A DNA stretch of 64,000 nucleotides from Gammaproteobacteria bacterium (lineage in GTDB: Bacteria > Pseudomonadota > Gammaproteobacteria > Eutrophobiales > Eutrophobiaceae): contig OZ244905.1 in NCBI GenBank assembly GCA_965221695.1, forward strand, positions 3,392,001 through 3,456,000. The letters run 5' to 3'. Below the pieces are notes generated by a model that did not search any database, was not told the origin of the DNA, and saw nothing but the letters and a program-made list of their open reading frames with translations. Of this stretch, positions 1 through 64,000 are shown one piece after another; within the stretch, counting starts at the first letter, position 1, and every line of letters begins with the position of its first letter. The translations under genes were made by a program, and so were the position numbers.

Positions 1-134
1 TGAACACCACCGAAACCACAGCCAATCGAATCAAGCAACCAGAACTTCGCTTTTCTGACAACCTCATCAGGCAAATCCGAAAACGATGTCTTAGTTATGT
101 AATCAGCAATTATTTTCGTCGCAGAATCTGACAT
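1..134 (-). CDS. MmgE/PrpD family protein, N-terminal part (runs off the window start)
   Basis: Not in the ORF track. Manual translation from ATG at 134 (AGGAG RBS upstream) gives MSDSATKIIADYITKTSFSDLPDEVVRKAKFWLLDSIGCGFGG, the typical 'DLP.EV...AK..LLD.IG' start of MmgE/PrpD proteins. Confidence 0.8.
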   Translation of the reverse strand, partial: MSDSATKIIADYITKTSFSDLPDEVVRKAKFWLLDSIGCGFGGV

Positions 135-141
135 TCTCCTG

Positions 142-1254
142 CTACTCGGTTGATACGGGTGGTTTGCCCAGAAATATTTTATAGGTGGCGATAAACAGCA
201 CCGGTAATACAAATACAAACAGGAAACCCCAGGCTATTGTGCCATAACCCTTGGCAATTAAAGTTATTATGCCTATTTGACCGAATAGCGAGCTTATCAA
301 CAACCCGCTGATTGCCACACCGGAATGTACACCGGGTGGCAAAACTCTTCCAAGCCTCTCCATCGACCAGCTGTCCAGCCGCTCATTAAGCGCCTGGATA
401 AAACCGGAACCCGTGCCTAAAAAGGTTCCCAGCATTGCCAGCAGATAAATCGATAACAGCAGTCCATTATCCAATCTGTTAATCATCCAGTGAACGGGTA
501 CTTTTTGCGTTGTAATTTCCGGCAACGCACCCAGAAACGAGATATGAAACAATAGGCCGGGCAACATAAGAAATATCCCGCAAAGCGCGCCGCTTAGCAG
601 CGCCTCTGTCCTGGTCCTGATCCCGCGGGTCGCGAACAGGGTAAAGACAGCCGCCCCGGAGGAGTACAAGGTAAACTTGGATGCTGATAACAACCAGTCG
701 GTCTGCGCTGGTGGGGATGATTTTCTCAGTTCGGATGCGATTTGTCCCAAGCTATCAAGAAAAACGACAACGAAATAAAACAAAAACGCGCTGTAAAGGA
801 ACAAGGTGAGAAACACCATAACTTTCTCTACTAACTCGCGGCCGTAAAATATCAACACTGCGACAATACCCAGCATGATAAGCAGTCCGATTTTATCCGG
901 TATGACGGTATGTTCGGCAATCATCGCTCCCGCGGCAGAACCTACGACACCCAACACCAGCAGTAATAGACACAAGTATAATATTTCAAAGACTACCCAG
1001 AACGGACCGATCAATGCCTTAAAAAAAGTCCGATAGTCATAAGCGCTTACCTGGCGGGCAAATTCAAAGGTCAAGGCAGTGAGAATCGCGATACCAATCG
1101 CCGATAGTGCCAGACCATATATTCCGCCGTAGACCCCGTGCCGCGTATAAAATTCCACCACTTCCCTGCCCGTGCCGTAACCTCCGGCTATGGAAAGGGA
1201 AAGGTAAACTCCTACCGGGATGACATAGGCTTGGACCAACCGTGAATGAAACAT
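142..1254 (-). CDS. YkvI-like multi-pass membrane protein (putative transporter)
   Basis: 370 aa, about 10 hydrophobic segments, N-terminal 'IAGGYGTGREVVEFY' motif. Confidence 0.7.
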   Translation of the reverse strand: MFHSRLVQAYVIPVGVYLSLSIAGGYGTGREVVEFYTRHGVYGGIYGLALSAIGIAILTALTFEFARQVSAYDYRTFFKALIGPFWVVFEILYLCLLLLVLGVVGSAAGAMIAEHTVIPDKIGLLIMLGIVAVLIFYGRELVEKVMVFLTLFLYSAFLFYFVVVFLDSLGQIASELRKSSPPAQTDWLLSASKFTLYSSGAAVFTLFATRGIRTRTEALLSGALCGIFLMLPGLLFHISFLGALPEITTQKVPVHWMINRLDNGLLLSIYLLAMLGTFLGTGSGFIQALNERLDSWSMERLGRVLPPGVHSGVAISGLLISSLFGQIGIITLIAKGYGTIAWGFLFVFVLPVLFIATYKIFLGKPPVSTE

Positions 1255-1344
1255 AAGTTGATTTCAGCTTGAATTTAAATCTTTGTTTCTCGTAACAGGC
1301 TAACTGGTCTGTGTTGCAGCAACTCGAAAAGAAGCCGATTACTG

Positions 1345-1950
1345 CTAATCCAATAATTGGAATTCTGCTTCCTTTACAATGTTATCCGGATGACAACCCA
1401 TGATGTCCTGCGGACAGGCAGAAAACGCCATGTAACAATCGAACAAGGCTTCCATCACAACATAGTCACCTGGTTTTGAGACGGATTCCTGAACAGCGAT
1501 ATTAAACTTCCTGTCATCCAAAACAAAGTTCATGAACAGATTAAAGGAGCCACCGATTTTAATTGGACAATTCACACCTATGAGGGCTAATCCTTCAATC
1601 ATATTATCCTGGCAATTGCGATGGTAGCCCTTACAGCCAAGGTTTTCGTAACGCTCACGATCACAGGCCGGCATCAAAGTATCGTGTATTCCAGGTGATA
1701 TATCTTCCACAAACTTGACTATCGGTCTCCTTTTGTTGGTTAACAGGATGTCTCCCTGAATGGGCCAGAGGTGCGCACTGAGTGCACGGCTACAAGCTAC
1801 ATCCATGAATTCATATAGGTCATAGGCATTGAGTGCCCAGTAGTCGATGGCCTGGGTACCGTGTGTATTGATCACTTTTACTTTTTGTCCCATCTCCACA
1901 CGCACGGCACGGCCATGACCGGCCGGAATAATTGTAGTTATTTCATCCAT
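1345..1950 (-). CDS. Urea carboxylase-associated family protein (DUF1989/YcgI-like)
   Basis: Motifs 'GTQAIDYWA', 'HDTLMPACD', 'NCQDN', 'FNLFMN', 'SACPQD'. Confidence 0.85.
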   Translation of the reverse strand: MDEITTIIPAGHGRAVRVEMGQKVKVINTHGTQAIDYWALNAYDLYEFMDVACSRALSAHLWPIQGDILLTNKRRPIVKFVEDISPGIHDTLMPACDRERYENLGCKGYHRNCQDNMIEGLALIGVNCPIKIGGSFNLFMNFVLDDRKFNIAVQESVSKPGDYVVMEALFDCYMAFSACPQDIMGCHPDNIVKEAEFQLLD

Positions 1951-1965
1951 TTGTAAAAAACTAAT

Positions 1966-4185
1966 CTAATATCTCGCAGAAAAACTCACACCTGCTGTTC
2001 GCTGTTTATTGGCCATAAGCTGATTCGCCGCAGCGATGCTGAAACCTTCTACAATGTAAAGTTTGTCTGTGAAATTATGTACATAACCGGCAATTTCAAA
2101 GCGATCAGAGGGGCCGCCACGCCAGGCTACTCGAGCATTCCAGATAGTATAGTCCCCGCCGATAGCGGTGATATTATTGTCAGAATCATAAAAATAGTCG
2201 TCGGAATAATTAAATGACACTTGTGCGGAAGCCTGACCGCCAAACACAGGATGAAAAACACGCATCAGGCCGTTTGCAGTCCACTCCGGAGAGAAAACCA
2301 GTTGTGTTCCGGACAGATCGACCATTATTGTACCGCCCATGCCATCCGCCTCAGTGCTGAAAAAGTCAGACGTCTCCGTATCCAGGTATCCCACACCAAA
2401 TTGTGCTTCAAAAAAGTTCAGCGGCTGCATAAATAATTCCATTTCAAAACCTGCTATTTCAGCGTTACCTGCATTTTGCAAGCGGCTGACAGGCAGGCCG
2501 TCAATATCGGCCTGGGTAAAGGCCTGAAAATCCTCATAGTCATAATAAAATCCGGTAGCGTTTACGCGTAATCGCCCGCCCAGCAAGGTGGTTTTAAACC
2601 CAGCCTCAAATGTGGTCACTTTCTCGTCATCATAAGGGGCAAGTTGGGAGACCTCTGCGACCAGACCGCCGCTGTTCCATCCACCACTCTTGAAGCCGCG
2701 AGCAATATTTGCGAATAACAGAGTATTCTCATTTAACCGCCAATCCAGACCTGCATTCCAGGAGACGTTATCGGTCTCGAAGCTATCTTCGAATACAAAT
2801 GAGGGAGCCGGGAAAAACAATAATCCGGTATTAACGGTATCGTGAAGAGTTTTGTCTTCGGTGGTATATCGAATCCCCAGCTCTATAGTCCAATCCGGGA
2901 CAAAGCTCCAGTCAGCATGAGCAAAAACCGCCAGTGCTTCCGTGTCCTGGTCATGAAATATATCGTAGTTTAACGGAAAAGCACCAGGGTTAAACGGGGG
3001 TTCGAGTGAGTTACCTCCCAGCTTTTCATCAGTGAAATAATAGAAGCCGAGCAACGCTTTCAAATCATCTGTGGTATAAGATAAGCGAATTTCCTGGGTA
3101 ACCTGGGTTGCGTCTACCCTGAATATAGGATGTAAAATAAGTGGTAAAAAAGAACCGGTTGTATCCTGGTGGTATTTGTCGACGGTTTCGGCCGCTGTAA
3201 TTGACACCACGCCCCATTCATCCCGCTGCCATTCAAATTTTGCAGACCCACCGATGATATCAATATCCAGTGGTGTTTTCCCGCGCCCCTGAGTAAAGGG
3301 TTCATCCAGGTTTGGGTTAGCGTCCTGCTGGCCAAAAGCATTCACGCAAGTAAATGACTCCAACTGTTCCAGGTTGCAGAGTGCTAAAGTCACAGGGTCC
3401 AGTTGTCCGCGAAACTTGTAAAGTTGCGCATCATTTCGAATAAATCCCGCATGAAAATTCAGTAATACGCTGAGTTCATTAGTCATATCAAGTTCCAGCT
3501 GAGCGCGTACTGCATCCATGTTCCTTGCGTTGCCTTTTACACCACTTCCGGGGTCACGTTCCTGCAATCCGTCATTCTCATCATGAATAACGGAGAGGCG
3601 TCCTCTGACACGGTCACCCAATGGCCCACTGACAGCGCCTTCAAACTTTATGCGCTCATGAGTACCTACTGTAACCTCGCCAAAGGCTTCGAGATCTTCA
3701 GTTGGTTTATTGGTCACAAAGTGGGCAAGACCTCCCGTGGTATTGCGCCCATACAACGTACCCTGGGGACCACGCAAGACTTCCACACGCTGCAGGTCAA
3801 AAAGAGAGACTGTCTGGCCCGCAAGCGAACCCAGATATACTTCATCAATATATACGGCTACCGGACCTTCATTGGAATCGGCAAAATCATTCAAACCTAC
3901 TCCACGAATAGACAAGGCGGGGTTGCTGCCATCGCCGGAGGGATGAGCAAAATTAAAATTTGGTACCTGACTGGTAATATCGCCAACAGTATCAAGGCCC
4001 AATTCACGGATCTGAAGGCCGCTGATCGCGGTCACCGACCCGCCGACATCTTGAACGTCCTGTTCGCGCTTGGTTGCAGTAACTACGATTTCTTCCAATA
4101 TACCCTGGGCATTAGCAGGCAGGAACGAGCTCAAAAGAAACAGCCCCAGAATAACTCTCAGAATAATTATAACTGGATAGTTCAT
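1966..4185 (-). CDS. TonB-dependent receptor
   Basis: Signal peptide, TonB box 'LEEIVVTATKR', plug motif 'RVEVLRGPQGTLYGRN', aromatic C-terminal residue; start placed at ATG 4185. Confidence 0.93.
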   Translation of the reverse strand: MNYPVIIILRVILGLFLLSSFLPANAQGILEEIVVTATKREQDVQDVGGSVTAISGLQIRELGLDTVGDITSQVPNFNFAHPSGDGSNPALSIRGVGLNDFADSNEGPVAVYIDEVYLGSLAGQTVSLFDLQRVEVLRGPQGTLYGRNTTGGLAHFVTNKPTEDLEAFGEVTVGTHERIKFEGAVSGPLGDRVRGRLSVIHDENDGLQERDPGSGVKGNARNMDAVRAQLELDMTNELSVLLNFHAGFIRNDAQLYKFRGQLDPVTLALCNLEQLESFTCVNAFGQQDANPNLDEPFTQGRGKTPLDIDIIGGSAKFEWQRDEWGVVSITAAETVDKYHQDTTGSFLPLILHPIFRVDATQVTQEIRLSYTTDDLKALLGFYYFTDEKLGGNSLEPPFNPGAFPLNYDIFHDQDTEALAVFAHADWSFVPDWTIELGIRYTTEDKTLHDTVNTGLLFFPAPSFVFEDSFETDNVSWNAGLDWRLNENTLLFANIARGFKSGGWNSGGLVAEVSQLAPYDDEKVTTFEAGFKTTLLGGRLRVNATGFYYDYEDFQAFTQADIDGLPVSRLQNAGNAEIAGFEMELFMQPLNFFEAQFGVGYLDTETSDFFSTEADGMGGTIMVDLSGTQLVFSPEWTANGLMRVFHPVFGGQASAQVSFNYSDDYFYDSDNNITAIGGDYTIWNARVAWRGGPSDRFEIAGYVHNFTDKLYIVEGFSIAAANQLMANKQRTAGVSFSARY

Positions 4186-4276
4186 GGTTACCCCCAAAAT
4201 AAATCAATAAAATAGTAGCTAATTACCGCGTTATGTCCTTATTAATCCGTTTCGCACAGACCATATCTGAACTTTG

Positions 4277-4302
4277 TATATTACCCTACATAGGGTAGTA
4301 TA
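4277..4302. promoter_or_regulatory. Near-perfect palindrome in the divergent TBDR/MFS promoter region; candidate TetR operator
   Basis: TATATTACCCTA-CA-TAGGGTAGTATA, 12-bp arms with one mismatch. Confidence 0.6.
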
Positions 4303-4334
4303 GACAGAATTTAACACGGAGTAAATTCTTATTG

Positions 4335-5711
4335 ATGAATGCGCCAAATCATAATGAGAAGAAAGTATCGCCTCCCTATGTAGGCTTCGGGATTGCTGGG
4401 CTGGGAACAGGCCTGGTCGTCCAGGTACCTATTCTTTTCCTGCTCGTGTATATGACGGATATACTGGCCATTCCGGCTGCGCTGGCAGGTCTAGCCTTGT
4501 TCGGGACGCGCGTATTTGACATCATCACGGACCCTATTATGGGTGTCATCAGTGATCGTACACATACCCGCTGGGGCCGTCGGCGTCCTTACCTGCTATT
4601 GGGGGGAGTAACGGTAGCAGTTTCCCTTTTCTTTCTGTTCTCTGCGCCCCTATATGAATCCATGTATGCGCGCCTCACCTATGTCATGGGCCTGTTTATC
4701 ATTGTTCAAACCGGTGTCACGATATTCATGGTGCCCTACTACGCCATGCCCGCAGAGATGACGGATGATAATTATCAGCGCACCAAACTTATGTCCACAC
4801 GCGCCTTTTTTTCCCTTGCAGGCGGACTGATTGGTGGTGTGCTTGCTCCATGGATTGTGATTAACGCAGGTGGCGGAGAGAGAGGCTATGAATTAATGTC
4901 ATCTGTTGTCGCCGTAATCTGCGGGTGCGCTTTTATCGCGGCTTTTTTTGGCACGGCCAGGGCGCAATTTGGCGGCCGAGATGTTCACACCATCCCCGTC
5001 AAACAGCAAATCGAAGTAGCACTGAACAATCGTCCTTTCAATATATTTATGGTAAGTTTTGTCATCTATGTAACAGGAATGGGGTGCTTCTCAGGAACTG
5101 TACCGTATTTTGCACGGTATATGCTGGAACTTCCCGAGGCTCTTTCCGTTATCTGGGTTTGTATTCTCGTACCTGCAATTCTCTCCATTCCGCTATGGAC
5201 AATGATCACCAGAACGATTGAGAAAAAAAACTGCTTCATCACAGCTCTTGGAATGATGGCAACAGGTTCTTTGTGTCTGTTCCTGGTAGATACTCAATTT
5301 CCCCTCCCCCAGGTCTGGTCTTTCTGTGTGATCTTCGGTCTGGGATTTGGTGGTACACAAGTCATCGCCTGGTCAATATTACCGGATGTTATCCAGTGGG
5401 ATCGATGGGCCTCCGGTATGGAACGGGGAGGAATTTTTTCGGGGGGTATGATAGCCTTTGAAAAGACAGGCTTTGCCCTGGGCAGCCTGACCGCCGGCGC
5501 TATCCTGAGCATCTTCTGTTATCTGGAATCCACTGGTGAAGAAATAGTGGAGCAGACATCAGGCGCCCTGATGGGTATCAGAATTGCGGCCAACGTTGTC
5601 CCGGCCGTACTCTTCTCCATAGCTGCCTTAATCATGCTGGCCTATCCGTTGACAGATCACATGAAGACATCAAAGGCAGATGCCAGAGCAGACAGTAACC
5701 TTACAGCCTAA
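4335..5711 (+). CDS. MFS transporter, glycoside-pentoside-hexuronide (GPH/MelB) family
   Basis: 'DIITDPIMGVISDRTHTRWGRRRPY' GPH signature; about 12 TM segments. Confidence 0.88.
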   Translation: MNAPNHNEKKVSPPYVGFGIAGLGTGLVVQVPILFLLVYMTDILAIPAALAGLALFGTRVFDIITDPIMGVISDRTHTRWGRRRPYLLLGGVTVAVSLFFLFSAPLYESMYARLTYVMGLFIIVQTGVTIFMVPYYAMPAEMTDDNYQRTKLMSTRAFFSLAGGLIGGVLAPWIVINAGGGERGYELMSSVVAVICGCAFIAAFFGTARAQFGGRDVHTIPVKQQIEVALNNRPFNIFMVSFVIYVTGMGCFSGTVPYFARYMLELPEALSVIWVCILVPAILSIPLWTMITRTIEKKNCFITALGMMATGSLCLFLVDTQFPLPQVWSFCVIFGLGFGGTQVIAWSILPDVIQWDRWASGMERGGIFSGGMIAFEKTGFALGSLTAGAILSIFCYLESTGEEIVEQTSGALMGIRIAANVVPAVLFSIAALIMLAYPLTDHMKTSKADARADSNLTA

Positions 5712-5737
5712 TAGAAAGCGATGGAGAACAACCGAAC

Positions 5738-6712
5738 ATGCGCGCAATTGTCGTAAATCAGCCCGGTGATGTATCACAACTGGAATTAACCCGGATACCG
5801 GAACCTGAGGCCGGGCCCCGTGAAGTTCTGATCGATGTCCGCTATGCCAGTTGTAACTGGATGGATACGGAGAAACGCAGGGGGGTATATCCCGACAAGT
5901 CCCTGGCCTACCCGATGGTATTAGGTAACGAGGTCTGCGGGACCATCAGCATATGTGGTACAAATGTGGAGGGACTTACTGAAGGTCAACGCGTTGCAGC
6001 AATCCTGCCAAGCGGCGGATACGCCGAAAAATGTGTTACGTATACTGATTTGGTCATACCGCTTCCGGAATCGATCCCCGATACTCTGGGCGCTGCTTTT
6101 CCAATCGTTTCTATAACTGCTTATCACTTGCTGAATTCTGCGTATGCTTTAAAAGAAGGAGAAACGTTGTTGATCCATGCAATAGGTGGTGGCGTGGGGT
6201 TGATGGTTACACAATTAGCCACACAGGCAGGCGCCCGGGTCATCGGTACGGTCAGTTCGGACAGTAAGAGTGAACAGGCGTTGGCTTTGGGGGCTGAGCG
6301 TGTTGTCAATCGAAGTAAGGAAGATTTTGTCGAGGCAGCACTGGATTTCACCAATGGTCGGGGGGTCGACCTGGTTATCGATTCTTTGGGCGGTGAAACC
6401 GGTTATCGCAGTTTGGATGCACTGCGTCACTATGGCCATCTCATTAACATCGGCGAAGCTGAAGGGTGGCCGGTTGAGAACCTGCGGGATAAATTATACG
6501 AGCGTTCAACTTCATTTGCCGGATTTGAAACCATTCATGCCATGCAAAACCCGGCAGTCTGGCGCAGGGGTGTGGAATATGTAACAACTGCCTTTGCCGA
6601 GGGGAAACTAAATCTTCCCATTTCAGCGGTATTCCCCCTGGAGCAGTGTCAGGAGATGCACGAGAAAATGGAAAGCAGAACAGTATCAGGTAAACTGCTG
6701 TTAAGCATGTAA
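5738..6712 (+). CDS. NADPH:quinone oxidoreductase / zeta-crystallin-type MDR protein
   Basis: GroES-like N-terminus, 'HAIGGGVG' nucleotide-binding motif, C-terminal 'GKLLL'. Confidence 0.88.
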   Translation: MRAIVVNQPGDVSQLELTRIPEPEAGPREVLIDVRYASCNWMDTEKRRGVYPDKSLAYPMVLGNEVCGTISICGTNVEGLTEGQRVAAILPSGGYAEKCVTYTDLVIPLPESIPDTLGAAFPIVSITAYHLLNSAYALKEGETLLIHAIGGGVGLMVTQLATQAGARVIGTVSSDSKSEQALALGAERVVNRSKEDFVEAALDFTNGRGVDLVIDSLGGETGYRSLDALRHYGHLINIGEAEGWPVENLRDKLYERSTSFAGFETIHAMQNPAVWRRGVEYVTTAFAEGKLNLPISAVFPLEQCQEMHEKMESRTVSGKLLLSM

Positions 6713-6726
6713 TCTGTGAAAGATCA

Positions 6727-7344
6727 ATGACTATAAGACGGAAGAAAAAAAGACACCTCAAGGCTAGGACCCGCGATCTAATTGTAGATGAAGCGGAGAA
6801 AATGATAGCAAAACGGGGAATAGATGGACTCGTACTGGATGATATTGCCGAAGCGCTGGGTATTCAACGTCCATCGCTCTACACGCATTTCAATGGGAGA
6901 GACGGTATTTTGACTGCCGTCGCGGAACGTGCTTTTATCCAGCTCTCGCATCAGTTCCAGGATGATGAAAACCCGGACCCGGTTGTCACTATAAGTAAGG
7001 GTGTTGACGAACTGGTGAATTTCCTGGTTCAACATAAAGCGTATGCACGATTATTGGCTCGCGATTTTTCCACCCCCGGTGGCTTGCCGGCGGTGAATAC
7101 CGTGTTGGGCTCCCTGGAATCAGTTGTGGTCCCGGCGTTATTGCAACCGCTCTACGACAGGCTCAATAAAATCATTGTGCGCGGTCATAATCAGAGTAGG
7201 TTCGGGAAGGTGGACCCGTTTGTCTTCCTGACAGCCCTGCTGGGGAGCATCATGGCATGTCTGCTGCAACACAGGCAGGAACTGGAGAACCTGAACGAAA
7301 TAATGACCAAGATGGCAATGGGATTACTCTCGGAACAAAAATGA
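6727..7344 (+). CDS. TetR/AcrR family transcriptional regulator
   Basis: N-terminal HTH 'LDDIAEALGIQRPSLYTHF'. Confidence 0.9.
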   Translation: MTIRRKKKRHLKARTRDLIVDEAEKMIAKRGIDGLVLDDIAEALGIQRPSLYTHFNGRDGILTAVAERAFIQLSHQFQDDENPDPVVTISKGVDELVNFLVQHKAYARLLARDFSTPGGLPAVNTVLGSLESVVVPALLQPLYDRLNKIIVRGHNQSRFGKVDPFVFLTALLGSIMACLLQHRQELENLNEIMTKMAMGLLSEQK

Positions 7345-7373
7345 GCGCAGCCGGGTCTGCCTTGTAAAGGTGT

Positions 7374-8618
7374 TCAGCCCACTCCTGCAAGCTCGATCAT
7401 TGAATGCAACAACACATTGGCTCCGGCAGCCACATCAGATGAAGATGCATATTCGGCTTCATTATGACTGATGCCGTTTTTGCAGGGGATAAATATCATC
7501 GCCGTTGGCGCCAGTTCAGCAATACTCATCGCGTCGTGTCCTGCCCCGCTCAACATCCGTTTGTAAGGATACGCCAGGTTTTTCGTAGCCTGTTCAATAA
7601 CGGATACGATATCATGGTCAAATCTTACCGGCTGTTTCTTCAGCAAAATCCTGAATTCAAATCCGAGATCCCTTTTATCAGCTAGTAGGGCAAGCCCTTC
7701 CTTAACGTCAGTCAGCAGTGAATTCAGGACCGCCGTATCAGGATGTCTGCAATCAATCGTAAAATACGCCTGACCGGGTATGGTACTGATGGAATTGGGG
7801 GTGATATCAAGGGCGCCAACCGTCATCTTCACGGAGTCATCCGTGCCCATTGCCAGCAGGTTTAAAAAGACAATCATCTCGGCGGCGCCAAGGCAGGCAT
7901 CCCGGCGCATATCAAGTTTGACCGTGCCGGCGTGGCCGTCTTCGCCGGTAAGTGTCACTTCAGCGGCAAAAGCGCCCTGGACACAATCCACGACTCCGAT
8001 CGTTTTTTCCTCATGTTCCAGGATCGGGCCTTGTTCAATGTGCGCTTCTATAAATGCATCAAACTTCCGTGTTCCCGCTATTTCACTGCCGTAATAACCT
8101 ATGCTCCTGAGATCATCAATTACCCTTGTTCCATCTTTGGTCATGGTCTGGTGTACATCTGCTGTTTTCAATTTCCCGGCAAACACCTGTGAACCTGTCA
8201 ACGGAGGTGAAAAACGGGCCGCTTCCTCATTGGTCCATACAATGACATCGATCGGTTTTTGAGTCTTGATATTGTGGTCGTTCAGTGACCGAACGACTTC
8301 CAGGCCTGCGAGCACACCATAAATTCCGTCGAACTTGCCTCCATGGGGCTGGGTATCGAGGTGACTGCCGGTTGCAACCGTAGGCGCATCGGGCTCCTGT
8401 CCGTTGCGTCTGGCATATATATTTCCGACTTCGTCGACCGACACTGTACATCCGGCTTCTGTTGCCCACTTGACAAACAGGTCTCGCCCCTTCTGGTCTT
8501 CCTTACTCAGAGCCAACCGGCGGCAGCCACCGTTGGGTAATTCACCATGGCTCCCCATCTCCATGATGCTATCCCACAGCCTGGTTTCATTAGCCGTGAT
8601 GGAATTGAATCTGGACAC
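7374..8618 (-). CDS. M20 Zn-dependent amidohydrolase (beta-ureidopropionase / N-carbamoyl-amino acid hydrolase family)
   Basis: 'GSHLDTQPHGGKFDG', 'NEEAARF', 'EAHIEQGP', 'SGAGHDA', 'GISHNEAE'. Confidence 0.9.
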   Translation of the reverse strand: MSRFNSITANETRLWDSIMEMGSHGELPNGGCRRLALSKEDQKGRDLFVKWATEAGCTVSVDEVGNIYARRNGQEPDAPTVATGSHLDTQPHGGKFDGIYGVLAGLEVVRSLNDHNIKTQKPIDVIVWTNEEAARFSPPLTGSQVFAGKLKTADVHQTMTKDGTRVIDDLRSIGYYGSEIAGTRKFDAFIEAHIEQGPILEHEEKTIGVVDCVQGAFAAEVTLTGEDGHAGTVKLDMRRDACLGAAEMIVFLNLLAMGTDDSVKMTVGALDITPNSISTIPGQAYFTIDCRHPDTAVLNSLLTDVKEGLALLADKRDLGFEFRILLKKQPVRFDHDIVSVIEQATKNLAYPYKRMLSGAGHDAMSIAELAPTAMIFIPCKNGISHNEAEYASSSDVAAGANVLLHSMIELAGVG

Positions 8619-8621
8619 GGC

Positions 8622-9602
8622 TCAAAGACGAATTAATGGTTGGTGAGCACAACGAAAAGAGCCACCGCATCGGTATACATGGCCATATGGAAGGCGAACC
8701 ACTTCAAAATTACGTTTTTTAAGTTCTTTCTCCATTAAATCATGCTCCTCTTCGGCAGGAACAATTACGGTGTGATCATCAATAACCAGATGATTTGTAC
8801 CCAGGGCATTGTTACAATATTCCTTGCTGACATCTATGATGTCCCAATCTTTAATATACTCAGGCACACCATCAGGAAAAGCCTCGGTGCAGGCAATGGC
8901 AACTCCCTCACGGGGAAGGCAAAGCACACAATCGAGGTGTTGAAAACAGGATGGATCCACACCAACCGTTACCACACTGTACTCCTCACCCAGCATATGT
9001 TGTAGCCAGCGTGCGCCTTCCTGGTTGCTGCAATGCCCCGAGTGGCCGACGAGGATCTTTTTATCTAGGACAAACACATCACCGCCTTCCAGGTAACCCC
9101 ATCCGGGCGCATCCACACTTTGATCGGCGCCGCAGTCAGGCTGGGCAAAATACCTGGCGCCGCGTTCCATCGCCTGCACGAGAATGTGCCGTGTGGCAAA
9201 CCGCTGGCGGCGGTGAAACATCGTACGGGGCGCCAGTTCGATGACATTGCTGCCTATGGTCACGAAGCCGTCACGGTGCCAACCCGTTGGCGACCCCCAG
9301 TTATCGCCGTCCGGAAATTTGCGGTTCGCTTCACCGATTAATGCGCCGCGATGAACCTTTATTCCGGATTTTTCCAGAAAACTGACTACCCCTTCGATTT
9401 GCGCCTTCCAATTCCTGAAATAATCAGGATTGACTTCCTCAAGACTTAGCCCCGGGTTAGATTGCCACATCTGCCTGAATTCGCCAACCGGGCGTAGATC
9501 CGAATCCACGTTCCATTTGGGAAAGATAAATTCGTGCGATGAACCATAAATACATTCCTTCAGTTCACCCCATTCGGCGCGTACGTATATTTTGTCAGGC
9601 AT
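8622..9602 (-). CDS. Amidinotransferase / arginine deiminase (pentein) superfamily enzyme
   Basis: 'EWGELKE' start, 'RD', 'LEGGD', 'HLD' and C-terminal 'GGSFRC' with the catalytic Cys. Confidence 0.85.
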   Translation of the reverse strand: MPDKIYVRAEWGELKECIYGSSHEFIFPKWNVDSDLRPVGEFRQMWQSNPGLSLEEVNPDYFRNWKAQIEGVVSFLEKSGIKVHRGALIGEANRKFPDGDNWGSPTGWHRDGFVTIGSNVIELAPRTMFHRRQRFATRHILVQAMERGARYFAQPDCGADQSVDAPGWGYLEGGDVFVLDKKILVGHSGHCSNQEGARWLQHMLGEEYSVVTVGVDPSCFQHLDCVLCLPREGVAIACTEAFPDGVPEYIKDWDIIDVSKEYCNNALGTNHLVIDDHTVIVPAEEEHDLMEKELKKRNFEVVRLPYGHVYRCGGSFRCAHQPLIRL

Positions 9603-9687
9603 TACACTTTTTTACTGGTTAATTGATAACAACACATCATCCTATAAATAAATTCAATGAACGTAAGTTGGTATCTTTCGTATCAAT

Positions 9688-9708
9688 TATACTACGCTAC
9701 GTAGTATA
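9688..9708. promoter_or_regulatory. Palindrome upstream of the amidinotransferase operon, related to the 4277-4302 site
   Basis: TATACTAC-GCTAC-GTAGTATA; shares TATAYTACSCTACRTAG and GTAGTATAGA with the 4277 site. Confidence 0.55.
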
Positions 9709-9844
9709 GATGCAAAGTTACACAAAAATATTGTAATTTAAGAAAAACTCCCTGCGATCCCAGGCTGGTGCCGTGGTTTTCCGGCGCAGCGCTTGGCTGA
9801 AATCAAAGACCTCGTGTCTGAGCTTGCCAGCAAGTTAAAACAAG

Positions 9845-9871
9845 GGAAACTCTGATTAAGTCAGAGCTTCC
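9845..9871. mobile_element. Short (27 bp) miniature inverted-repeat element with 4-bp flanking direct repeat
   Basis: CAAG|GGAAACTCTGA-TTAAG-TCAGAGCTTCC|CAAG. Confidence 0.8.
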
Positions 9872-9879
9872 CAAGTTGG

Positions 9880-11508
9880 CTAACCCCTGTTGCGCGGCAT
9901 CAGGATATACGGCCAGGGGCTGGGCATGCCGGCGCTGGGCATTTCAATCAATACCGGGCCGGTCTCTTCGAATGCCGTTTGCAAGGCCTGGCGTAACTGT
10001 TCGGGTGTTTCCACGCGCAGGCCCAGGGCGCCGAAGCTCTCCGCAAAGCGTACGAAATTCGGATTGCACAGGTCCGAGCCGATGATGTTTCCGCCGAATT
10101 CCTCCTGCTGTGCCCGTTTTACGTTGCCGTAAGAGTCATTGTTGAAGACGATGTTGACCAGGTTCAGGCCGTATTTTACTGCGGTCGCCATTTCCGTTGC
10201 CTGGTACATGAAGCCGCCGTCACCGCCCAGCGCCACCACTTTTTTATCGGGATTGGCAGCTTGCACACCGAGTGCGGTCGCGTACCCATACCCCAGGTTC
10301 CCCTGGTAGCCGCTGCTGATGAATTGCCGCGGCCGGTAAACCGGAAACCCGTACCATGACGCATAACCGACCTGGGTGATCTCATCCACCAGGAAGCCAT
10401 CCTCCGGCAACTCCTCCCGGATCACCTTCAATATTTCCATTTGCGGTCCCAGCTTCTGTTCGTATTCCTTGAACGTCGCGTTTTTCAGGGCGGTCAGTTC
10501 CTGTTTGCGCGATGGCCTGGAACTATTGTGGCGCTCCAAGGCCACTGCCAGGTCGGCTAGCGCCCGCCCGGCGTCTGCAACAATGCCGATGTCCGGCTCG
10601 GTGACGGTTGTAATCTGCGCGGCATCAATATCGATACGGACGATTTTCAGTTCGTCATCAAGACCCCATAGCAGTTGCTGATCTCCCAGTCTCGTGCCCA
10701 CGGCCAGCGCCACATCTGCCGCGCCCCAGAGACGGTGTCCGGCGCTCCATGGCTGGCTCAGGTAATGGCGGTCGTCGATGATCCCCTTCCCGCTCCATAA
10801 GGTTGTGCAAGGCGCTTGCAGGATTTCTGCGACCCGGAGCAACTCTGCGCCGGCATCCACGCAGCCATGGCCGATTACAATCAACGGTTTCTTTGCGTTG
10901 CCGAGCAGGCGCGCGGCCGCCTCGATCTGGTCGGGGTCGGCCCCGGGAGGCTCCGGGGCAGGGGACGGCGCTAGCAGTTCCACGTCCTCTTGCAGGCCCA
11001 TGATGTCCGGCGCCATCTCCAGCGCGACCGGGCGCGCCCGCCCTGAGTGCATTTCCCGGAACGCCCGGTCAACCAGGCGCGGCGCATCTGCGGGTGTTTC
11101 TATTCGTTCCGCCCATTTCGTCAGGCTTTGCAGGATGCCTAGTTGATCCGGTATCTCGTGCAGTAATCCGACACCTTTGCCAATCCATTGCGACGGGATC
11201 TGACCGGCCACGCACAGTACCCGTTCATTGCACGCATACGCGGTGCACAGGGCCGAGCCGGTGTTCAGAATGCCCGGTCCGGGCACGACCGAATAGACAC
11301 CCACCTTGCCCGTGGACCTGGCATAGCCATACGCCATATACGCGACCCCCTGCTCATGGCGGGCATTGAAGACTTTGATCTCGTTCTGTTCGTTATAAAT
11401 GGCATCGAACAGGAAATAAGTCTGCCCCCCCGGCAGGCCAAAGACGGTATCAACGCCGTAGCCGCGTAGTGATTTGATAATGGCTTCAGCGCCGGTCATT
11501 TTACTCAT
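9880..11508 (-). CDS. Thiamine pyrophosphate-dependent enzyme (acetolactate synthase large subunit-like)
   Basis: 'VFGLPG', 'RHEQ', TPP-binding 'GDGGF...N..YG' motif; no small subunit adjacent. Confidence 0.88.
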   Translation of the reverse strand: MSKMTGAEAIIKSLRGYGVDTVFGLPGGQTYFLFDAIYNEQNEIKVFNARHEQGVAYMAYGYARSTGKVGVYSVVPGPGILNTGSALCTAYACNERVLCVAGQIPSQWIGKGVGLLHEIPDQLGILQSLTKWAERIETPADAPRLVDRAFREMHSGRARPVALEMAPDIMGLQEDVELLAPSPAPEPPGADPDQIEAAARLLGNAKKPLIVIGHGCVDAGAELLRVAEILQAPCTTLWSGKGIIDDRHYLSQPWSAGHRLWGAADVALAVGTRLGDQQLLWGLDDELKIVRIDIDAAQITTVTEPDIGIVADAGRALADLAVALERHNSSRPSRKQELTALKNATFKEYEQKLGPQMEILKVIREELPEDGFLVDEITQVGYASWYGFPVYRPRQFISSGYQGNLGYGYATALGVQAANPDKKVVALGGDGGFMYQATEMATAVKYGLNLVNIVFNNDSYGNVKRAQQEEFGGNIIGSDLCNPNFVRFAESFGALGLRVETPEQLRQALQTAFEETGPVLIEMPSAGMPSPWPYILMPRNRG

Positions 11509-11644
11509 TACATCTCTCTCTGATTATTTTGCGGGAGTGGTTTCAGGACACCCATACCATTTTATTAGGTGTTATGAAAAGGCGTTATAATACCTGAAAG
11601 CAGTAATTTCGCACTCTCTAGTTCACTCCAGCGGAGTTCCCCAG

Positions 11645-12511
11645 ATGGCAGTTGTATTGATCACCGGATGCAGCAGTGGTATCGGTAAAGTCAGCGCCCT
11701 GGCGTTTGCGCGTAAGGGTTATCACGTATTTGCGGGCGCGCGCAATCCGAACGACTGTGCCGCGTTAACGGTTATTTCCGAAAACGAGAGCCTGAAGCTG
11801 GAGGTCGTGCAACTCGACGTGACCGATGCGCAGGCAGTCAGCGACGCGGTGGCCCGCGCAATTGATGTCAGCGGTCGAATAGATGTACTGGTCAATAATG
11901 CCGGCATTGGCAGGCTTGCGGCGCTGGAAGATATGACAGATGGCGATATCGACCAGGTGATGCAGGTCAACTTCATTGCGCCTGTGCGCCTTTCCAGGGC
12001 GGCGCTGCCGGCCATGCGCGCGCAAGGCTATGGTCGTATCATCATGGTGTCTTCCCTGTCGGCGCTGGTCGGCTTGCCGGGGGAGACGATATATTGCGCG
12101 AGCAAGGCAGCCCTTGAGGCCATGGCCGAAGGACTGCGGCATGAAGTGGGATGTTTCAATATTGCCGTATCGGTGGTGGAACCGGGATCGTTCAATACGG
12201 CGATGCCGGGCAAGATCGCGCAGGGCGCCGTCTGTCCGCCGGATTCGCCTTACGCCCCCCTGCTGCAACACCTGCAGCAAGAGGCGGCAGCCGGTTCCGG
12301 CCACGGTGATGATCCGCAACGGGTCGCAGAGTTGCTGGTGCGCATTGCCGCAGAGGAGCATCCTGCGTTTCGTTACCCGGCAGGTGAGCAAGCCGAATCG
12401 GTGACGGAAACCCTGCGCGGCCTTGACGCAGATGCGCGGGAACGGTTTATCCGCGCCGTAAATAATACCAACTGGTGGTCGTCAGGGGAGCAAAACAAGG
12501 AGGCAGGGTAA
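11645..12511 (+). CDS. Classical SDR oxidoreductase
   Basis: 'TGCSSGIG', 'NNAG', 'YCASK'. Confidence 0.9.
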   Translation: MAVVLITGCSSGIGKVSALAFARKGYHVFAGARNPNDCAALTVISENESLKLEVVQLDVTDAQAVSDAVARAIDVSGRIDVLVNNAGIGRLAALEDMTDGDIDQVMQVNFIAPVRLSRAALPAMRAQGYGRIIMVSSLSALVGLPGETIYCASKAALEAMAEGLRHEVGCFNIAVSVVEPGSFNTAMPGKIAQGAVCPPDSPYAPLLQHLQQEAAAGSGHGDDPQRVAELLVRIAAEEHPAFRYPAGEQAESVTETLRGLDADARERFIRAVNNTNWWSSGEQNKEAG

Positions 12512-12527
12512 TGGTATGGGGAGCAGG

Positions 12528-13265
12528 TCAATGCCGCAGTATCTGCCCCAAAAATGTCTTGAGCCGTTCCGACGAAGGATTGCCGAAGAAATCTCCCGGA
12601 TTGTTTTGTTCGATGATACGGCCCTCGTCCATAAAGATTATGCGGTTCGCGACCTGGCGGGCGAAGCCCATTTCATGGGTGACGCATAACATGGTCATGC
12701 CGGATTCGGCCAGGCCGGTCATGGTTTCCAACACCTCGCCGATCATCTCCGGATCCAGCGCGGATGTGGGTTCATCGAACAGCATGATTTTCGGTTTCAT
12801 GCACAACGCCCGGGCGATGGCTACCCGCTGCTGCTGGCCACCGGACAACTGGGCCGGGAATTTTTGCGCGTAGTCACGCATTTTTACCTTGTCCAGGTAA
12901 TACATGGCCAGTTCCTGCGCGTCTTTTTCTGTAGTCTTCCGTACCCGCACCGGGGCCAGCGCCAGGTTTTCCATTACGGTAAGGTGGGGAAACAGGTTGA
13001 ACTGCTGGAATACCATGCCGACCTCTGCGCGCACGGCGCGCACGTCCCTGTTATCCGCCAGCGTTGTTGCCAGCACAGTCAGCGAGCCAGACTGGTAGTT
13101 CTCCAGCGCATTGATGCAGCGAATAAGCGTGGATTTGCCTGAACCGGATGGGCCGCAAATGACAATCTTCTCCCCGGCCTTGACCTGCAGAGTAATGTCC
13201 TTGAGAACATGGAACTCGCCGTACCACTTGTTCAAATTGTCGATTTGAATTATGTCGGAACTCAT
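12528..13265 (-). CDS. Polar amino acid ABC transporter ATP-binding protein (AapP/GlnQ-like)
   Basis: Walker A 'GPSGSGKS', '[10 protein letters not shown]', 'LSGGQQQR', '[11 protein letters not shown]'. Confidence 0.93.
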
Positions 13266-13381
13266 GGCTCAGAGGGTTTCGGCAGCATTCATCCGGAGGT
13301 CATGCTGGAATTTGCCCACCAGTTCAAACATGCTGTGCAGGCAACCTGAATTTGCTTAAGCAAGTATAGTAATACATTATA

Positions 13382-13532
13382 GGAACCTCTGATTAAGTCA
13401 GAGGTTCCTACGATACAAGGATGTATCGTCAAAATCAATGACTATAAGGCATTGATTTTGTGAGGAAAACAAAAATCGCATTTTTGTTTTTCGTACTCTG
13501 ACAAGTCCGGGATGGACTTGTTCAGAGTTTCC
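13382..13532. mobile_element. 151-bp five-hairpin MITE-like element, copy 1, IS5-like termini
   Basis: TATA|GGAACCTCTGATTAAG...CTTGTTCAGAGTTTCC|TATA; inverted near-identical copy at 22236-22385. Confidence 0.88.
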
Positions 13533-13575
13533 TATAGTTGTCGAAAATGTACGATTGCACGAGGTTAATTCAGTA

Positions 13576-15207
13576 ATGCGAAACAAGCTGAGTCATGTAT
13601 TTACCGGTTCATTATTGAGAACTGCCGGGGCGCCAATAATTTTATTATTCATGGTTGCCTGCAGCGAGCGGCAAGCACCGCCCAATATCGTGTTCATCAT
13701 GTCTGATGACCATGCATACAAGGCGATTAGCGCATATGGACATGGCTTGAATCATACTCCCAACATCGACCGGATTGCAAAAGAGGGGGCGATTTTCAAC
13801 AGGGGATTCGTTACCAATTCGATTTGCGCGCCCAGCCGGGCTGTCGTGCTCACCGGAAAACACAGTTTCGTCAATGGCAAAGTAGACAATATCCAGGCAT
13901 TTGACTGGGATCAGCCGAATTTTGCAAAACAGTTACAGGCAGCGGGATATCAAACTGCGCTGATAGGCAAGATACATCTGGACGGGCAACCGCAGGGATT
14001 TGATTATTCTGTGGTACTGCCGGGGCAGGGACATTATTACAATCCGGACTTTATTGAAAATGGTGTAACCAGGCGTATCAAAGGTTATATCACGTCAATT
14101 ACCACTCAACTGGCCCTGGACTGGTTGGAGAATAAACGAGACAGAGAAAAACCGTTCCTGTTACTGTACCAGCAAAAAGCGCCACACAGGAACCGGAAAC
14201 CGGAAGAAAAATATCTGACCTTGTTTGATGATAAAACCTTTAAACCACCGGCAAACTATTTCGATGATTATCGCCGGCGCGGGTCTGCGGCCAAACAACA
14301 GGAAATGCGTATAGATATCCATGCCAGGTGGGGGCATGACTTCAAAATGATCTTTGCGCCGGACGGGGAGGCTACGGACCTTAATGAAGAACTCGAAAGG
14401 TTTGATGACGATCAAAGAAATGCCTGGCTTGCTGCGTACGGCCCAAAAAATGAAGCTATGAAAAGGTTGAACCTGACAGGTTCTGAATTGTCGATCTGGA
14501 AGTTCAACCGCTACATGAAGGACTACCTCAGAACAGTGCGGTCGATTGATGACGGTGTAGGCGAAGTTCTGGATTACCTGGATGAAAACGGCCTTTCTGA
14601 AAATACGATTGTGATTTACACGTCCGACCAGGGGTACTACCTGGGCGAACACGGATGGTTTGACAAGCGATTCATGTATGAAGAATCCTTCAGGATACCG
14701 ATACTTATGCGTTACCCGAAGGAAATCAAGGCAGGCGCGCAAATTGATGAACTGGTTCAGAACCTGGATTTCGCCCCGACACTGCTGGATTACGCCGGAG
14801 TGAAACCAGCGGACGGGATTCAAGGCGAATCGTTAAGAAAAATCCTGAGCGGGGAATCATCAAACTGGCGGGATGCTGTTTATTACACCTATTATGAGTT
14901 CCCTTCGGTACACATGGTCAAACGGCATTACGGAATAAGAACCAGCCGTTACAAGTTAATCCATTTTTACTATGACATCGATGAGTGGGAAATGTATGAC
15001 CTTGAAACAGACCCTGCGGAAATGAACAACGTATACGAGGATGAACACTATGCATCAGTGAGAGCGGCTATGCATCGAAAACTGGCAGAGATAAGGGAGA
15101 AATATGGCGATTCGGACGAATTGAATCAAATGCACCTGGAACGATACCTGAATGACACTTCTATGCACCATTATGAAGAATATATCCTCAAACACATCCG
15201 TGGATAA
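13576..15207 (+). CDS. Cys-type formylglycine sulfatase (S1), probable lipoprotein
   Basis: 'SDDH', 'NSICAPSRA' (CxPxR), 'GKIH', 'SDQG'; hydrophobic N-terminus ending 'MVAC'. Confidence 0.92.
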   Translation: MRNKLSHVFTGSLLRTAGAPIILLFMVACSERQAPPNIVFIMSDDHAYKAISAYGHGLNHTPNIDRIAKEGAIFNRGFVTNSICAPSRAVVLTGKHSFVNGKVDNIQAFDWDQPNFAKQLQAAGYQTALIGKIHLDGQPQGFDYSVVLPGQGHYYNPDFIENGVTRRIKGYITSITTQLALDWLENKRDREKPFLLLYQQKAPHRNRKPEEKYLTLFDDKTFKPPANYFDDYRRRGSAAKQQEMRIDIHARWGHDFKMIFAPDGEATDLNEELERFDDDQRNAWLAAYGPKNEAMKRLNLTGSELSIWKFNRYMKDYLRTVRSIDDGVGEVLDYLDENGLSENTIVIYTSDQGYYLGEHGWFDKRFMYEESFRIPILMRYPKEIKAGAQIDELVQNLDFAPTLLDYAGVKPADGIQGESLRKILSGESSNWRDAVYYTYYEFPSVHMVKRHYGIRTSRYKLIHFYYDIDEWEMYDLETDPAEMNNVYEDEHYASVRAAMHRKLAEIREKYGDSDELNQMHLERYLNDTSMHHYEEYILKHIRG

Positions 15208-15306
15208 GGACGTCCCGTTGCTTTCTTACAACATCCTTTAAATCCGCGCTCCCGAATGTAGCAGTAAATCAGGCACACCAACAAAAAACACGGAAAATTT
15301 TTCTGC

Positions 15307-15335
15307 TTGACAGAAAACTGTTTCAGCCTTAGATT
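15307..15335 (+). promoter_or_regulatory. Sigma70-type promoter for the TBDR operon with an operator-like dyad in the spacer
   Basis: TTGACA-17 bp-TAGATT; spacer contains GAAAACTGTTTC. Confidence 0.6.
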
Positions 15336-15442
15336 ATCGTAAGAATTCTCTTGTATTAATAAATAGTTGTCATTCCATCCGGTTTGATACGACGAAAAAA
15401 AATAACAAAGCATTGTTACGCGAGCCTTATATGGGGGTCCAA

Positions 15443-17941
15443 ATGAAACTTAAAACCTGTTTGTTTACGCTGCTCACCATCTCCATCGCAGTCCCTGTGT
15501 ATGCCCAGGGGACGCTGGAGGAAATTGTTGTCACCGCGCAACGCAGGGAGCAGAACCTGCAGGAAGTGCCGGTCAGTGTCACCGCGTTTACCGGCGCCAC
15601 GCTTGAGAACCTGAAGATCACCGAAGCTTCCCAGTATTTGCAGATGACCCCCAACGTCAGTTATACCGAGGATGGGCAGGTAGGCGCACGCGGCATCAGT
15701 GTCGCGATGCGCGGTGTCAGCAATATCAATACGGACGAGAGCGCATTTATACAGTCGATCGGCGTCTACCTTGATGAATTCAGTGTCTCGGCGGTGGCCA
15801 ATGCCACGCTCAACCCGCAACTGCTGGACTTGGAGCGGCTGGAAGTGCTGCGCGGCCCGCAGGGCACTTATTTCGGCCGCAACTCGGTAGGCGGGGCGCT
15901 GAATATCCAGACCCAACGGCCGACCGATGAATTCGGTTACAAGATCATCGCCGGCGGGCGCGGGTATGAGACCACCGGTTCCCAGTGGGATGTCGGCGCG
16001 ATCGTGAACATACCTTTCAGTGACAACTTCAAGGCCCGCGCCGTGCTTTATTACGAGGACAATTCCGGCATCGTCAAGAACATCGTCCCGGGTGGTGGCG
16101 ACAGTGGCCACGACTTCGTGATGGGGCGCATCAATGCCGAGTTCACCCCTTCGGATGCGACCACCATCAACGTGACCTTCATGCGCACGGATGAGGAGCA
16201 GGGCATGGATGAGACGGTGCCCTCCGGTGTCTGGGATACCGACTCGGTGGCCACCTTTGGTCTAAACCGGCCTGATGGTTCAACGTTCAGTTCGGCCCTG
16301 GATGACGGAACCGGCTTCTGGCCCCAGAACCGCGACAAGGCCGCACACACGGCGATCGGCGAGCGCAACGACAACAGTTCGACCATCAGTATTCTCAACA
16401 TCTCCCACCAACTGACCGATGAAATCACGATCAAGTCGATTACCGGCCGGATCGATACCACCAATGAAAAGGTGTTTGACAACGATCTGGTCCCTGAAGA
16501 CCTGGTGAGACGTTACCAGGAAAGAAATGCCGAGTCTTGGAGCACCGAGTTGCGGGTGGAATTTTCCAATGAGCAGTTCGACTGGATTACCGGTTTCTTG
16601 TACGCGGAGGACCGGGTGTCCCAAGACCCGTTGGACGGCGCGCCAGGTGGCGGTCTGGGAGTTGTTAACGGTGTGACCACTTCCGCAGATGGCGGCATAT
16701 CGCTTGATCCGGTGCCGAGCGGGGATCCCTCTGAATCGAGAATTGTGGATTTTGTCGGACAGCTACCTCCACTGTTTCTTTCGCAGAACACGCCAGACGG
16801 GCAACCGCCGCTTTGCCTGGGTTGCGCGCTGAGAAACAATAAAAACGACAGTTGGTCAATATTCTCCGATATCACCTGGCATGCGACGGAACAATTGGAC
16901 CTGACTGTCGGTTTCCGCTACACGGAAGACGATATCTCCGCGAGAACCGAGGAGATTAATTTGTTTCGCAGACCGAGAATCGCCGATATGCCGGTATTCA
17001 CCGCCGGCGATACCTTTGATGATTTCACGCCGCGTTTCTCCATCGGCTGGCAGGCAACCGACGATATGAGGCTGTATGGCACGGTCTCCAGAGGCTACAA
17101 GGCAGGGGGATATACACTCGATTTTGACGGAGCTGCGCCTAACATGGGTATAGTCAGAGAAAAGTTTGATAAAGAGACACTCTGGAACTATGAGATCGGC
17201 CTCAGGTCCGAATGGTTCGATCGCAGGGTGAGACTGAATATCTCCGGATTTTATCTTGAGTGGAGTGATATGCAACTGGAAACGTTTTTCTTCGCAGTAC
17301 CGGGTGACGCCACATCAAATGTGGCGAAAACCATAAACGTCGATAAGGCCGAGGCAAAAGGCTTCGAGTTGGAACTGGCGGCAGCCCCGGCGGAACGTTT
17401 CCTGATTACCGCGGGACTGGGCTACACCGATTCGGAGATAACCAGTGATAATACTGCCAGGATCAGCGGCAACCTGGACGTTTCCCTCAAGGATCACCGC
17501 TTGCCTCGTTCTCCCGAGTGGACCTGGAACATGGCTGCTGAATACAGTTGGCCTTGGGACGGCAATGAAATGTATATCCGCGGTGAGTGGATTTACCGGG
17601 ACAGCCAGTTTTCCACCATTGAGGACGTGACCTATCGCCAGACCAGCGGTGCGCCTGTACTCAGGGATACAACAATGCCTGCAGTTGGAGACAATGTTAT
17701 AGGAGTCATACCAGACCGTTCCGACGGTTTCCCGTTCCGCTCGCCGGATTACCACCTGGTTAACCTGCGCGCCGGCGCTGTTCTCAATCAAAACTGGGAG
17801 TTGAATGTCTACGTGAACAACCTGTTTGACGAAGAATATTACACCGGCACCGGCGAAAACTTCGGCCTGAGCGGCTTCCGCCTGCGCCCGCATCCCCGTT
17901 ATTTCGGTGGCAGCGTCAGCTACAGCTTCGGCGGTATCTGA
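15443..17941 (+). CDS. TonB-dependent receptor
   Basis: Signal peptide from MKLK, 'LEEIVVTAQRRE', 'RLEVLRGPQGTYFGRN', C-terminal 'VSYSF'. Confidence 0.93.
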   Translation: MKLKTCLFTLLTISIAVPVYAQGTLEEIVVTAQRREQNLQEVPVSVTAFTGATLENLKITEASQYLQMTPNVSYTEDGQVGARGISVAMRGVSNINTDESAFIQSIGVYLDEFSVSAVANATLNPQLLDLERLEVLRGPQGTYFGRNSVGGALNIQTQRPTDEFGYKIIAGGRGYETTGSQWDVGAIVNIPFSDNFKARAVLYYEDNSGIVKNIVPGGGDSGHDFVMGRINAEFTPSDATTINVTFMRTDEEQGMDETVPSGVWDTDSVATFGLNRPDGSTFSSALDDGTGFWPQNRDKAAHTAIGERNDNSSTISILNISHQLTDEITIKSITGRIDTTNEKVFDNDLVPEDLVRRYQERNAESWSTELRVEFSNEQFDWITGFLYAEDRVSQDPLDGAPGGGLGVVNGVTTSADGGISLDPVPSGDPSESRIVDFVGQLPPLFLSQNTPDGQPPLCLGCALRNNKNDSWSIFSDITWHATEQLDLTVGFRYTEDDISARTEEINLFRRPRIADMPVFTAGDTFDDFTPRFSIGWQATDDMRLYGTVSRGYKAGGYTLDFDGAAPNMGIVREKFDKETLWNYEIGLRSEWFDRRVRLNISGFYLEWSDMQLETFFFAVPGDATSNVAKTINVDKAEAKGFELELAAAPAERFLITAGLGYTDSEITSDNTARISGNLDVSLKDHRLPRSPEWTWNMAAEYSWPWDGNEMYIRGEWIYRDSQFSTIEDVTYRQTSGAPVLRDTTMPAVGDNVIGVIPDRSDGFPFRSPDYHLVNLRAGAVLNQNWELNVYVNNLFDEEYYTGTGENFGLSGFRLRPHPRYFGGSVSYSFGGI

Positions 17942-17965
17942 TTAACGGGTTATATCGTCTTTTCA

Positions 17966-17993
17966 CCCTTGCCGGAATGGCTTCCGGCAAGGG
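17966..17993 (+). terminator. Strong intergenic hairpin after the TBDR gene (terminator or mRNA-stabilising stem)
   Basis: CCCTTGCCGGAA-TGGC-TTCCGGCAAGGG, 12-bp perfect stem; no U-tract on the + strand. Confidence 0.55.
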
Positions 17994-18008
17994 CTGTAGG
18001 AGAAACCG

Positions 18009-18509
18009 GTGATACGGGTTGTCGCGCTAGCTATCCTCTTATTTTTGCCGCATACATTCAGTATCGCCGAGCAACCAGATGACATGAACACAGAGATAGA
18101 CCAACGCGCATTTGCGCTGGGTAGCTTGTCAGCCTTTGCCGAAATGGTCAGGGTCGGTGTCAAGACGTTGGCGTTAAGCGCTCCTCTCACGTCGGAAGAA
18201 ATGGACGATCTGGTGGCAGATGCAGAACACATTGCAAGGGAGGAGGGAGTATTGCTCTACCGCGAAGCGGACCTGATTGTCACCGACCTGTTCCCGGCTG
18301 ACGTGGCTGAGGGCAAGCACGTGTTGCTTATCTATAAGGGCGCGACACTGGAGACATACCTGGCCCTGAAAAAAAGGAAGTCCGAACTGATGGTCTCCGG
18401 TTCCTATGCGGGCGAGGCGCGCCGGGATATTGCCAGGCAATTCGGCAAGCTGCTCAGTTATCCCGACGCCAATATCGAAGAGCTGATAAACAAAAACCGG
18501 AACCCATAA
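18009..18509 (+). CDS. Secreted hypothetical protein
   Basis: AGGAG RBS, N-terminal signal peptide, in line with neighbouring genes. Confidence 0.75.
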   Translation: MIRVVALAILLFLPHTFSIAEQPDDMNTEIDQRAFALGSLSAFAEMVRVGVKTLALSAPLTSEEMDDLVADAEHIAREEGVLLYREADLIVTDLFPADVAEGKHVLLIYKGATLETYLALKKRKSELMVSGSYAGEARRDIARQFGKLLSYPDANIEELINKNRNP

Positions 18510-18592
18510 TTTTCCGGCAGATGGCGCATCCATTCAGATGACGCGTACATTCTCCATTCTAATGGCATCCCAGTCGGCGGCCTCTATGTTAA

Positions 18593-18621
18593 GCAACCTC
18601 TGATTAAATCTCAGAGCTTTC
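18593..18621. mobile_element. Degenerate short inverted-repeat element (29 bp)
   Basis: TTAA|GCAACCTCTGA-TTAAATC-TCAGAGCTTTC; no matching right flank. Confidence 0.65.
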
Positions 18622-18633
18622 TCTACTCAACCG

Positions 18634-19608
18634 ATGATTAATTGGAAGTGCGACGACCCGGCCAGGATCGGGGCCATCGGCGAATGCATGATCGAGAGCC
18701 GCGAGATAGAGTCAGCGTCAAGCTCTGCCCCCCGTACTCCCCGAACGTTTTCCGGTGATACGCTCAATATGTTGTGTTATATGGCAAGATTGCTGGACCG
18801 GGCCTACGCGGAACTGTTCTATATCACCGCAATAGGGATGGATGCCGCCAGCGCCGCGATGCTCGCGCACTGGGAGACGGAAGGAATCAATACCGCGCTC
18901 GTCAGGCGCTTACGTGACAGGTTGCCGGGCAGTTACACCATCGCGACCGGACGGGGAGGTGAACGCCGTTTCACCTATGACCGGGCTGAGTCCGCGGCGC
19001 GTGAACTGTTCTCAGATAATTATGCGGCAGATCTGTCGAAATCGCTGAAGGGGTTTACACTCTGCTACCTGTCCGGCATCTCGGTCGCGATCCTCCGTCC
19101 CGATGGCAGGGAGGCATTGTTGAACCTATTGCAGACATTACGCAGAGCCGGCGTGATAATCGTGTATGATCCGAATTACCGCGCAGCGTTGTGGGAGTCT
19201 GCCGGTGTAGCAAGGGACTGGGCCGGGCGCATATACGATGAAACAGATGTGGCCATGCCCGGTTTTGCGGATGAAAAAGCGCTGTTCGATGATGCCACGC
19301 CAGAGCATACATGTCACCGGCTGACCGGGCTGGGGATCGAGGAGGTGATAATGAAAAACGGTTCATTACCCTGCCTGGTTGCGACCGGGCAGGAAATTCG
19401 TCACTTTCCCGTGACGCGCCAGCCGCAGGTGGTCGATACCACGGCCGCGGGGGATTCGTTCAATGCCGGCTATATGTCAGCAAGATTGGTCGGCCGCGAT
19501 ATCGCCGCCTCAGTCCGGGCCGGGCAAATTCTGGCAAGCACGGTCGTGCAATACCCCGGCGCCATCATTCCCCGCGACGCGACCCCATCTCTGCATAGTA
19601 TTTGTTAA
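18634..19608 (+). CDS. kdgK: 2-dehydro-3-deoxygluconokinase (PfkB family)
   Basis: 'IGECMIE', 'GDTLN', 'YDPNYR', 'DTTAAGDSFNAG'. Confidence 0.82.
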   Translation: MINWKCDDPARIGAIGECMIESREIESASSSAPRTPRTFSGDTLNMLCYMARLLDRAYAELFYITAIGMDAASAAMLAHWETEGINTALVRRLRDRLPGSYTIATGRGGERRFTYDRAESAARELFSDNYAADLSKSLKGFTLCYLSGISVAILRPDGREALLNLLQTLRRAGVIIVYDPNYRAALWESAGVARDWAGRIYDETDVAMPGFADEKALFDDATPEHTCHRLTGLGIEEVIMKNGSLPCLVATGQEIRHFPVTRQPQVVDTTAAGDSFNAGYMSARLVGRDIAASVRAGQILASTVVQYPGAIIPRDATPSLHSIC

Positions 19609-19624
19609 GGAAACTCTGAACAGG
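19609..19624. repeat. Solo end of the MITE family directly after the kdgK stop codon
   Basis: TTAA|GGAAACTCTGAACAGG, 15/16 identical to the long-element terminus GGAAACTCTGAACAAG. Confidence 0.65.
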
Positions 19625-19637
19625 AGGCCTGAAAATC

Positions 19638-21002
19638 ATGCCATCACCCGAAAAAACCTGGTCGTCCAGGTTCACCTTCCTGTGCGCGATGGTCGGCGCG
19701 TCCATCGGGCTGGGAAATCTCTGGCGTTTCCCCTATGTGGCCGGAGAAAACGGCGGCGGCGCGTTTATCATCGTCTACCTGGTTATCATCCTGCTGCTGT
19801 GCGTCCCGCTGGTCATCGCGGAGCTGGCGCTGGGCCGGCGCGGCGGCAAAAGCCCGGTAATGACGATGGTCAACCTGTGCAGGGAAGGCCGGCATTCGGG
19901 TTTCTGGACGGCTATCGGCTGGTTGAGTATTCTCTCTCCGGTTATTGCCTTGTGCTTTTACGCGGTGGTTGCCGGCTGGTCGCTGGATTATGTCTTTTTT
20001 GCGCTGCGCGGCGAGTTTGTCTCCATCACGCCCGATAACGCGCAACAACAGTTTGCCGGACTGCTTGCGTCCCCCGAGCGTCTGACCCTGTGGTATACGT
20101 TGTACCTGGCAGCCACCGTATGGGTCATCGGCCTGGGTGTGCGGCGCGGGATCGAAGCCGTGACCAAGATTATGCTGCCGGCCCTGTTTGTGATGATCAT
20201 CATACTGGTGATCTACGGGCACATCGAAGGGGCGCCGGCGCGCGCCTGGCAATTCATGTTCAACCCGGACTTCTCCAGACTTACCTGGCAAAGCGTGCTG
20301 CTGGCGCTGGGACAGGCGCTGTTTTCCATCACCGTGGGCACCGGGGCGCTGCTGACCTACGGCGCGTACCTGTCCAGGGACATAACCTTGCCCGGCCCCA
20401 CCTGGACGATTGTGATCAGCGACACGCTGGCCGCGCTGTTATGCGGCCTGGCCGTGTTCACCATCGTGTTCGCGTCCGGGCTGGACCCGAGTGGCGGACC
20501 GGGACTGATGTTTGTTACCCTGCCGGTCGCGTTGGGAGCCATGCCCGCCGGCCATTTCTTCAGCGTGCTGTTTTTTGCCCTGGTGTTTTTTGCCGCGTTT
20601 ACCTCTTCCCTGGTCATGTTGGAACCCTTCATATCGTATATGGAAGACAAGGGTTACAAACGCGTTGCGATGTCGGCGCTCACCGGCTTCCTGATCTGGC
20701 TGGTCGGCCTCAGCGCGGTATTTTCGTTCAACGTGATAAAAGACTTCAAGCCCTTGTCGCTGATCCCGCTGTACCGCGACAAGAATATGTTCCACATAAT
20801 TGAATTCAGCGTGTCGAATGTGATGCTTCCGTTCACCGCGTTCCTGATCGCGCTGTTTGCCGGCTGGGTCATCTCCTCTGACCTGTTGCGTAACGAGATG
20901 GGTATCGGCAATAACCGGGTGTTCATGATTTGGAGATTGCTTACCCGTTATATCGCGCCGCTCGGAGTCGGCAGTGTCCTGGTGTTCGGGCTTGTCTCTT
21001 AA
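19638..21002 (+). CDS. Sodium-dependent transporter, NSS/SNF family
   Basis: 'WSSR', 'IGLGNLWRFPY', 'GGGAF', 'GPGLMF'. Confidence 0.93.
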   Translation: MPSPEKTWSSRFTFLCAMVGASIGLGNLWRFPYVAGENGGGAFIIVYLVIILLLCVPLVIAELALGRRGGKSPVMTMVNLCREGRHSGFWTAIGWLSILSPVIALCFYAVVAGWSLDYVFFALRGEFVSITPDNAQQQFAGLLASPERLTLWYTLYLAATVWVIGLGVRRGIEAVTKIMLPALFVMIIILVIYGHIEGAPARAWQFMFNPDFSRLTWQSVLLALGQALFSITVGTGALLTYGAYLSRDITLPGPTWTIVISDTLAALLCGLAVFTIVFASGLDPSGGPGLMFVTLPVALGAMPAGHFFSVLFFALVFFAAFTSSLVMLEPFISYMEDKGYKRVAMSALTGFLIWLVGLSAVFSFNVIKDFKPLSLIPLYRDKNMFHIIEFSVSNVMLPFTAFLIALFAGWVISSDLLRNEMGIGNNRVFMIWRLLTRYIAPLGVGSVLVFGLVS

Positions 21003-21031
21003 GGAACCTCTGACTTAATCTCAGAGGTTCC
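21003..21031. mobile_element. Short inverted-repeat element (29 bp) forming the whole gap between two convergent stop codons
   Basis: TTAA|GGAACCTCTGA-CTTAATC-TCAGAGGTTCC|CTAA. Confidence 0.82.
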
Positions 21032-21985
21032 CTAATCTCTGCGGGATAATAATTTCCTGGACAAGCCGGGGCCGCGTCCGGGTTTGCTCCAGGGACAGAC
21101 CTGTATGCAGATCCCGCAGCCATAGGTGATGCTGAAATAGGGAACGCACTTATCAAAGTCCACGTACCATTTTTCCTCGCCACGCACCAGTTGTTTGCTG
21201 TCTGAAATGGCATCGGCCGGACAGTCTATGACGCAACGCCGGCAGGCGAGGCAGAGATCCTCAACACCGATATCCACGGGACCGTCAACAGCAAGGGGCA
21301 GGTCTGTCAACACGGTTGCCAGGCGGAGGTTGGCGCCCAGCTCCCTGTTGATCAGCGACCCGTGTTTACCCAGTTCGCCCAGGCCAGCCCTGATAGCAAG
21401 GGGGATATGCAGGATGTCGGCGCTCTCGCAATATGCTCTTGCAGGCCAGCCGAGTTTGCGAATCCAGGCTGCCACCCGCACCACGGTATCAGTGATCTGC
21501 GTGTAGGCGCGCAAGGTCTCGACTCCACCCTCTACGCCGGTCACGTGTTCCTCCATGAGATCGAAATCCATCCCGTAAGCAATGGAGACGGCATACTTGT
21601 AAGGCTGTTCGATATCATGAAACTGCGCATCTTCCGTGAACGTCGTAATGCCGACTGCATCAGCGCCGAACTTGCGCGCGATTTGCTTTACCTGCTCTGT
21701 CATGGCGCCGGCATCCGTCACCTCGATACGCTTGGTCGCGATAGCTCCATCAGCTTTGCGTAACAACCACCTTGAGAACAAGCCCCTGATAAATAATCTG
21801 AATGGCATTGTCATCAGGAAAAACAGTTCCAGCGCCCACCACTCCACCTCGCGGAAACCGGAACTGTGGAATATCGGTACCGGCCGGCGCTTTTCGGTTT
21901 CTCCCAGGCCGTTGATTTCATTGCCGGATTTCGGCTGGGAACGGTATTTGAAATGGTACGCCGGTTGCGGCCAGGCGTGCTTCAT
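21032..21985 (-). CDS. Short reductive dehalogenase-like (RdhA/QueG superfamily) protein with two 4Fe-4S motifs
   Basis: 'FGADAVGI', 'PLAIRAGLGELG', 'VLTDLPL', 'CLACRRCVIDCPADAIS', 'KC...CGICIQVCPWSK'. Confidence 0.78.
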   Translation of the reverse strand: MKHAWPQPAYHFKYRSQPKSGNEINGLGETEKRRPVPIFHSSGFREVEWWALELFFLMTMPFRLFIRGLFSRWLLRKADGAIATKRIEVTDAGAMTEQVKQIARKFGADAVGITTFTEDAQFHDIEQPYKYAVSIAYGMDFDLMEEHVTGVEGGVETLRAYTQITDTVVRVAAWIRKLGWPARAYCESADILHIPLAIRAGLGELGKHGSLINRELGANLRLATVLTDLPLAVDGPVDIGVEDLCLACRRCVIDCPADAISDSKQLVRGEEKWYVDFDKCVPYFSITYGCGICIQVCPWSKPGRGPGLSRKLLSRRD

Positions 21986-22188
21986 TGCGGTTTATTCTCC
22001 AGCAAGTCCTCGAGGATGGCCTCGGTGTTCTCTTGTTGCGCCCGGCGGTAGGCGCGCCTGATCTTACGCCCCAGCGTAAACCAGAGCGCGAGGAAGGCAA
22101 AGCTGTCCAGCAACAGGGCAATATCCCGCCTGGCACGCTGTAGCAGTCCCGGATTGGTCAGGTAGAATTTCTCTTCGAAGGAAGGCAT
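21982..22188 (-). CDS. Small hypothetical protein with one hydrophobic segment, translationally coupled to the RdhA-like gene
   Basis: 68 aa, ATGA overlap with the downstream gene. Confidence 0.6.
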   Translation of the reverse strand: MPSFEEKFYLTNPGLLQRARRDIALLLDSFAFLALWFTLGRKIRRAYRRAQQENTEAILEDLLENKPQ

Positions 22189-22235
22189 AGTTGATAGAAT
22201 ACAGGATAAAGGCGTTGATAAGCATATAATGTTAG

Positions 22236-22385
22236 GGAACTCTGAACAAGTCCATCCTGGACTTGTCAGAGTACGGAAAACAAAAATGCGATTTTTGTTT
22301 TCCTCACAAAATCAATGCCTTACAGTCATTGATTTTGACGATACATCCTTGTATCGTAGGAACCTCTGACATAATCAGAGGTTCC
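22236..22385. mobile_element. ~150-bp five-hairpin MITE-like element, copy 2 (inverted relative to copy 1)
   Basis: TTAG|GGAACTCTGAACAAG...ATAATCAGAGGTTCC|TTAG; 5 differences from copy 1 by manual alignment. Confidence 0.88.
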
Positions 22386-22499
22386 TTAGCTCGTCTTGCT
22401 CCAAACTAACGGGCTCTATAGCCGGATTAACCATAGCAGCAGAGTTGAAAATAAGTCTGAAGGAAGCTGCAAGACATCTATTGTAAATGAGATGATCTA

Positions 22500-23708
22500 A
22501 TGAAAATCACCAGCGCCAAAGTCATCGTCACCTGCCCCGGCCGTAACTTCGTCACGCTCAAGATCGAGACGGACGCAGGCGTTTACGGGCTGGGCGACGC
22601 GACGCTCAACGGGCGGGAGCTGGCGGTGGTTTCTTACCTTGAGGAGCATGTTGTTCCCTGCCTGGTCGGGCGCGACCCGCGCCAGACGGAAGATATCTGG
22701 CAGTTCCTGTATCGCGGCGCTTACTGGCGGCGCGGCCCGGTGACGATGACCGCCATCGGCGCGGTGGATACGGCATTATGGGACATCAAGGCCAAGCTCG
22801 CAGACATGCCGCTGTACCAGTTGCTGGGCGGCAGCAGCCGCGCCGGAGTCATGGTCTACGGCCATGCCAATGGCGCGGATATCGACCAGACCGTCGATGA
22901 GGTGGGCAGGTATATCGACATGGGCTACAAGGCCGTGCGCGCCCAGAGCGGCATCCCAGGCCTCGCGTCCACCTACGGCGTGAGTAAGGACCGGCTGTTC
23001 TATGAACCGGCAGATGCGGACCTGCCGCAGGAAAATACCTGGTCCACGGAGAAATACCTGGATCACACGCCGTTACTGTTCGACAGGATCAGGCAGCAAT
23101 ATGGCTTTGACACGCACCTGCTGCATGACGTGCACCACCGCCTGACCCCGATCGAGGCGGCGCGCCTCGGCAAATCCCTGGAGGAATATCGGCTGTTCTG
23201 GCTGGAGGATGCGGTCCCGGCGGAGAACCAGGAAGGCTTCAGACTGATCCGGCAGCATACAGTGACCCCGCTGGCCCTGGGCGAGGTCTTCAATACCATT
23301 TGGGACTGCAAGGACCTGATCCGGGAACAATTGATCGATTATATCCGCGCCACCGTCGTCCATGCCGGTGGGATCACCCACCTGCGCCGCATCGCCGACC
23401 TCGCCGCGCTGTACCACGTGCGCACCGGCTGTCACGGGGCAACAGACCTGTCGCCGGTGTGCATGGGGGCGGCGCTGCACTTCGATACCTGGGCGCCGAA
23501 CTTCGGCATCCAGGAATACATGCGCCACACCGCTGAGACCGACGAGGTATTCCCGCATGCGTATACCTTCAAGGACGGCTTTCTGTATCCGGGCGACGCG
23601 CCTGGCCACGGTGTCGATATCGACGAGAAACTCGCGGCAAAGTTTCCTTACCGGCGCGCGTTCCTGCCGGTAAACAGGCTGGAAGACGGCACCATGTGGA
23701 ACTGGTGA
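22500..23708 (+). CDS. manD: D-mannonate dehydratase ManD/RspA (enolase superfamily)
   Basis: '[11 protein letters not shown]', 'GDATLNGRE', 'YWRRGP', 'HDVHHRL', C-terminal '[10 protein letters not shown]'. Confidence 0.92.
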
Positions 23709-23982
23709 CCAGCGATGGCGTGTGCGTTGTCTGCGGAACTGTATACGGCCGCCCAGGTACGGGAACTTGACCGCCTGGCGATCAAAGAGTGCGGCATCCC
23801 GTCGCTGACCCTGGTGGAGTGCGCGAGCGCCGCTGCCCCGTGGAACTGGTGACCTGCGATGGCGTGTGCGTTGTCTGCGGAACTGTATACGGCCGCCCAG
23901 GTACGGGAACTTGACCGCCTGGCGATTGAAGAGTGCGGCATCCCATCGCTGACCCTGATGGAACGCGCGGGCGCCGCTGCCC
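23696..23982 (+). repeat. Diverged 144-bp-period tandem duplication spanning the manD end and nnr start
   Basis: 23696-23838 vs 23840-23982, 8 mismatches by manual alignment. Confidence 0.92.
23715..23852 (+). pseudogene. 45-codon truncated duplicate of the nnr 5' end
   Basis: MACALSAELYTAAQVRELDRLAIKECGIPSLTLVECASAAAPWNW*; LMERAG motif changed to LVECAS. Confidence 0.75.
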
Positions 23983-25343
23983 TGGATGTGCTGGTCAGCC
24001 GTTATCCGGATGTTCGGAGTCCGGTCATTGTCTGTGGTGGCGGTAACAATGGCGGCGACGGTTATGTGCTGGCGCGCCTTGCGCAGCAGGCGGGACTCAA
24101 GGCCAGGGTGGTAGCGCTGGTCGAGCCAGACCGGCTCAAGGGTGACGCGGCTGCCAGCGCACAGAAGTATTTGCAGACAGGGAGCGTTGAGACGGCGCTG
24201 GCGACCGATGGCGCAGACCTCATTGTCGATGCCTTGCTGGGCAGCGGCCTGAACCGTCCGGTGGAAGGTATTTTTGCCGAAGCCATTAAACAGATCAACG
24301 GCGCAGCCGCCCGTGCGCTGTCCCTTGACATTCCTTCAGGATTGAATGCGGATACCGGCGCGATCCTGGGAAACGCAGTCAAGGCCGATGCCACGATCAC
24401 GTTCATCGGACTGAAACGGGGTTTGTTTACCGCAGCAGGCCCTGAATTCAGCGGCGAGATTATGTTCAGCGACCTGGAGACGCCTGCCGGCATCCATGCC
24501 GGTCTCAGCCCCGACGCGCGCCTGGTGGACCCGGACGAAGTAATGCATTGCCTGCCGCCCCGTGCGCGCGCTGCCCATAAGGGCAGCTATGGTCACGTAC
24601 TGGTTATCGGCGGTGATTACGGCTACCAGGGCGCTGCGATCCTGGCCGCTAGCGCTGCCGCGAGAACAGGCGCCGGCCTGGTGACCTTTGCAACAAGACC
24701 GGAACATGCGCAGACAATCCCCCTGTTCCGGCCTGAATTGATGACCGCGGCCGTGACCGGTGCGCGTGACCTGGACGAGATCCTTGACCGGGTCACCGCG
24801 GTCGCCATCGGCCCGGGACTGGGGCAGTCGGATTGGGCAATGTCGCTATTTGCCAAGGTCTTGCAGACCCGGCTCCCGTTGGTGGTGGATGCCGATGCGC
24901 TGAACCTGCTCGCGCTGGAACATCAACGTCGGGAAAACTGGGCGCTGACGCCTCACCCGGGCGAAGCCGCCCGCTTGTTGGACACGACCTCCGCAGAAAT
25001 CCAGGCAGACCGGTTTGCGGCGGTGGCTTCATTGCGTGACAGGTTCGGCGGCGTAGCTGTGCTCAAGGGAGCGGGCAGTCTGATCGCAGGCGCAAGCGGC
25101 CCGATCCGTCTCAACCGCACCGGCAACCCGGGCATGGCCAGTGGTGGAATGGGTGATGTTCTGACCGGGGTCATTGCCGGGCTGATTGCTCAGGGTCTGG
25201 AACCCGACGCAGCCGCAGTAGCAGGGGTTTACCTGCACGGTCTTGCCGGGGATGAATGCGCGCGCCAGGGAGAAAGAGGGATGCTAGCCGGTGATCTGCT
25301 CCCTGTTCTTCGTTCGTTGGTTAATCCCGGCTCATGCGCCTGA
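23859..25343 (+). CDS. nnr: Bifunctional NAD(P)H-hydrate epimerase/dehydratase
   Basis: 'LMERAG', 'GNNGGDG', 'DIPSG', 'HKG..G', 'LTPHPGEA', 'GGMGDVL'; position before tsaE. Confidence 0.95.
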   Translation: MACALSAELYTAAQVRELDRLAIEECGIPSLTLMERAGAAALDVLVSRYPDVRSPVIVCGGGNNGGDGYVLARLAQQAGLKARVVALVEPDRLKGDAAASAQKYLQTGSVETALATDGADLIVDALLGSGLNRPVEGIFAEAIKQINGAAARALSLDIPSGLNADTGAILGNAVKADATITFIGLKRGLFTAAGPEFSGEIMFSDLETPAGIHAGLSPDARLVDPDEVMHCLPPRARAAHKGSYGHVLVIGGDYGYQGAAILAASAAARTGAGLVTFATRPEHAQTIPLFRPELMTAAVTGARDLDEILDRVTAVAIGPGLGQSDWAMSLFAKVLQTRLPLVVDADALNLLALEHQRRENWALTPHPGEAARLLDTTSAEIQADRFAAVASLRDRFGGVAVLKGAGSLIAGASGPIRLNRTGNPGMASGGMGDVLTGVIAGLIAQGLEPDAAAVAGVYLHGLAGDECARQGERGMLAGDLLPVLRSLVNPGSCA

Positions 25344-25813
25344 CTGTCAACAGCCCTGAAGAAATGGAGGAGTTTGCGGCCGGCTGCGCGTTATGTCTGC
25401 CGGCGGGCTTTAACCTGTACCTGCAGGGAGAGCTGGGAGCAGGCAAAACTACCTTCGTCAGGGGAGCGTTGCGGGGACTTGGTTACCAGGGCATTGTGAA
25501 GAGTCCCACCTATACCCTGGTTGAATACTACCGTATTGGCAAACGTGACATTTATCACCTCGATCTATACCGCCTGGATACTGCCACAGAACTTGAGGAT
25601 ATAGGTTTCCGGGACTATTTTGACGGTCTCGCGATCTGCCTGGTAGAGTGGCCGGAGCGCGGCCGTGGCAGCCTGCCGGACCCGGATCTGCTCATTGACA
25701 TCGGCGTAGATCGGATGCAGCGAGACCTGAATTGTCATGCCCACACTGCCGCAGGTGAGAAATTCCTGCAACAACTCGGCGCTGAGACGCCTTCCCAGAC
25801 TATTCGCGTGTAA
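25334..25813 (+). CDS. tsaE: tRNA threonylcarbamoyladenosine biosynthesis ATPase
   Basis: 'GELGAGKT', 'SPTYTLV', 'HLDLYRL', 'EWP'. Confidence 0.96.
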   Translation: MRLTVNSPEEMEEFAAGCALCLPAGFNLYLQGELGAGKTTFVRGALRGLGYQGIVKSPTYTLVEYYRIGKRDIYHLDLYRLDTATELEDIGFRDYFDGLAICLVEWPERGRGSLPDPDLLIDIGVDRMQRDLNCHAHTAAGEKFLQQLGAETPSQTIRV

Positions 25814-25951
25814 ACGGGAATTCAGTGAACAAAGAGTCGCCCTGCGGGCGACACAGAATTTGACTGGACTCCCGCTTTTCAGCCTGCCCCTGTATGGCGT
25901 TGAGCAGGGGCGATTGAATCATAACAAATACAAAAAAAACAGTTAGATAGC

Positions 25952-25980
25952 TTGACTTTTTAAAAAATAAATTAGATAAT
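25952..25980 (+). promoter_or_regulatory. Sigma70-type promoter for amiB
   Basis: TTGACT-17 bp-GATAAT with an A-rich upstream tract. Confidence 0.6.
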
Positions 25981-26014
25981 TACTGCAGTAACACTGAAAC
26001 ATATGGCATAGCGG

Positions 26015-27313
26015 ATGACGCGATATCTCTCAAGTTATTGTTTACTCCTGATTTTTTCCTTGCCATCCGGGGCGGAGGAAAGTGTGCGCCTGAAGAATAT
26101 TCGGGTCTGGGCAGCCCCTGATAACACCCGAATTGTCTTTGATATAAGCAGTCCGGTCAGGCATAAGCTGGAAATGTTAACCAATCCTCATCGGCTAGTG
26201 ATCGATCTGCAAAATACCGAACAATTCGCGCAACTGCCGCAGCCGGCGTTGGGAGACGGATACGTGCGAGGTATCCGGCGCGGTCAGCATGGCGATTTTC
26301 TCAGAGTCGTGTTGGATTTGAAAAAGCAGGTTCAAGCAAAGAGCTTCATGCTGGCGCCGAATAAACATTACGGCCACCGGCTCGTGCTGGATATATATGA
26401 TAAGCAACAGGAACAAGTGGTTGGGAGGCAAATTGCGCCGCCTGCGGGACATCGCGACATTGTCATTGCCGTTGATGCCGGTCATGGCGGTGAAGACCCG
26501 GGAGCAATTGGTCCGAACGGGACTCATGAAAAGACCGTTGTCTTACAGATAGCAAGAAAAATGGTTGAGATGATAAATCGGGAACGCGGGTTGAGTGCGG
26601 TCCTGACCCGGACAGGCGATTATTTTTTGCCATTGCAGAAGCGCGTTGAAGTCTCGCGCCGGCACCAGGCAGACCTGTTCATTTCCATACACGCCGACGC
26701 GTTTACCAACCACAGAGCGCGCGGCGCGTCTGTATATGTTCTATCAAATCGGGGCGCTAGCAGCGAGCACGCGCGCCGGCTGGCCGATCGGGAAAATGCC
26801 TCCGATCTGATCGGCGGGGTCAGCCTTGATGACAAGGACAGCGTGTTGGCGTCGGTGTTGCTGGACCTGTCCCAAACGGCTAGCCTGGAGGCCAGTATCG
26901 ATGTGGCTGAGAATATTCTACAAGGCCTGAGGAAGGTGAGTAGACTGCACAAGCCCAGGGTGGAGTCGGCGGCATTTGCCGTATTGAAAGCGCCTGATGT
27001 TCCTTCTCTGTTGATTGAGGCCGCGTTTATTTCCAATCCGCAGGAAGAAAAGAATCTGAATAGTTCAGCCTACCAACAGAAACTTGCCCAGGCTGTGACT
27101 CTCGGAATTAAACGTTATTTCGAAGAGAATGCCCCTGACGGCACATTGCTGGCAACCCGGAAACATGTGATAGCAAGAGGCGATACGTTAACGGAAATTG
27201 CCAGGCAATACCGTGTCAGCCTTGACAGCCTGCGAGCGCTGAATGGCTTATCAAACAACCGTATCAGAACAGGCCAGGTATTGACCATCCCGAAAACCCT
27301 TGGCGACGGTTAG
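26015..27313 (+). CDS. amiB: N-acetylmuramoyl-L-alanine amidase (AMIN + Amidase_3 + LysM)
   Basis: 'DAGHGGEDPGA', 'SIHAD', C-terminal LysM; synteny tsaE-amiB-mutL. Confidence 0.92.
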   Translation: MTRYLSSYCLLLIFSLPSGAEESVRLKNIRVWAAPDNTRIVFDISSPVRHKLEMLTNPHRLVIDLQNTEQFAQLPQPALGDGYVRGIRRGQHGDFLRVVLDLKKQVQAKSFMLAPNKHYGHRLVLDIYDKQQEQVVGRQIAPPAGHRDIVIAVDAGHGGEDPGAIGPNGTHEKTVVLQIARKMVEMINRERGLSAVLTRTGDYFLPLQKRVEVSRRHQADLFISIHADAFTNHRARGASVYVLSNRGASSEHARRLADRENASDLIGGVSLDDKDSVLASVLLDLSQTASLEASIDVAENILQGLRKVSRLHKPRVESAAFAVLKAPDVPSLLIEAAFISNPQEEKNLNSSAYQQKLAQAVTLGIKRYFEENAPDGTLLATRKHVIARGDTLTEIARQYRVSLDSLRALNGLSNNRIRTGQVLTIPKTLGDG

Positions 27314-27344
27314 CTAATTCATCTGCGTAATCCGCTGATAATCA

Positions 27345-29069
27345 ATGGTTATACCCAGGATCAGCGAATTGCCCGCCACCCTGGCAAGCCAGATCGCTGC
27401 GGGCGAGGTCATTGAACGGCCCGCGGCTGTCGTCAAGGAACTACTGGACAATAGTATCGACGCCGGCGCCGACAATGTGACGGTGGCTGTCATTGACGGC
27501 GGTCATAAACTGATTTCCGTCAGCGACAATGGCCACGGCATTCATCCCGATGATATCGAACTGGCATTGCGGCGCCACAGCACGAGCAAGATCAGCGCCC
27601 AGTCTGATCTGGACTGCATCACCAGCCTGGGGTTTCGTGGAGAGGCCCTGGCCAGCATCGCCGCGGTATCCAGATTTTTGCTTGTGTCGAGAACCGATCA
27701 GTCTGATTGCGCCTGGTCATTATCCTTCGACCCGGTTAGCGGCAACTCAACTCTAAAGCCGGCGGCACGCGCCCGCGGCGTCACCGTAGAGGCTGCCGAT
27801 ATATTTCAGGCTGTGCCGGCGCGCCATAAATTCATGCGCAGCCAAACCACAGAATTTCTCCATATCAGTGAACTGTTCAAGCGCGTGGCCTGTAGCCGTT
27901 TCAACGTCACGTTTACTCTGACACAAAATAACAAGACACACCTGCGCTATCGTGCTTGTGCGGAGAATATGCTTGAGCGGGTAGAAGACGTATTTGGCCG
28001 CCGTTTTGCAACTGAATCGATTCCGTTGAATTATGAATCCAAGGGTATGCGGCTATGGGGATGGTTGGGTGGTGGCGACCTCAGCCGTAGCCAGTCCGAC
28101 CGGCAGTATTGCTTTGTCAACGGGCGAGTGGTCAGAGATAGAAAAATTCTCCATGCTATTCGATCCGCGTTTGGTGAATCTTTACCCACAGGCCGTTATC
28201 CGACTTGTCTGCTGCACCTGGATATCGATCCCGCCGCTGCCGATATCAACGTGCACCCGACCAAGAGTGAAATCCGTTTTAAGGATAACCGTGGTGTCCA
28301 TGATTTTATCCAAATGAGTCTGCTGGACGCGCTGAGAAGCGCGCATTCGCTGGACTTGAACGATACCGGCCCAATCTCAGACAACAGTCGGCCGGCGTAT
28401 CAGCCACCCCAACTTCAGCGAGAGCCACAACAGGTCAGAGAAGCCAGCTTGTTCTATCAAAACCTCGTCTCCAAAGAACAACAGGCTGACCTGGTTAACA
28501 AAACTGCCGGACTGGGTATCCCTCGTTTGGCGTTGTCGCCGGAGGTAGCGCTGGCGCAGCGCAAAGAAGATATTATTATACTGAATTACCAGGCGGTGAG
28601 AGCCTATATCCTGGGGTATCGGTTAGAACAGGAATACCGGAATGAGTCGGTGCGTCGCCGACCTTTGCTTGTTCCCGTGCATATGGAAGTTGGGAAATTT
28701 CAGGCCGGCCTGGCGGAGCAGCGCGCTGACCTGCTGGAAACAGTCGGCTTGTCGTTGCGTGTTGTGTCAGAAAATACCATCTCTATCAGGGAAATTCCCG
28801 CTTTGCTCGAAGAAACGGATGTCAAGACCCTGGTGTCAGCGGTACTTGAAGCGTTGCGACAGTTGGATGAAGGGGCGACCCCGGCACAACGACTAATGAC
28901 GGTTATGGTAGGCAGTATGGGATCATCCGGGGAGATACCAACCAATTCCATGGTTGAAGATCTATTGAGTGATTTGGACAGAACGGATCTCGACACCTCG
29001 CAGAAATCTTACAAAGGCCTGTGGAGGGCTGTTTCGCCGCGTGAGTTGAGCGACTTGATAGATGAATGA
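27345..29069 (+). CDS. mutL: DNA mismatch repair protein MutL
   Basis: 'QIAAGEVIERP', 'GFRGEAL', 'DINVHPTK'; divergent C-terminal domain. Confidence 0.94.
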   Translation: MVIPRISELPATLASQIAAGEVIERPAAVVKELLDNSIDAGADNVTVAVIDGGHKLISVSDNGHGIHPDDIELALRRHSTSKISAQSDLDCITSLGFRGEALASIAAVSRFLLVSRTDQSDCAWSLSFDPVSGNSTLKPAARARGVTVEAADIFQAVPARHKFMRSQTTEFLHISELFKRVACSRFNVTFTLTQNNKTHLRYRACAENMLERVEDVFGRRFATESIPLNYESKGMRLWGWLGGGDLSRSQSDRQYCFVNGRVVRDRKILHAIRSAFGESLPTGRYPTCLLHLDIDPAAADINVHPTKSEIRFKDNRGVHDFIQMSLLDALRSAHSLDLNDTGPISDNSRPAYQPPQLQREPQQVREASLFYQNLVSKEQQADLVNKTAGLGIPRLALSPEVALAQRKEDIIILNYQAVRAYILGYRLEQEYRNESVRRRPLLVPVHMEVGKFQAGLAEQRADLLETVGLSLRVVSENTISIREIPALLEETDVKTLVSAVLEALRQLDEGATPAQRLMTVMVGSMGSSGEIPTNSMVEDLLSDLDRTDLDTSQKSYKGLWRAVSPRELSDLIDE

Positions 29070-30006
29070 TGTGGTTGTCTACCTAATGGGACCTACGGCC
29101 TCGGGCAAAACCTCGCTGGCAGTTGAACTGGTAAAATATCTGCCACTGGAAATAATCAGCGTCGATTCAGCCATGGTCTATCGGGGAATGGATATCGGCA
29201 CAGCTAAACCGTCCCGGGCAACACAACAAATAGCCCCTCATCGCCTGATTGACATCTGTGACCCCACAGAGGCTTATTCGGCTGGCAGGTTTCGGCAAGA
29301 CGCGCTTGCGGCGATTGATGACATCCACAGGAATAATCGGATTCCCTTGTTGGTTGGCGGTACGGGACTGTATTTCCGCGCCTTGGAGCAGGGATTTTCC
29401 AATCTGCCTGCCACGCGCCAGACAGTACGGGCGCGCCTGACAAAAATGTTATCGGAAAGCAGTTCCTCCGCATTGCATGCGGAACTGAAGCGTGTTGATC
29501 CCGCCTCGGCCAGGCGTCTTCATCCCAACGACTCACAGCGCGTCCAACGTGCTCTGGAGGTCTACGAGATGACCAGTACACCCTTATCCGAACTGACCAG
29601 TAAGGGGCGGTTGGGCGCTTTGCCGCATACGATTATCAAACTGGCCCTGGCGCCTTCCGATAGGCTTGTTATTCGGGAACGGGCCAGGCAGCGTTTTATC
29701 GGGATGTTGCAACAGGGGCTGGTGGATGAGGCGCGCGGCTTCTTTCGGCGTGCGGATATGCATGAGAACCTGACTTCCATGCGCATGGTCGGATACCGGC
29801 AGGTGTGGGCTTACCTGGCAGGCCGTTTCGGATATTCCGAAATGCGTGAACGCGCCGTGATCGCGACGCGGCAACTGGCTAAGCGCCAACTTACCTGGTT
29901 AAGAACAGAGAAGAATGCCACTTGGTTCGATAGCGGCGCAGAGGATATCAGACAGGAGGTCATGAAGTTTCTGTGTAAGAATCCTGCGTTTTCCTCCGCT
30001 ATGTAA
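29062..30006 (+). CDS. miaA: tRNA dimethylallyltransferase
   Basis: 'GPTASGKT', 'DSAMVYRGMDIGTAKP', 'TRQLAKRQLTW'. Confidence 0.97.
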   Translation: MNDVVVYLMGPTASGKTSLAVELVKYLPLEIISVDSAMVYRGMDIGTAKPSRATQQIAPHRLIDICDPTEAYSAGRFRQDALAAIDDIHRNNRIPLLVGGTGLYFRALEQGFSNLPATRQTVRARLTKMLSESSSSALHAELKRVDPASARRLHPNDSQRVQRALEVYEMTSTPLSELTSKGRLGALPHTIIKLALAPSDRLVIRERARQRFIGMLQQGLVDEARGFFRRADMHENLTSMRMVGYRQVWAYLAGRFGYSEMRERAVIATRQLAKRQLTWLRTEKNATWFDSGAEDIRQEVMKFLCKNPAFSSAM

Positions 30007-30139
30007 TATAATTGTACTCCCACGCTCGCTTGACTGACGGGCTTGTCTGCATTGGTTGTCGGAATGAACCGAAAACAGGAATGCTGGTTATCACAATGCG
30101 GATAATAATAATCATAACGAATAGAAATGAGGTGGCATT

Positions 30140-30382
30140 ATGAGCAAGGGTCACACACTCCAGGATCCATTTCTTAACACTTTGCGCAGGGAACGAATTC
30201 CCGTATCGATTTACCTTGCAAACGGCATTAAGTTGCAGGGCCATGTTGAATCATTCGATCAGTTCGTCATTCTACTGAAAAACTCGGTGAGTCAACTGGT
30301 TTATAAACATGCGATCTCAACAATCGTACCCGCCAGAAATGTAAGGTTGCCGTTGGCGGAAGATAACAACCATGAGCTATGA
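30140..30382 (+). CDS. hfq: RNA chaperone Hfq
   Basis: 'LQDPFLN', 'NGIKLQG', 'YKHAIST'. Confidence 0.98.
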
Positions 30383-31313
30383 GCGAGGTCACAATCCCAA
30401 GAAAGTCTGTGTATTAGGATCTATCAACCTCGATATCGTTGCCTCTGTCAAAAACCTGCCGCTGCCCGGGGAAACGGTTATCGCTCGCAATCTTGCGCAA
30501 TTCCCCGGCGGCAAAGGCTCAAATCAGGCGGTCGCGGCTGCGCGATTGGGCGCGGATACGTTAATGATCGGCGCCACCGGCAATGATGAGCCGGGCGCAC
30601 GGATGAGAGCTTTTTTGCAGGAGCGCGGGGTCAGTACGGCATTGGTAAAAGTTGATGCCGAGCATCCTACCGGACAGGCCTTGATCAATGTGTCTGAACG
30701 CGGGGAGAATGCCATTGTCATTGCGACGGGCGCAAACAGCGCGCTGCTTCCCTCCGACATTTCAACTGAAGAGCTATCATCCTGTGGTGTTTTTCTGGCG
30801 CAGCTTGAGACCCCGGTTGAAACAGTGAAAGCTTTTTTCAGTTATGCTTCTGCGCAGCATGGGACAACCATACTGAATGCGGCGCCGGCTGAGCCGGAAG
30901 GCGCGGCGCTTTTTCCCCTGGTCGATGTACTGATAGTCAATGAGTTGGAGCTCACTGCGTTTGCGGGTCTGCCCGAACCACCGCAGCAACCGGCCGCGGT
31001 TGTTCACGCAGCGCGACAACTGATGTCCCGTGACGGACAAACTGTTATTGTGACACTGGGAGCAAACGGAGTTGTTGTGGTAGATGATGAACAGCACAGT
31101 CTGATCCCGAGCAGACCGGCAAATGTGGTGGATACCACCGGGGCGGGAGATTGTTTTTGCGGGGTATTTGCGGCGGCGCTGGCCGCAAAACCAGTATTGA
31201 ACGAGGCAGTTGAACTGGCTGTCACAGCCGCGTCGATCTCGGTGGAGCGCGCCGGCGCCGCGACCTCGATACCGACCCGCGCTGAAATCGAAGCTGTTTT
31301 GAATAGTAGCTGA
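30372..31313 (+). CDS. rbsK: Ribokinase (PfkB family)
   Basis: 'GSINLD', '[10 protein letters not shown]', 'QLE', '[10 protein letters not shown]'. Confidence 0.85.
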
Positions 31314-31403
31314 ACTCTCGGGCCGTGTTTACCGATGATGAAGCAAAATTGCGCCGGCCGAATGTTTGACCTCCAGGCCAGGCGGCTGCCGTATACTGGT
31401 TGA

Positions 31404-32648
31404 ATGTTCAACCCGTTTGAAGCTTTCATCGGCCTGCGTTATGTCAGGGCCAGGCGTCGCAATCATTTCATTTCGTTCATATCCCTGGTGTCGATGCTTG
31501 GGATTGCCGTCGGCGTACTGGCCTTGATTACTGTCCTCTCGGTGATGAACGGGTTCCAGCAGGAACTAACCGGGCGCATCCTGGCAATGGCCTCCCATGC
31601 CGATGTGCTCCATGAAGACGGGGCCATCGGGGACTGGCGCTCGGTAGCCGCAGTCCTGAACCGGCAGCAGGGGATAGTCGGCGTTGCGCCTTATTTTCGT
31701 GCGGAAGGAATGCTGGTGCATGAACAGCGGGTACATGGCGTGGTATTGCGCGGCATTGACCCGGAAGCGGAAACAACGGTTTCCCTGGTCGCACAGAAGA
31801 TGCAAGCCGGTAAATTCTCAAGGCTTGAAGCGGGCGCTTACGGCATCATTATCGGGTCGGAGACCGCGCGTAAACTGAGAGTCGCACCCGGCGATATGAT
31901 CACCCTGGTGGCGCCCCGGGCCGGCGAGGGCATTGCCGGTTTTCTGCCGCGCTTGAAGCGGTTCACTGTTAGCGGCATCTTCAGCGCCGGCATGCGCGAG
32001 TTCGACAGCGGTCTGGCCCTGGTCCACCTCGATGATGCTTTACTGCTGTTTGGGCGCGCCGGACCTGCGGGGTTGAGGCTGAAAACCACTGATGTAATGC
32101 AGGCGCCGCGCCTCGGTAAGAAGGCAGTGCGCTTACTTCCTGAACAGTACGAAGTCGTGGACTGGACCAGCAGGCACGCGGTGTTTTTCCGGGCATTGAA
32201 GACAGAGAAACGGGTGATGACGGTTATCCTGATGCTGATCATCGCGGTGGCGGCGTTCAATGTGATTGCAACCCTGATGATGGTGGTCAGGGACAAACAA
32301 ACGGATATCGCGGTATTGCGTACCCTGGGCGCAGGCCCAGGCAGCATCATGAAGATTTTCATCATCCAGGGCAGCGTAATCGGCCTGGCCGGCATCATTA
32401 TCGGGGTCTTGGGCGGCATGTGGCTGTCCGATAATATCAACGCCATCGTCACCGCCGCCGAGCAGTTGCTACGCGTCAGGTTGCTGTCGCCGGACGTATA
32501 CTACATCAGTGAACTGCCTTCCGAGCTGCGCTGGCAGGATGTGGCCGTTACCGCGACGCTGGCGCTGCTGCTCGCAGTCGCGGGCACGATTTATCCGGCC
32601 TGGCGCGCCGCCCAGGTACAGCCGGCAACGGTATTGAGATATGAGTAA
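31404..32648 (+). CDS. Lipoprotein-releasing ABC permease, LolC/E/F family, copy 1
   Basis: 'IGLRY', 'FISFIS', 'SVMNGF', 'VAAFN', 'YPAWRAA...P...LRYE'. Confidence 0.92.
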   Translation: MFNPFEAFIGLRYVRARRRNHFISFISLVSMLGIAVGVLALITVLSVMNGFQQELTGRILAMASHADVLHEDGAIGDWRSVAAVLNRQQGIVGVAPYFRAEGMLVHEQRVHGVVLRGIDPEAETTVSLVAQKMQAGKFSRLEAGAYGIIIGSETARKLRVAPGDMITLVAPRAGEGIAGFLPRLKRFTVSGIFSAGMREFDSGLALVHLDDALLLFGRAGPAGLRLKTTDVMQAPRLGKKAVRLLPEQYEVVDWTSRHAVFFRALKTEKRVMTVILMLIIAVAAFNVIATLMMVVRDKQTDIAVLRTLGAGPGSIMKIFIIQGSVIGLAGIIIGVLGGMWLSDNINAIVTAAEQLLRVRLLSPDVYYISELPSELRWQDVAVTATLALLLAVAGTIYPAWRAAQVQPATVLRYE

Positions 32649-33894
32649 TCCGTTCGGCGCTTACCAGTTCTTCATCGGCCTGCGCTACGTGATGTCAAAG
32701 CGCCGCAACCGGTTTATCTCGTTCATCTCGCTCATCTCGGCGCTGAGCATTGCATTGGGAGTGGTCGTGCTGATCACGGTACTGTCCGTGGTCAACGGTT
32801 TTGAGAGAGTCCTGACCGAACACCTGCTGGGTATGGAAGCCGACGCGACCATTATCGGCTATGGTGATTCGCTCCGGGACTGGAAGGAAGTCGCGGCGCT
32901 GGCGCAACGGCATCCAGGCATCAGCAGCGTGGCCCCCTATGTGGAATCCGAAGGCATGCTGACCTTCGGCCAAGAGGTCAAAGGTGTGGTGGCGCGTGGG
33001 ATCCTGCCGGAAGCGGAACCACAGGTGTCTTTTCTGCCGGAAAAAATGATCCGCGGGGAGCTGGAGGAGCTGGCGCCCGGAGAGTTCGGGATCATCCTGG
33101 GCGCAGACCTGATGGACCTGTTGCAGGCGCAGCCCGGGGACAGCGTGACACTGGTCTCGCCGGCGGCGAGAGTAACGCCTGCGGGCATTATCCCCAGGCT
33201 CAAGCGGTTTCGCGTGGTAGGCGTGTATAACACCGATATGTATGAATTCGACAGCGCGATGGTGTTTATTCACCTGGACGATGCGGTGCGGTTTTTTCGC
33301 ACGGGCAATCCCACCGGCCTGCGTCTGAAGACCACTGATGTGATGCAGGCGCCCCGGATCAGCAGGGAGGCTTTCCGCGATGTGCCCGGACGCTACGGCG
33401 TGATCGACTGGACCCAGAGACACGTGAATTATTTTCATTCGATCCGCATGACAAAAAAGATGATGTTCGTCATACTGGTCTTGATCATTGCCGTGGCGGC
33501 CTTCAATATCATCTCCACGCTGATGATGATGGTAACCGACAAGCAGGCCGACATCGCCGTGCTGCGCACCCTGGGCGCAGCGCCGCAAGATATTATGAAG
33601 ATATTCATTATACAGGGTACGGCGCTGGGCAGCGCCGGCATTATCCTTGGCGTTGCCGGCGGCGCCGGCCTGGCAACCCATATCGACTCCATGGCGGCCG
33701 CGGTGGAGCATTACCTGCAGGTGAAATTCCTGTCGCCGGAGGTGTACTTCATCAGTGAGCTGCCCGCCGACCTGTACTGGCCGGACGTTTTCGTGATTGC
33801 GCTGGCGGCCTTCGCCTGCGCGCTGCTGGCAACCTTGTATCCGGCCTGGCGGGCGGCGCGCACACAACCGGCGGAGGCGTTGCGTCATGAATGA
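32641..33894 (+). CDS. Lipoprotein-releasing ABC permease, LolC/E/F family, copy 2
   Basis: Same motifs as copy 1; 8-bp overlap with copy 1. Confidence 0.92.
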
Positions 33895-34570
33895 TGTGCT
33901 CACGCTGGCCTGTACCGGCCTGTGCAAAACATTCAGCGAAGGGGACTTGCACGTTGAGGTGTTGAAAGGCGTTGAGCTGGCGGTGCCGGCCGGGGTCTGC
34001 ATTGGGGTGGCCGGTTCGTCGGGATCGGGCAAGAGTACGCTGCTGCACCTGTTGGGTGGGCTGGATCAGCCCAGCGCCGGCGAGGTGACGGTGGATGGAG
34101 TCTCACTGGCGGCGTTGTCTGAAGTGGAAACCGGCGTGTTGCGTAACCAGAAACTGGGTTTCGTCTACCAGTTCCATCACCTGCTGGCGGAATTTACCGC
34201 GCTGGAGAACGTCGCGCTGCCGTTGCTGGTCAGGGGGGAGGCGGCGCAAACGGCCCGGGATGCCGCCGCTGAGATGCTGGCCGAGGTGGGCCTGGAACAG
34301 CGCTTGCGGCATAAGCCCGGGGAATTGTCGGGTGGTGAAAGGCAGCGGGCGGCCATCGCCCGGGCGCTGGTGACGCGCCCCCGCTGTGTGCTCGCGGACG
34401 AACCCACCGGCAACCTGGATGAACAGACCGCGGCCCGAGTGTTTTCGGTCATGCTGGAGTTGAACAGGACACACGGCATCAGCATGGTCATGGTCACCCA
34501 CAATACCCGCCTGCTCGACAAGCTGGACCAGGTATACGAATTGAGTGACGGTAAGCTACACTCCAGCTAA
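33887..34570 (+). CDS. lolD: Lipoprotein-releasing ABC ATPase
   Basis: Start MNDVL at 33887; 'GSSGSGKS', '[10 protein letters not shown]', 'LSGGERQR'. Confidence 0.95.
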
Positions 34571-34594
34571 TATTCAGATCACAGGGATTGTTTC

Positions 34595-36901
34595 ATGTTT
34601 TTCAAAGGATTGTTATTTCTCACCGGCGTTATCGCCTGTTTGCGCCTGGCGAGCCTGCCACCAGTCTGGTTTGCGTTCGGATTGCCATTGCTTGCCTGGT
34701 TGGCCTGGCGCTGCCGCCGTTGCCGCTACCCTTGTTGGGCGCTTGGCGGTTTTCTCTGGGCGCTGCTCAATGCCCAGCTATTATTACAGCAACAATTGTT
34801 GCCGCGCGATGAAGGCAAATCACTGGACGCGATCGGCGTGGTCGTCTCACTGCCCGAGACAAGAGGGACATCGACGCGCTTTAACTTTCGTGTAGAACAA
34901 CTTCAACAACATGGTCACCCGGTCACGTCCAATCCCGGCAAGGTAAGATTGAGCTGGTATCAAGGCAGCCAATCGGTGCGGCCGGGAGAGCAATGGCGGC
35001 TGAAGATCAGGCTGAAACGGCCGCGCGGCTATATGAACCCCGGCGGTTTCGATTACGAGTCCTGGCTGTTCCAGAACCGCCTGCGCGCCACCGGCTACGT
35101 GGTCGATGATAACAACAATGCCCGTCTGCGGCCTGCCGGCAGGTTCAACCCCGATTCCCTGCGCTTTGCGTTGAGAGAAAAGATTCGAGCGGGGTTTCCA
35201 AACGACCCGCTGGCCGCGCTGGTCCCGGCCCTGGCGGTCGGCGACCGGAGCGCGCTGAGCGATGCGCAATGGCGGGCGCTGACCGTAACCGGCGCCAACC
35301 ACCTGATAGCGATTTCCGGCTTGCATATCGGCCTGGTGGCCGGCCTCACCTACCTGCTGTTGCTGAAGCTGTGGGGGGTGTTGCCGATATTTGCCTACGG
35401 TCCGCTCGGTAATATCCCCCCAATCAGGGCCGCAGCGCTGGGTGCGATGCTGGCGGCTCTGGTCTATGCGTTACTGGCCGGGTTTTCGTTGCCTACACAA
35501 CGCGCCTTGATCATGCTCTGGGTGTATTTTGGCATGAAGTTATACGACCGCTCGGCGCCCGCGGGCGATGTGCTGGGGGTAGCGTTAATTGCAGTTTTGA
35601 TCCTGGACCCGCTTGCTCCGATGGCGGCGAGTTTTTGGTTGTCGTTCGGCGCCGTGGCAGTGATATTTTACGGTGTCAGCTACCGGGTTCATTTGGGCCG
35701 GCACAAGTTGCGGGAAGCAGTCAGGGTGCAGTATATCGTCACGCTGGGCCTGGCGCCGGCGCTGGCCTTGTACTACCAGCAGATACCGGTGTTGAGTCTG
35801 CTTGCGAACCTGTTCGCAGTGCCTTGGGTCAGTTTTGTCCTGATACCCCTGATATTCGGCGGCTGCCTGCTGTTGTTATTCGAGGTGGAGTTGTTGCTGG
35901 AGCTTGCCCTGCTGGCCTTACGCGTGTTGTGGTGGGTGTTGGCGTACTTTGCCGGATGGGAATTCCAGTTGCTTCCGGTCGCACGTCCGGAACTGCCGGT
36001 CCTCGCGTTTGCCACCATCGGCGTGATGATCCTGTTATTACCCCGAGGCAGCCCCGGCAGGTGGTTGGGCGCACTCTGGCTCGCCCCGTTACTGTTCAGC
36101 GCCAGGCCGGGACCCGGATTCGGCGAGGTTGTTATGACCGTGCTAGACGTCGGGCAAGGGCTTGCGGTGGTTGTGCGCACACAGGATCACGCCATGCTCT
36201 ACGATACCGGACCCGGCTACGCGTCCGGTTTCAACACCGGCGCCGCGGTGGTCACGCCGTTTCTGCGCAACTCGGGGATCCGCAAGCTGGATTTGCTTGT
36301 GCAAAGCCACGGCGACAATGATCATATCGGCGGCTTGCCGGGCGTCCTGCAGGAAGTCCCCGTAGACCGGATCATCAGCAGCGTGCCTGATAAGGTTTCA
36401 CATCCGCAGGTTCGGGATTGCCGGGATGGCCAGTCCTGGCGCTGGGATGGCGTGCAGTTTGAGGTCTTGCATCCGGTTGCAGGCGTGGAGATGTCCGCCA
36501 ATGACCGCTCATGCGTCGTGCGGGTTCGCGCGCGCAACCTGACCCTGTTGTTGTCCGGCGATATCGAGCAGGCAGCCGAGCGAGGCCTGCTTCAGCGTCA
36601 CCGCACAGGCTTGAAATCGGACGTGCTGGTGGTCCCGCACCACGGCAGCAAGACCTCCTCAACCGGTGATTTTATCCGGACCGTTGATCCAGACATCGCC
36701 ATTTTCCCGGTAGGTTACAGGAACCGCTTCGGACTGCCCAACCGGGATGTGGTTGCCCGTTACCGGGAACACGGCGCCCGATTGTTGAGCGCCGCCGAGA
36801 GCGGCGCGATCCGCATCCGCACATCCAACTCGGACCTGACAATCACTGAGCATAGGGAAAAACACCGCCGATTCTGGCATACCGGCCCGTCCGGATTTTA
36901 G
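34595..36901 (+). CDS. comEC: DNA internalization competence protein ComEC/Rec2
   Basis: 'HLIAISGLH', 'LDVGQG', 'SHGDNDH', 'PHHGS'. Confidence 0.95.
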   Translation: MFFKGLLFLTGVIACLRLASLPPVWFAFGLPLLAWLAWRCRRCRYPCWALGGFLWALLNAQLLLQQQLLPRDEGKSLDAIGVVVSLPETRGTSTRFNFRVEQLQQHGHPVTSNPGKVRLSWYQGSQSVRPGEQWRLKIRLKRPRGYMNPGGFDYESWLFQNRLRATGYVVDDNNNARLRPAGRFNPDSLRFALREKIRAGFPNDPLAALVPALAVGDRSALSDAQWRALTVTGANHLIAISGLHIGLVAGLTYLLLLKLWGVLPIFAYGPLGNIPPIRAAALGAMLAALVYALLAGFSLPTQRALIMLWVYFGMKLYDRSAPAGDVLGVALIAVLILDPLAPMAASFWLSFGAVAVIFYGVSYRVHLGRHKLREAVRVQYIVTLGLAPALALYYQQIPVLSLLANLFAVPWVSFVLIPLIFGGCLLLLFEVELLLELALLALRVLWWVLAYFAGWEFQLLPVARPELPVLAFATIGVMILLLPRGSPGRWLGALWLAPLLFSARPGPGFGEVVMTVLDVGQGLAVVVRTQDHAMLYDTGPGYASGFNTGAAVVTPFLRNSGIRKLDLLVQSHGDNDHIGGLPGVLQEVPVDRIISSVPDKVSHPQVRDCRDGQSWRWDGVQFEVLHPVAGVEMSANDRSCVVRVRARNLTLLLSGDIEQAAERGLLQRHRTGLKSDVLVVPHHGSKTSSTGDFIRTVDPDIAIFPVGYRNRFGLPNRDVVARYREHGARLLSAAESGAIRIRTSNSDLTITEHREKHRRFWHTGPSGF

Positions 36902-36979
36902 TTCCCAGGCGATGCGATGATCGCGCCGGTAGTGGATTTGGCCGAAAGGCCCATCGCAATAGGCTTTTTTCATCTGCAA
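36902..36979 (-). pseudogene. N-terminal fragment of an alpha/beta-hydrolase-like gene, truncated at the comEC junction
   Basis: Starts 10 bp after the MetE-like gene with MQMKKAYCDGPFGQIHYR, then runs into the antisense strand of comEC. Confidence 0.55.
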
Positions 36980-36989
36980 TGGTTATTTC

Positions 36990-38174
36990 CTAAAATAGGC
37001 GCTCGGAAGCTATCGCCGCGCCCTCCGACAACATGCGCAGTTTTTCCCATGCCACATCCGGCGCGACCAGCAGGTACCCCGCAAAGGTGCTGAAACCACA
37101 GTCGGTGGAAGCAATGATGCGGCGCGGATCGCCGACTACCTCGGCAGCGGCCTCAATGCGGTCTGCCACCAGCAGCGGATGTTCCAGCATGTTGGTGGTG
37201 ACATCAATGACCCCCGGGAACAAGTCCATGCCCGGCGGCAGCGGATATTGTTTCAGCAGTTTCAATTCGTGCGCATGGCGGGGATTGGCAAAGGCAAAAC
37301 TGATGGCGCCGACTTTTGCTTCGTACATCACCGGCAGCAGGGGTTCGAGCTCAATATCATCGATATGTGGCCCGTCCCAGTTGCCCCAGCAGACATGCAA
37401 GCGCACCTGCTCCCGCGGAATACCGGAGATGGCATGATTGAGCGCCCTGATATGCAAGGCCATCCTGTCGAGAAATTCATCCAGGGTTTTATCGAGATAA
37501 AGGATCTGCCATTCGAGGATGTCCGGGGCATCGATTTGCAGCACGTGGCCCCGTTGAACGATGAGTTCATATTCGTGCCGGAGTTCTTCCGCCAATCCCA
37601 TCACATACTCTTCATCGTCGGCGTAATCCGGGTTGTCGGCGCTGCGCAGCAGGGTCGTCGACACGATGCCGGGACTCGCCGCGGTGACGAAGGTTTCCCG
37701 TATCCTGTCCCTGGCCTTATTACGATCCAGGGCTTCGGCAAACAGCGACAACTCCTGCTTCGCCGCGTATTGTTCGCTGTCGTATTTCACTGCGCAGCGG
37801 CAGGCCGGCATCGCAAAAAGAGATGCCGATTTCGTGGGTTGTTTGTCCTTGCCGAACTTCATCTCCGCATAACCGGGGAATTTGGCAAAATCCGTGACCG
37901 TGCCCCGGTGGCATTCACCGCCAAAACCGGTCATTCGATCCTTTACGTAAAAGGAAAAGCCCAGGCGCGGCATTTCTCCGTCACCGATGACGTCTATCCC
38001 CGTTTCCACCTGTTTCCGGATCGCATAATCAAGGTCTTTCCCTACCTGTTCCTGGAACTGCGCGTCGTCAACCGGCTGTCCCTGTTCCTTTTTTATCAGC
38101 AGGTCAATCAAATCAGGACTACGCGGCAGGCTGCCCACATGGGTGGTGATAATCCGGTCTTCACTGGTTTTCAT
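36990..38174 (-). CDS. Cobalamin-independent methionine synthase II family (single-domain MetE/XecA-like Zn enzyme)
   Basis: 'TTHVGSLPR', 'DGEM', Zn ligands 'HVCWGN' and 'TDCGF'. Confidence 0.87.
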   Translation of the reverse strand: MKTSEDRIITTHVGSLPRSPDLIDLLIKKEQGQPVDDAQFQEQVGKDLDYAIRKQVETGIDVIGDGEMPRLGFSFYVKDRMTGFGGECHRGTVTDFAKFPGYAEMKFGKDKQPTKSASLFAMPACRCAVKYDSEQYAAKQELSLFAEALDRNKARDRIRETFVTAASPGIVSTTLLRSADNPDYADDEEYVMGLAEELRHEYELIVQRGHVLQIDAPDILEWQILYLDKTLDEFLDRMALHIRALNHAISGIPREQVRLHVCWGNWDGPHIDDIELEPLLPVMYEAKVGAISFAFANPRHAHELKLLKQYPLPPGMDLFPGVIDVTTNMLEHPLLVADRIEAAAEVVGDPRRIIASTDCGFSTFAGYLLVAPDVAWEKLRMLSEGAAIASERLF

Positions 38175-38214
38175 TTATTTTCCCCTGAAAGTCAGTTGAA
38201 AGAGTACTAACCCG

Positions 38215-38988
38215 TCAGCTTTCCCATTCGACATTGCCATCAACACTGATCAACTGGCCGGTAATATGACGTCCCTTTGCGGATAACAGGTAATCCACCA
38301 TGTCCGCCAGTTCCTGCGGGTCCACGCCACAGCGCATTGAGATATAACGGGTATATTGTTCTCGCATCTGTTCCGGTGTAATGCCCTTGGAGGCCGCATT
38401 GCGATCGATAATCCCCTGCATGCGCGCATTGTTGATCATGCCCGGCAGTATCGCGTTGACACGGATATTACTCGGTCCCAACTCACGGGCTAGGTTCAAG
38501 GACAAGCCTTCGACGGCGTACTTGGAAACCACGTAAGGGGTGCGATACGGGATTCGTGTTTTGGTGGAACCGGAAGAGAAGTTGACGATGGCGCCGCGTT
38601 CCCGCGCCTTCATTCCGGGGACGACCTCCTTGATGGTATAGAGCATACCGTTGACATTTACCTGCATGACTTCATCCCAATCCTCCACCGTCATGTCTTC
38701 GATCAGCGCATGGGGGCCGGAAATCCCGACCACATTGACCAGCGCGTCGATGTCGCCGAGTGTTTCACCTGCTTCCAGGAACAGTTGTCTGACCTGCTCC
38801 CGATTGCCTACATCGGCCGGCGTGCCGGTGAGTCCGGGATTAGTTGCCAGAGTGGCGGTGAGCACATCCTCCCGCACATCGCAGATATGCACCTTGAAAC
38901 CGGATTTCAGTAGCGTGAGGGCAATCGCGAGGCCGGCGCTGTCAGCCCCGCCGGTGACGACGGCTGTTTGCAGTTGTTCGCTCATCAC
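38215..38988 (-). CDS. SDR oxidoreductase
   Basis: Rossmann 'TGGADSAG', 'YVVSK', 'NAILPG'. Confidence 0.88.
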   Translation of the reverse strand: MMSEQLQTAVVTGGADSAGLAIALTLLKSGFKVHICDVREDVLTATLATNPGLTGTPADVGNREQVRQLFLEAGETLGDIDALVNVVGISGPHALIEDMTVEDWDEVMQVNVNGMLYTIKEVVPGMKARERGAIVNFSSGSTKTRIPYRTPYVVSKYAVEGLSLNLARELGPSNIRVNAILPGMINNARMQGIIDRNAASKGITPEQMREQYTRYISMRCGVDPQELADMVDYLLSAKGRHITGQLISVDGNVEWES

Positions 38989-38991
38989 ATA

Positions 38992-39957
38992 TCAATAGGA
39001 TGTGGGTTCAGCGGGCAACCCCAGCATCGCACGGGCCTGGGCCGGCGTCGCTACCTCCCGGTTCAGTTCCTGAGCGAGACGCGCCGTGCGCTTCACTGCT
39101 TCGGCATTGTTACTGAACTTCCTGCCACGGCTGTAATACAGGTTGTCTTCGAGTCCAACCCGCGCATGGCCGCCCATCAACATCGCCAGTGTGGTCAGTG
39201 GCAGTTGAAAAGGTCCAATGCCTGAGCAAAGCCAGACCGTCTGTTCGGGAAACTCGCGGAGCAGGTTCAAAGTATTTTCCGGGGTGGGGTAGCTCGCGGT
39301 CTGCGCCCCCATCACCGTCTGGATGAGATAGGGGGGGTCGATTAGTTCGTGCTGGATGAGATCCTGTATGACCCAGGCGCCGCCGGTGTGGTAGGTCTCC
39401 AGTTCCGGTCTTATGTCCCGTTTTTTCATCTCCGCGGCGAATTGCTCTATCTGCCCATAGCTGAAAGGCATACACATGTCGTAAACCTGTTCCGGTCTCG
39501 GATTGGGTAGCGGTGCCGGACGCGCCGGAATTTTGAACCGTGACATATCCGGGGTCAGGTTCAGGGAAGCCAGCTCCGGTTTTGCGTCCAGGCATGAGAG
39601 CCGTTCATCCATGGTCATCACCGGGTCACCGCCGGTGGTATTGTTGATGATGATATCAGGGCAGCGCGCGCGGATCTTGCTGTTGACTTCCCACCAGACC
39701 TCGGTGGTCGTCGCCCCCAAAGGCAGGTTGTCGGGCTTGCGGGCATGGACGTGGACCATGGAAGCCCCCGCCTCGTAGGCGGCATGAACCGAATCTGCGA
39801 TTTCATCCGCAGTTTCTGGCAGGGCCTCGTGCATCTCCTTACCCTGTATGCCGCCGTTGCAGGCGACTACGATCATGACCGGAGGCATACCGCGCCTTGT
39901 GTGTTGCATGAACTCGTAACTGTCCATGTAGTCCCAGGTCTGGTTTTGTTCGGGCAT
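38992..39957 (-). CDS. Beta-keto acid cleavage enzyme (BKACE/DUF849, Kce/CdhC-like)
   Basis: 'AGASMVHVHAR', 'NTTGG', 'PELE', 'GGHARVGLEDN'. Confidence 0.92.
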   Translation of the reverse strand: MPEQNQTWDYMDSYEFMQHTRRGMPPVMIVVACNGGIQGKEMHEALPETADEIADSVHAAYEAGASMVHVHARKPDNLPLGATTTEVWWEVNSKIRARCPDIIINNTTGGDPVMTMDERLSCLDAKPELASLNLTPDMSRFKIPARPAPLPNPRPEQVYDMCMPFSYGQIEQFAAEMKKRDIRPELETYHTGGAWVIQDLIQHELIDPPYLIQTVMGAQTASYPTPENTLNLLREFPEQTVWLCSGIGPFQLPLTTLAMLMGGHARVGLEDNLYYSRGRKFSNNAEAVKRTARLAQELNREVATPAQARAMLGLPAEPTSY

Positions 39958-40154
39958 ATGCGTTCCCCGTATCGTGTGGCAGGCAAAATTTTACTTGTAC
40001 TATACTACAATGTTATCGATAATCTAACCCATGTAATTTGGCAGTTTCTGCTGCTTCCGGGGTCAGAGTACAACCCATGAAAATATGCGCTGTAAGCCCG
40101 CATAGCAGTAGGTTTTACTCTGCCTGATGCTATCTTAAAACTGGAGGAATAATC

Positions 40155-40925
40155 TTGCGTTTTCAGGACAAAGTTGCTCTCGTTACCGGCGGTTCATCGG
40201 GTATCGGCCAGGCCGTCGCCGGTATTCTGGCCGGGGAGGGAGGGAAAGTCGCGGTAGTATCCGGTTCCAGCCTGGAAAAAGCGCAACAGGCCATCGCATC
40301 CTTCGATAATGCCGCGCAGCTACGCTCGCGGGCCTATGTGGCCGACGTGACCGATACCGGCGCCATCAAGGATCTTGTGCAGCAGGTTGCCACTGACCTG
40401 GGGGACATAGATATCCTGGTCAACAGCGCCGGATTGTTTTATCCCACACCAGTCGATGGCGCTACCGAGGAAGCCTTCGACAGGATGATGGACGTCAACC
40501 TCAAGGCCATGTTTTTTGCCATCGCGGAAGTAGCGCCGGCGATGAAGGCCAATGGCGGTGGCAAGATTGTCAACCTGTCATCGGTGGCCGGCGTAATAGG
40601 TGTTTCCCAGCACGCCGTTTACTGCGCGAGCAAGGCCGCCGTGATCATGCTGACCCGCACGCTTGCGTTGGAACTGGCTCCATACAGGATCAATGTCAAT
40701 GCCGTCGCGCCGGGCAACACGGAAACACCGATGAACGAACCTCTGCGTAACGACCAGGCTTTCGCTGCGATGCTGGAAGGTCTGAAGCAGGCCACACCCA
40801 GCCCCAGGACATTTACCCCGCCAACTGAGATGGCCCAGTGTGTCGCTTTTCTTGCTTCCGATGCGGCCGCCTCCATGTACGGCAGCACCCTGCTGGCCGA
40901 TGAGGGGGTCTCGGCGGGTCTTTGA
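40155..40925 (+). CDS. SDR oxidoreductase
   Basis: GGAGG RBS with TTG start; 'TGGSSGIG', 'NSAG', 'YCASK'. Confidence 0.9.
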   Translation: MRFQDKVALVTGGSSGIGQAVAGILAGEGGKVAVVSGSSLEKAQQAIASFDNAAQLRSRAYVADVTDTGAIKDLVQQVATDLGDIDILVNSAGLFYPTPVDGATEEAFDRMMDVNLKAMFFAIAEVAPAMKANGGGKIVNLSSVAGVIGVSQHAVYCASKAAVIMLTRTLALELAPYRINVNAVAPGNTETPMNEPLRNDQAFAAMLEGLKQATPSPRTFTPPTEMAQCVAFLASDAAASMYGSTLLADEGVSAGL

Positions 40926-40940
40926 GCAGCGCCCGGACAA

Positions 40941-43013
40941 ATGCGAATAGCAAGCGATACCGGCGGCACTTTTACCGACCTCATTGTTGAAGATGACAAC
41001 GGCGCGGTGCGTTTATATAAATCCGCGACCGTGCCGGATGATCCGGCCGCAGGTGTGCTTGCCGGGTTGCAGCTTACCGCTGAAGATTATGCTTGCAGCC
41101 TTGCCGAACTGCTGGACCGTTGTGAACTTATCATTTATGGCACCACCCATGCGATCAACGCGGTTATCACCGGCCGTACCGCGAAAACCGCTTTTCTGGT
41201 CACCCGCGGGCATCCGGACATCCTGACCTTGCGCGAAGGGGGACGGATTGAGCCTTTCAATCACTCCGTGCCTTATCCCAAGCCTTATGTCCCCCGTTCC
41301 CTTACCTTTGAAGTCGACGGCCGTATTGATGCACAGGGAGACATCGTAATCCCGTTGGATGAGAAACGGGTGCTGGAGATAGCCGGCAGGCTGAAGCAGG
41401 AGCAAGTGGAGGCCATTGCCATCTGCCTGCTCTGGTCCATCGTCAACCCGGAGCATGAAAACCGGGTCGCGGCAATCCTGTCCGAACAGTTGCCCCAGGC
41501 GCCGATTACCATTTCCCACCGGCTCAACCCGACCATGCGCGAATATCGGCGCGCCTCTGCAACCGTCATCGATGCCTCGCTGAAACCCGTCATGAGCCGG
41601 TATCTCGGCGGACTGGAGCAACGACTCCGGAAAGCGGGTTTCAACGGCCGCCTGCTGGTACTGACGTCCCAGGGCGGCGCGATGGATGCGACGGATGTCG
41701 GCGCTGCTCCTATCCATGCCATCAACTCCGGCCCCTCAATGGCGCCGGTGGCAGGAAAACATTACGGGCGCAGCGCTGGCCACGAAGGACCTCTTATCGT
41801 CGCCGATACCGGCGGCACAACCTATGATGTGAGCCTGGTGCGCGGCGATACTATTCCATGGACCAGGGAGACCTGGATAGGTGAGCCATACCGGGGGCAC
41901 ATGACCGGGTTTCCTTCCATCGACATCCGCAGCGTGGGCGCCGGGGGAGGCTCTATAGCCTGGGTTGATGACGGTGGCGTGCTGCATGTGGGGCCGCAGA
42001 GCGCCGGCGCGGTACCCGGGCCGGTCTGTTACGACCAGGGCGGAGAACTGCCTACGGTAACCGATACCGCGCTGCTCCTGGGCTATCTGGATGCGGATTT
42101 CTTCCTCGGTGGCGCGATGCCGTTAAACGCAGACAGGGCGCGCCACGCGATCAGCGCCCATGTGGCGCAGAAGTTGGAATGCGATGTTGTGTCGGCTGCC
42201 CGGTCCGTCATTGATGTCGTCACTGAAAATATGGTTCAGGCGATCGAGTCCATCGCCATCAACCAGGGCATCGACCCGGCCGAATCCCTGCTCATCGGCG
42301 GCGGTGGCGCGGCGGGACTGAACTCCGTATTTGTGGCCCGGCGCCTGGGTTGCAGACAAGTGTGCTTCCCGGATGTGGGCGCCGCGCTCAGCGCCGCGGG
42401 CGCGCTGATCTCCGATCTCAGAAGTGAATATCGCACCATGCATTTTACGGTTTCAGACAATTTTGACTTTGATGGCGTAAACCGGGTCCTGAATGACCTC
42501 AGGCAACAGGCGGAACAGTTTATCGCCGGCGCCGGCGCGGGATCGGCCGGTACCATCAGGTTCAGCGCCGAGGCCCGTTATCCCAGCCAGGTTTGGGAAA
42601 TCGAAACGCCGCTTGCTGCGGGCAGTTTCAGTTCAGATGCGGATGTTCAACGGCTGGTTGAAGAGTTTCACCGGGTACATCGTGAAATCTTTTCCTATGC
42701 CGATATCGGTTCCGGTATTGAAATAGTGAGCTGGTGCGCGAACGTCAACTGCCGGCTGCGCGCAGATGAAATAGGGGCGCTCTCCTCGGGATCGGGGCCG
42801 GGAACTCAGGCCATCAAACAGCGCCAGGTTTATTTGCCCGCGCGCGCAGCAGACTCGATCCAGGTATTGAATTTTACCGACATCGAAATCGAACAACCCG
42901 TTGCCGGCCCAGCCATCGTTGAGACACCCCATACCTCCATCGTTATCGACCATGAGTCCCGGTTTGTCAGGACAGCATCCGGCAATCTCCTGGTAAATCT
43001 GTCGCTTGAATAA
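40941..43013 (+). CDS. Hydantoinase/oxoprolinase subunit A (ATP-binding)
   Basis: 'DTGGTFTD', 'DTGGTTYD', 'GAGGGS', 'GPQSAGAVPGP'. Confidence 0.92.
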   Translation: MRIASDTGGTFTDLIVEDDNGAVRLYKSATVPDDPAAGVLAGLQLTAEDYACSLAELLDRCELIIYGTTHAINAVITGRTAKTAFLVTRGHPDILTLREGGRIEPFNHSVPYPKPYVPRSLTFEVDGRIDAQGDIVIPLDEKRVLEIAGRLKQEQVEAIAICLLWSIVNPEHENRVAAILSEQLPQAPITISHRLNPTMREYRRASATVIDASLKPVMSRYLGGLEQRLRKAGFNGRLLVLTSQGGAMDATDVGAAPIHAINSGPSMAPVAGKHYGRSAGHEGPLIVADTGGTTYDVSLVRGDTIPWTRETWIGEPYRGHMTGFPSIDIRSVGAGGGSIAWVDDGGVLHVGPQSAGAVPGPVCYDQGGELPTVTDTALLLGYLDADFFLGGAMPLNADRARHAISAHVAQKLECDVVSAARSVIDVVTENMVQAIESIAINQGIDPAESLLIGGGGAAGLNSVFVARRLGCRQVCFPDVGAALSAAGALISDLRSEYRTMHFTVSDNFDFDGVNRVLNDLRQQAEQFIAGAGAGSAGTIRFSAEARYPSQVWEIETPLAAGSFSSDADVQRLVEEFHRVHREIFSYADIGSGIEIVSWCANVNCRLRADEIGALSSGSGPGTQAIKQRQVYLPARAADSIQVLNFTDIEIEQPVAGPAIVETPHTSIVIDHESRFVRTASGNLLVNLSLE

Positions 43014-43025
43014 GGTCAAGAAATC

Positions 43026-44798
43026 ATGAATATGAAAAAAAGAAATCAGGACCCGGATGGCGCCAGGTTAGCCGTGATCAGCCGCCGGCTCGAAGGTGTT
43101 GCCGGAAAAATGACCAACACGCTATTGCGCACTGGCCGCTCGGGCGTGCTTAATCGCGCCAGGGATTTTTCATGCTGTATTGTTACCGCAAACAATGAGT
43201 TGCTGGCTGCGGCCGAGAGCTTGCCAATTCATGTGTTATGCGGCCCGGACATGATGGCACGTTGCATGCTTGAACATCATCCGGACCTCAGGGCCGGAGA
43301 TGCGTTCCTGCATAACTCACCTTACCACGGTTGCAGCCATCCGGCGGATCACACGGCGCTTGTACCGGTGCTGGATGACCGCGGAGTCCACCGCTTCACC
43401 GTATTGGCCAAGGCCCACCAGGCTGACATCGGCAATTCCGTGCCGACCACCTACCATGCGGCTGCAAAAGATGTCTACGAAGAAGGCGCATTGATCTTCC
43501 CCGCAGTGAAGGTTGAACAGGAGTACCAGCCCGTGAATGACATTGTGCGCATGTGCCGGATGCGCATACGCCTGCCTGAGCAATGGTACGGTGATTACCT
43601 GGCGATGATCGGCGCCGCGCGTATCGGTGAGCGGGAACTGCTTGCGCTGGGCGCTGAAATTGGTTGGGATACGCTGGAATCCTATACGCGCCAATGGTTC
43701 GACTACAGCGAACAGCGGATGATCCGGGCGCTGCGCGCGTTGCCTGCGGGAACCGCTGAGACAAAGAGCGCACATGACGCGTTTCCGGGCACACCCGAAC
43801 AGGGAATCGAAGTGGTGTCGAAGGTGGCTGTTGACCCCCAGGCTGCGCGCGTCTGTGTTGACCTCACCGATAACCCGGATTGTCTGCCCTGCGGTCTCAA
43901 CCTGTCGGAGGCCTGCAGCCGATCGGCTGCCTATATCGGGGTATTCAACAGCATCGACCACACCATACCGAAGAATGCCGGGAGCTTCCGGCGTATTGAT
44001 GTCAAGCTGAGGGAAAATTGCGTCGTCGGTATACCCGTTCATCCCACGAGCTGCTCCGCCGCCACTACCAATGTCGCAGACCGGGTCGCAAACAGTACCC
44101 AGCGCGCCTTTGCGGAGATTGCCGATGGCATAGGAATGGCGGAATGCGGCGCGGTTATCCCTCCGTCCGCGGGCGTGGTATCCGGTATTGATCCGCGCAA
44201 CGGCAATGCTTATGTCAACCAGGTTTTCCTGGGATTTTCCGGTGGCGCCGCGGGACCCGAAACCGATGCCTGGATCACCGTCGGGCATGTGGGTAATGCC
44301 GGTATGTGTTACCAGGACAGCGTGGAGCTTGTTGAACTCTACCATCCGATCAGGGTTCGGGCGCGCCACTTCATCGCTGACTCCGAAGGCGCAGGCCGTA
44401 GCATCGGCGCGCCCGGCGTCAGGGTGGAATTCGGACCGGCCGGCAACGACATGGAGATCGGCTATGTCAGCGACGGCGCCGTCAACGCGCCATTGGGGGT
44501 GCGCGGAGGACTCAGTGGTTGCCCGTCAGACCAGTACGTAGAACATGCCGACGGCAGCGCCAGCGCCTTGCCCGCTTGCGCCCAGGAGATCATCAGCGAC
44601 GGTGACACGCTGATCTCCATATCCTGCGGTGGTGGCGGTTATGGCGAACCCCGGCGGCGCGATCCGGACAAGGTCGCGGAAAATGTCAGGGACGGCTGGA
44701 TAACGGTTGGCAGGGCTCGGGAAATCTACAAGGTGGCCATCGACGCCTCCGGCAATGTCGATATCAATGCCACGGAGATGCTCAGGGCAGACGGATAG
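43026..44798 (+). CDS. Hydantoinase/oxoprolinase subunit B
   Basis: 'RDFSC', 'HNSPY...H..D', 'KAHQADIG', 'GGGGYG.P'. Confidence 0.92.
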   Translation: MNMKKRNQDPDGARLAVISRRLEGVAGKMTNTLLRTGRSGVLNRARDFSCCIVTANNELLAAAESLPIHVLCGPDMMARCMLEHHPDLRAGDAFLHNSPYHGCSHPADHTALVPVLDDRGVHRFTVLAKAHQADIGNSVPTTYHAAAKDVYEEGALIFPAVKVEQEYQPVNDIVRMCRMRIRLPEQWYGDYLAMIGAARIGERELLALGAEIGWDTLESYTRQWFDYSEQRMIRALRALPAGTAETKSAHDAFPGTPEQGIEVVSKVAVDPQAARVCVDLTDNPDCLPCGLNLSEACSRSAAYIGVFNSIDHTIPKNAGSFRRIDVKLRENCVVGIPVHPTSCSAATTNVADRVANSTQRAFAEIADGIGMAECGAVIPPSAGVVSGIDPRNGNAYVNQVFLGFSGGAAGPETDAWITVGHVGNAGMCYQDSVELVELYHPIRVRARHFIADSEGAGRSIGAPGVRVEFGPAGNDMEIGYVSDGAVNAPLGVRGGLSGCPSDQYVEHADGSASALPACAQEIISDGDTLISISCGGGGYGEPRRRDPDKVAENVRDGWITVGRAREIYKVAIDASGNVDINATEMLRADG

Positions 44799-44827
44799 CC
44801 AAACAGACTTGGCAGCTCAACCCCATC

Positions 44828-45823
44828 TTAATGCCATACTTGCGCGCAGATGCGCAGGTAGTTCTCTCCGAGTATCTTGCGTATGCCCTGCTCACCGTAG
44901 CCAGCCTTCAGCATTTGCTCTGTCAATGGCAGCACGGTTTCAGGTATTGCCGTATTGATGCCGGGCCAGTCAGGATCAGCGGCTTCCGGCCACTCATCCG
45001 GCCGGTCACGCATGTAGTCGTTGACAATTCCCGCATCGAACAGGTAATCGAGCCCCAGTCCGGCATGTTCCGGGCCCACCAGTTGCACGATGTGGTCCAG
45101 GTGACTGAACAGGGTCTCGGCCCGGCATTCCCGGTCGCCGTGGTACATGCTGCTGCTGGGTATGCCGAGGAGTCCCCCGGTGGCCGCACAGGCGCGGATT
45201 TCCTCGTCACTGATATTGCGGGGATGTTCGAATACGGCTTTCACGTTGCAGTGGGTATAAAGGCAGGGTTGTGCGGAAATTTCGATTGCCTCCATGGCTG
45301 TGCGATGACCGACATGACTCAGATCCAGCAACATGCCTACCCGTTCAAATTCGCGGATCAAGCTCTTGCCATGTCCGGTTAAACCGCCATCATTTTCATC
45401 CATCGCGCCGCCGCCTGCGCTATTGGCATTGTTAAATGCCAGGATGGCCTGTCGAATACCCAGCTTGTAGTAGACTTCCACCATATCCAGGTTGCGCTCG
45501 AAACAGCGTGACCCTTCGAAGTGCAGCAGGACGCCTAGCTTGTCCGTGGCGATGGCGCTGCGAATATCTGCTACCGATTCGCATAATAACACGTGGTCCA
45601 TCGCCAGCAGTTCGCGCCGCGCCTTTGCAATCTTCTGCACCGCCTCGGAAATATTCTCATTGTCGCCGGCGATGGTGGCGGAGATCACATTGAAACCGGC
45701 GGCCTTGAATCGTTCCAGCTTGTCAAAGCCGTTCCCGGCCCAAGGCTCCCAGGGCCAGACCATGTCCCAGACAACAGCATCGTCGTAAAGCTGCTGCGCC
45801 GCGCCGCTGTACTCAGCGCTCAT
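44828..45823 (-). CDS. Membrane dipeptidase (M19 / renal dipeptidase-like amidohydrolase)
   Basis: 'HFEG', 'DLSH', 'THCN', 'PRNISD', 'GLGLD', 'KILGENY'. Confidence 0.88.
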   Translation of the reverse strand: MSAEYSGAAQQLYDDAVVWDMVWPWEPWAGNGFDKLERFKAAGFNVISATIAGDNENISEAVQKIAKARRELLAMDHVLLCESVADIRSAIATDKLGVLLHFEGSRCFERNLDMVEVYYKLGIRQAILAFNNANSAGGGAMDENDGGLTGHGKSLIREFERVGMLLDLSHVGHRTAMEAIEISAQPCLYTHCNVKAVFEHPRNISDEEIRACAATGGLLGIPSSSMYHGDRECRAETLFSHLDHIVQLVGPEHAGLGLDYLFDAGIVNDYMRDRPDEWPEAADPDWPGINTAIPETVLPLTEQMLKAGYGEQGIRKILGENYLRICAQVWH

Positions 45824-45839
45824 ATATCAGATATTCAGG

Positions 45840-48047
45840 CTAGAAACTGTAGCTGATACTGCCGCCGAACCAGCGCGGCCTGTTGTAACCTGCCTCGGTC
45901 CAGCCGACGAAGTCAGACGCGTCAAACCCTACCGTGCGATGCCTCTCATCCGTCAGGTTCTTGCCGTAGAAGGCGACTTCCCAGTGCTCGTCGGCGCTCA
46001 GCCAGCTTACCCGCGCGCCCAGCAGTGTATGGTCATCCGAGTACGTGGAGCTGAAGTTGGAAACCGAGAAGTAAAAATCGCTGTTGTGCTGTATGTCGCC
46101 CTGAATGGTCAGCCTGCCGTTTGCCAGCGGGAAACTTTGCCGGGCCACTGCGAACACGGTCCATTCGCTGTTGAACGGCGGCTTGCGATCGGCAATGGCG
46201 GCGCCCGCGGCGTTGGATACCAGCACATCCTTAATCTCGAAATCCGTGTAGGCGACGCCGATACGGATATCAGTCATATCTGTCGGGCTGAAGTTGAGGA
46301 CGATTTCTCCGCCGATGGCATCCGCCTCGTTGTTAGTCGTGACCGTCGCAAAGTTCTCGAATTTGAAAGACTGGTAATCCTCGTAATCATAATAAAAGAC
46401 TGAACCGTTCAACTGGGCGCGGCCATTCATCAGCGTCAGCTTGGCGCCAAGCTCGAAGGCATCCAGTTTCTCTTCGTCATAGGGCACTTCGTTATCGGGT
46501 GGGGTGGCGCCGCCGGCGAATGGCGCGTTATAGCTGCCCGCCTTGGTGCCGCGGTTGTACCCGGCATACAGCAACATGTCATCATTGGGCCGAAATTCCG
46601 CCTGCAGTTTCCAGGTATACAACCAGTCGCCGCGCGCGTCTTCATAAGTGCGGAGGCCGGGTACTAGCAACGCGTAATCGGGTGGCAAGCTTAATACATC
46701 AGCCCGGTATACATAGTCCTTTTCCTCCCGAGTGGCGCGGAAACCACCGACCAGCGTCACCTGTTCGGAAATATCGTATTCCATTTGGCCGAACAGCGAG
46801 TAGCTGTCGGTATCCAGTTGTGTGGGAGCGTTGGTGGTGATGCCGCCCAGGGTATACAGTTCCTGGTAGGCCTGATGCTCGTTGGCTTCAAGACTCAGGT
46901 AGTAAAAACCCGTGGTCAGACGCGAGCGTTCTGATTCCATATACAAGCGCAACTCCTGGGACACCGTTTCTATGCGGGCTTTCGAGTCAGAGGTAATCGT
47001 GTCATTGGGGCCGGCGTCGTTATCCAGTATCAGGCGAAAGGTCGTGCGGTGGAAGTCGGTTACCGAGGTCAGTTCGGCCCAGTCAAGATCGATATCAATG
47101 CGGGCGGTGGCGCCGCCGACACGGTAGTAACCCCCGTCATTGCGGGCCTGGTTCGCATTGATTTCCAGGTCGTTTACGTTTGAACGCGGGGAAGAAGCAA
47201 ATACCGGGGCGACATCGGGCAAACCCGTGTCGACGGAATCAGGTATGCCGTCGGCGCCGATAACACTCATCGTGGGATAGGAGAGATAAGGTCCCCAGCT
47301 CTGGTCCACATCGTTGTAGCTGCCGGTCAGGAGGATGTCAATATCTTCGTTGGGTTGAAAGGCCAGGTGGGCGCGCACACCGTATGTTTCATGTCCGCCG
47401 AGGTCTTCACCCACGGGATGCAGGTTCTTTACCCAGCCGTTCTGTGTATCGAATATGCCGGCTATCCGCCCTTGTACATTATCAGACAGGGCCCCACCGA
47501 TGGCTGCCTCAACCTTGACGCTGTCGTATGAACCGTATCCGGCCCGAAGGTAACCCTCGGTTTCTTCCGTCGGCTTGCGTGAACTGATGCTCACCAATCC
47601 GCCGGTAGCGTTGCGTCCGAATAAGGTGCCCTGCGGCCCTTTCAGCACCTCGACGCGTTCCAGGTCGAACAGACCCACGCCGGCCGCATTGTTCGCGGCC
47701 AGGTAGCCTTCATCCATGTACACCGCCACCGGCGGTTCGGCTTGAAAGGCAAAGTCCTGTTGGGTGACGCCCCTGATCGCGAATGTCGTGGACTGGCCGG
47801 CAAAACTGCCTGCCAGGTTGACCCCCGGTGTTACCAGCGCGATATCCGGCGCCGTTTCCAGCCCCAGCCTGTCTATGGTATCACCGCTGATGGCAGTCAG
47901 CGTAATGGCCACGTCATCGGCGCTCTGGGCGCGTTTCTGCGCGGTAACGATTACCTCTTCCAGCGCGCTCTGTGACCAGGCCGTCGTGAAGAATACAATC
48001 GTCGTGATTACAGCAAGTGAGCGTATAATCAGTATCTGGTTTTTCAT
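45840..48047 (-). CDS. TonB-dependent receptor
   Basis: 'LEEVIVTAQKR', 'RVEVLKGPQGTLFGRN', terminal 'SYSF'. Confidence 0.93.
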   Translation of the reverse strand: MKNQILIIRSLAVITTIVFFTTAWSQSALEEVIVTAQKRAQSADDVAITLTAISGDTIDRLGLETAPDIALVTPGVNLAGSFAGQSTTFAIRGVTQQDFAFQAEPPVAVYMDEGYLAANNAAGVGLFDLERVEVLKGPQGTLFGRNATGGLVSISSRKPTEETEGYLRAGYGSYDSVKVEAAIGGALSDNVQGRIAGIFDTQNGWVKNLHPVGEDLGGHETYGVRAHLAFQPNEDIDILLTGSYNDVDQSWGPYLSYPTMSVIGADGIPDSVDTGLPDVAPVFASSPRSNVNDLEINANQARNDGGYYRVGGATARIDIDLDWAELTSVTDFHRTTFRLILDNDAGPNDTITSDSKARIETVSQELRLYMESERSRLTTGFYYLSLEANEHQAYQELYTLGGITTNAPTQLDTDSYSLFGQMEYDISEQVTLVGGFRATREEKDYVYRADVLSLPPDYALLVPGLRTYEDARGDWLYTWKLQAEFRPNDDMLLYAGYNRGTKAGSYNAPFAGGATPPDNEVPYDEEKLDAFELGAKLTLMNGRAQLNGSVFYYDYEDYQSFKFENFATVTTNNEADAIGGEIVLNFSPTDMTDIRIGVAYTDFEIKDVLVSNAAGAAIADRKPPFNSEWTVFAVARQSFPLANGRLTIQGDIQHNSDFYFSVSNFSSTYSDDHTLLGARVSWLSADEHWEVAFYGKNLTDERHRTVGFDASDFVGWTEAGYNRPRWFGGSISYSF

Positions 48048-48089
48048 TTTACTCTCCCACGTAAGTTGTATCGATATAAACTGTTTTAG

Positions 48090-48118
48090 GGAACCTCTGA
48101 TTAAGTCTCAGAGCTTCC
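48090..48118. mobile_element. Short inverted-repeat element (29 bp) with TTAG flanking direct repeat
   Basis: TTAG|GGAACCTCTGA-TTAAGTC-TCAGAGCTTCC|TTAG. Confidence 0.85.
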
Positions 48119-48134
48119 TTAGTTACCTTGGTTG

Positions 48135-49910
48135 TTACATAAAATAATTGTCCACGGGCGCCATTATGCTTTCCGACCCGGATTGCAGCACGGCCATGTG
48201 CCCGTGAATCATCGGAAGTACCCGCTGCATGAAAAAACGGGCGCTCAACAATTTGGATTTGTAAAATTCCCGGTTCTCCCCATTTGCCGCGCGGTCCAAG
48301 GCAATTGTCGCGATTTGCCCCCATACCCAGGCAAACAGCGTAAGACCGAAGATGCGCTGGTATTCCGTCCCCGAAGCCCCATAAATATCCGGGTCTTCCC
48401 CACCCCTGGTTTCCAGCCAGGATGTCGCCTGCTCCAGCAGACTCAAGGCCTGGGCCAGGGGTTCGGTAATTTCCGGCAGACCGGGATACCGTTTGACAAA
48501 TTCTGCGACATCGTTCACAAAAGACCGGTACGCGTTAGCCTGGCGGCCGAATACCCGTCTGAGCAACAGGTCCAGCGCCAGGATGCCGTTGGCCCCCTCC
48601 TGGATCTGGGCTAACCTGACATCCCTGACCAGTTGTTCCATGCCGTTGTCGCGCATATAACCATGACCACCAAAGATCTGCATACAGTCATTGCAGGCAT
48701 TGAAACCAAAATCGCTCATGATGGATTTGACTGCGGGCGTGAACAGGGCAAGCCGGTCAAGAGCCTGGCGTCGTCGTTCCTCGTTGGGGTGCCGCCAGGA
48801 TATATCGATCTCCAGCGCCAGCCATAAATACACGGCCCGCCCCACCTCCGTAAAGGCGCGGGTCGATAATAACATACGTCTCACGTCAGGGTGTACGATA
48901 ATGGGATCAGCCGGCTTGTCGGGATAGCGCGTGCCCGTCAGAGCCCTGCCCTGTAAACGCTCCATGGCATAGCCGGCGGCATTCTGGTAAGCTAGCTCGG
49001 CGGCGCACAAACCCTGGGACGCGGTCATCAGGCGCGCCAGGTTTACCATGACAAACATACAATTCAGTCCCTTGCCCTCGTCACCGATACGCCATGCTTG
49101 CGCGTTATCAAAGGCCATCTGGCAGGTTGCGGAGCCTTTGTAGCCCATCTTGTTTTCCAGTCGTACCGGGCTTATCGCATTCCGTTTGCCGCCGCTATCC
49201 GGCAACAGTTTCGGCGCCAGGAACAGGCTCAGTCCCTTCGGCCCCGGTTCTGCTCCCGCTACCCGGGCCAGCACGGTATGAACAATATTATCGGTCAGGT
49301 CGTGATCGCCACCGGAGATAAAAATCTTCGCGCCGTTCAGCAGGTAGCTGCCGTCAGACTGTGCTTCTGCCCGGGTTTTTATCAGACCGACATCGGTGCC
49401 GCAATGGGGTTCTGTCATACACATGGTAGCCGCGAGCGAACCGTCAGTCAGACCCGGCAGATAACGGGCCTGTAAATCCTGATCTGCATGTGTCCGCAAT
49501 AACAGGTAGGCCATTGCATTGAGGCCCGCATAATCACCGAAAGCGATGCTGGACGAGGAAATATATTCCTGTATCGCGAAGTAGATAAAACAGGGCAAGC
49601 CCAGTCCACCATGCTCCGGTTCGCATACCACTCCCGGCCAACCGGCCTCGGCAAAAGCCGTCCAGGCGACTTTAAGTTCGGCAGGTGTTGTCACCTGCCC
49701 ATTAGCCAGCCGGCAACCTTGCTCATCGAGCAGTTGGTTGATGGGATGGATCGCCGTTTCACAAAACCCGGCTGCGGCATTCAGAATCATCCGTAAGTCG
49801 CCCATATCCAGTTCAGCATAACCCTCCAGTTCCTGCAACAGCGTTTCCACCTGCAGCAGCTCCCTGAGCACAAAAGTCGTATCCTCTACGGGCGCCCGGT
49901 AACTCGGCAT
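48135..49910 (-). CDS. Acyl-CoA dehydrogenase (long DmdC-like type)
   Basis: 'TMCMTEPHCGTD', 'KIFISGGDHD', 'KMG', 'QIFGGHGY', 'IQEGANG'. Confidence 0.92.
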   Translation of the reverse strand: MPSYRAPVEDTTFVLRELLQVETLLQELEGYAELDMGDLRMILNAAAGFCETAIHPINQLLDEQGCRLANGQVTTPAELKVAWTAFAEAGWPGVVCEPEHGGLGLPCFIYFAIQEYISSSSIAFGDYAGLNAMAYLLLRTHADQDLQARYLPGLTDGSLAATMCMTEPHCGTDVGLIKTRAEAQSDGSYLLNGAKIFISGGDHDLTDNIVHTVLARVAGAEPGPKGLSLFLAPKLLPDSGGKRNAISPVRLENKMGYKGSATCQMAFDNAQAWRIGDEGKGLNCMFVMVNLARLMTASQGLCAAELAYQNAAGYAMERLQGRALTGTRYPDKPADPIIVHPDVRRMLLSTRAFTEVGRAVYLWLALEIDISWRHPNEERRRQALDRLALFTPAVKSIMSDFGFNACNDCMQIFGGHGYMRDNGMEQLVRDVRLAQIQEGANGILALDLLLRRVFGRQANAYRSFVNDVAEFVKRYPGLPEITEPLAQALSLLEQATSWLETRGGEDPDIYGASGTEYQRIFGLTLFAWVWGQIATIALDRAANGENREFYKSKLLSARFFMQRVLPMIHGHMAVLQSGSESIMAPVDNYFM

Positions 49911-49915
49911 AATGC

Positions 49916-51079
49916 TTACCCGCTCTCCATCAGCAAGGCGTCGCGATTATATGCTCTGCCATATTGGACCTGGCTGACGGTATCGAAGAACTGCATGGGG
50001 TCAAAGCAAGCCTCCACCGGCCAGACCCCGGGCTTTCTGAGTACGCCGCTTCCCAGCGCCAGCGCGCCTGCAGCGAGGGCAGCCGCTGTGCTCAGCGGCT
50101 CTGCCAACCCCAGGTTGACGGTGATCTCTGCGCCATCTTTTTCTCCACTGGCAGCGGCCCATTGCATGTAGGCGGGCAACCCGGCAGGGGCAGATTTTTG
50201 CTCTTCAGGCAGGCGGCCTATCTCGCTAAACATCGCCGCGACCGCGGTTTGAATATCCGCATTACCCTGTTTGTATGTCTGCGCGTGACGGTAGACCGCT
50301 GCGTTCACGGCATCGGGCAGAAAGGCCATACAAACAGCGATCGAATCAGTATCCGGCAGGTGATCGCGCAGGGTCGCGGCCGTGGACATCGCTACCGGGT
50401 ACATCCAGGTCTCATCGTGTCCGGGCAGTTTTACTTTCCTGCGGCTTTGCATTGGATCAACGACATGCAAGGTGGCGTTTTCGACAACCTGAACCGGGTC
50501 GGCAAAGATTTCTATCATCGTCTGGTGCACGGCCAGTGGCCGTTGCCGCGTTGTTATTTCTTCCAGTGCTTTCTCATCCCCGGGGAAGTAAAGATCGGTG
50601 GCCACAACAAAACCGGTGGCAAGCGTCCGGCATCGGTGCAACTGGCGGGCAGCGTGCACGCCGAGCATTGTCGTGACGCCCGGGGTGGAACCCACCCCCA
50701 CCATCGCAGTACGGCCGGCCGTTTGTGCTGCCTTGTGCCGGGCAAAGGCCTTTTCTGCCGCTTCCACAGATTCGCTGATATCAACATAAGCAACACCGGC
50801 ATTAATCGCCGCGTCCAGCGTCGGTTCGATAAGTTCCTGGTAAAAGCCGGTTGCGTTGACCAGCACGTCGGAGCCGTTCAGCGCCTCGGTCAGGGCCGCG
50901 CTGTTGCCGGCGTCAATCCCGATTACTTCCGCTTTGGCGCCGATCTCCTCAGCCGGCGCCGCGAGCCTGTCGGTGTTGCGCGCCCCGAGAGCAACTGTCT
51001 TGACCCGCTCATCGGCGGCCAGCAGTTTTGCCGCGCCGCTGCCGTATGCGCCGCTTGCGCCCAGTACAAATACTTTCAT
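49916..51079 (-). CDS. Saccharopine dehydrogenase-like NAD(P)-dependent oxidoreductase
   Basis: 'GASGAYG' Rossmann fold, 'YVDI', 'G.G..PG'. Confidence 0.75.
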   Translation of the reverse strand: MKVFVLGASGAYGSGAAKLLAADERVKTVALGARNTDRLAAPAEEIGAKAEVIGIDAGNSAALTEALNGSDVLVNATGFYQELIEPTLDAAINAGVAYVDISESVEAAEKAFARHKAAQTAGRTAMVGVGSTPGVTTMLGVHAARQLHRCRTLATGFVVATDLYFPGDEKALEEITTRQRPLAVHQTMIEIFADPVQVVENATLHVVDPMQSRRKVKLPGHDETWMYPVAMSTAATLRDHLPDTDSIAVCMAFLPDAVNAAVYRHAQTYKQGNADIQTAVAAMFSEIGRLPEEQKSAPAGLPAYMQWAAASGEKDGAEITVNLGLAEPLSTAAALAAGALALGSGVLRKPGVWPVEACFDPMQFFDTVSQVQYGRAYNRDALLMESG

Positions 51080-51118
51080 TTTCGGTTGTTTGTTCCGGTC
51101 AGCAGGTTGTTCACAGTG

Positions 51119-51907
51119 TCATTTCCCCTTCCACACGGGCTTGCGTTTTTCCGCAAAGGCACGCGGCCCTTCTTCGTGGTCTTCCGATTCCAGCATGGCC
51201 GCGTAGATCGGGAAGCGCCGCTCCCGGGTCGCGGCAAAGGCTTGTTCCACGCTCATATCGATGGAACCGTTTACCACTTCCTTAATTGCCCTTACGGATA
51301 ACGGCGCGCCGGTGGCGATATGCCGGGCCAACTCTCCCGCGCGGGTCAGGACTTCCGCTTTGGGCACGAGATAGTTGACCAGGCCGTGGCGCTGGGCCTC
51401 TTCCATGTCCATCTTGCGTCCGGTCAGCAGCATGTCCATCGCAATATTAATGGGCATCTTGCGCGGCAGGCGTTGCAGGCCGCCACCGTCAGCGGCGACT
51501 CCCACAAATGTCTCCGGCAGGGAAAATGTGGCATGGTCGGCCGCCACTACCAGGTCACAGGCGAGGATCAGTTCCACGCCTCCGCCGACCGCAATCCCAT
51601 TGACTGCGGCGATGACCGGCTTGTCCAGGTCAAACATTTCGGTTAGCCCTGCGAAGCCGCCTGCGCCATAATCATCATCTTCGCTGAGTCCTTCCAGTGC
51701 CGCCGCCTTGAGGTCCCAGCCGGCGCAAAAGATCCTGTCTCCGGCGCCGGTAATGACGGCGACCAGCAGTTCCGGGTCATCACGAAAGGAAGCAAAGGTC
51801 GCTCCGAGTTTGCGGCTGGTGACGGCATCGATGGCGTTGGCCTTGGGCCGATCCAGGGTGATGCTGAGGACCTTGCCCGCGCGTTCGATTTTTACGGCAT
51901 TGCTCAT
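51119..51907 (-). CDS. Enoyl-CoA hydratase, CaiD (carnitinyl-CoA dehydratase)-like
   Basis: 'DRPKANAID', 'FCAGWDLK', 'GGFAG', 'GGGVEL', 'EGPRAFAEKR'. Confidence 0.88.
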   Translation of the reverse strand: MSNAVKIERAGKVLSITLDRPKANAIDAVTSRKLGATFASFRDDPELLVAVITGAGDRIFCAGWDLKAAALEGLSEDDDYGAGGFAGLTEMFDLDKPVIAAVNGIAVGGGVELILACDLVVAADHATFSLPETFVGVAADGGGLQRLPRKMPINIAMDMLLTGRKMDMEEAQRHGLVNYLVPKAEVLTRAGELARHIATGAPLSVRAIKEVVNGSIDMSVEQAFAATRERRFPIYAAMLESEDHEEGPRAFAEKRKPVWKGK

Positions 51908-54900
51908 GCTGCGCTCTGCGCCGACTGTGCGGCGCGCATCCGGCTCCGTAACGCTTGCGTGGCATCCCGATCAATATCCAGGGAATCGTCCTCCACGTTT
52001 CCGGTCAGCGCGACTCCGTAGATATCCTGGGCCCGTTCCACCGTTTCCCAGCCTTCGAGTACGTCCATCCGGACCCGTTCAGGAACGCGATCGAGGGGAT
52101 CGCCGTAGCCGCCGCCGGAGGCATCAATACCGCGTATGTTTTCACCGGGTTGCAGTTCGACCACGACGACATTGGGTAGCTTTTTCAGCTTGCCGTTCTT
52201 GCGCACGAGAAAATTCTCCGAGCCGATTCCGGCATGGCCGCCAAGAACCCCTTTCGGGGGGTTCAACTGGCAGTCCGACGGGATCACGACGGTCATGGGG
52301 TCATGTTTCGGGCCATACTCCAGTTCCAGGCCGGGCGAGCCCCGCAGCCTTCCGGCGCCGCCCACAGCCCGCATCAGCCTCATAAAATTGAAATGCAACG
52401 GATGCTTGACCTCGTCCAGTTCGACACTGTCCTTGTACATCACGCCGGACACTGCCGGCACACCCCAGTTGACCCAGCCGTCCGCATGGGCGCTGCCCGG
52501 TCCGCCGCCGCACTGCATCATCAACTGGTTTACGTAGGGCGCGTTGCCGTGGCGGAAGTCGTTGCCAGAGACCACGGCCACCGCCGCCGACATGCAGCAG
52601 CCGCCCTCTGCCAGGCCGTAGCCGTCGCCTAGTTGTGCGATGGCCGTGGTCGTAGCGTTAACTAGCCGGTCGGCGACATTGGTGGTGGCCATGGAGGCGC
52701 TGAACGGAAGCGCCGGACGTCCCACCATCGCGCCGTCGCGCAGTTGGACATCAACCCGGCCGAAGGAACCGGCGTTCCGGGGCACATCTTCGTTAAGCCC
52801 GTGGAACAAGCCGCACAGCGCTTCGTTAATGGATGTCGCCTCGGTGAGATTGAATCCGCAGGGCTGGTTGTCCGGGTTATCGGTGAGGTCAATGGTTACC
52901 TTTCCCTGCTCCGGATCGATCTCCACTATGGACTTGATGAGGGCGCCATCGGGCAACACACCGGCTACCGGGTCATGCCGGGATTCCCCGATCACCCTGG
53001 TCTTCGGCAAACGGCGAATAAGCTGCGCCATACGCCGCTCCGAATAGTCGAACCATTCGGAGATAAACCGCTTGATGGTGTCGCGGCCGTATTTTTCGCA
53101 AAGGGCCTTGAGGCGCCGTTCTGCGATGCGCGCCGAACCCAGCGCCGCGAGCAGGTCGCCATACCATTGTTCCGGCACCCGGATACGGCGCATCCCCGTG
53201 CGGATCACGTCGTCAACCATTTTCCAGTCCCGTTGCAGCAGCACACAGGGAAATATCACCGCGCCTTCTTCGTAAAGATCACGCGCAGTCGCATGGTAGG
53301 TGGTCGGCAACGAATTGCCGATGTCGGCCTGGTGGGCCTTGGCGCAAGCGGTAAACAGATGTTCGCCTTCAAAAAACACGGGAACCAGCACGGTCTGGTC
53401 CGCGGCATGGGAATTGCCGTCATAAGGATCGTTGTGCAGGTAGGCGTCGCCGTCGCGGATGTTAGCGCCATGGATCCGGCACATGGACGCGCTTTGCAGG
53501 TGAGAACCGAAAATATGTACCGGCGCCCCTTCGGCAGATGCCAGCAGGCGGTTGTCGCCCGTGGTGAGGGCGCAGGAGAAATCACGAGCAACAGCAATTA
53601 CCGCCGAACGCGCGGCCCGCAACATGGTGTTGGTCATTTCCCGGACGATGCCATCAAACCGGTTGGCGAGCACGGCCGTCAACACCGGGTCCAGTCTTTC
53701 GCCGGCGCCGGCAATATTCAACGGTTCGGGTTTTTTTGCCGCCATCACTTCCAGTATGTAGTTGCCGGCGGCGCTGGCGCGCAGACGCATACCGGGATAG
53801 ACAACAACCGTGGTATTGGGTAATTCGATGATCGCGGGCCCTTCGACGAAGGCCCCGGACGGCACGTCTTGTTCCAGGTAAATGGGCGTTGGCAGCGCTT
53901 CTTCCCCGCCAAACCAGGCATCCCGCGTGGTACTGGGGCGGCTCGTGACCTGTGATGTCACCGGCGAGGCTTCCGCTGCCGGGCGTTGCAGTTGCAGGCG
54001 CACCCGGCCCTTCCAGTTCAGGCACTCCACTGCACTTTGTTCATCCCGAACCGCCAACACGCGCTCATGCACTTCATGGAACGCAAACACCAGTTTTTCG
54101 ATATCTTCCTGTCCGTGAAAACGCCGTACCGGCAGAGGAACATCCAGTTCCCAGACCTGGGTGTGGTAACGGGCTTCCACGGAATAGTCGATGACCGCGC
54201 TGGCCTTGACTTTTTCTTCCAGTCCCGCGACGAAACGATTGAGTTCCGCATCGATGGCTTCCAGGGCGCGATTGACGCCATCCCGGTCAAAATGCCTGCT
54301 GGTGGTGACCCGGCTTGCGCTATGTTCGAAATTGATATCTGAGAATTGCATGCCGCAGGCAGACAGTGCGCTTGCAGTACGGGGCAGTATCACCCGTTCA
54401 CAGCCCAGTTCCCTGGCAATGGGCATGATGTTCAGGCCCGCCGCGCCGCCACCGGCAACTATTGCGCTATGCTGGGGGTTGAAACCTTCCGATACGGTTA
54501 TATCCTGGATGGCCTTGATCATCAGATCGTTGGCCAGTGTCATAATGGAGTAGGCGGTCCGTTCAGGTGTCAGGCCCAGTTGTTCGCCGAGTTCTCCGAC
54601 CACCCGCCGCGCCGCCGCCACATCCAGCGGCATCTTTCCGCCGAGGAAATATTCGGGATCGATATAACCCAGCGTCAGGGCCGCATCGGTTACCGTGGGC
54701 GCATTGCCGCCATTGCCGTAGCAGGCGGGTCCGGGCATTGAGCCGGCGGATTGGGGGCCGACCTGCAGCAGGCCACCAGCATCGATCCAGGCAATGGAGC
54801 CGCCACCGGCGCCAATGGAGCGCATGTCCACCGAGGAGTTCGCCACCAGGTGGCCCGTGTATTCGCCGCCCAGCCAGGTTTCCCTGGTGTACTTCAGTTC

Positions 54901-55815
54901 GCCGTCGCGCACCAGGCCCACATCAAACGTAGTGCCGCCGGTATCGCAGACGATGACGTCATTGCCGAAATCTTCCAGTGTGGCAAAGGTCCTGCCGGCG
55001 ACCGGCGCCATGGACGGCCCGGACTTGACTGTGAAGATGGGGCGTTCGATCAGTTCATCCACATGCATGCAGCCACCGGACGATGTGGAGATCAGGATTT
55101 CGCCGCCATATCCGGCGTCCCGCAGATCTTGCTCCATTTGCACCAGGTGTTTTTGCATCAACGGTTTCAGTGATGCGTCTATCACGGTGGTCGAGGCGCG
55201 CCGGTATTCCCTGACGATAGGAATAAGCCGGTGTGAAAGTGTATAAGGAATACCGGGTATAATTTCTTCGATGAGTTTGCCTACTGCCTGTTCATGGGCA
55301 GGGTTGACGATTGACCACAACAGGCAGACAGCAATGGCCTCAAAATCCTTGCCGGCAACCTGTGCCAGAATTTCGCGGGTAGCGGTTTCATCCAGCTTCC
55401 TGACGACCTTGCCCTCGCTGTCTATGCGTTCCGGGATTTCAAAGGTATGGCGGCGCGGGATGTATGGGTCCGGATAATCTTTGCTGAAATCATGAGGATT
55501 GAACTTGCCGCCCTCGCGCAATACCAGGGTATCCGGAAATCCTGCAGTGAGGAGCGCGGCTGTCTTAGCGGTATTGCCGGTAACAATGGCATTGGTGGAA
55601 TGCGTGGTGCCGTAGATAAACACCTCGGTGGCAGCCAGCAATGCTTCGATATCCGTATCAAGTTGTTCGGCAGCATTGGCAATGGCATTGCGCATGCCTG
55701 CAAAAATACGGTCCGCGGTAGTCAGCGCCTTGCCTACGGTGTGTTTCCCCGCAGCGTCGGCCACGACTACATCCGTAAAAGTACCACCTGTGTCTACGGA
55801 GATGCGATAGCTCAT
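51904..55815 (-). CDS. Fused hydantoinase/oxoprolinase A+B protein (1303 aa)
   Basis: Residues 1-690 align with 40941-43013; the remainder aligns with 43026-44798 (shared KAHQADIGNS.PTTYHA...D.YEEGA.IFP). Confidence 0.9.
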   Translation of the reverse strand: MSYRISVDTGGTFTDVVVADAAGKHTVGKALTTADRIFAGMRNAIANAAEQLDTDIEALLAATEVFIYGTTHSTNAIVTGNTAKTAALLTAGFPDTLVLREGGKFNPHDFSKDYPDPYIPRRHTFEIPERIDSEGKVVRKLDETATREILAQVAGKDFEAIAVCLLWSIVNPAHEQAVGKLIEEIIPGIPYTLSHRLIPIVREYRRASTTVIDASLKPLMQKHLVQMEQDLRDAGYGGEILISTSSGGCMHVDELIERPIFTVKSGPSMAPVAGRTFATLEDFGNDVIVCDTGGTTFDVGLVRDGELKYTRETWLGGEYTGHLVANSSVDMRSIGAGGGSIAWIDAGGLLQVGPQSAGSMPGPACYGNGGNAPTVTDAALTLGYIDPEYFLGGKMPLDVAAARRVVGELGEQLGLTPERTAYSIMTLANDLMIKAIQDITVSEGFNPQHSAIVAGGGAAGLNIMPIARELGCERVILPRTASALSACGMQFSDINFEHSASRVTTSRHFDRDGVNRALEAIDAELNRFVAGLEEKVKASAVIDYSVEARYHTQVWELDVPLPVRRFHGQEDIEKLVFAFHEVHERVLAVRDEQSAVECLNWKGRVRLQLQRPAAEASPVTSQVTSRPSTTRDAWFGGEEALPTPIYLEQDVPSGAFVEGPAIIELPNTTVVVYPGMRLRASAAGNYILEVMAAKKPEPLNIAGAGERLDPVLTAVLANRFDGIVREMTNTMLRAARSAVIAVARDFSCALTTGDNRLLASAEGAPVHIFGSHLQSASMCRIHGANIRDGDAYLHNDPYDGNSHAADQTVLVPVFFEGEHLFTACAKAHQADIGNSLPTTYHATARDLYEEGAVIFPCVLLQRDWKMVDDVIRTGMRRIRVPEQWYGDLLAALGSARIAERRLKALCEKYGRDTIKRFISEWFDYSERRMAQLIRRLPKTRVIGESRHDPVAGVLPDGALIKSIVEIDPEQGKVTIDLTDNPDNQPCGFNLTEATSINEALCGLFHGLNEDVPRNAGSFGRVDVQLRDGAMVGRPALPFSASMATTNVADRLVNATTTAIAQLGDGYGLAEGGCCMSAAVAVVSGNDFRHGNAPYVNQLMMQCGGGPGSAHADGWVNWGVPAVSGVMYKDSVELDEVKHPLHFNFMRLMRAVGGAGRLRGSPGLELEYGPKHDPMTVVIPSDCQLNPPKGVLGGHAGIGSENFLVRKNGKLKKLPNVVVVELQPGENIRGIDASGGGYGDPLDRVPERVRMDVLEGWETVERAQDIYGVALTGNVEDDSLDIDRDATQALRSRMRAAQSAQSAA

Positions 55816-55909
55816 AATTCAATTCTCATACTAATGAGAGCCGAGAGTCTTATACTGGAACCTGATTATTCTGCTCCGGGCGCTGCCTGAAAAATTGTTC
55901 TTGTGTTAT

Positions 55910-55936
55910 TTTTAACGACTGTTAAAATTCTGTCAA
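55910..55936. promoter_or_regulatory. Candidate TetR operator next to a -35 box in the divergent promoter region
   Basis: TTTTAAC-GACT-GTTAAAA (55910-55927); TTGACA on the - strand at 55931-55936. Confidence 0.55.
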
Positions 55937-56032
55937 GCAATAAATTCAGCGAAACTGTGAGATAATCAACACAGACTTCAGGAGCCTCGGGGCAATCCCT
56001 TCCCACATTTTGCAAGCGTAACAAATGAGCAG

Positions 56033-56497
56033 ATGCAAATGGACAAGTCGATAATCGGCACAACCGGCCCGGACTATGAATTCATAGTGGAGCAGGGCAA
56101 GATTATGGAATTCGCCGATGCCATCCATTCCACCAATCCTGCATACAAGGGCGCTGCTGCGGTCGTTCCCCCGACATTCCTCACGGTTGCCGGCAATTAC
56201 TGGGGTTATACACTGGAAAACCCGAAGGATACGGTCTTCAGGGACCTGGGTATAGATACTTCCCTGCTGCTTCATGCCGAGGAAGAATATGAATTTTTCA
56301 GCTCGCCTCCGCGCGCCGGCGATCGCTTCAGCGTACGCCTGCGTCTGGCCGATGCCTGGGAAAAAACCGGGCGCAGAGGCGGCAAACTGACCTTTTACAA
56401 ATTCGAGACAGAATTTCGCAATGCCAATGGCGAACTGCATGCCGTACAACGCACGACCTGTGTGAAAACGGAAAAAGCGCCGGAGAAGGAAGTATGA
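56033..56497 (+). CDS. MaoC-like hot-dog protein (N-terminal/HadA-type partner)
   Basis: 'GKIMEFA', 'PPTF', 'LLHAEEEYEF'. Confidence 0.8.
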   Translation: MQMDKSIIGTTGPDYEFIVEQGKIMEFADAIHSTNPAYKGAAAVVPPTFLTVAGNYWGYTLENPKDTVFRDLGIDTSLLLHAEEEYEFFSSPPRAGDRFSVRLRLADAWEKTGRRGGKLTFYKFETEFRNANGELHAVQRTTCVKTEKAPEKEV

Positions 56498-56922
56498 CTG
56501 CAAAAATGGACAGCTCAGACCTGCGCGTTGGGTTGGCAACCGAAGCGCGTACTTTTGGTCCAATCAGCCGCACGGACATCGCAAAATATCAGGGCGCATC
56601 CGGTGACTGGAGCGTGCCCCACCACGATGATGACTACGCCCGACAACATGGATACGACGGTGTGTTTTCGCTGGGTATGTTGCATGCCGGCTTTCTGGCC
56701 ACGTTGGCGACAGATTGGCTTGGCGCGGCCAATGTGCGCCGTTTCAACACACGTTTTCGTGATGTGGGCTGGCCCGGCGACACCTTTACCTGCACTGCCT
56801 GCATTACCCGCAAATATGAATTCGAAGGGGAATCGCGGGTCGACCTGGAGCTGCTGTGCACACGCCAGACCGGTGGCATCGCGGCAGAGGGCACGGCAAC
56901 CTTTGCGGTAACGACCAGGTGA
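56494..56922 (+). CDS. MaoC-family (R)-specific enoyl-CoA hydratase/dehydratase
   Basis: Hydratase motif 'YQGASGDWSVPHHD', 'GML'. Confidence 0.85.
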   Translation: MTAKMDSSDLRVGLATEARTFGPISRTDIAKYQGASGDWSVPHHDDDYARQHGYDGVFSLGMLHAGFLATLATDWLGAANVRRFNTRFRDVGWPGDTFTCTACITRKYEFEGESRVDLELLCTRQTGGIAAEGTATFAVTTR

Positions 56923-57554
56923 AAGCGTCGGTGGCACAGGCAACGCCGCGGGAGCAAGCCGTGCGCAAGCAGATTCTGCGAGCGGCGGAGGCAGAATTTC
57001 GTGAAAAAGGCTATGCCGGCGCGAGCATGCGCTTGATCGCGAAACGGCTCGGGGTAACGGCGCCGGGAATCTACTATTACTTCAGGGACAAGCAGTCGCT
57101 GTTGTTCAGTTGTCTTGAATCCACGATAAGAAAACTGGTGGTTGACGGACAGCAAGCCAGCGCCGCCCATCCCGATGACCCGGTGGCGCAACTGGACGCA
57201 TTTATAGAAACTCACATCCGTTTCAATCTGGAACATTTTGCGCTGGACCTGAACGCAGCCTATACCCGCCTGCACGGTTTCGGCGCGTTGCAAAATGCGA
57301 TAAACAGTGAACAGGCCGCGACCATACGCGAGGTTGAAAAAGCGCATTTGAATACTCTGCGCGATATTCTTCGGCGCGGCCAGGAAAAAGGACTTTTTCA
57401 GCCGGTCGACTTGACTCCGACTGCTTTTGCAATTATTTCAGTCGCCGAACAGGTGCATACCTGGTTCAATCCAGCCGGCAGGTTGCCGCTTGAAGGTGTG
57501 ATACAACACACCGCGAGGATGGCGCGGCGCATGGTGGGTTTCAAAGACGCATGA
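56919..57554 (+). CDS. TetR/AcrR family regulator
   Basis: Probable GTG start overlapping the upstream stop (GTGA); HTH 'MRLIAKRLGVTAPGIYYYF'. Confidence 0.88.
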   Translation: MKASVAQATPREQAVRKQILRAAEAEFREKGYAGASMRLIAKRLGVTAPGIYYYFRDKQSLLFSCLESTIRKLVVDGQQASAAHPDDPVAQLDAFIETHIRFNLEHFALDLNAAYTRLHGFGALQNAINSEQAATIREVEKAHLNTLRDILRRGQEKGLFQPVDLTPTAFAIISVAEQVHTWFNPAGRLPLEGVIQHTARMARRMVGFKDA

Positions 57555-59128
57555 ATACCTGTCCGCTGTTGGAGCAACTGGTAGGCGAAGCGCAGTCCTG
57601 CCTGCCCCGGATTGCCGCGGCCCGAGCTGAGGCAACCCCTGACAATCCGTTTCTGCTGTGGGCAGGCGAGAGTTGGAGCTATGTCCGGGCCTGGGACCAT
57701 ATGCTGCGCTGCGCCGGTTTCTTGAATCGGCTCGGCGTCAGTGGCGCGGACCGGCGCATCGCCAGCTATTTGCCCAATTGCCCCGAGGCCATGTGGACCT
57801 GGTTCGGTGTCCACCTGTCCGGTTCGGTGTATGCGCCTTTGAACCGGGCGCACAAGGGAGAGCTGCTGGCGGATATGTTGAGCCGCACCGGGGCGAAGAC
57901 GCTGGTAACCGAACCCTCGGCCCTGGATCAACTCGATGTGTTTCAAGCGGCGGGGGTTGAAACCCTGATCATTACCGGACAGGAGACCAAGCATGGCTTC
58001 ATCCGGTTTGACGATTACCTGGACATGGAACCGGCTGTGCCGGTGTTTCCCGACCCGTCTTCGTTATGCACGCTGATGTATACATCGGGAACAACCGGGC
58101 GCTCCAAGGCGGTGCGCATACCTCATAACATGTACGCCCGCGGCGCGGCGCGAATTGCGGAATCGTTCGATTACCGGCCAAGTGACGTATTCCATATGTG
58201 GTTCCCGCTGTATCATATTGCCGGTTCGCTGCACCTGGTCGCAGCGATGATGATCGCCGGCGGCAGCGTTGCGATGTTCCCGACTTATTCAGCCAGTAAA
58301 TTCTGGCAGCAGGTAGAAGATACGGGCGCGACGTTTTTCGGCGGACTGGCAAACGTTATTCATACCCTGATGGCCGCGCCGCCTTCGGAGAATGATGCCG
58401 GCAACACGCTGAGGACGGGGATTGTCGCGATATTACCACCGGAGATGATCAGGCCGTTTGAAAAACGTTTTGGCGTGCAATTACGCGATACCTACGGCAT
58501 GACGGAAGCGGAACCCATTACCATTCCCGACCTGTCCCGGGAAAATCCGCCGGGATCTTCCGGTGTGCCGAACCCGGATTTCGAAATCAGGTTCGCCGAT
58601 GAGCATGACCGGCCGGTTGCCCCGGGCGAGACCGGCCAGATACTTGTGCGTCCCATGCAACCGGATATCATGATGCTCGGTTACGAAGGAGATGATGCGG
58701 CCACGCTGGAAGTGTTCCGCAACCTCTGGTTTCATACCGGGGACCTTGGACACCAGGATGAGGACGGATTCATCTTCGTACACGGCAGGATCAAGCATAT
58801 GATCCGGCGCCGGGGGGAAAACATCTCGACCTGGGAACTGGAAAAGTTTATCGGTGAACACCCGCAGGTGGACGAAGTGGCTTGTGTGGGAGTGCCCTCG
58901 TCCCTGGGAGAAGAAGATGTCAAAGCCGTGATCGTGCCGGCGCCCGGCAATCCGCCGGACGCCAGAGAATTACACGCCTGGTGCCGGGAAAAAATGGCGC
59001 GCTTCATGGTGCCTCGCTACATGGAGCTTACTGAGGCGCTTCCCCTTAATCATGTCGGCAAGGTAGAAAAAGAGGCATTGAAAACCATTACGGATGCCAC
59101 CTGGGATGCCGAACGTAACGCGGAGTAG
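57551..59128 (+). CDS. ATP-dependent acyl-CoA ligase, CaiC-like
   Basis: 'YTSGTTGRSK', 'YGMTE', 'WFHTGD', 'IRRRGENIS'. Confidence 0.92.
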   Translation: MNTCPLLEQLVGEAQSCLPRIAAARAEATPDNPFLLWAGESWSYVRAWDHMLRCAGFLNRLGVSGADRRIASYLPNCPEAMWTWFGVHLSGSVYAPLNRAHKGELLADMLSRTGAKTLVTEPSALDQLDVFQAAGVETLIITGQETKHGFIRFDDYLDMEPAVPVFPDPSSLCTLMYTSGTTGRSKAVRIPHNMYARGAARIAESFDYRPSDVFHMWFPLYHIAGSLHLVAAMMIAGGSVAMFPTYSASKFWQQVEDTGATFFGGLANVIHTLMAAPPSENDAGNTLRTGIVAILPPEMIRPFEKRFGVQLRDTYGMTEAEPITIPDLSRENPPGSSGVPNPDFEIRFADEHDRPVAPGETGQILVRPMQPDIMMLGYEGDDAATLEVFRNLWFHTGDLGHQDEDGFIFVHGRIKHMIRRRGENISTWELEKFIGEHPQVDEVACVGVPSSLGEEDVKAVIVPAPGNPPDARELHAWCREKMARFMVPRYMELTEALPLNHVGKVEKEALKTITDATWDAERNAE

Positions 59129-59141
59129 GAGGACTGGAGTA

Positions 59142-60077
59142 ATGACAAAAAAAGTCGGCATAGTCGGGTGTGGCGTCATCGGTCGGGGTTGGATCATTCT
59201 GTTTGCGCGCGCGGGTTACGATGTGCATGTATTTGATACCATGCCCGGCGCGGTGGAAGAGGCAATAAAGCGGGTGCGCAACTCGTTGATTGACCTTCAG
59301 GAACTGGATTATGTCAGTGATGTCGAGACGGCGCTCGCCAATATCCACCAGGCTGAAAGCCTGGAAGAAGCTGTTGCCGGAAGCTTTTATGTGCAGGAAA
59401 GTGTCACCGAAGACGCACGCATAAAAGAAAAGGTGTTCACGGAGATGGATGAATGCGCTTCCGCAGACGCGCTGCTCGCAAGCTCCTGCTCGGCCATCCC
59501 GCCGACGGTTTTTCTGCAACATATCAGGGGCAGGGAGCGCTGTATTATTGCGCATCCGTTCAGCCCACCACACCTGATACCTGTGGTAGAAGTGGTGACC
59601 ACACCATGGAATAGCGAGGAGGTCATTGAACAGGTGTGTCAACTGCAGGAACAAATCGGGCAGTCTCCCGTCGTGATCAGGAAAGAAACGCCCGGGTTTG
59701 TCGTCAACCGCTTGCAGGCGGCAGTGGTCAACGAGGCCATGCATCTTGTGGATGAGGGCATTATTTCGCCCCGCGACCTGGACAAGTGTATGAGTGACGG
59801 ACTCGGCCTGCGCTGGGCCTTCATGGGGCCTTTCCAGACCATGGAGTTGAATGCGCCAAAGGGGTTTCTCGACTATGCCACCAAGTTTGGCGCAGCGTAC
59901 CAGACCATGGGAGAGGCGTTGCAGGTAGCAAAGCCCTGGCGCCGGCAGACCTTGGAGAAAATAGAGGCCTGGCGGCGCTCGGAGACCACCATTGAGGCAA
60001 TACCCGGGCAACAGAACTGGCGTGATCGCATGTTGCTGAACCTGCGCAGGCTGGTACAGGAAGAGGGAAGTTCGTAA
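59142..60077 (+). CDS. 3-hydroxyacyl-CoA dehydrogenase family (L-carnitine / L-gulonate 3-dehydrogenase-like)
   Basis: 'GCGVIG', 'QESV.E', 'AHPF.PPHL', 'NRLQ', 'GLRWAFMGPF'. Confidence 0.88.
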   Translation: MTKKVGIVGCGVIGRGWIILFARAGYDVHVFDTMPGAVEEAIKRVRNSLIDLQELDYVSDVETALANIHQAESLEEAVAGSFYVQESVTEDARIKEKVFTEMDECASADALLASSCSAIPPTVFLQHIRGRERCIIAHPFSPPHLIPVVEVVTTPWNSEEVIEQVCQLQEQIGQSPVVIRKETPGFVVNRLQAAVVNEAMHLVDEGIISPRDLDKCMSDGLGLRWAFMGPFQTMELNAPKGFLDYATKFGAAYQTMGEALQVAKPWRRQTLEKIEAWRRSETTIEAIPGQQNWRDRMLLNLRRLVQEEGSS

Positions 60078-60110
60078 ATCACGGAACAAAGGAGTATTAT
60101 CGCCTATTGG

Positions 60111-60130
60111 ATTCCCGTCATTACGGGAAT
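60111..60130. repeat. ATTCCC-N8-GGGAAT palindrome (REP/dRS3-like)
   Basis: ATTCCCGT-CATT-ACGGGAAT; single copy in the window. Confidence 0.5.
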
Positions 60131-60160
60131 GTAAAGTACCAGGCAAAACAGGAGGATTAT

Positions 60161-60769
60161 GTGCTCGAATTAGTCAAATCAGGCGGGGTTCTCATATGGC
60201 CGTTGCTGCTGTGCTCGGTCATTTCGCTGGCCATTATCTGTGAGCGCTTCTGGTCGCTGCGAAAGCGACGCATTATCCCCCCGGACCTGGTTAAAACTGT
60301 ATGGGAGTGGAATAAGAACGGGATCCTGGATGGACGCCATATCCAAATCTTGAGGAGAGGCTCGGCGCTGGGGACAATCCTCGCCGCCGGTCTGACCAAC
60401 AGGAAACGAGACCGGGAAGAGATGAAGGAAAGCATAGAGGAGGTCGGGCGTCATGTAAGCCATGAATTAGAACGGTTCCTGAACACCTTGGGCACTATCG
60501 CTTCAATATCACCATTGCTGGGGTTGTTGGGCACAGTGATCGGAATGATCAAGGTCTTTGCCGTCATCACCACACAGGGAGTGGGTGACCCGGCCGTGTT
60601 GGCCGAAGGGATTTCCGAAGCGCTGATCACCACGGCCGTGGGCCTGACCGTAGCCATCCCGTCGTTGATGTTTTATCGCTATTTCCGCGGCCGGGTCGAT
60701 GAGTTGGTGGTGACCATGGAACAGGAAGCGTTGAAACTGGTCGAGGTCATTCACGAGCAAAGAGAGTGA
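60161..60769 (+). CDS. exbB: MotA/TolQ/ExbB proton channel protein
   Basis: GGAGG RBS with GTG at 60161; 'PLLGLLGTV.GMI', 'GISEALITTA'. Confidence 0.9.
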   Translation: MLELVKSGGVLIWPLLLCSVISLAIICERFWSLRKRRIIPPDLVKTVWEWNKNGILDGRHIQILRRGSALGTILAAGLTNRKRDREEMKESIEEVGRHVSHELERFLNTLGTIASISPLLGLLGTVIGMIKVFAVITTQGVGDPAVLAEGISEALITTAVGLTVAIPSLMFYRYFRGRVDELVVTMEQEALKLVEVIHEQRE

Positions 60770-61194
60770 ATTTTCGCACCCGTAACCATAGCGAAACAGA
60801 CATCAACATTACACCGTTGATCGATGTCGTGTTTCTGCTGTTGATTTTTTTCATGGTATCCACGACATTCGAGCGCGAATCGGAGATTAAGCTGGTCCTG
60901 CCTGAGGCTTCAGAAGAGCAGCTCGAGGCCCGAGAGGACATCATCCTGGTGAGCATTGATGCGAATGAACAGGTATATGTTGGCGATAAGCCTCTGGCGA
61001 ACTCTAAAATTTCTACGATCAGCACAGCGCTGAAGGAACAGGCGGCCAAACTAGCCGATGCCCCGGTCGTTATCCGCGCCGATGCCGGAGTGAGCCATCA
61101 GGCGGTGATTAAGGTAATGGATGCCGCCAGGCAATCAGGCTTGGTTAACATCACGTTTGCGACGCGGGTTCTCGACGAGGAAAGCGGTGACTAG
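60766..61194 (+). CDS. exbD: Biopolymer transport protein ExbD/TolR
   Basis: 'INITPLIDVVFLLLIFFM', 'IRAD'. Confidence 0.9.
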   Translation: MNFRTRNHSETDINITPLIDVVFLLLIFFMVSTTFERESEIKLVLPEASEEQLEAREDIILVSIDANEQVYVGDKPLANSKISTISTALKEQAAKLADAPVVIRADAGVSHQAVIKVMDAARQSGLVNITFATRVLDEESGD

Positions 61195-62215
61195 CCAATC
61201 GGCGATTGGGCAACCAGTACTAGTGTCGCTCCAGCTAAGCATCGAATCTCTCTGGTACGGGCATCGTCATCCGTTGGTTCCGTTGTTGGCGCCGTTGAGC
61301 GGGTTGTATCGGGCGGCGCTGGCTTGCCGCCGGTTTCTGTACGAGTCCGGCATTCTGCCTGTGACCCGACTGCCTGTGCCGATAATCGTGGTAGGCAACC
61401 TGACTGTTGGCGGAACCGGTAAAACCCCGCTGGTCATCTGGCTGGCCCGTTACCTGCGAACTTTGGGATATAAACCGGGCATCATCAGCAGGGGTTACGG
61501 CGGTGCCTCGCCAGCGCGCGCGCAGCGGGTTGAGCCGCAAAGCGATCCAGCCCAGGTGGGCGATGAGCCGGTCATGCTGGCGCAGCGGACCGGGCTCCCG
61601 GTTGTTGTGGCGCCGAACCGGGTAAAAGCCGCGCAAGCGCTTCTGCGGCAGGCGGATTGCGATATCCTGCTAAGCGACGACGGTCTGCAGCACACTTCCT
61701 TGGCCCGGGATGTTGAAATCGTGGTGGTGGACGGCGCGCGCCGTTTTGGCAATGGTCGTTGTTTGCCTGCCGGTCCGTTACGTGAGCCGTTGGCTCGCCT
61801 GAACACAGCGCACCTGATTGTTGGTCGTGAGCGCGCGAACCCAAGTGAATATCTCATGGAATATGCCAGCCTGCCGGCCACATCACTGGACGGTGGGCAG
61901 AAAAGGGAACTGGCGAGTTTCGCGGGGCAGACCGCGCACGCGGTCGCCGCTATCGGTAATCCCAAACAGTTCTTTTCTATGTTGCGACGGTATGGCATCG
62001 ATATTCGGGAACACGCGTTTCCCGATCACCATGTTTTCAGTCGCGCTGAGTTGGCATTTGGCGACGAAGGCCCGACGCTGATGACGGAAAAAGATGCGGT
62101 CAAGTGTCGACGCTTCGGGCTGGAGAATGCCTGGTATGTGCCGATAGACGCGCAACTGCCCGCAACATTTGAACGCAAACTCAGACTATTACTGGAGGAA
62201 GTGAGACATGGATAA
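61187..62215 (+). CDS. lpxK: Tetraacyldisaccharide 4'-kinase
   Basis: '[13 protein letters not shown]', 'SRGYG', 'DDGLQH', 'TEKDAVK'; exact start uncertain. Confidence 0.95.
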
Positions 62216-62399
62216 GAATTTACTGGAAATACTGGTGTGCCCGGTTACCAAGGGGCCCTTGATCTATGACAAATCGAAGCAGGAACTGATTTCTCTTTCG
62301 GCGCGGCTGGCCTATCCGATACGCGACGATATTCCTATCATGCTGGAAAGCGATGCCCGCGCCCTGAGCCTGGAAGAAGTGGAACATTACCGAAAATGA
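62208..62399 (+). CDS. ycaR: Trm112/YcaR family protein
   Basis: 'LLEILVCP', 'YPIRDDIP'; synteny lpxK-ycaR-kdsB. Confidence 0.92.
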
Positions 62400-63124
62400 C
62401 ACAGGATTTCCTGGTGGTCATACCTGCCAGGTATGCCGCAAAGCGTCTGCCCGGCAAACCTTTGATTGAATTCGGCGGCAGAACGTTGCTGCAGCATGTT
62501 TACCAGTCTGCGCTGAACAGCAAGGCTATGGAAGTCATTATCGCCACAGATGATGAACGGATCGAAACCGCGGCGCGGGGGTTCGGCGCCAGGGTGGTAA
62601 TGACCTCCCCGGAGCGCCGTTCCGGTACCGACCGCATCGCCGAGGCCGTCACTCGCCTGCAGTTGCCCGCTTCCCGTATCATCGTCAATGTGCAGGGAGA
62701 TGAGCTTGGGTTGCAGCCGGCGCTGATCGACCAGGTTGCCGGCAATCTGTCCAGTCACTCGGACGCGTCCATGGCCAGCTTGTATGCGCCGCTCGGCTCA
62801 GAGCAGGAGTTGAACAACCCCAATTGTGTGAAAGTGGTGGTCGACGCCCAGGGCTACGCGCTGTTATTCAGCCGTGCGGCTTTGCCTTGGGGCGCGCCCG
62901 ATAAAGCTTGCCGGCATATCGGCATATATGCCTATACCTGCGAATTTCTGAAGACGTATACAGCGCTGCCGGTATGCGAACTGGAACAGGCCGAACGGCT
63001 GGAACAATTGCGGGCGCTGTATCATGGCCACCGGATCCATATGGAACAGGCAATGGCGGAACCGGGCCTGGAGATCAATACCCCAGAGGATGTGGAAACG
63101 GCTCTGGGGCTGTTTGCCGCGTAA
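62396..63124 (+). CDS. kdsB: 3-deoxy-manno-octulosonate cytidylyltransferase
   Basis: 'IPARY...RLPGKPL', 'SGTDR', 'NVQGDE', 'LEQLRAL'. Confidence 0.96.
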
Positions 63125-63140
63125 AGAAACTCTGATTAAG
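63125..63140. repeat. Solo, degenerate MITE-family end directly after the kdsB stop codon
   Basis: GTAA|AGAAACTCTGATTAAG. Confidence 0.55.
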
Positions 63141-63269
63141 CCCGGGCTTGTTTAATATTGGCCCAATGCTGACAAGCGAATTGGGGAGATATTCGGGCTA
63201 AGCCAACTTGTGAGCAGTCCGTGCTTGAGCGCCTCGGACCTGCTCAGTCAGCCCATGATGTGCATCAAA

Positions 63270-63488
63270 CTATCGATTGCGGTAGGTGATCCTGCCTTTT
63301 GACAGGTCGTATGGGGTCATTTCAACGGTGACGCGATCACCGGTAAGGATGCGTATGTAGTTTTTGCGCATTTTTCCGGAAATATGGGCGGTTATGATGT
63401 GTCCACTATCCAGTTCGACCCTGAACATGGTGTTCGGAAGGGTTTCTGTTATTGTTCCTTCCATTTCAATCTGATCTTCTTTTGGCAT
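63270..63488 (-). CDS. infA: Translation initiation factor IF-1
   Basis: 72 aa, 'LPNTMFRV', 'HISGKMR', 'PYDLSKGRI'. Confidence 0.98.
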
Positions 63489-63572
63489 GCTTTCTCACTG
63501 TTGTAAAAGATGAGATTATGGCGTAAAAATCTGTATTTTGCCAGAGCAGACTTGATCAGAATATACTGCGCT

Positions 63573-64000
63573 TCATGAGCAATAATGTTTCAGGATGTTG
63601 ATAAACCTGTTACGCGGCATAGATTCGGCGCCCAGGCTTTCCAGGTGGCTGGAATGTACCTGGCAATCTATGAGGCGGAAACGGCGCTTGTCCAGCATGT
63701 CTGCCAAGCGCGCCAGCGCGACCTTGGACGCATCGGTCTCGCGGCTGAACATGGACTCGCCGAAAAACACCCTGCCGATGACCAGGCCATAAAGTCCACC
63801 AGCCAGCGTCCCTTCATGCCAGCATTCGCACGAGATGGCATGCCCCAGGCGGTGCAGCCTGATATATGCCTCAGCCATCTCGGCTGTTATCCAGGTGCTG
63901 ACATCGTTACCGCGCGGCGCTGAGCAACCCTGCACCACTTGCGCAAATGCCTGGTTGAAAGAGACTTTGAATTTGTTTCGTTTCAGAGTCCGAGCCAGAC
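63573..64000 (-). CDS. aat: Leucyl/phenylalanyl-tRNA--protein transferase (5' end beyond the window)
   Basis: 'TWIT', 'GGLYG', 'FFGESMFS', 'DASK', 'IDCQ'; frame open to the window end. Confidence 0.93.
   Translation of the reverse strand, partial: LARTLKRNKFKVSFNQAFAQVVQGCSAPRGNDVSTWITAEMAEAYIRLHRLGHAISCECWHEGTLAGGLYGLVIGRVFFGESMFSRETDASKVALARLADMLDKRRFRLIDCQVHSSHLESLGAESMPRNRFINILKHYCS

Follow-up and report, generated by a model that had tools for sequence, protein, structure and literature searches.

Hairpins of 27-29 bp as probable collapsed MITEs of an IS5-group lineage in a gammaproteobacterium

The Correia elements of Neisseria and other MITEs are non-coding, have terminal inverted repeats and a target duplication, and fall into length classes that arise by internal deletion; the Correia-type short forms keep about 100 bp of interior. 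In solo LTRs, the interior of an LTR retrotransposon has been lost by recombination between direct repeats, and the remnant retains the original target duplication. The palindromes of 27-29 bp described here differ from the Correia short forms in that only a 5-7-nt loop lies between their ends. They may be compared with solo LTRs as small remnants that would have kept the original duplication after direct-repeat recombination, but the repeats involved are 11 nt long and owe their existence solely to the inverted copy of one terminal inverted repeat in hairpin 1 of the parent element, and the remnant is a palindrome rather than a long repeat. REP/BIME elements with their RAYT are similar in size, copy number, intergenic position and hairpin potential, whereas the present copies are flanked by target duplications and end in IS5-type sequences, and the genome yielded no RAYT gene; membership in that group is unsupported.

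The likeness to IS5 of E. coli and to IS5-group insertion sequences and MITEs lies in a transposase that matches NF033581 (315 bits) and in a 4-bp target duplication. Unlike other IS5-group MITEs, the MITE studied here repeats its terminal sequence in inverted orientation at both ends, a structure that favours collapse, and compared with IS5 MITEs as usually described it has a 27-29-bp end product in which the duplication is retained. The duplications of E. coli IS5 are described as following YTAR in the text of PMC5009759. The short internal eliminated sequences of Paramecium are presented in PMC3464196 as decayed transposons that shrink to about 26-30 bp with their boundaries kept. These sequences are eukaryotic and, in that account, their boundaries are maintained by a domesticated excisase, whereas nothing suggests that the hairpin remnants reported here are maintained. 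No description of bacterial palindromes that are flanked by a target-site duplication and made only of inverted-repeat ends was found in the full-text literature, a scope outside which ISfinder and subscription journals fall.

Family members in the window

The window is the whole 64,000-nt stretch that was analysed, and its source genome is referred to as G000. With at most one mismatch allowed, the window contains 16 occurrences of the 11-nt arm where 1.29 would be expected, and none of 100 shuffles reached 16. Every copy that the first-pass annotation had claimed was present where it had been placed. The solo hairpins are not assigned a strand. The 27-bp copy at 9845-9871 (9841..9875 with its flanks) has a CAAG duplication on both sides and the arm alleles A and G, a chimeric type; its ortholog in the related genome G013 measures 29 bp and is without 6 bp of the left flank. 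The 29-bp copy at 48090-48118 (48086..48122 with flanks) lies between TTAG duplications and has the arm alleles C and G, also a chimeric type. Another 29-bp copy, at 21003-21031 (20999..21035 with flanks), has TTAA on its left and CTAA on its right, and the stop codon of the ORF at 19638-21002 sits inside the left flank. Because the G013 ortholog has CTAA at both flanks, the mismatch is a later substitution. A degenerate 29-bp hairpin with worn arms, likewise without an assigned strand, is found at 18593..18621. At this site G013 is longer by about 810 bp; the additional sequence includes a long, disrupted MITE, and the 18593 copy aligns with hairpin 1 of that element.

Two solo ends lie on the plus strand, each after a TAA stop. 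The one at 19609..19623 is of the far-end type (end B), is broken off after about 15 nt and sits just upstream of the start of the next ORF; solo ends like it are products of deletion at microhomologies, of which locus L263 provides an example. The end at 63125..63143 resembles the terminal repeat of a 1149-bp insertion sequence, and its first 16-19 nt are identical to the left end of the copy L272 described below. The longer relatives in the window are a full five-hairpin MITE of 151 bp on the plus strand at 13382-13532 (13378..13536 with flanks), with hairpin 1 at the left and a TATA duplication, and a 150-bp MITE on the minus strand at 22236-22385 (22232..22389 with flanks), with hairpin 1 at the right and a TTAG duplication. 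The latter is missing one base at arm position 5 of its far end and is also present in G013. The earlier statement that the hairpin unit equals hairpin 1 of a longer element holds for both MITEs.

Copy number, target duplications and the partner insertion sequence

Many more copies had been anticipated genome-wide, and 185 plus 174 exact arms were indeed counted. The genome-wide length classes are 27 bp (123 copies), 29 bp (47) and 151 bp (26). Hairpins of 26-32 bp number 184 in the genome, of which 90 stand alone and 94 are still inside MITEs, and there are 83 full 151-bp MITE copies. Perfect 4-bp direct repeats flank 45 of the 90 solo hairpins, and another 25 of 90 match in 3 of 4 bases, at offset 0 only. 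Permutation of the right flanks (2000 trials) gave a mean of 10.9 perfect matches and a maximum of 19, so that the flanks match above chance, as the first reading of the window had implied. The perfect duplications of the solo hairpins are TTAA (20), CTAA (6), TTAG (4) and others (15). Perfect duplications are more frequent at the MITEs (62 of 83, with 3 of 4 bases matching in a further 15) than at the solo hairpins (p = 0.001), a difference in keeping with a greater age of the latter, and the 4-bp duplication with a preference for YTAR is seen in both. The 27-29-bp palindromes are true remnants of a small IS5-type mobile element. An origin by snap-back, that is by inverted duplication, was rejected in view of the non-palindromic left flanks of the solo hairpins, which are matched by direct repeats in 24 cases and by an inverted repeat in 1. 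The 29-bp form makes up 35 of the 90 solo hairpins and 12 of the 94 hairpins inside MITEs (p = 8e-5), an enrichment that collapse of MITEs alone does not predict. The predicted fold energies of the solo hairpins range from -10.8 to -17.4 kcal/mol.

An IS5-family transposase gene bounded by the same ends, which the first-pass annotation had suggested seeking, was found intact in the congener G006. This copy, L272, is an IS5-group insertion sequence of 1149 bp that lies between two TTAA repeats and has an intact 313-aa ORF; its product gives the 315-bit NF033581 match without any stops. One of its ends is the hairpin arm plus loop over the first 16 nt, except at the polymorphic position 5, and its other end agrees with the far end of the MITE at 17 of 19 nt. 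These common terminal inverted repeats, the TTAA duplication of the congeners' insertion sequence and the predominance of TTAA, CTAA and TTAG bear out the original attribution to IS5. Plasmids carry annotated IS5-family transposases with 51-55% identity to that of L272, and the 1149-bp element is less than 60% identical to any plasmid-borne copy.

Broken copies or derivatives of the 1149-bp element occur in four more genomes (G019, G038, G020 and G011), and 6 of the 23 genomes from this genus score above the NF033581 cut-off; a family transposase is thus available in the lineage. Among 12 hairpin-bearing congeners, 11 also carry the MITE core. In the source genome, only three fragments of the element were detected, all short (61-110 bp), and a PF01609 profile search returned 0 matches. 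End pairs lying 400-3500 bp apart in that genome showed no consistent length class that would indicate a full-length insertion sequence with these ends; they are mostly two separate hairpins. A 1287-bp IS5-group element (G023, G039) was rejected as the partner, since only the first 9 nt of its ends agree and the element actually terminates one base further outward; judged by these ends it is a cousin, not the source.

Orthologous sites and arm alleles

Turnover was compared between G000 and 1.16 Mb of G013. Both genomes were apparently assembled from environmental DNA, and some length differences could reflect population mixtures. Usable comparisons were lacking at 12 of 32 MITE sites and 17 of 50 hairpin sites of G000 and at 5 of 47 hairpin sites of G013. 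G013 is empty at the window MITE 13382-13532, where it has a single TATA, and a contig joint that omits 155 bp with 4 shared letters was recorded at this MITE in runs X1 and X2. For contigs over 9000-23500, none of the joints listed crosses an in-window hairpin. Among the 20 comparable MITEs of G000, 9 have the same length in G013 and 4 correspond to clean empty sites (differences of 153-155 bp). The 33 comparable solo hairpins of G000 include 15 of the same length (difference of 0-1 bp) and 2 possible empty sites with poorly conserved flanks. For the hairpins of G013 (47 examined, 42 informative), G000 has one clean empty site, L267, and one probable empty site, L225, with a difference of 33 bp. 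At L267, G000 differs by 31 bp, equal to 27 bp plus TTAA, with flanks that are 97-98% identical and a single TTAA. This difference is compatible with a new 27-bp insertion, with insertion followed by collapse or with precise excision; collapse at such a clean site would need two events on one short branch, or precise excision. Empty sites in relatives, which had been proposed as a check, therefore exist, and they are frequent at MITE sites but seldom seen at hairpin sites.

Two orthologous sites carry the long form in one genome and the hairpin in the other. The copy at G000 1250753-1250903 is 151 bp long and its G013 ortholog is 27 bp, with TTGA flanks in both and the far-end allele in the left arm. 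The 150-bp copy at C1:477713-477862 of G013 corresponds to 27 bp at 3195202-3195228 of G000, with CTAA on both sides. We infer from this unrooted comparison that the change at both sites was from 151 to 27 bp. A partial length difference was seen at G000 1213327 (151 bp versus 67 bp), as were three changes between 27 and 29 bp at orthologous sites. The direct conversions number only two. The length differences L234, L231 and L266 were set aside as replaced or decayed sequence, being neither empty sites nor conversions, and for 3098711 the only match was at a position with poor conservation and no colinearity.

Full MITEs are mostly of three arm types, given as outer, inner and far-end allele: C,C,A in 54, A,A,G in 15 and C,C,G in 5 of 86. 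The collapse products predicted from them (C/C, C/A, A/A, A/G and C/G) account for 72 of the 90 solo hairpins; the other 18 have arm combinations outside the prediction from the three main types. Heteroallelic, chimeric arms are found in 42 of the 90 solo hairpins, as the classes C/A, C/G and A/G with a stem mismatch at position 5, compared with 4 of the 94 hairpins inside MITEs (Fisher p = 7e-12), where 84 have matching arms (C/C 69, A/A 15). The far-end allele is retained in 42 of the 72 predicted products, which would fit the approximately 0.6 expected if the crossover may fall anywhere in the repeat (binomial p = 0.81).

We consider it likely that these copies belong to a three-tier IS5-group lineage in which the hairpins are collapsed MITEs, the smallest stage of decay. 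The first tier would be the 1149-bp insertion sequence with its 313-aa DDE transposase and 4-bp duplications that are mostly TTAA, CTAA and TTAG, the second the 151-bp non-coding MITE, which would have both ends of the insertion sequence and be mobilised in trans, and the third the solo hairpins of 27-29 bp. Hairpin 1 of the MITE is made up of the 11-nt terminal repeat and its inverted copy, separated by a loop of 5 nt. The inverted copy, which forms the inner arm, therefore has the same orientation as the last 11 nt of the far end, 124 bp away, and the two are direct repeats. A deletion between them would remove the middle of the MITE; the outer arm, the loop and a hybrid arm would be left, with the 4-bp target duplication of the original insertion still on either side. 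Such a deletion may arise by replication slippage or recombination, or by interrupted gap repair after a cut by the transposase. Collapse is supported because two orthologous conversions were found, because the solo hairpins have the hybrid-arm signature and because empty sites are frequent for MITEs but infrequent for hairpins. Most of the 27-29-bp hairpins are probably decay products of ordinary mobile DNA and not the shortest transposons known, and they look like neutral intergenic relics. The first-pass annotation had offered two alternatives; collapsed insertions that kept their target duplication agree with the conversions and the chimeric arms, and self-moving ultra-short MITEs are not needed.

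Alternative explanations and significance

If the palindrome were itself a working non-autonomous transposon, most solo copies would be insertions and not relics, and an IS5-type transposase would recognise two ends of 11-16 nt, insert at YTAR and make the 4-bp duplication. Both ends are complete in the hairpins, half of the copies have perfect duplications, the two genomes differ at L267 by exactly 27 + 4 bp at one TTAA, two or three more differences are hairpin-sized, and solo copies are enriched in the 29-bp form, as might result from the multiplication of a sub-lineage. However, moving copies of hairpin 1 should keep the matching arms that 84 of 94 have within MITEs, but in 42 of 90 solo hairpins one arm has the far-end allele, a frequency that agrees with the crossover model. 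Two orthologous sites have 151 bp and 27 bp in place, the hairpins are polymorphic less often than the MITEs, and two 16-nt transposase sites would overlap within 27 bp and leave no DNA to bend for end pairing. We regard self-mobility of most copies as unlikely. It is also quite improbable that palindromes, once formed, stay substrates of an IS5-type transposase and that some copies, such as the one at L267, are true insertions.

The hairpins could also be REP-type palindromes spread by a RAYT, an IS200/IS605-like tyrosine transposase, or host-selected terminators or mRNA stabilisers whose likeness to IS5 is coincidental. They are short and intergenic, are present in about 100 copies, fold stably, and 18 of 90 adjoin the stop codon of an ORF of at least 100 codons. 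Of 3000 random YTAR sites, however, 358 already coincide with the stop codon of such an ORF, and this adjacency therefore largely follows from the target word. PF01797 (Y1_Tnp), used to detect RAYT genes, had 0 matches in the source genome while control genomes responded. To our knowledge, REPs make no target duplication, whereas the hairpins have direct 4-bp flank repeats of the YTAR type in exact register and share their ends with an IS5-group insertion sequence. A run of at least four T within 10 nt of the stem on either strand, which an intrinsic terminator would have next to its GC-rich stem, accompanies only 8 of 90, and the stem mismatch at position 5 in 42 of 90 likewise argues against a host role. 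The REP-like mRNA hairpin suggested earlier is thus unsupported, an Rfam search of 9000-23500 matched no family, and a REP or host-selected origin seems to us highly improbable.

We return to the reading of the hairpins as collapsed MITEs. The before-and-after orthologous pairs together with the allele signature indicate how a single step can reduce a bacterial MITE to a palindrome alone, with its duplication retained. Such relics are easily mistaken for REP-like elements or ultra-short transposons, and the 4-bp flanks and hybrid arms provide a simple test by which collapsed MITEs may be recognised. The 151-bp MITE is still presence/absence-polymorphic between two close relatives; the insertion sequence has died out in the source genome, where about 170 derivatives persist. 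Palindromes that did remain transposase substrates would be the shortest DDE-mobilised elements known, and the collapse of hairpin-ended MITEs, if true, could be a general, RAYT-independent source of bacterial REP-like palindromes.

Solo hairpins and their target-site duplications

The window contains three intact solo hairpins, stand-alone palindromes in which two 11-nt arms enclose a short loop: a 27-bp copy at 9845-9871 with CAAG on both sides, a 29-bp copy at 48090-48118 with TTAG on both sides, and a 29-bp copy at 21003-21031 flanked by TTAA and CTAA. A worn hairpin lies at 18593 and solo ends lie at 19609 and 63125; all copies listed by the first-pass annotation were recovered in place. 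The annotation equated the minimal unit with hairpin 1, which stands at one end of a longer non-coding MITE, and this was confirmed in the 151-bp-type elements at 13382-13532 and 22236-22385. In the folded 151-bp elements there are five hairpins (-70.6 kcal/mol, z = -10.6). Allowing one mismatch at most, the arm motif is present 16 times in the window, where 1.29 would be expected.

The genome holding the window (G000; a single contig of 3,539,060 bp, 55% G+C) carries 185 + 174 exact arms. Measurement from each arm to the next opposite arm gave sharp length classes: 123 of 27 bp, 47 of 29 bp, 26 of 151 bp and a few of 41-45 bp. Many more family members had been anticipated, and 184 hairpins of 26-32 bp were found; in 94 of these, hairpin 2 of the long element comes next, and the other 90 are solo. 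The 4-bp flanks of the solo hairpins are identical in 45 and match at three of four bases in 25; permuting the right flanks 2000 times gave 10.9 perfect matches on average and never more than 19. In any other register between offsets -3 and +5, no more than 2 of the 90 have identical flanks. Non-palindromic left flanks recur at the right as a direct repeat in 24 hairpins and in inverted orientation in 1, so the repeats are target-site duplications, as originally proposed, and not extensions of the palindrome. The duplicated words are TTAA (20), CTAA (6), TTAG (4), CTTA (2), CAAG (2) and eleven singletons; a study in E. coli documents a YTAR target preference of IS5 (PMC5009759). At only 1 of the 90 solo hairpins does the surrounding reading frame run without a stop for 300 nt in each direction.

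Probable collapse of the MITE to a solo hairpin

A solo hairpin could arise from the MITE in one step. The inner arm of hairpin 1 repeats, in direct orientation, the outermost 11 nt of the far end, 124 bp away, and deletion between the two would leave a 27-bp palindrome with the target duplication intact on its two sides. The evidence for such a collapse is of four kinds: in-place pairs, hybrid arms, age and turnover. Orthologous sites were compared in the relative G013, which is 93-99% identical to G000 in aligned DNA. The 151-bp element at G000 1250753-1250903 has a 27-bp ortholog in G013 with the same TTGA repeats and the far-end allele in its left arm; at the other site, G013 C1:477713-477862 is 150 bp and G000 3195202-3195228 is 27 bp, with the same CTAA repeats. 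We infer that both conversions ran from long to short. In a partial case at G000 1213327, 151 bp compares with 67 bp, an 84-bp internal deletion.

Arm position 5 is polymorphic. Among 86 full MITEs, the allele types of outer arm, inner arm and far end are mostly C,C,A (54), A,A,G (15) and C,C,G (5), and the arms match in 84 of the 94 hairpins 1 inside MITEs (C/C 69, A/A 15). The 90 solo hairpins are C/C in 25, C/G in 16, C/A in 14, A/G in 12, A/A in 5 and of other types in 18; two of the three intact hairpins in the window are hybrid (A/G at 9845, C/G at 48090). A hairpin-1 allele is combined with a far-end allele in 42 of 90 solo copies versus 4 of 94 inside MITEs (p = 7e-12). By our own reckoning, a crossover anywhere in the 11-nt repeat should retain the far-end allele at ~0.6, and it was kept in 42 of 72 classifiable solo copies (binomial p = 0.81 against this value). 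Perfect duplications are fewer in solo hairpins than in the 83 full copies of the 151-bp element (45/90 versus 62/83, p = 0.001; a further 15 of the latter match at three of four bases), an age argument that supports collapse.

Turnover was followed over 1.16 Mb of G013, in which 20 of 32 G000 MITEs, 12 of 16 G013 MITEs, 33 of 50 G000 solo hairpins and 42 of 47 G013 hairpins were usable. The 20 G000 MITEs comprise 9 of the same length in G013, 4 with clean empty sites (153-155 bp difference), 1 reduced to 27 bp, 1 reduced to 67 bp and 5 complex cases; for the 12 G013 MITEs, the state in G000 is the same in 8, empty in 1, a 27-bp hairpin in 1 and complex in 2. The window MITE at 13382 is missing from G013, which has a single TATA there, and contigs from two sequencing runs (X1 and X2) span the locus without it, the joint leaving out 155 bp and having 4 letters in common. 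Among the 33 G000 solo hairpins, 15 differ by 0-1 bp, 4 have small indels, 2 are possible empties with poorly conserved flanks and 12 are complex. By our own rough estimate, so few hairpin polymorphisms fit insertion followed by collapse at the observed step frequencies. Excision made up 1 among 857 IS events in the E. coli study (PMC5009759).

The 27-bp palindrome might itself be mobile, a reading close to the extraordinarily short MITEs that the first-pass annotation had offered beside collapsed insertions. The simplest evidence for a 27-bp insertion is the G013 hairpin at locus L267, which has a clean empty site in G000 (31 bp, or 27 + TTAA; flanks 97-98% identical); the G013 hairpin at L225 has a probable one (33 bp). 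Solo copies have the 29-bp form more often (35/90 versus 12/94 inside MITEs), yet 27/29 changes are seen between orthologous sites (L243, L244 and window 9845), and 18 of 90 solo hairpins have arm combinations without explanation. Because of L267, the 29-bp excess, these 18 arms and the inferred direction of conversion, we keep self-mobility as a live minority reading. Collapse of insertions that kept their duplication, which is favored by the two orthologous 151/27 sites and the hybrid arms, is the more likely origin. The 2-bp difference (27 versus 29) between G000 and G013 in three orthologous hairpins resembles dinucleotide slippage beside the loop.

Other decay products and nested insertions

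At L263 an end was lost by microhomology deletion at a 7-nt repeat, leaving a solo end; the solo end at window 19609 is attributed to such removal of ends, unlike that at 63125, which is IS-like. The rare 41-45-bp class (5 copies) probably has the form expected of reciprocal deletion at the other end, with two examples. Contigs of X1 and X2 carry a MITE copy, from this or another locus, with a 72-bp internal deletion relative to window 22268-22341, at about single-copy depth in X2; it is another intermediate decay form. Relative to window 18560-18660, where G000 has the worn hairpin only, G013:C4:50474-51285 has ~810 extra bp, made up of a stretch as long as a gene and a long MITE that has been disrupted. 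The congener G039 lacks window 20990-22501, the stretch with an ORF (21032-21985) that the hairpin at 21003 and the MITE at 22236 enclose; alignment pieces place the flanking genes 19 bp apart there.

At G000:93894 a long MITE is inserted at TTAA in the loop of an older hairpin, and in the same group (93894; 40568, 605441 and 927551) several hairpins stand back to back with one YTAR word in common, so the elements make targets for one another. A second MITE family with ~19-nt terminal inverted repeats (G000:3195233-3195619; fragment at window 63178-63197) has 18 paired copies (239 bp in 8, 311-315 bp in 4, 387 bp in 2, and others), mostly with YTAR duplications. Of its 50 outer ends, 4 are no more than 30 bp from a hairpin of the first family, two of them sharing that hairpin's duplication, versus 114 of 20,000 random positions.

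Partner IS, distribution and function

The proposed IS5-type ends are common to a 1149-bp IS5-group element in the congener G006 (L272), which lies between TTAA duplications and has an intact 313-aa ORF. At one end its first 16 nt are those of the hairpin arm plus loop, and at the other end 17 of 19 nt agree with the MITE's far end. G019 and G038 have broken copies that keep these ends, G020 a 461-bp deletion derivative and G011 an end fragment. The L272-type transposase reaches no more than 55% identity to annotated plasmid IS5-family transposases. Profile NF033581 scored above cut-off in 6 of 23 genomes of the genus. An intact transposase gene within the same ends was found in G006 and not in G000, where a DDE_Tnp_1 profile search gave no match. 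The only traces of the IS in G000 are three fragments of 61-110 bp, 76-89% identical (1594572-1594654, 2325192-2325252 and 3123428-3123536, one being its terminal 61 bp), plus the IS-like solo end at 63125; judged from these remnants, the IS was once resident and has since decayed. A 1287-bp IS5-group element in G023 and G039 (L273, L275 and similar) was rejected as the source: it is a cousin that shares only its first 9 nt with the hairpin arm, and its many copies have their real termini and 4-bp duplication one base outside the shared motif.

G000 has 102 exact hairpins. In 18 congeners the count ranges over 0-67, and 12 of them have one or more. The MITE core is present in 11 of these 12; among the 6 congeners lacking hairpins, the core gave no match in 3 and 1-6 weaker matches in the other 3. 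Across many uncultured Gammaproteobacteria the exact 27-mer is found at least 93 times. Among the matches listed, a recognisable hairpin 2 follows 67 of 93, a variant hairpin 2 follows several of the 26 not classed as long, and six with perfect 4-bp flank repeats seem to be genuinely solo. Many contigs of one short-read genome bin stop ~100 bp from a hairpin (L017, L018, L021, L031, L041 and others), as would happen if assembly breaks at the MITE; copy numbers from bins of this kind are therefore underestimates.

The suggested role as REP-like mRNA hairpins found no support: a T-run follows 8 of the 90 solo copies, stem mismatches are frequent and a RAYT gene was not found in G000. No Rfam family matched within window 9000-23500. 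A hairpin abuts the stop codon of an ORF of at least 100 codons in 18 of 90 cases versus 358 of 3000 random YTAR sites, so the link to stop codons comes mostly from the target word. As far as sequence can tell, nothing points to a selected role. The family is an IS5-group MITE of the ordinary kind; what is new is its probable reduction, in a single step, to a palindrome that keeps the flanking duplication, together with the data in favor of this.

Follow-up and report, generated by a model that had tools for sequence, protein, structure and literature searches.

A high-copy IS5-group MITE in Gammaproteobacteria with five hairpins kept by selection on pairing and candidate CsrA-type loops

What kind of element tiles some 150 bp of intergenic DNA with five consecutive hairpins, and why is its interior so strongly structured? 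Miniature inverted-repeat elements (MITEs) are usually seen as inert passengers with an interior that drifts. The locus lies in a window of 64,000 nucleotides (the whole stretch of DNA analysed, positions 3,392,001 to 3,456,000 of contig OZ244905.1), for which an earlier note made from the sequence had proposed a non-autonomous, IS5-mobilised element with a structurally constrained interior that might be a structured RNA, a single-stranded DNA substrate or a portable promoter/terminator cassette. The explanation that we consider best, and to which we give somewhat better than even weight, is an orphan IS5-group MITE whose hairpins are under selection and whose top-strand RNA would carry candidate CsrA sites.

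The sequence of the element reads as the earlier note had claimed. The ends of copy 1 are GGAACCTCTGA...CAGAGTTTCC with TATA abutting on each side, and its minimum free energy fold consists of exactly five consecutive hairpins, H1 to H5, in which the outer two each pair a terminus with an internal inverted copy such that the ends are nested. The features in the window, including a second copy and two mini elements, are as follows (TSD, target duplication).

13378-13381, no strand: left TSD TATA of copy 1, direct repeat of 13533-13536
13382-13532, plus strand: MITE copy 1, 151 bp, top strand GGAACC...GTTTCC, one of 87 near-full copies in the genome
13382-13399, plus strand: left terminal inverted repeat GGAACCTCTGATTAAGTC, its first 11 nt being the 5' arm of H1
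13382-13408, plus strand: H1, terminus paired with an internal inverted copy, loop TTAAG; pairs 5-23 and 6-22 compensatory (CG/AU/GC)
13410-13429, plus strand: H2, 8-bp stem, loop AGGA
13413-13424, plus strand: CsrA-type 12-mer ATACAAGGATGT, exact match to RUACARGGAUGU, with GGA in the H2 loop
13430-13460, plus strand: H3, 11-bp A/T-rich stem, variable loop; AU/UA/CG exchanges at 51-77, 52-76 and 53-75
13464-13492, plus strand: H4, 13-bp stem GGAAAACAAAAAT/ATTTTTGTTTTTC
13495-13528, plus strand: H5, internal inverted copy paired with the right terminus, one conserved bulged T; pair 114-147 AU or GC
13507-13515, plus strand: H5 loop CCGGGATGG, second N-GGA-N-G loop
13514-13532, minus strand: right terminal inverted repeat GGAAACTCTGAACAAGTCC (minus-strand reading), matching the IRR of the partner IS described below
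13533-13536, no strand: right TSD TATA of copy 1, direct repeat of 13378-13381; a single TATA in the empty site
18593-18621, no strand: second 29-bp mini element, degenerate (from sequence)
21003-21031, no strand: 29-bp mini element, two like termini with a 7-nt loop between them, counted among the 130 solo minis of the genome
22232-22235, no strand: TSD TTAG (plus strand) of copy 2, direct repeat
22236-22385, minus strand: MITE copy 2, 150 bp, its right terminus shorter by one base (GAGTTTCC to GAGTTCC)
22386-22389, no strand: TSD TTAG (plus strand) of copy 2, direct repeat

Folded as RNA, the top strand reaches -70.6 kcal/mol as against -31.9 +/- 3.6 kcal/mol for 200 dinucleotide shuffles, of which none was as stable (z = -10.6), and the bottom strand reaches -66.0 kcal/mol (z = -10.6). 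A consensus scan of 13250-13650 returned 0 promoter and 0 terminator sites and so lends no support to the promoter/terminator cassette put forward earlier. A 26-codon open reading frame on the bottom strand was considered and dropped, its ATG being absent from distant subfamilies in the alignment.

Copy 2 bears out the earlier description as well, in that it is inverted relative to copy 1 and its TTAG flanks hold once the one-base loss in the right terminus is allowed. Five differences separate the copies, three of them in loops (element positions 16, 63 and 128), one exchanging a G-U for a G-C pair (position 110) and one terminal, just as had been claimed. Both copies sit between divergently oriented ORFs: copy 1 between 12528-13265 (minus) and 13555-15207 (plus), and copy 2 between a minus-strand ORF starting near 22188 and 22500-23708 (plus). 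The mini element at 21003-21031 lies under a spike in metagenome depth at 20999-21035.

That the repeat is far more than a chance occurrence is evident from a blastn search of the genome (a single contig of 3.54 Mb, 55% G+C), which gave 87 copies that span 140 nt or more of the 151, at identities of 70-100%, as well as fragments. Identical 4-bp flanks border 63 of the 87 copies (TTAA 33, TTAG 7, CTAA 6, TTTA 5, CTAG 2, and others), and 48 of these 63 flanks fit YTAR. The insertion of copy 1 can also be followed in natural populations with Logan contigs, since one contig in each of two runs from two studies (X1 and X3) joins 13377 directly to 13533 and skips 155 nt, with four letters at the junction that fit either side and thus form a single TATA. 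These contigs skip the element together with one TATA and therefore represent the exact empty site of copy 1, whereas a further run (X2) holds the filled site, so that copy 1 is polymorphic in natural populations. The element is a MITE of high copy number, tied to an insertion sequence (IS) by its two termini alone; its mobility is recent, and the copies found here are orphans left by a recent burst.

Which transposase would have moved these copies is indicated by an IS in a congener (L094, positions 1003-2151). This IS is 1149 bp long with TTAA/TTAA flanks and ends GGAAGCTCTGATTAAGCC and GGAAACTCTGATCAAGTC, and it encodes a transposase of 313 aa that scores 315.5 bits on NF033581 (cut-off 140), placing it in the IS5 family, with 46% identity to InsH1 of E. 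coli IS5. The MITE, with termini GGAACCTCTGA and GGAAACTCTGA, matches it at 15 of 16 nt at the IRL and 17 of 18 nt at the IRR, and beyond the terminal 16-18 nt there is no match. The partner was located only with a loosened terminus motif; no identically flanked pair emerged from a strict terminus scan of the congeners' first 30 PF01609 loci. Among the five congeners searched for this IS, one (G001) holds two full copies, two (G014 and G022) hold near-full copies and two (G003 and G008) hold short fragments only. Another genome (G020) is rich in a second IS5-group IS, whose ends are GGAACCTCTAT, and an E. coli IS5-family locus (L258) turned out to be a different IS.

Within its own genome, the MITE is accompanied by three remnants of the L094-type IS, 61-110 bp in length. 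Searches of this genome with the transposase profiles PF01609, PF13359 and PF13586 gave 0 matches, and nowhere do two termini 0.4-4 kb apart have a transposase between them; all 8 terminus pairs with identical flanks enclose ordinary genes or none (ORFs were read in 7). A lone PF05598 match was rejected as the cognate transposase, since it is an N-terminal fragment of 202 aa that belongs to another IS5 subgroup and lacks a matching terminus on its upstream side, and the IS3-family (3 copies) and IS21-family (2 copies) elements of this genome were set aside as partners since their ends differ. Because this genome has no such transposase and only IS remnants, the copies here are orphans. Taken together, the 4-bp YTAR flanks and the termini shared with an IS5-family IS of a congener agree with the earlier suggestion of a non-autonomous, IS5-mobilised element, and these sequence matches make a good case that an IS5-group DDE transposase acting in trans would recognise such termini, insert the MITE at YTAR and duplicate 4 bp.

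The same comparison places the MITE beside E. coli IS5 and its group, which likewise duplicate 4 bp at YTAR and have termini beginning with GGAA; the right terminus of the MITE shares GAACAAGTCC with one end of an E. coli IS5A, 15 of 19 nt matching (NC_000913.3). Unlike IS5 elements, the MITE has an unrelated five-hairpin module as its interior, such that only 16-18 terminal nucleotides are common to any IS. Among named transposases encoded on plasmids, the closest have at most 55% identity (Rhodanobacter, Sulfitobacter and the ISXfu1 family).

The conservation of the interior was evaluated using 118 distinct sequences, 500 shuffles and a control with slid partners. Standard pairs make up 96.8% of cells as against 90.0% in shuffles and 32-48% with slid partners, and both sides have changed at 28 of the 58 pairs as against 15.6 in shuffles, a value of 28 being reached in 0 of the 500. 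The covariation score is 0.211 as against 0.093 in shuffles, and every hairpin has pairs changed on both sides. Parsimony on a FastTree tree of 132 distinct sequences placed 79 double Watson-Crick changes on single branches, at 27 pairs, and counted 4.2 events per paired column as against 7.7 per unpaired column. Among single pairs, 84-110 of H4 has been seen as GC, CG, AU and UA, with 10 independent double changes by parsimony; the lower stem of H2 covaries (AU/GC at 29-48, 32-45 and 33-44), with the A-C-A...G-U at the top of the same stem fixed. Pairing is kept even in the most divergent copies, where H2 and H3 have been rewritten nearly throughout and the stem of H3 has almost all of its sequence replaced. 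The structural constraint suspected from two copies is thereby substantiated across the family.

One could object that palindromes stay perfect without any function, through template switching or arm-to-arm correction, and that conservation here reflects nothing but recent spread. Quasi-palindrome correction is an established mutational process, and in this genome many copies are just 1-6 nt from the consensus, with G-U and A-C intermediates numbering 15 to 16 on internal branches. However, correction should erase both the bulged T of H5, which most sequences retain, and the U-G pair that closes the loop of H1, which 109 of 118 retain; that both persist speaks against a simple correction of palindromes. 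Pairing also holds in copies at 74-77% identity, and correction leaves unexplained why loop positions with 0-1 events stand beside others with 12-20, as well as the strand-specific motifs and the orientation bias described below. We regard this account as very improbable, and conclude that the interior, unrelated to the IS, consists of five independent hairpins kept by selection on pairing in no fewer than 28 gammaproteobacterial families. On the top strand, G-U intermediates are more numerous than A-C ones (109 vs 64). This excess was tried as a test for the selected strand and rejected as non-specific; it is not counted as strand evidence because unpaired columns show the same asymmetry of A>G over T>C and internal branches are at 15 to 16.

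As to distribution, 20 of the 22 other species in the genus carry the element by blastn, as do 6 of 14 further genera in the family and 4 of 24 further families among those sampled. A covariance model derived from the 118 distinct copies reached farther, with full-length matches in 28 of 150 genomes of the class taken at one per family, or 27 of 148 when two unpublished genomes are left out. An exact-pattern scan of GTDB representatives gave at least 93 loci, all from uncultured MAGs among the matches listed, and the labels of these loci are almost all Gammaproteobacteria or orders in that GTDB class, one being only Pseudomonadota; Acidiferrobacterales, Chromatiales and Methylothermaceae are included among the matches listed. 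A full-length copy was present in 63 of 112 fetched loci, at identities down to 74%. The architecture also varies by whole modules: a 223-bp variant (6 copies) has three extra hairpins between H2 and H3, and some elements of other families have a quite different first hairpin with H2-H5 kept. On the more tentative proposal made below, a core of H2-H5 standing behind different first hairpins would amount to an RNA element riding on more than one mobilisation system.

Which part of this core might be read by a partner molecule is suggested by its loops. H2 is a hairpin closed by C-G with the loop A-N-G-G-A-U, and in the subfamily of this genome it equals the SELEX consensus of E. coli CsrA, RUACARGGAUGU, with GGA in the hairpin loop. 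This SELEX consensus and the RsmE consensus named below are given in PMC6849547 and PMC6692469. The exact 12-mer occurs on the top strand of 78 of the 87 copies and never on the bottom strand of the aligned set, and the genome holds 103 such sites as against 1.3 expected from composition, 99 of them in MITE DNA detectable by BLAST and 3 of the other 4 in decayed copies. Across subfamilies, the fixed letters of H2, A-C-A-N-G-G-A-N-G-U, equal the RsmE consensus (A/U)CANGGANG(U/A), and CANGGANG is found in H2 of 113 of 118 aligned sequences with 0 on the bottom strand. Positions 36, 38, 39, 40 and 42 of H2 have 0, 1, 1, 0 and 0 parsimony events, and the N positions 37 and 41 have 17 and 12. A set of 26 additional elements, one from each of 26 other families, has the same motif on the top strand in 23 cases and on the bottom strand in 0; these elements were fetched after the alignment had been made and were not used to form the CsrA idea. 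Among the hairpins added in the 223-bp variant, one has CANGGANG in the loop as well, and does so in all 6 copies. We thus infer that the H2 loop looks like a high-affinity CsrA/RsmA site, specific to one strand.

The loop of H5 is a less exact counterpart. It reads C[AC]NGGANG in 108 of 118 aligned sequences with the first A of the consensus missing, and by parsimony its positions 128 and 132 have 20 and 8 events as against 2-4 at the GGA and G133, with the GGA being no less variable than an average column. The two loops are about 90 nt apart, which is beyond the range that one CsrA dimer is known to bridge. As for the protein, the genome encodes one canonical CsrA, 91 aa in length. Searches of the genome with the Rfam models for CsrB, PrrB_RsmZ and RsmY gave 0 matches; because the positive control rang for CsrB alone, the blanks for RsmY and PrrB_RsmZ are weak.

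The orientation of copies relative to neighbouring genes departs from even. Genes were called with a home-made caller based on codon usage. Among intergenic copies between co-directional genes in this genome, the top strand is antisense in 28 of 39 (p = 0.009), and among non-orthologous insertions in other genomes, after dropping 20 of the 84 copies examined for want of a callable gene on one or both sides, it is antisense in 27 of 35 (p = 0.002), for a pooled ratio of antisense to sense of 55:19 (p = 3e-5). Orientation relative to replication gave no bias (43 vs 44), and asymmetry in flank G+C was rejected as a cause of the orientation bias (0.441 vs 0.439). The bias is linked to transcription, not to replication.

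A bias of this kind would also fit a terminator that is stronger in one orientation, and we weighed whether the hairpins are generic structures of RNA 3' ends, either terminators or exonuclease barriers like REP/BIME, with GGA loops that are incidental. The positions of the copies are in keeping with this, since 84 of the 87 lie outside called genes, 36 gene 3' ends fall within 30 nt of a copy and many copies abut stop codons, and the hairpins are stable on either strand. Yet 27 of these 84 are placed between divergent genes, a setting without any 3' end, and copy 1 has A/T-rich stems without a clear U-tract and no terminator-like site. A generic barrier would need neither five hairpins nor loop nucleotides that are fixed from one bacterial family to another. 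We consider this explanation quite unlikely.

Another account would have the hairpins serve transposition itself: as cruciforms or single-stranded hairpins they would collapse the 151 bp (about one persistence length of DNA), and so draw both termini together for synapsis or mark the element for the transposase or a host factor. Several observations are congenial to it: both termini are folded back on internal copies; DNA parameters recover the five hairpins on both strands (-50.8 and -48.4 kcal/mol); covariation between subfamilies means that active lineages kept pairing; and the solo minis of 27-29 bp indicate that two termini set end to end can be maintained as units that have flanking repeats of their own. 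However, the partner IS is without any of these hairpins, elements with quite different first hairpins keep H2-H5, and a cruciform, being symmetric between strands, leaves conserved loop motifs with variable N positions unexplained, as it does a bias tied to transcription and not to replication. On balance a role in transposition seems unlikely, if less readily dismissed than the mutational account above.

It is these two features, the strand-specific CsrA-type loops and the orientation bias, that lead us to favour a structured RNA, a single-stranded DNA substrate being a less likely option, with the selected molecule presumably being the RNA of the top strand. In the scheme that we propose, an IS5-group transposase supplied in trans would recognise the termini and insert the MITE at YTAR, and a transcript running through a copy in the top-sense direction would bind CsrA dimers via H2, with H5 offering a second N-GGA-N-G loop. 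Such binding would bring the host transcript under the control of CsrA or else titrate the protein. Sense copies between co-directional genes would disturb their neighbours and hence be thinned out; sense orientation would accordingly be under-represented there because insertions affect neighbouring genes.

Whether the five-hairpin core is a mobile CsrA/RsmA-binding RNA module, serving as a dispersed sponge or as a portable CsrA-responsive leader or trailer, is a more specific proposal that we put forward tentatively and rate at somewhat below even. Against a CsrA reading of any kind, the presence of csrA does not track the element across the 150 class genomes, with csrA in 23 of 28 genomes that have the element and in 99 of 122 that lack it; the five MITE-positive genomes without a csrA match are all MAGs of 62-90% completeness. 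If sense copies are selected against, upkeep of the motif in the active lineage lacks an explanation. The unremarkable GGA of H5 and the spacing of the two sites also weigh against such a reading, and the match to CsrA is post hoc because the motif was recognised after the conserved loops had been seen.

To place the family among known systems, we compared it with described repeats and regulatory RNAs. MITEs derive from ISs and their transcripts fold (PMC10969869, in its available text), and the kind of element is thus already known. A precedent is bcr1 of the Bacillus cereus group, a transcribed MITE-like repeat of about 155 bp whose RNA structure is kept by compensatory changes (PMC3184786); as described there, it resembles our MITE as a small mobile repeat with short direct flanks and compensatory base changes, and differs in having two independent stem-loops in a cruciform-like fold, 5-bp flanks and hosts in the Firmicutes. 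IS5-type ends or a CsrA-type loop are not mentioned in the available part of PMC3184786. CsrB, RsmY and RsmZ, along with mRNA hairpins bound by CsrA, share with H2 a short hairpin with a GGA loop, such hairpins usually coming in pairs (available text of PMC4383904 and PMC6692469). Each of these sequestering RNAs is encoded by a single-copy gene that has a promoter and a terminator of its own and 5-22 GGA sites, whereas the MITE has 87 copies with 2 candidate sites each (3 in the 223-bp variant).

Among other intergenic repeats, Correia/NEMIS, ERIC, RUP, BOX and REP/REPIN are, as far as the available accounts describe them, abundant like the MITE, fold as RNA and can affect neighbours, and BOX and BIME have a modular build in common with the 223-bp variant. 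Most MITEs form one long hairpin via their inverted ends; the MITE here forms five local hairpins. REP/REPIN elements have no target duplications and depend on a RAYT, and membership in that group was rejected since this genome has 0 matches to PF01797 (RAYT) and the copies have 4-bp duplications. The best Rfam 15 match over 13000-14000 was STnc250 at 22.2 bits (E = 0.089) against a gathering threshold of 42, PLSDB plasmids gave no blastn match to the element, and literature searches with the terminus strings gave only unrelated matches (e.g. primers) among the best-ranked listed. For CsrA together with MITE or miniature inverted-repeat, the one paper returned was that on Rfam 12.0, whose available text treats them separately, and CsrA with REP returned none relevant by title or abstract. 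These searches are consistent with the earlier remark that the element was not recognised as a named family, and neither the family itself nor any link of CsrA sites to MITE- or REP-type repeats was found in Rfam, PLSDB and the literature searched.

What the MITE family offers is a case where a mobile element keeps five hairpins and a loop of a protein-binding type across much of Gammaproteobacteria. At a practical level, the covariance model together with the 27-29-bp minis explains many of the breaks in assemblies and spikes in depth that MAGs from these lineages show. If CsrA does bind, transposition would disperse sites for a regulator that acts globally at the post-transcriptional level, and a sudden rise in copy number could alter the pool of free CsrA. 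Were this true, mobile DNA would be linked to the evolution of the Csr/Rsm network, such that transposition rewires the Csr regulon.

The MITE's partner IS, the ~1150-bp IS5-family element whose termini in congeners match those of the MITE, persists in the source genome as three short remnants (76-89% identity to it) and is otherwise absent. These remnants, on the source contig G000:C1, are as follows:

G000:C1:3123428-3123536, partner-IS remnant, 110 bp
G000:C1:1594572-1594654, partner-IS remnant, 86 bp
G000:C1:2325192-2325252, partner-IS remnant, 61 bp

A second IS5-group IS of ~1291 bp was found in the congener genome G020 (loci L062, L073 and L082-L086), where this single congener holds at least 25 copies. 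Its ends read (A/G)GGAACCTCTAT(T/A)AAT, its transposase of 347 aa matches NF033581 at 279.6 bits, and its left end, compared with that of the MITE over 20 nt, shows a single indel and a single mismatch.

Solo "mini" elements, 27-29 bp long, number 130 genome-wide. Each is composed of two termini of the MITE kind with a TTAAG-type loop between them, and 52 of the 130 possess identical 4-bp flanks (TTAA in 22). Two lie in the window:

window 18593-18621, mini element
window 21003-21031, mini element

The minis usually carry an arm-arm mismatch at terminus position 5, in contrast to the MITE's hairpin H1. Possible origins are as TIR-only micro-MITEs or as solo remnants of full elements whose interior was deleted between the two direct TCAGAG-N-TTCC repeats, which occupy positions 17-27 and 141-151 of the MITE.

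Two MITE copies also overlap head to tail at G000:C1:1445255-1445529, one full and the other beginning at element position 17, an arrangement suggestive of nested or tandem insertion. Elsewhere on the contig, G000:C1:1036000-1107000 is occupied by very long repeats, both tandem and dispersed, whose periods are 279 and 1182 bp and whose identities reach 99.9%; these are probably giant repetitive protein genes. Within the window, metagenome depth rises 100-fold at 12839-12993, where many metagenome contigs join across ~130-145 nt; because this rise falls inside ORF 12528-13265(-), we read it as a conserved motif common to other organisms and no feature of the source genome.

Across all aligned MITE copies, substitutions on the top strand (that carrying the CsrA-like motif) were asymmetric for A>G versus T>C (128 versus 70), with C>T and G>A at 109 and 110. 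The asymmetry was common to paired and unpaired columns, and the copies show no preferred orientation relative to replication that would account for it.

A longer variant of the MITE, 223 bp in length, possesses a 72-bp insert that separates H2 from H3, and occurs at these sites:

G000:C1:1137685-1137907, 223-bp MITE variant
G000:C1, further sites of the variant at 382598, 1204947, 1316929, 1336031 and 1882134

Because the insert forms three extra hairpins, the MITE seems to gain hairpins as modules; in all 6 copies, the loop of one of the three contains CANGGANG.

Covariance-model matches of 50-100 bits at loci from other families of the class (L243-L251 and L254-L256) retained H2-H5, including the ACA-N-GGA-N-GU loop, with a first hairpin very unlike that of the MITE and not an IS5-type terminus (in L248, for example, arms GGGGGCTGCT and AGCAGCCCCC around a CAAAA loop). 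The H2-H5 core may be carried by other mobilisation systems.
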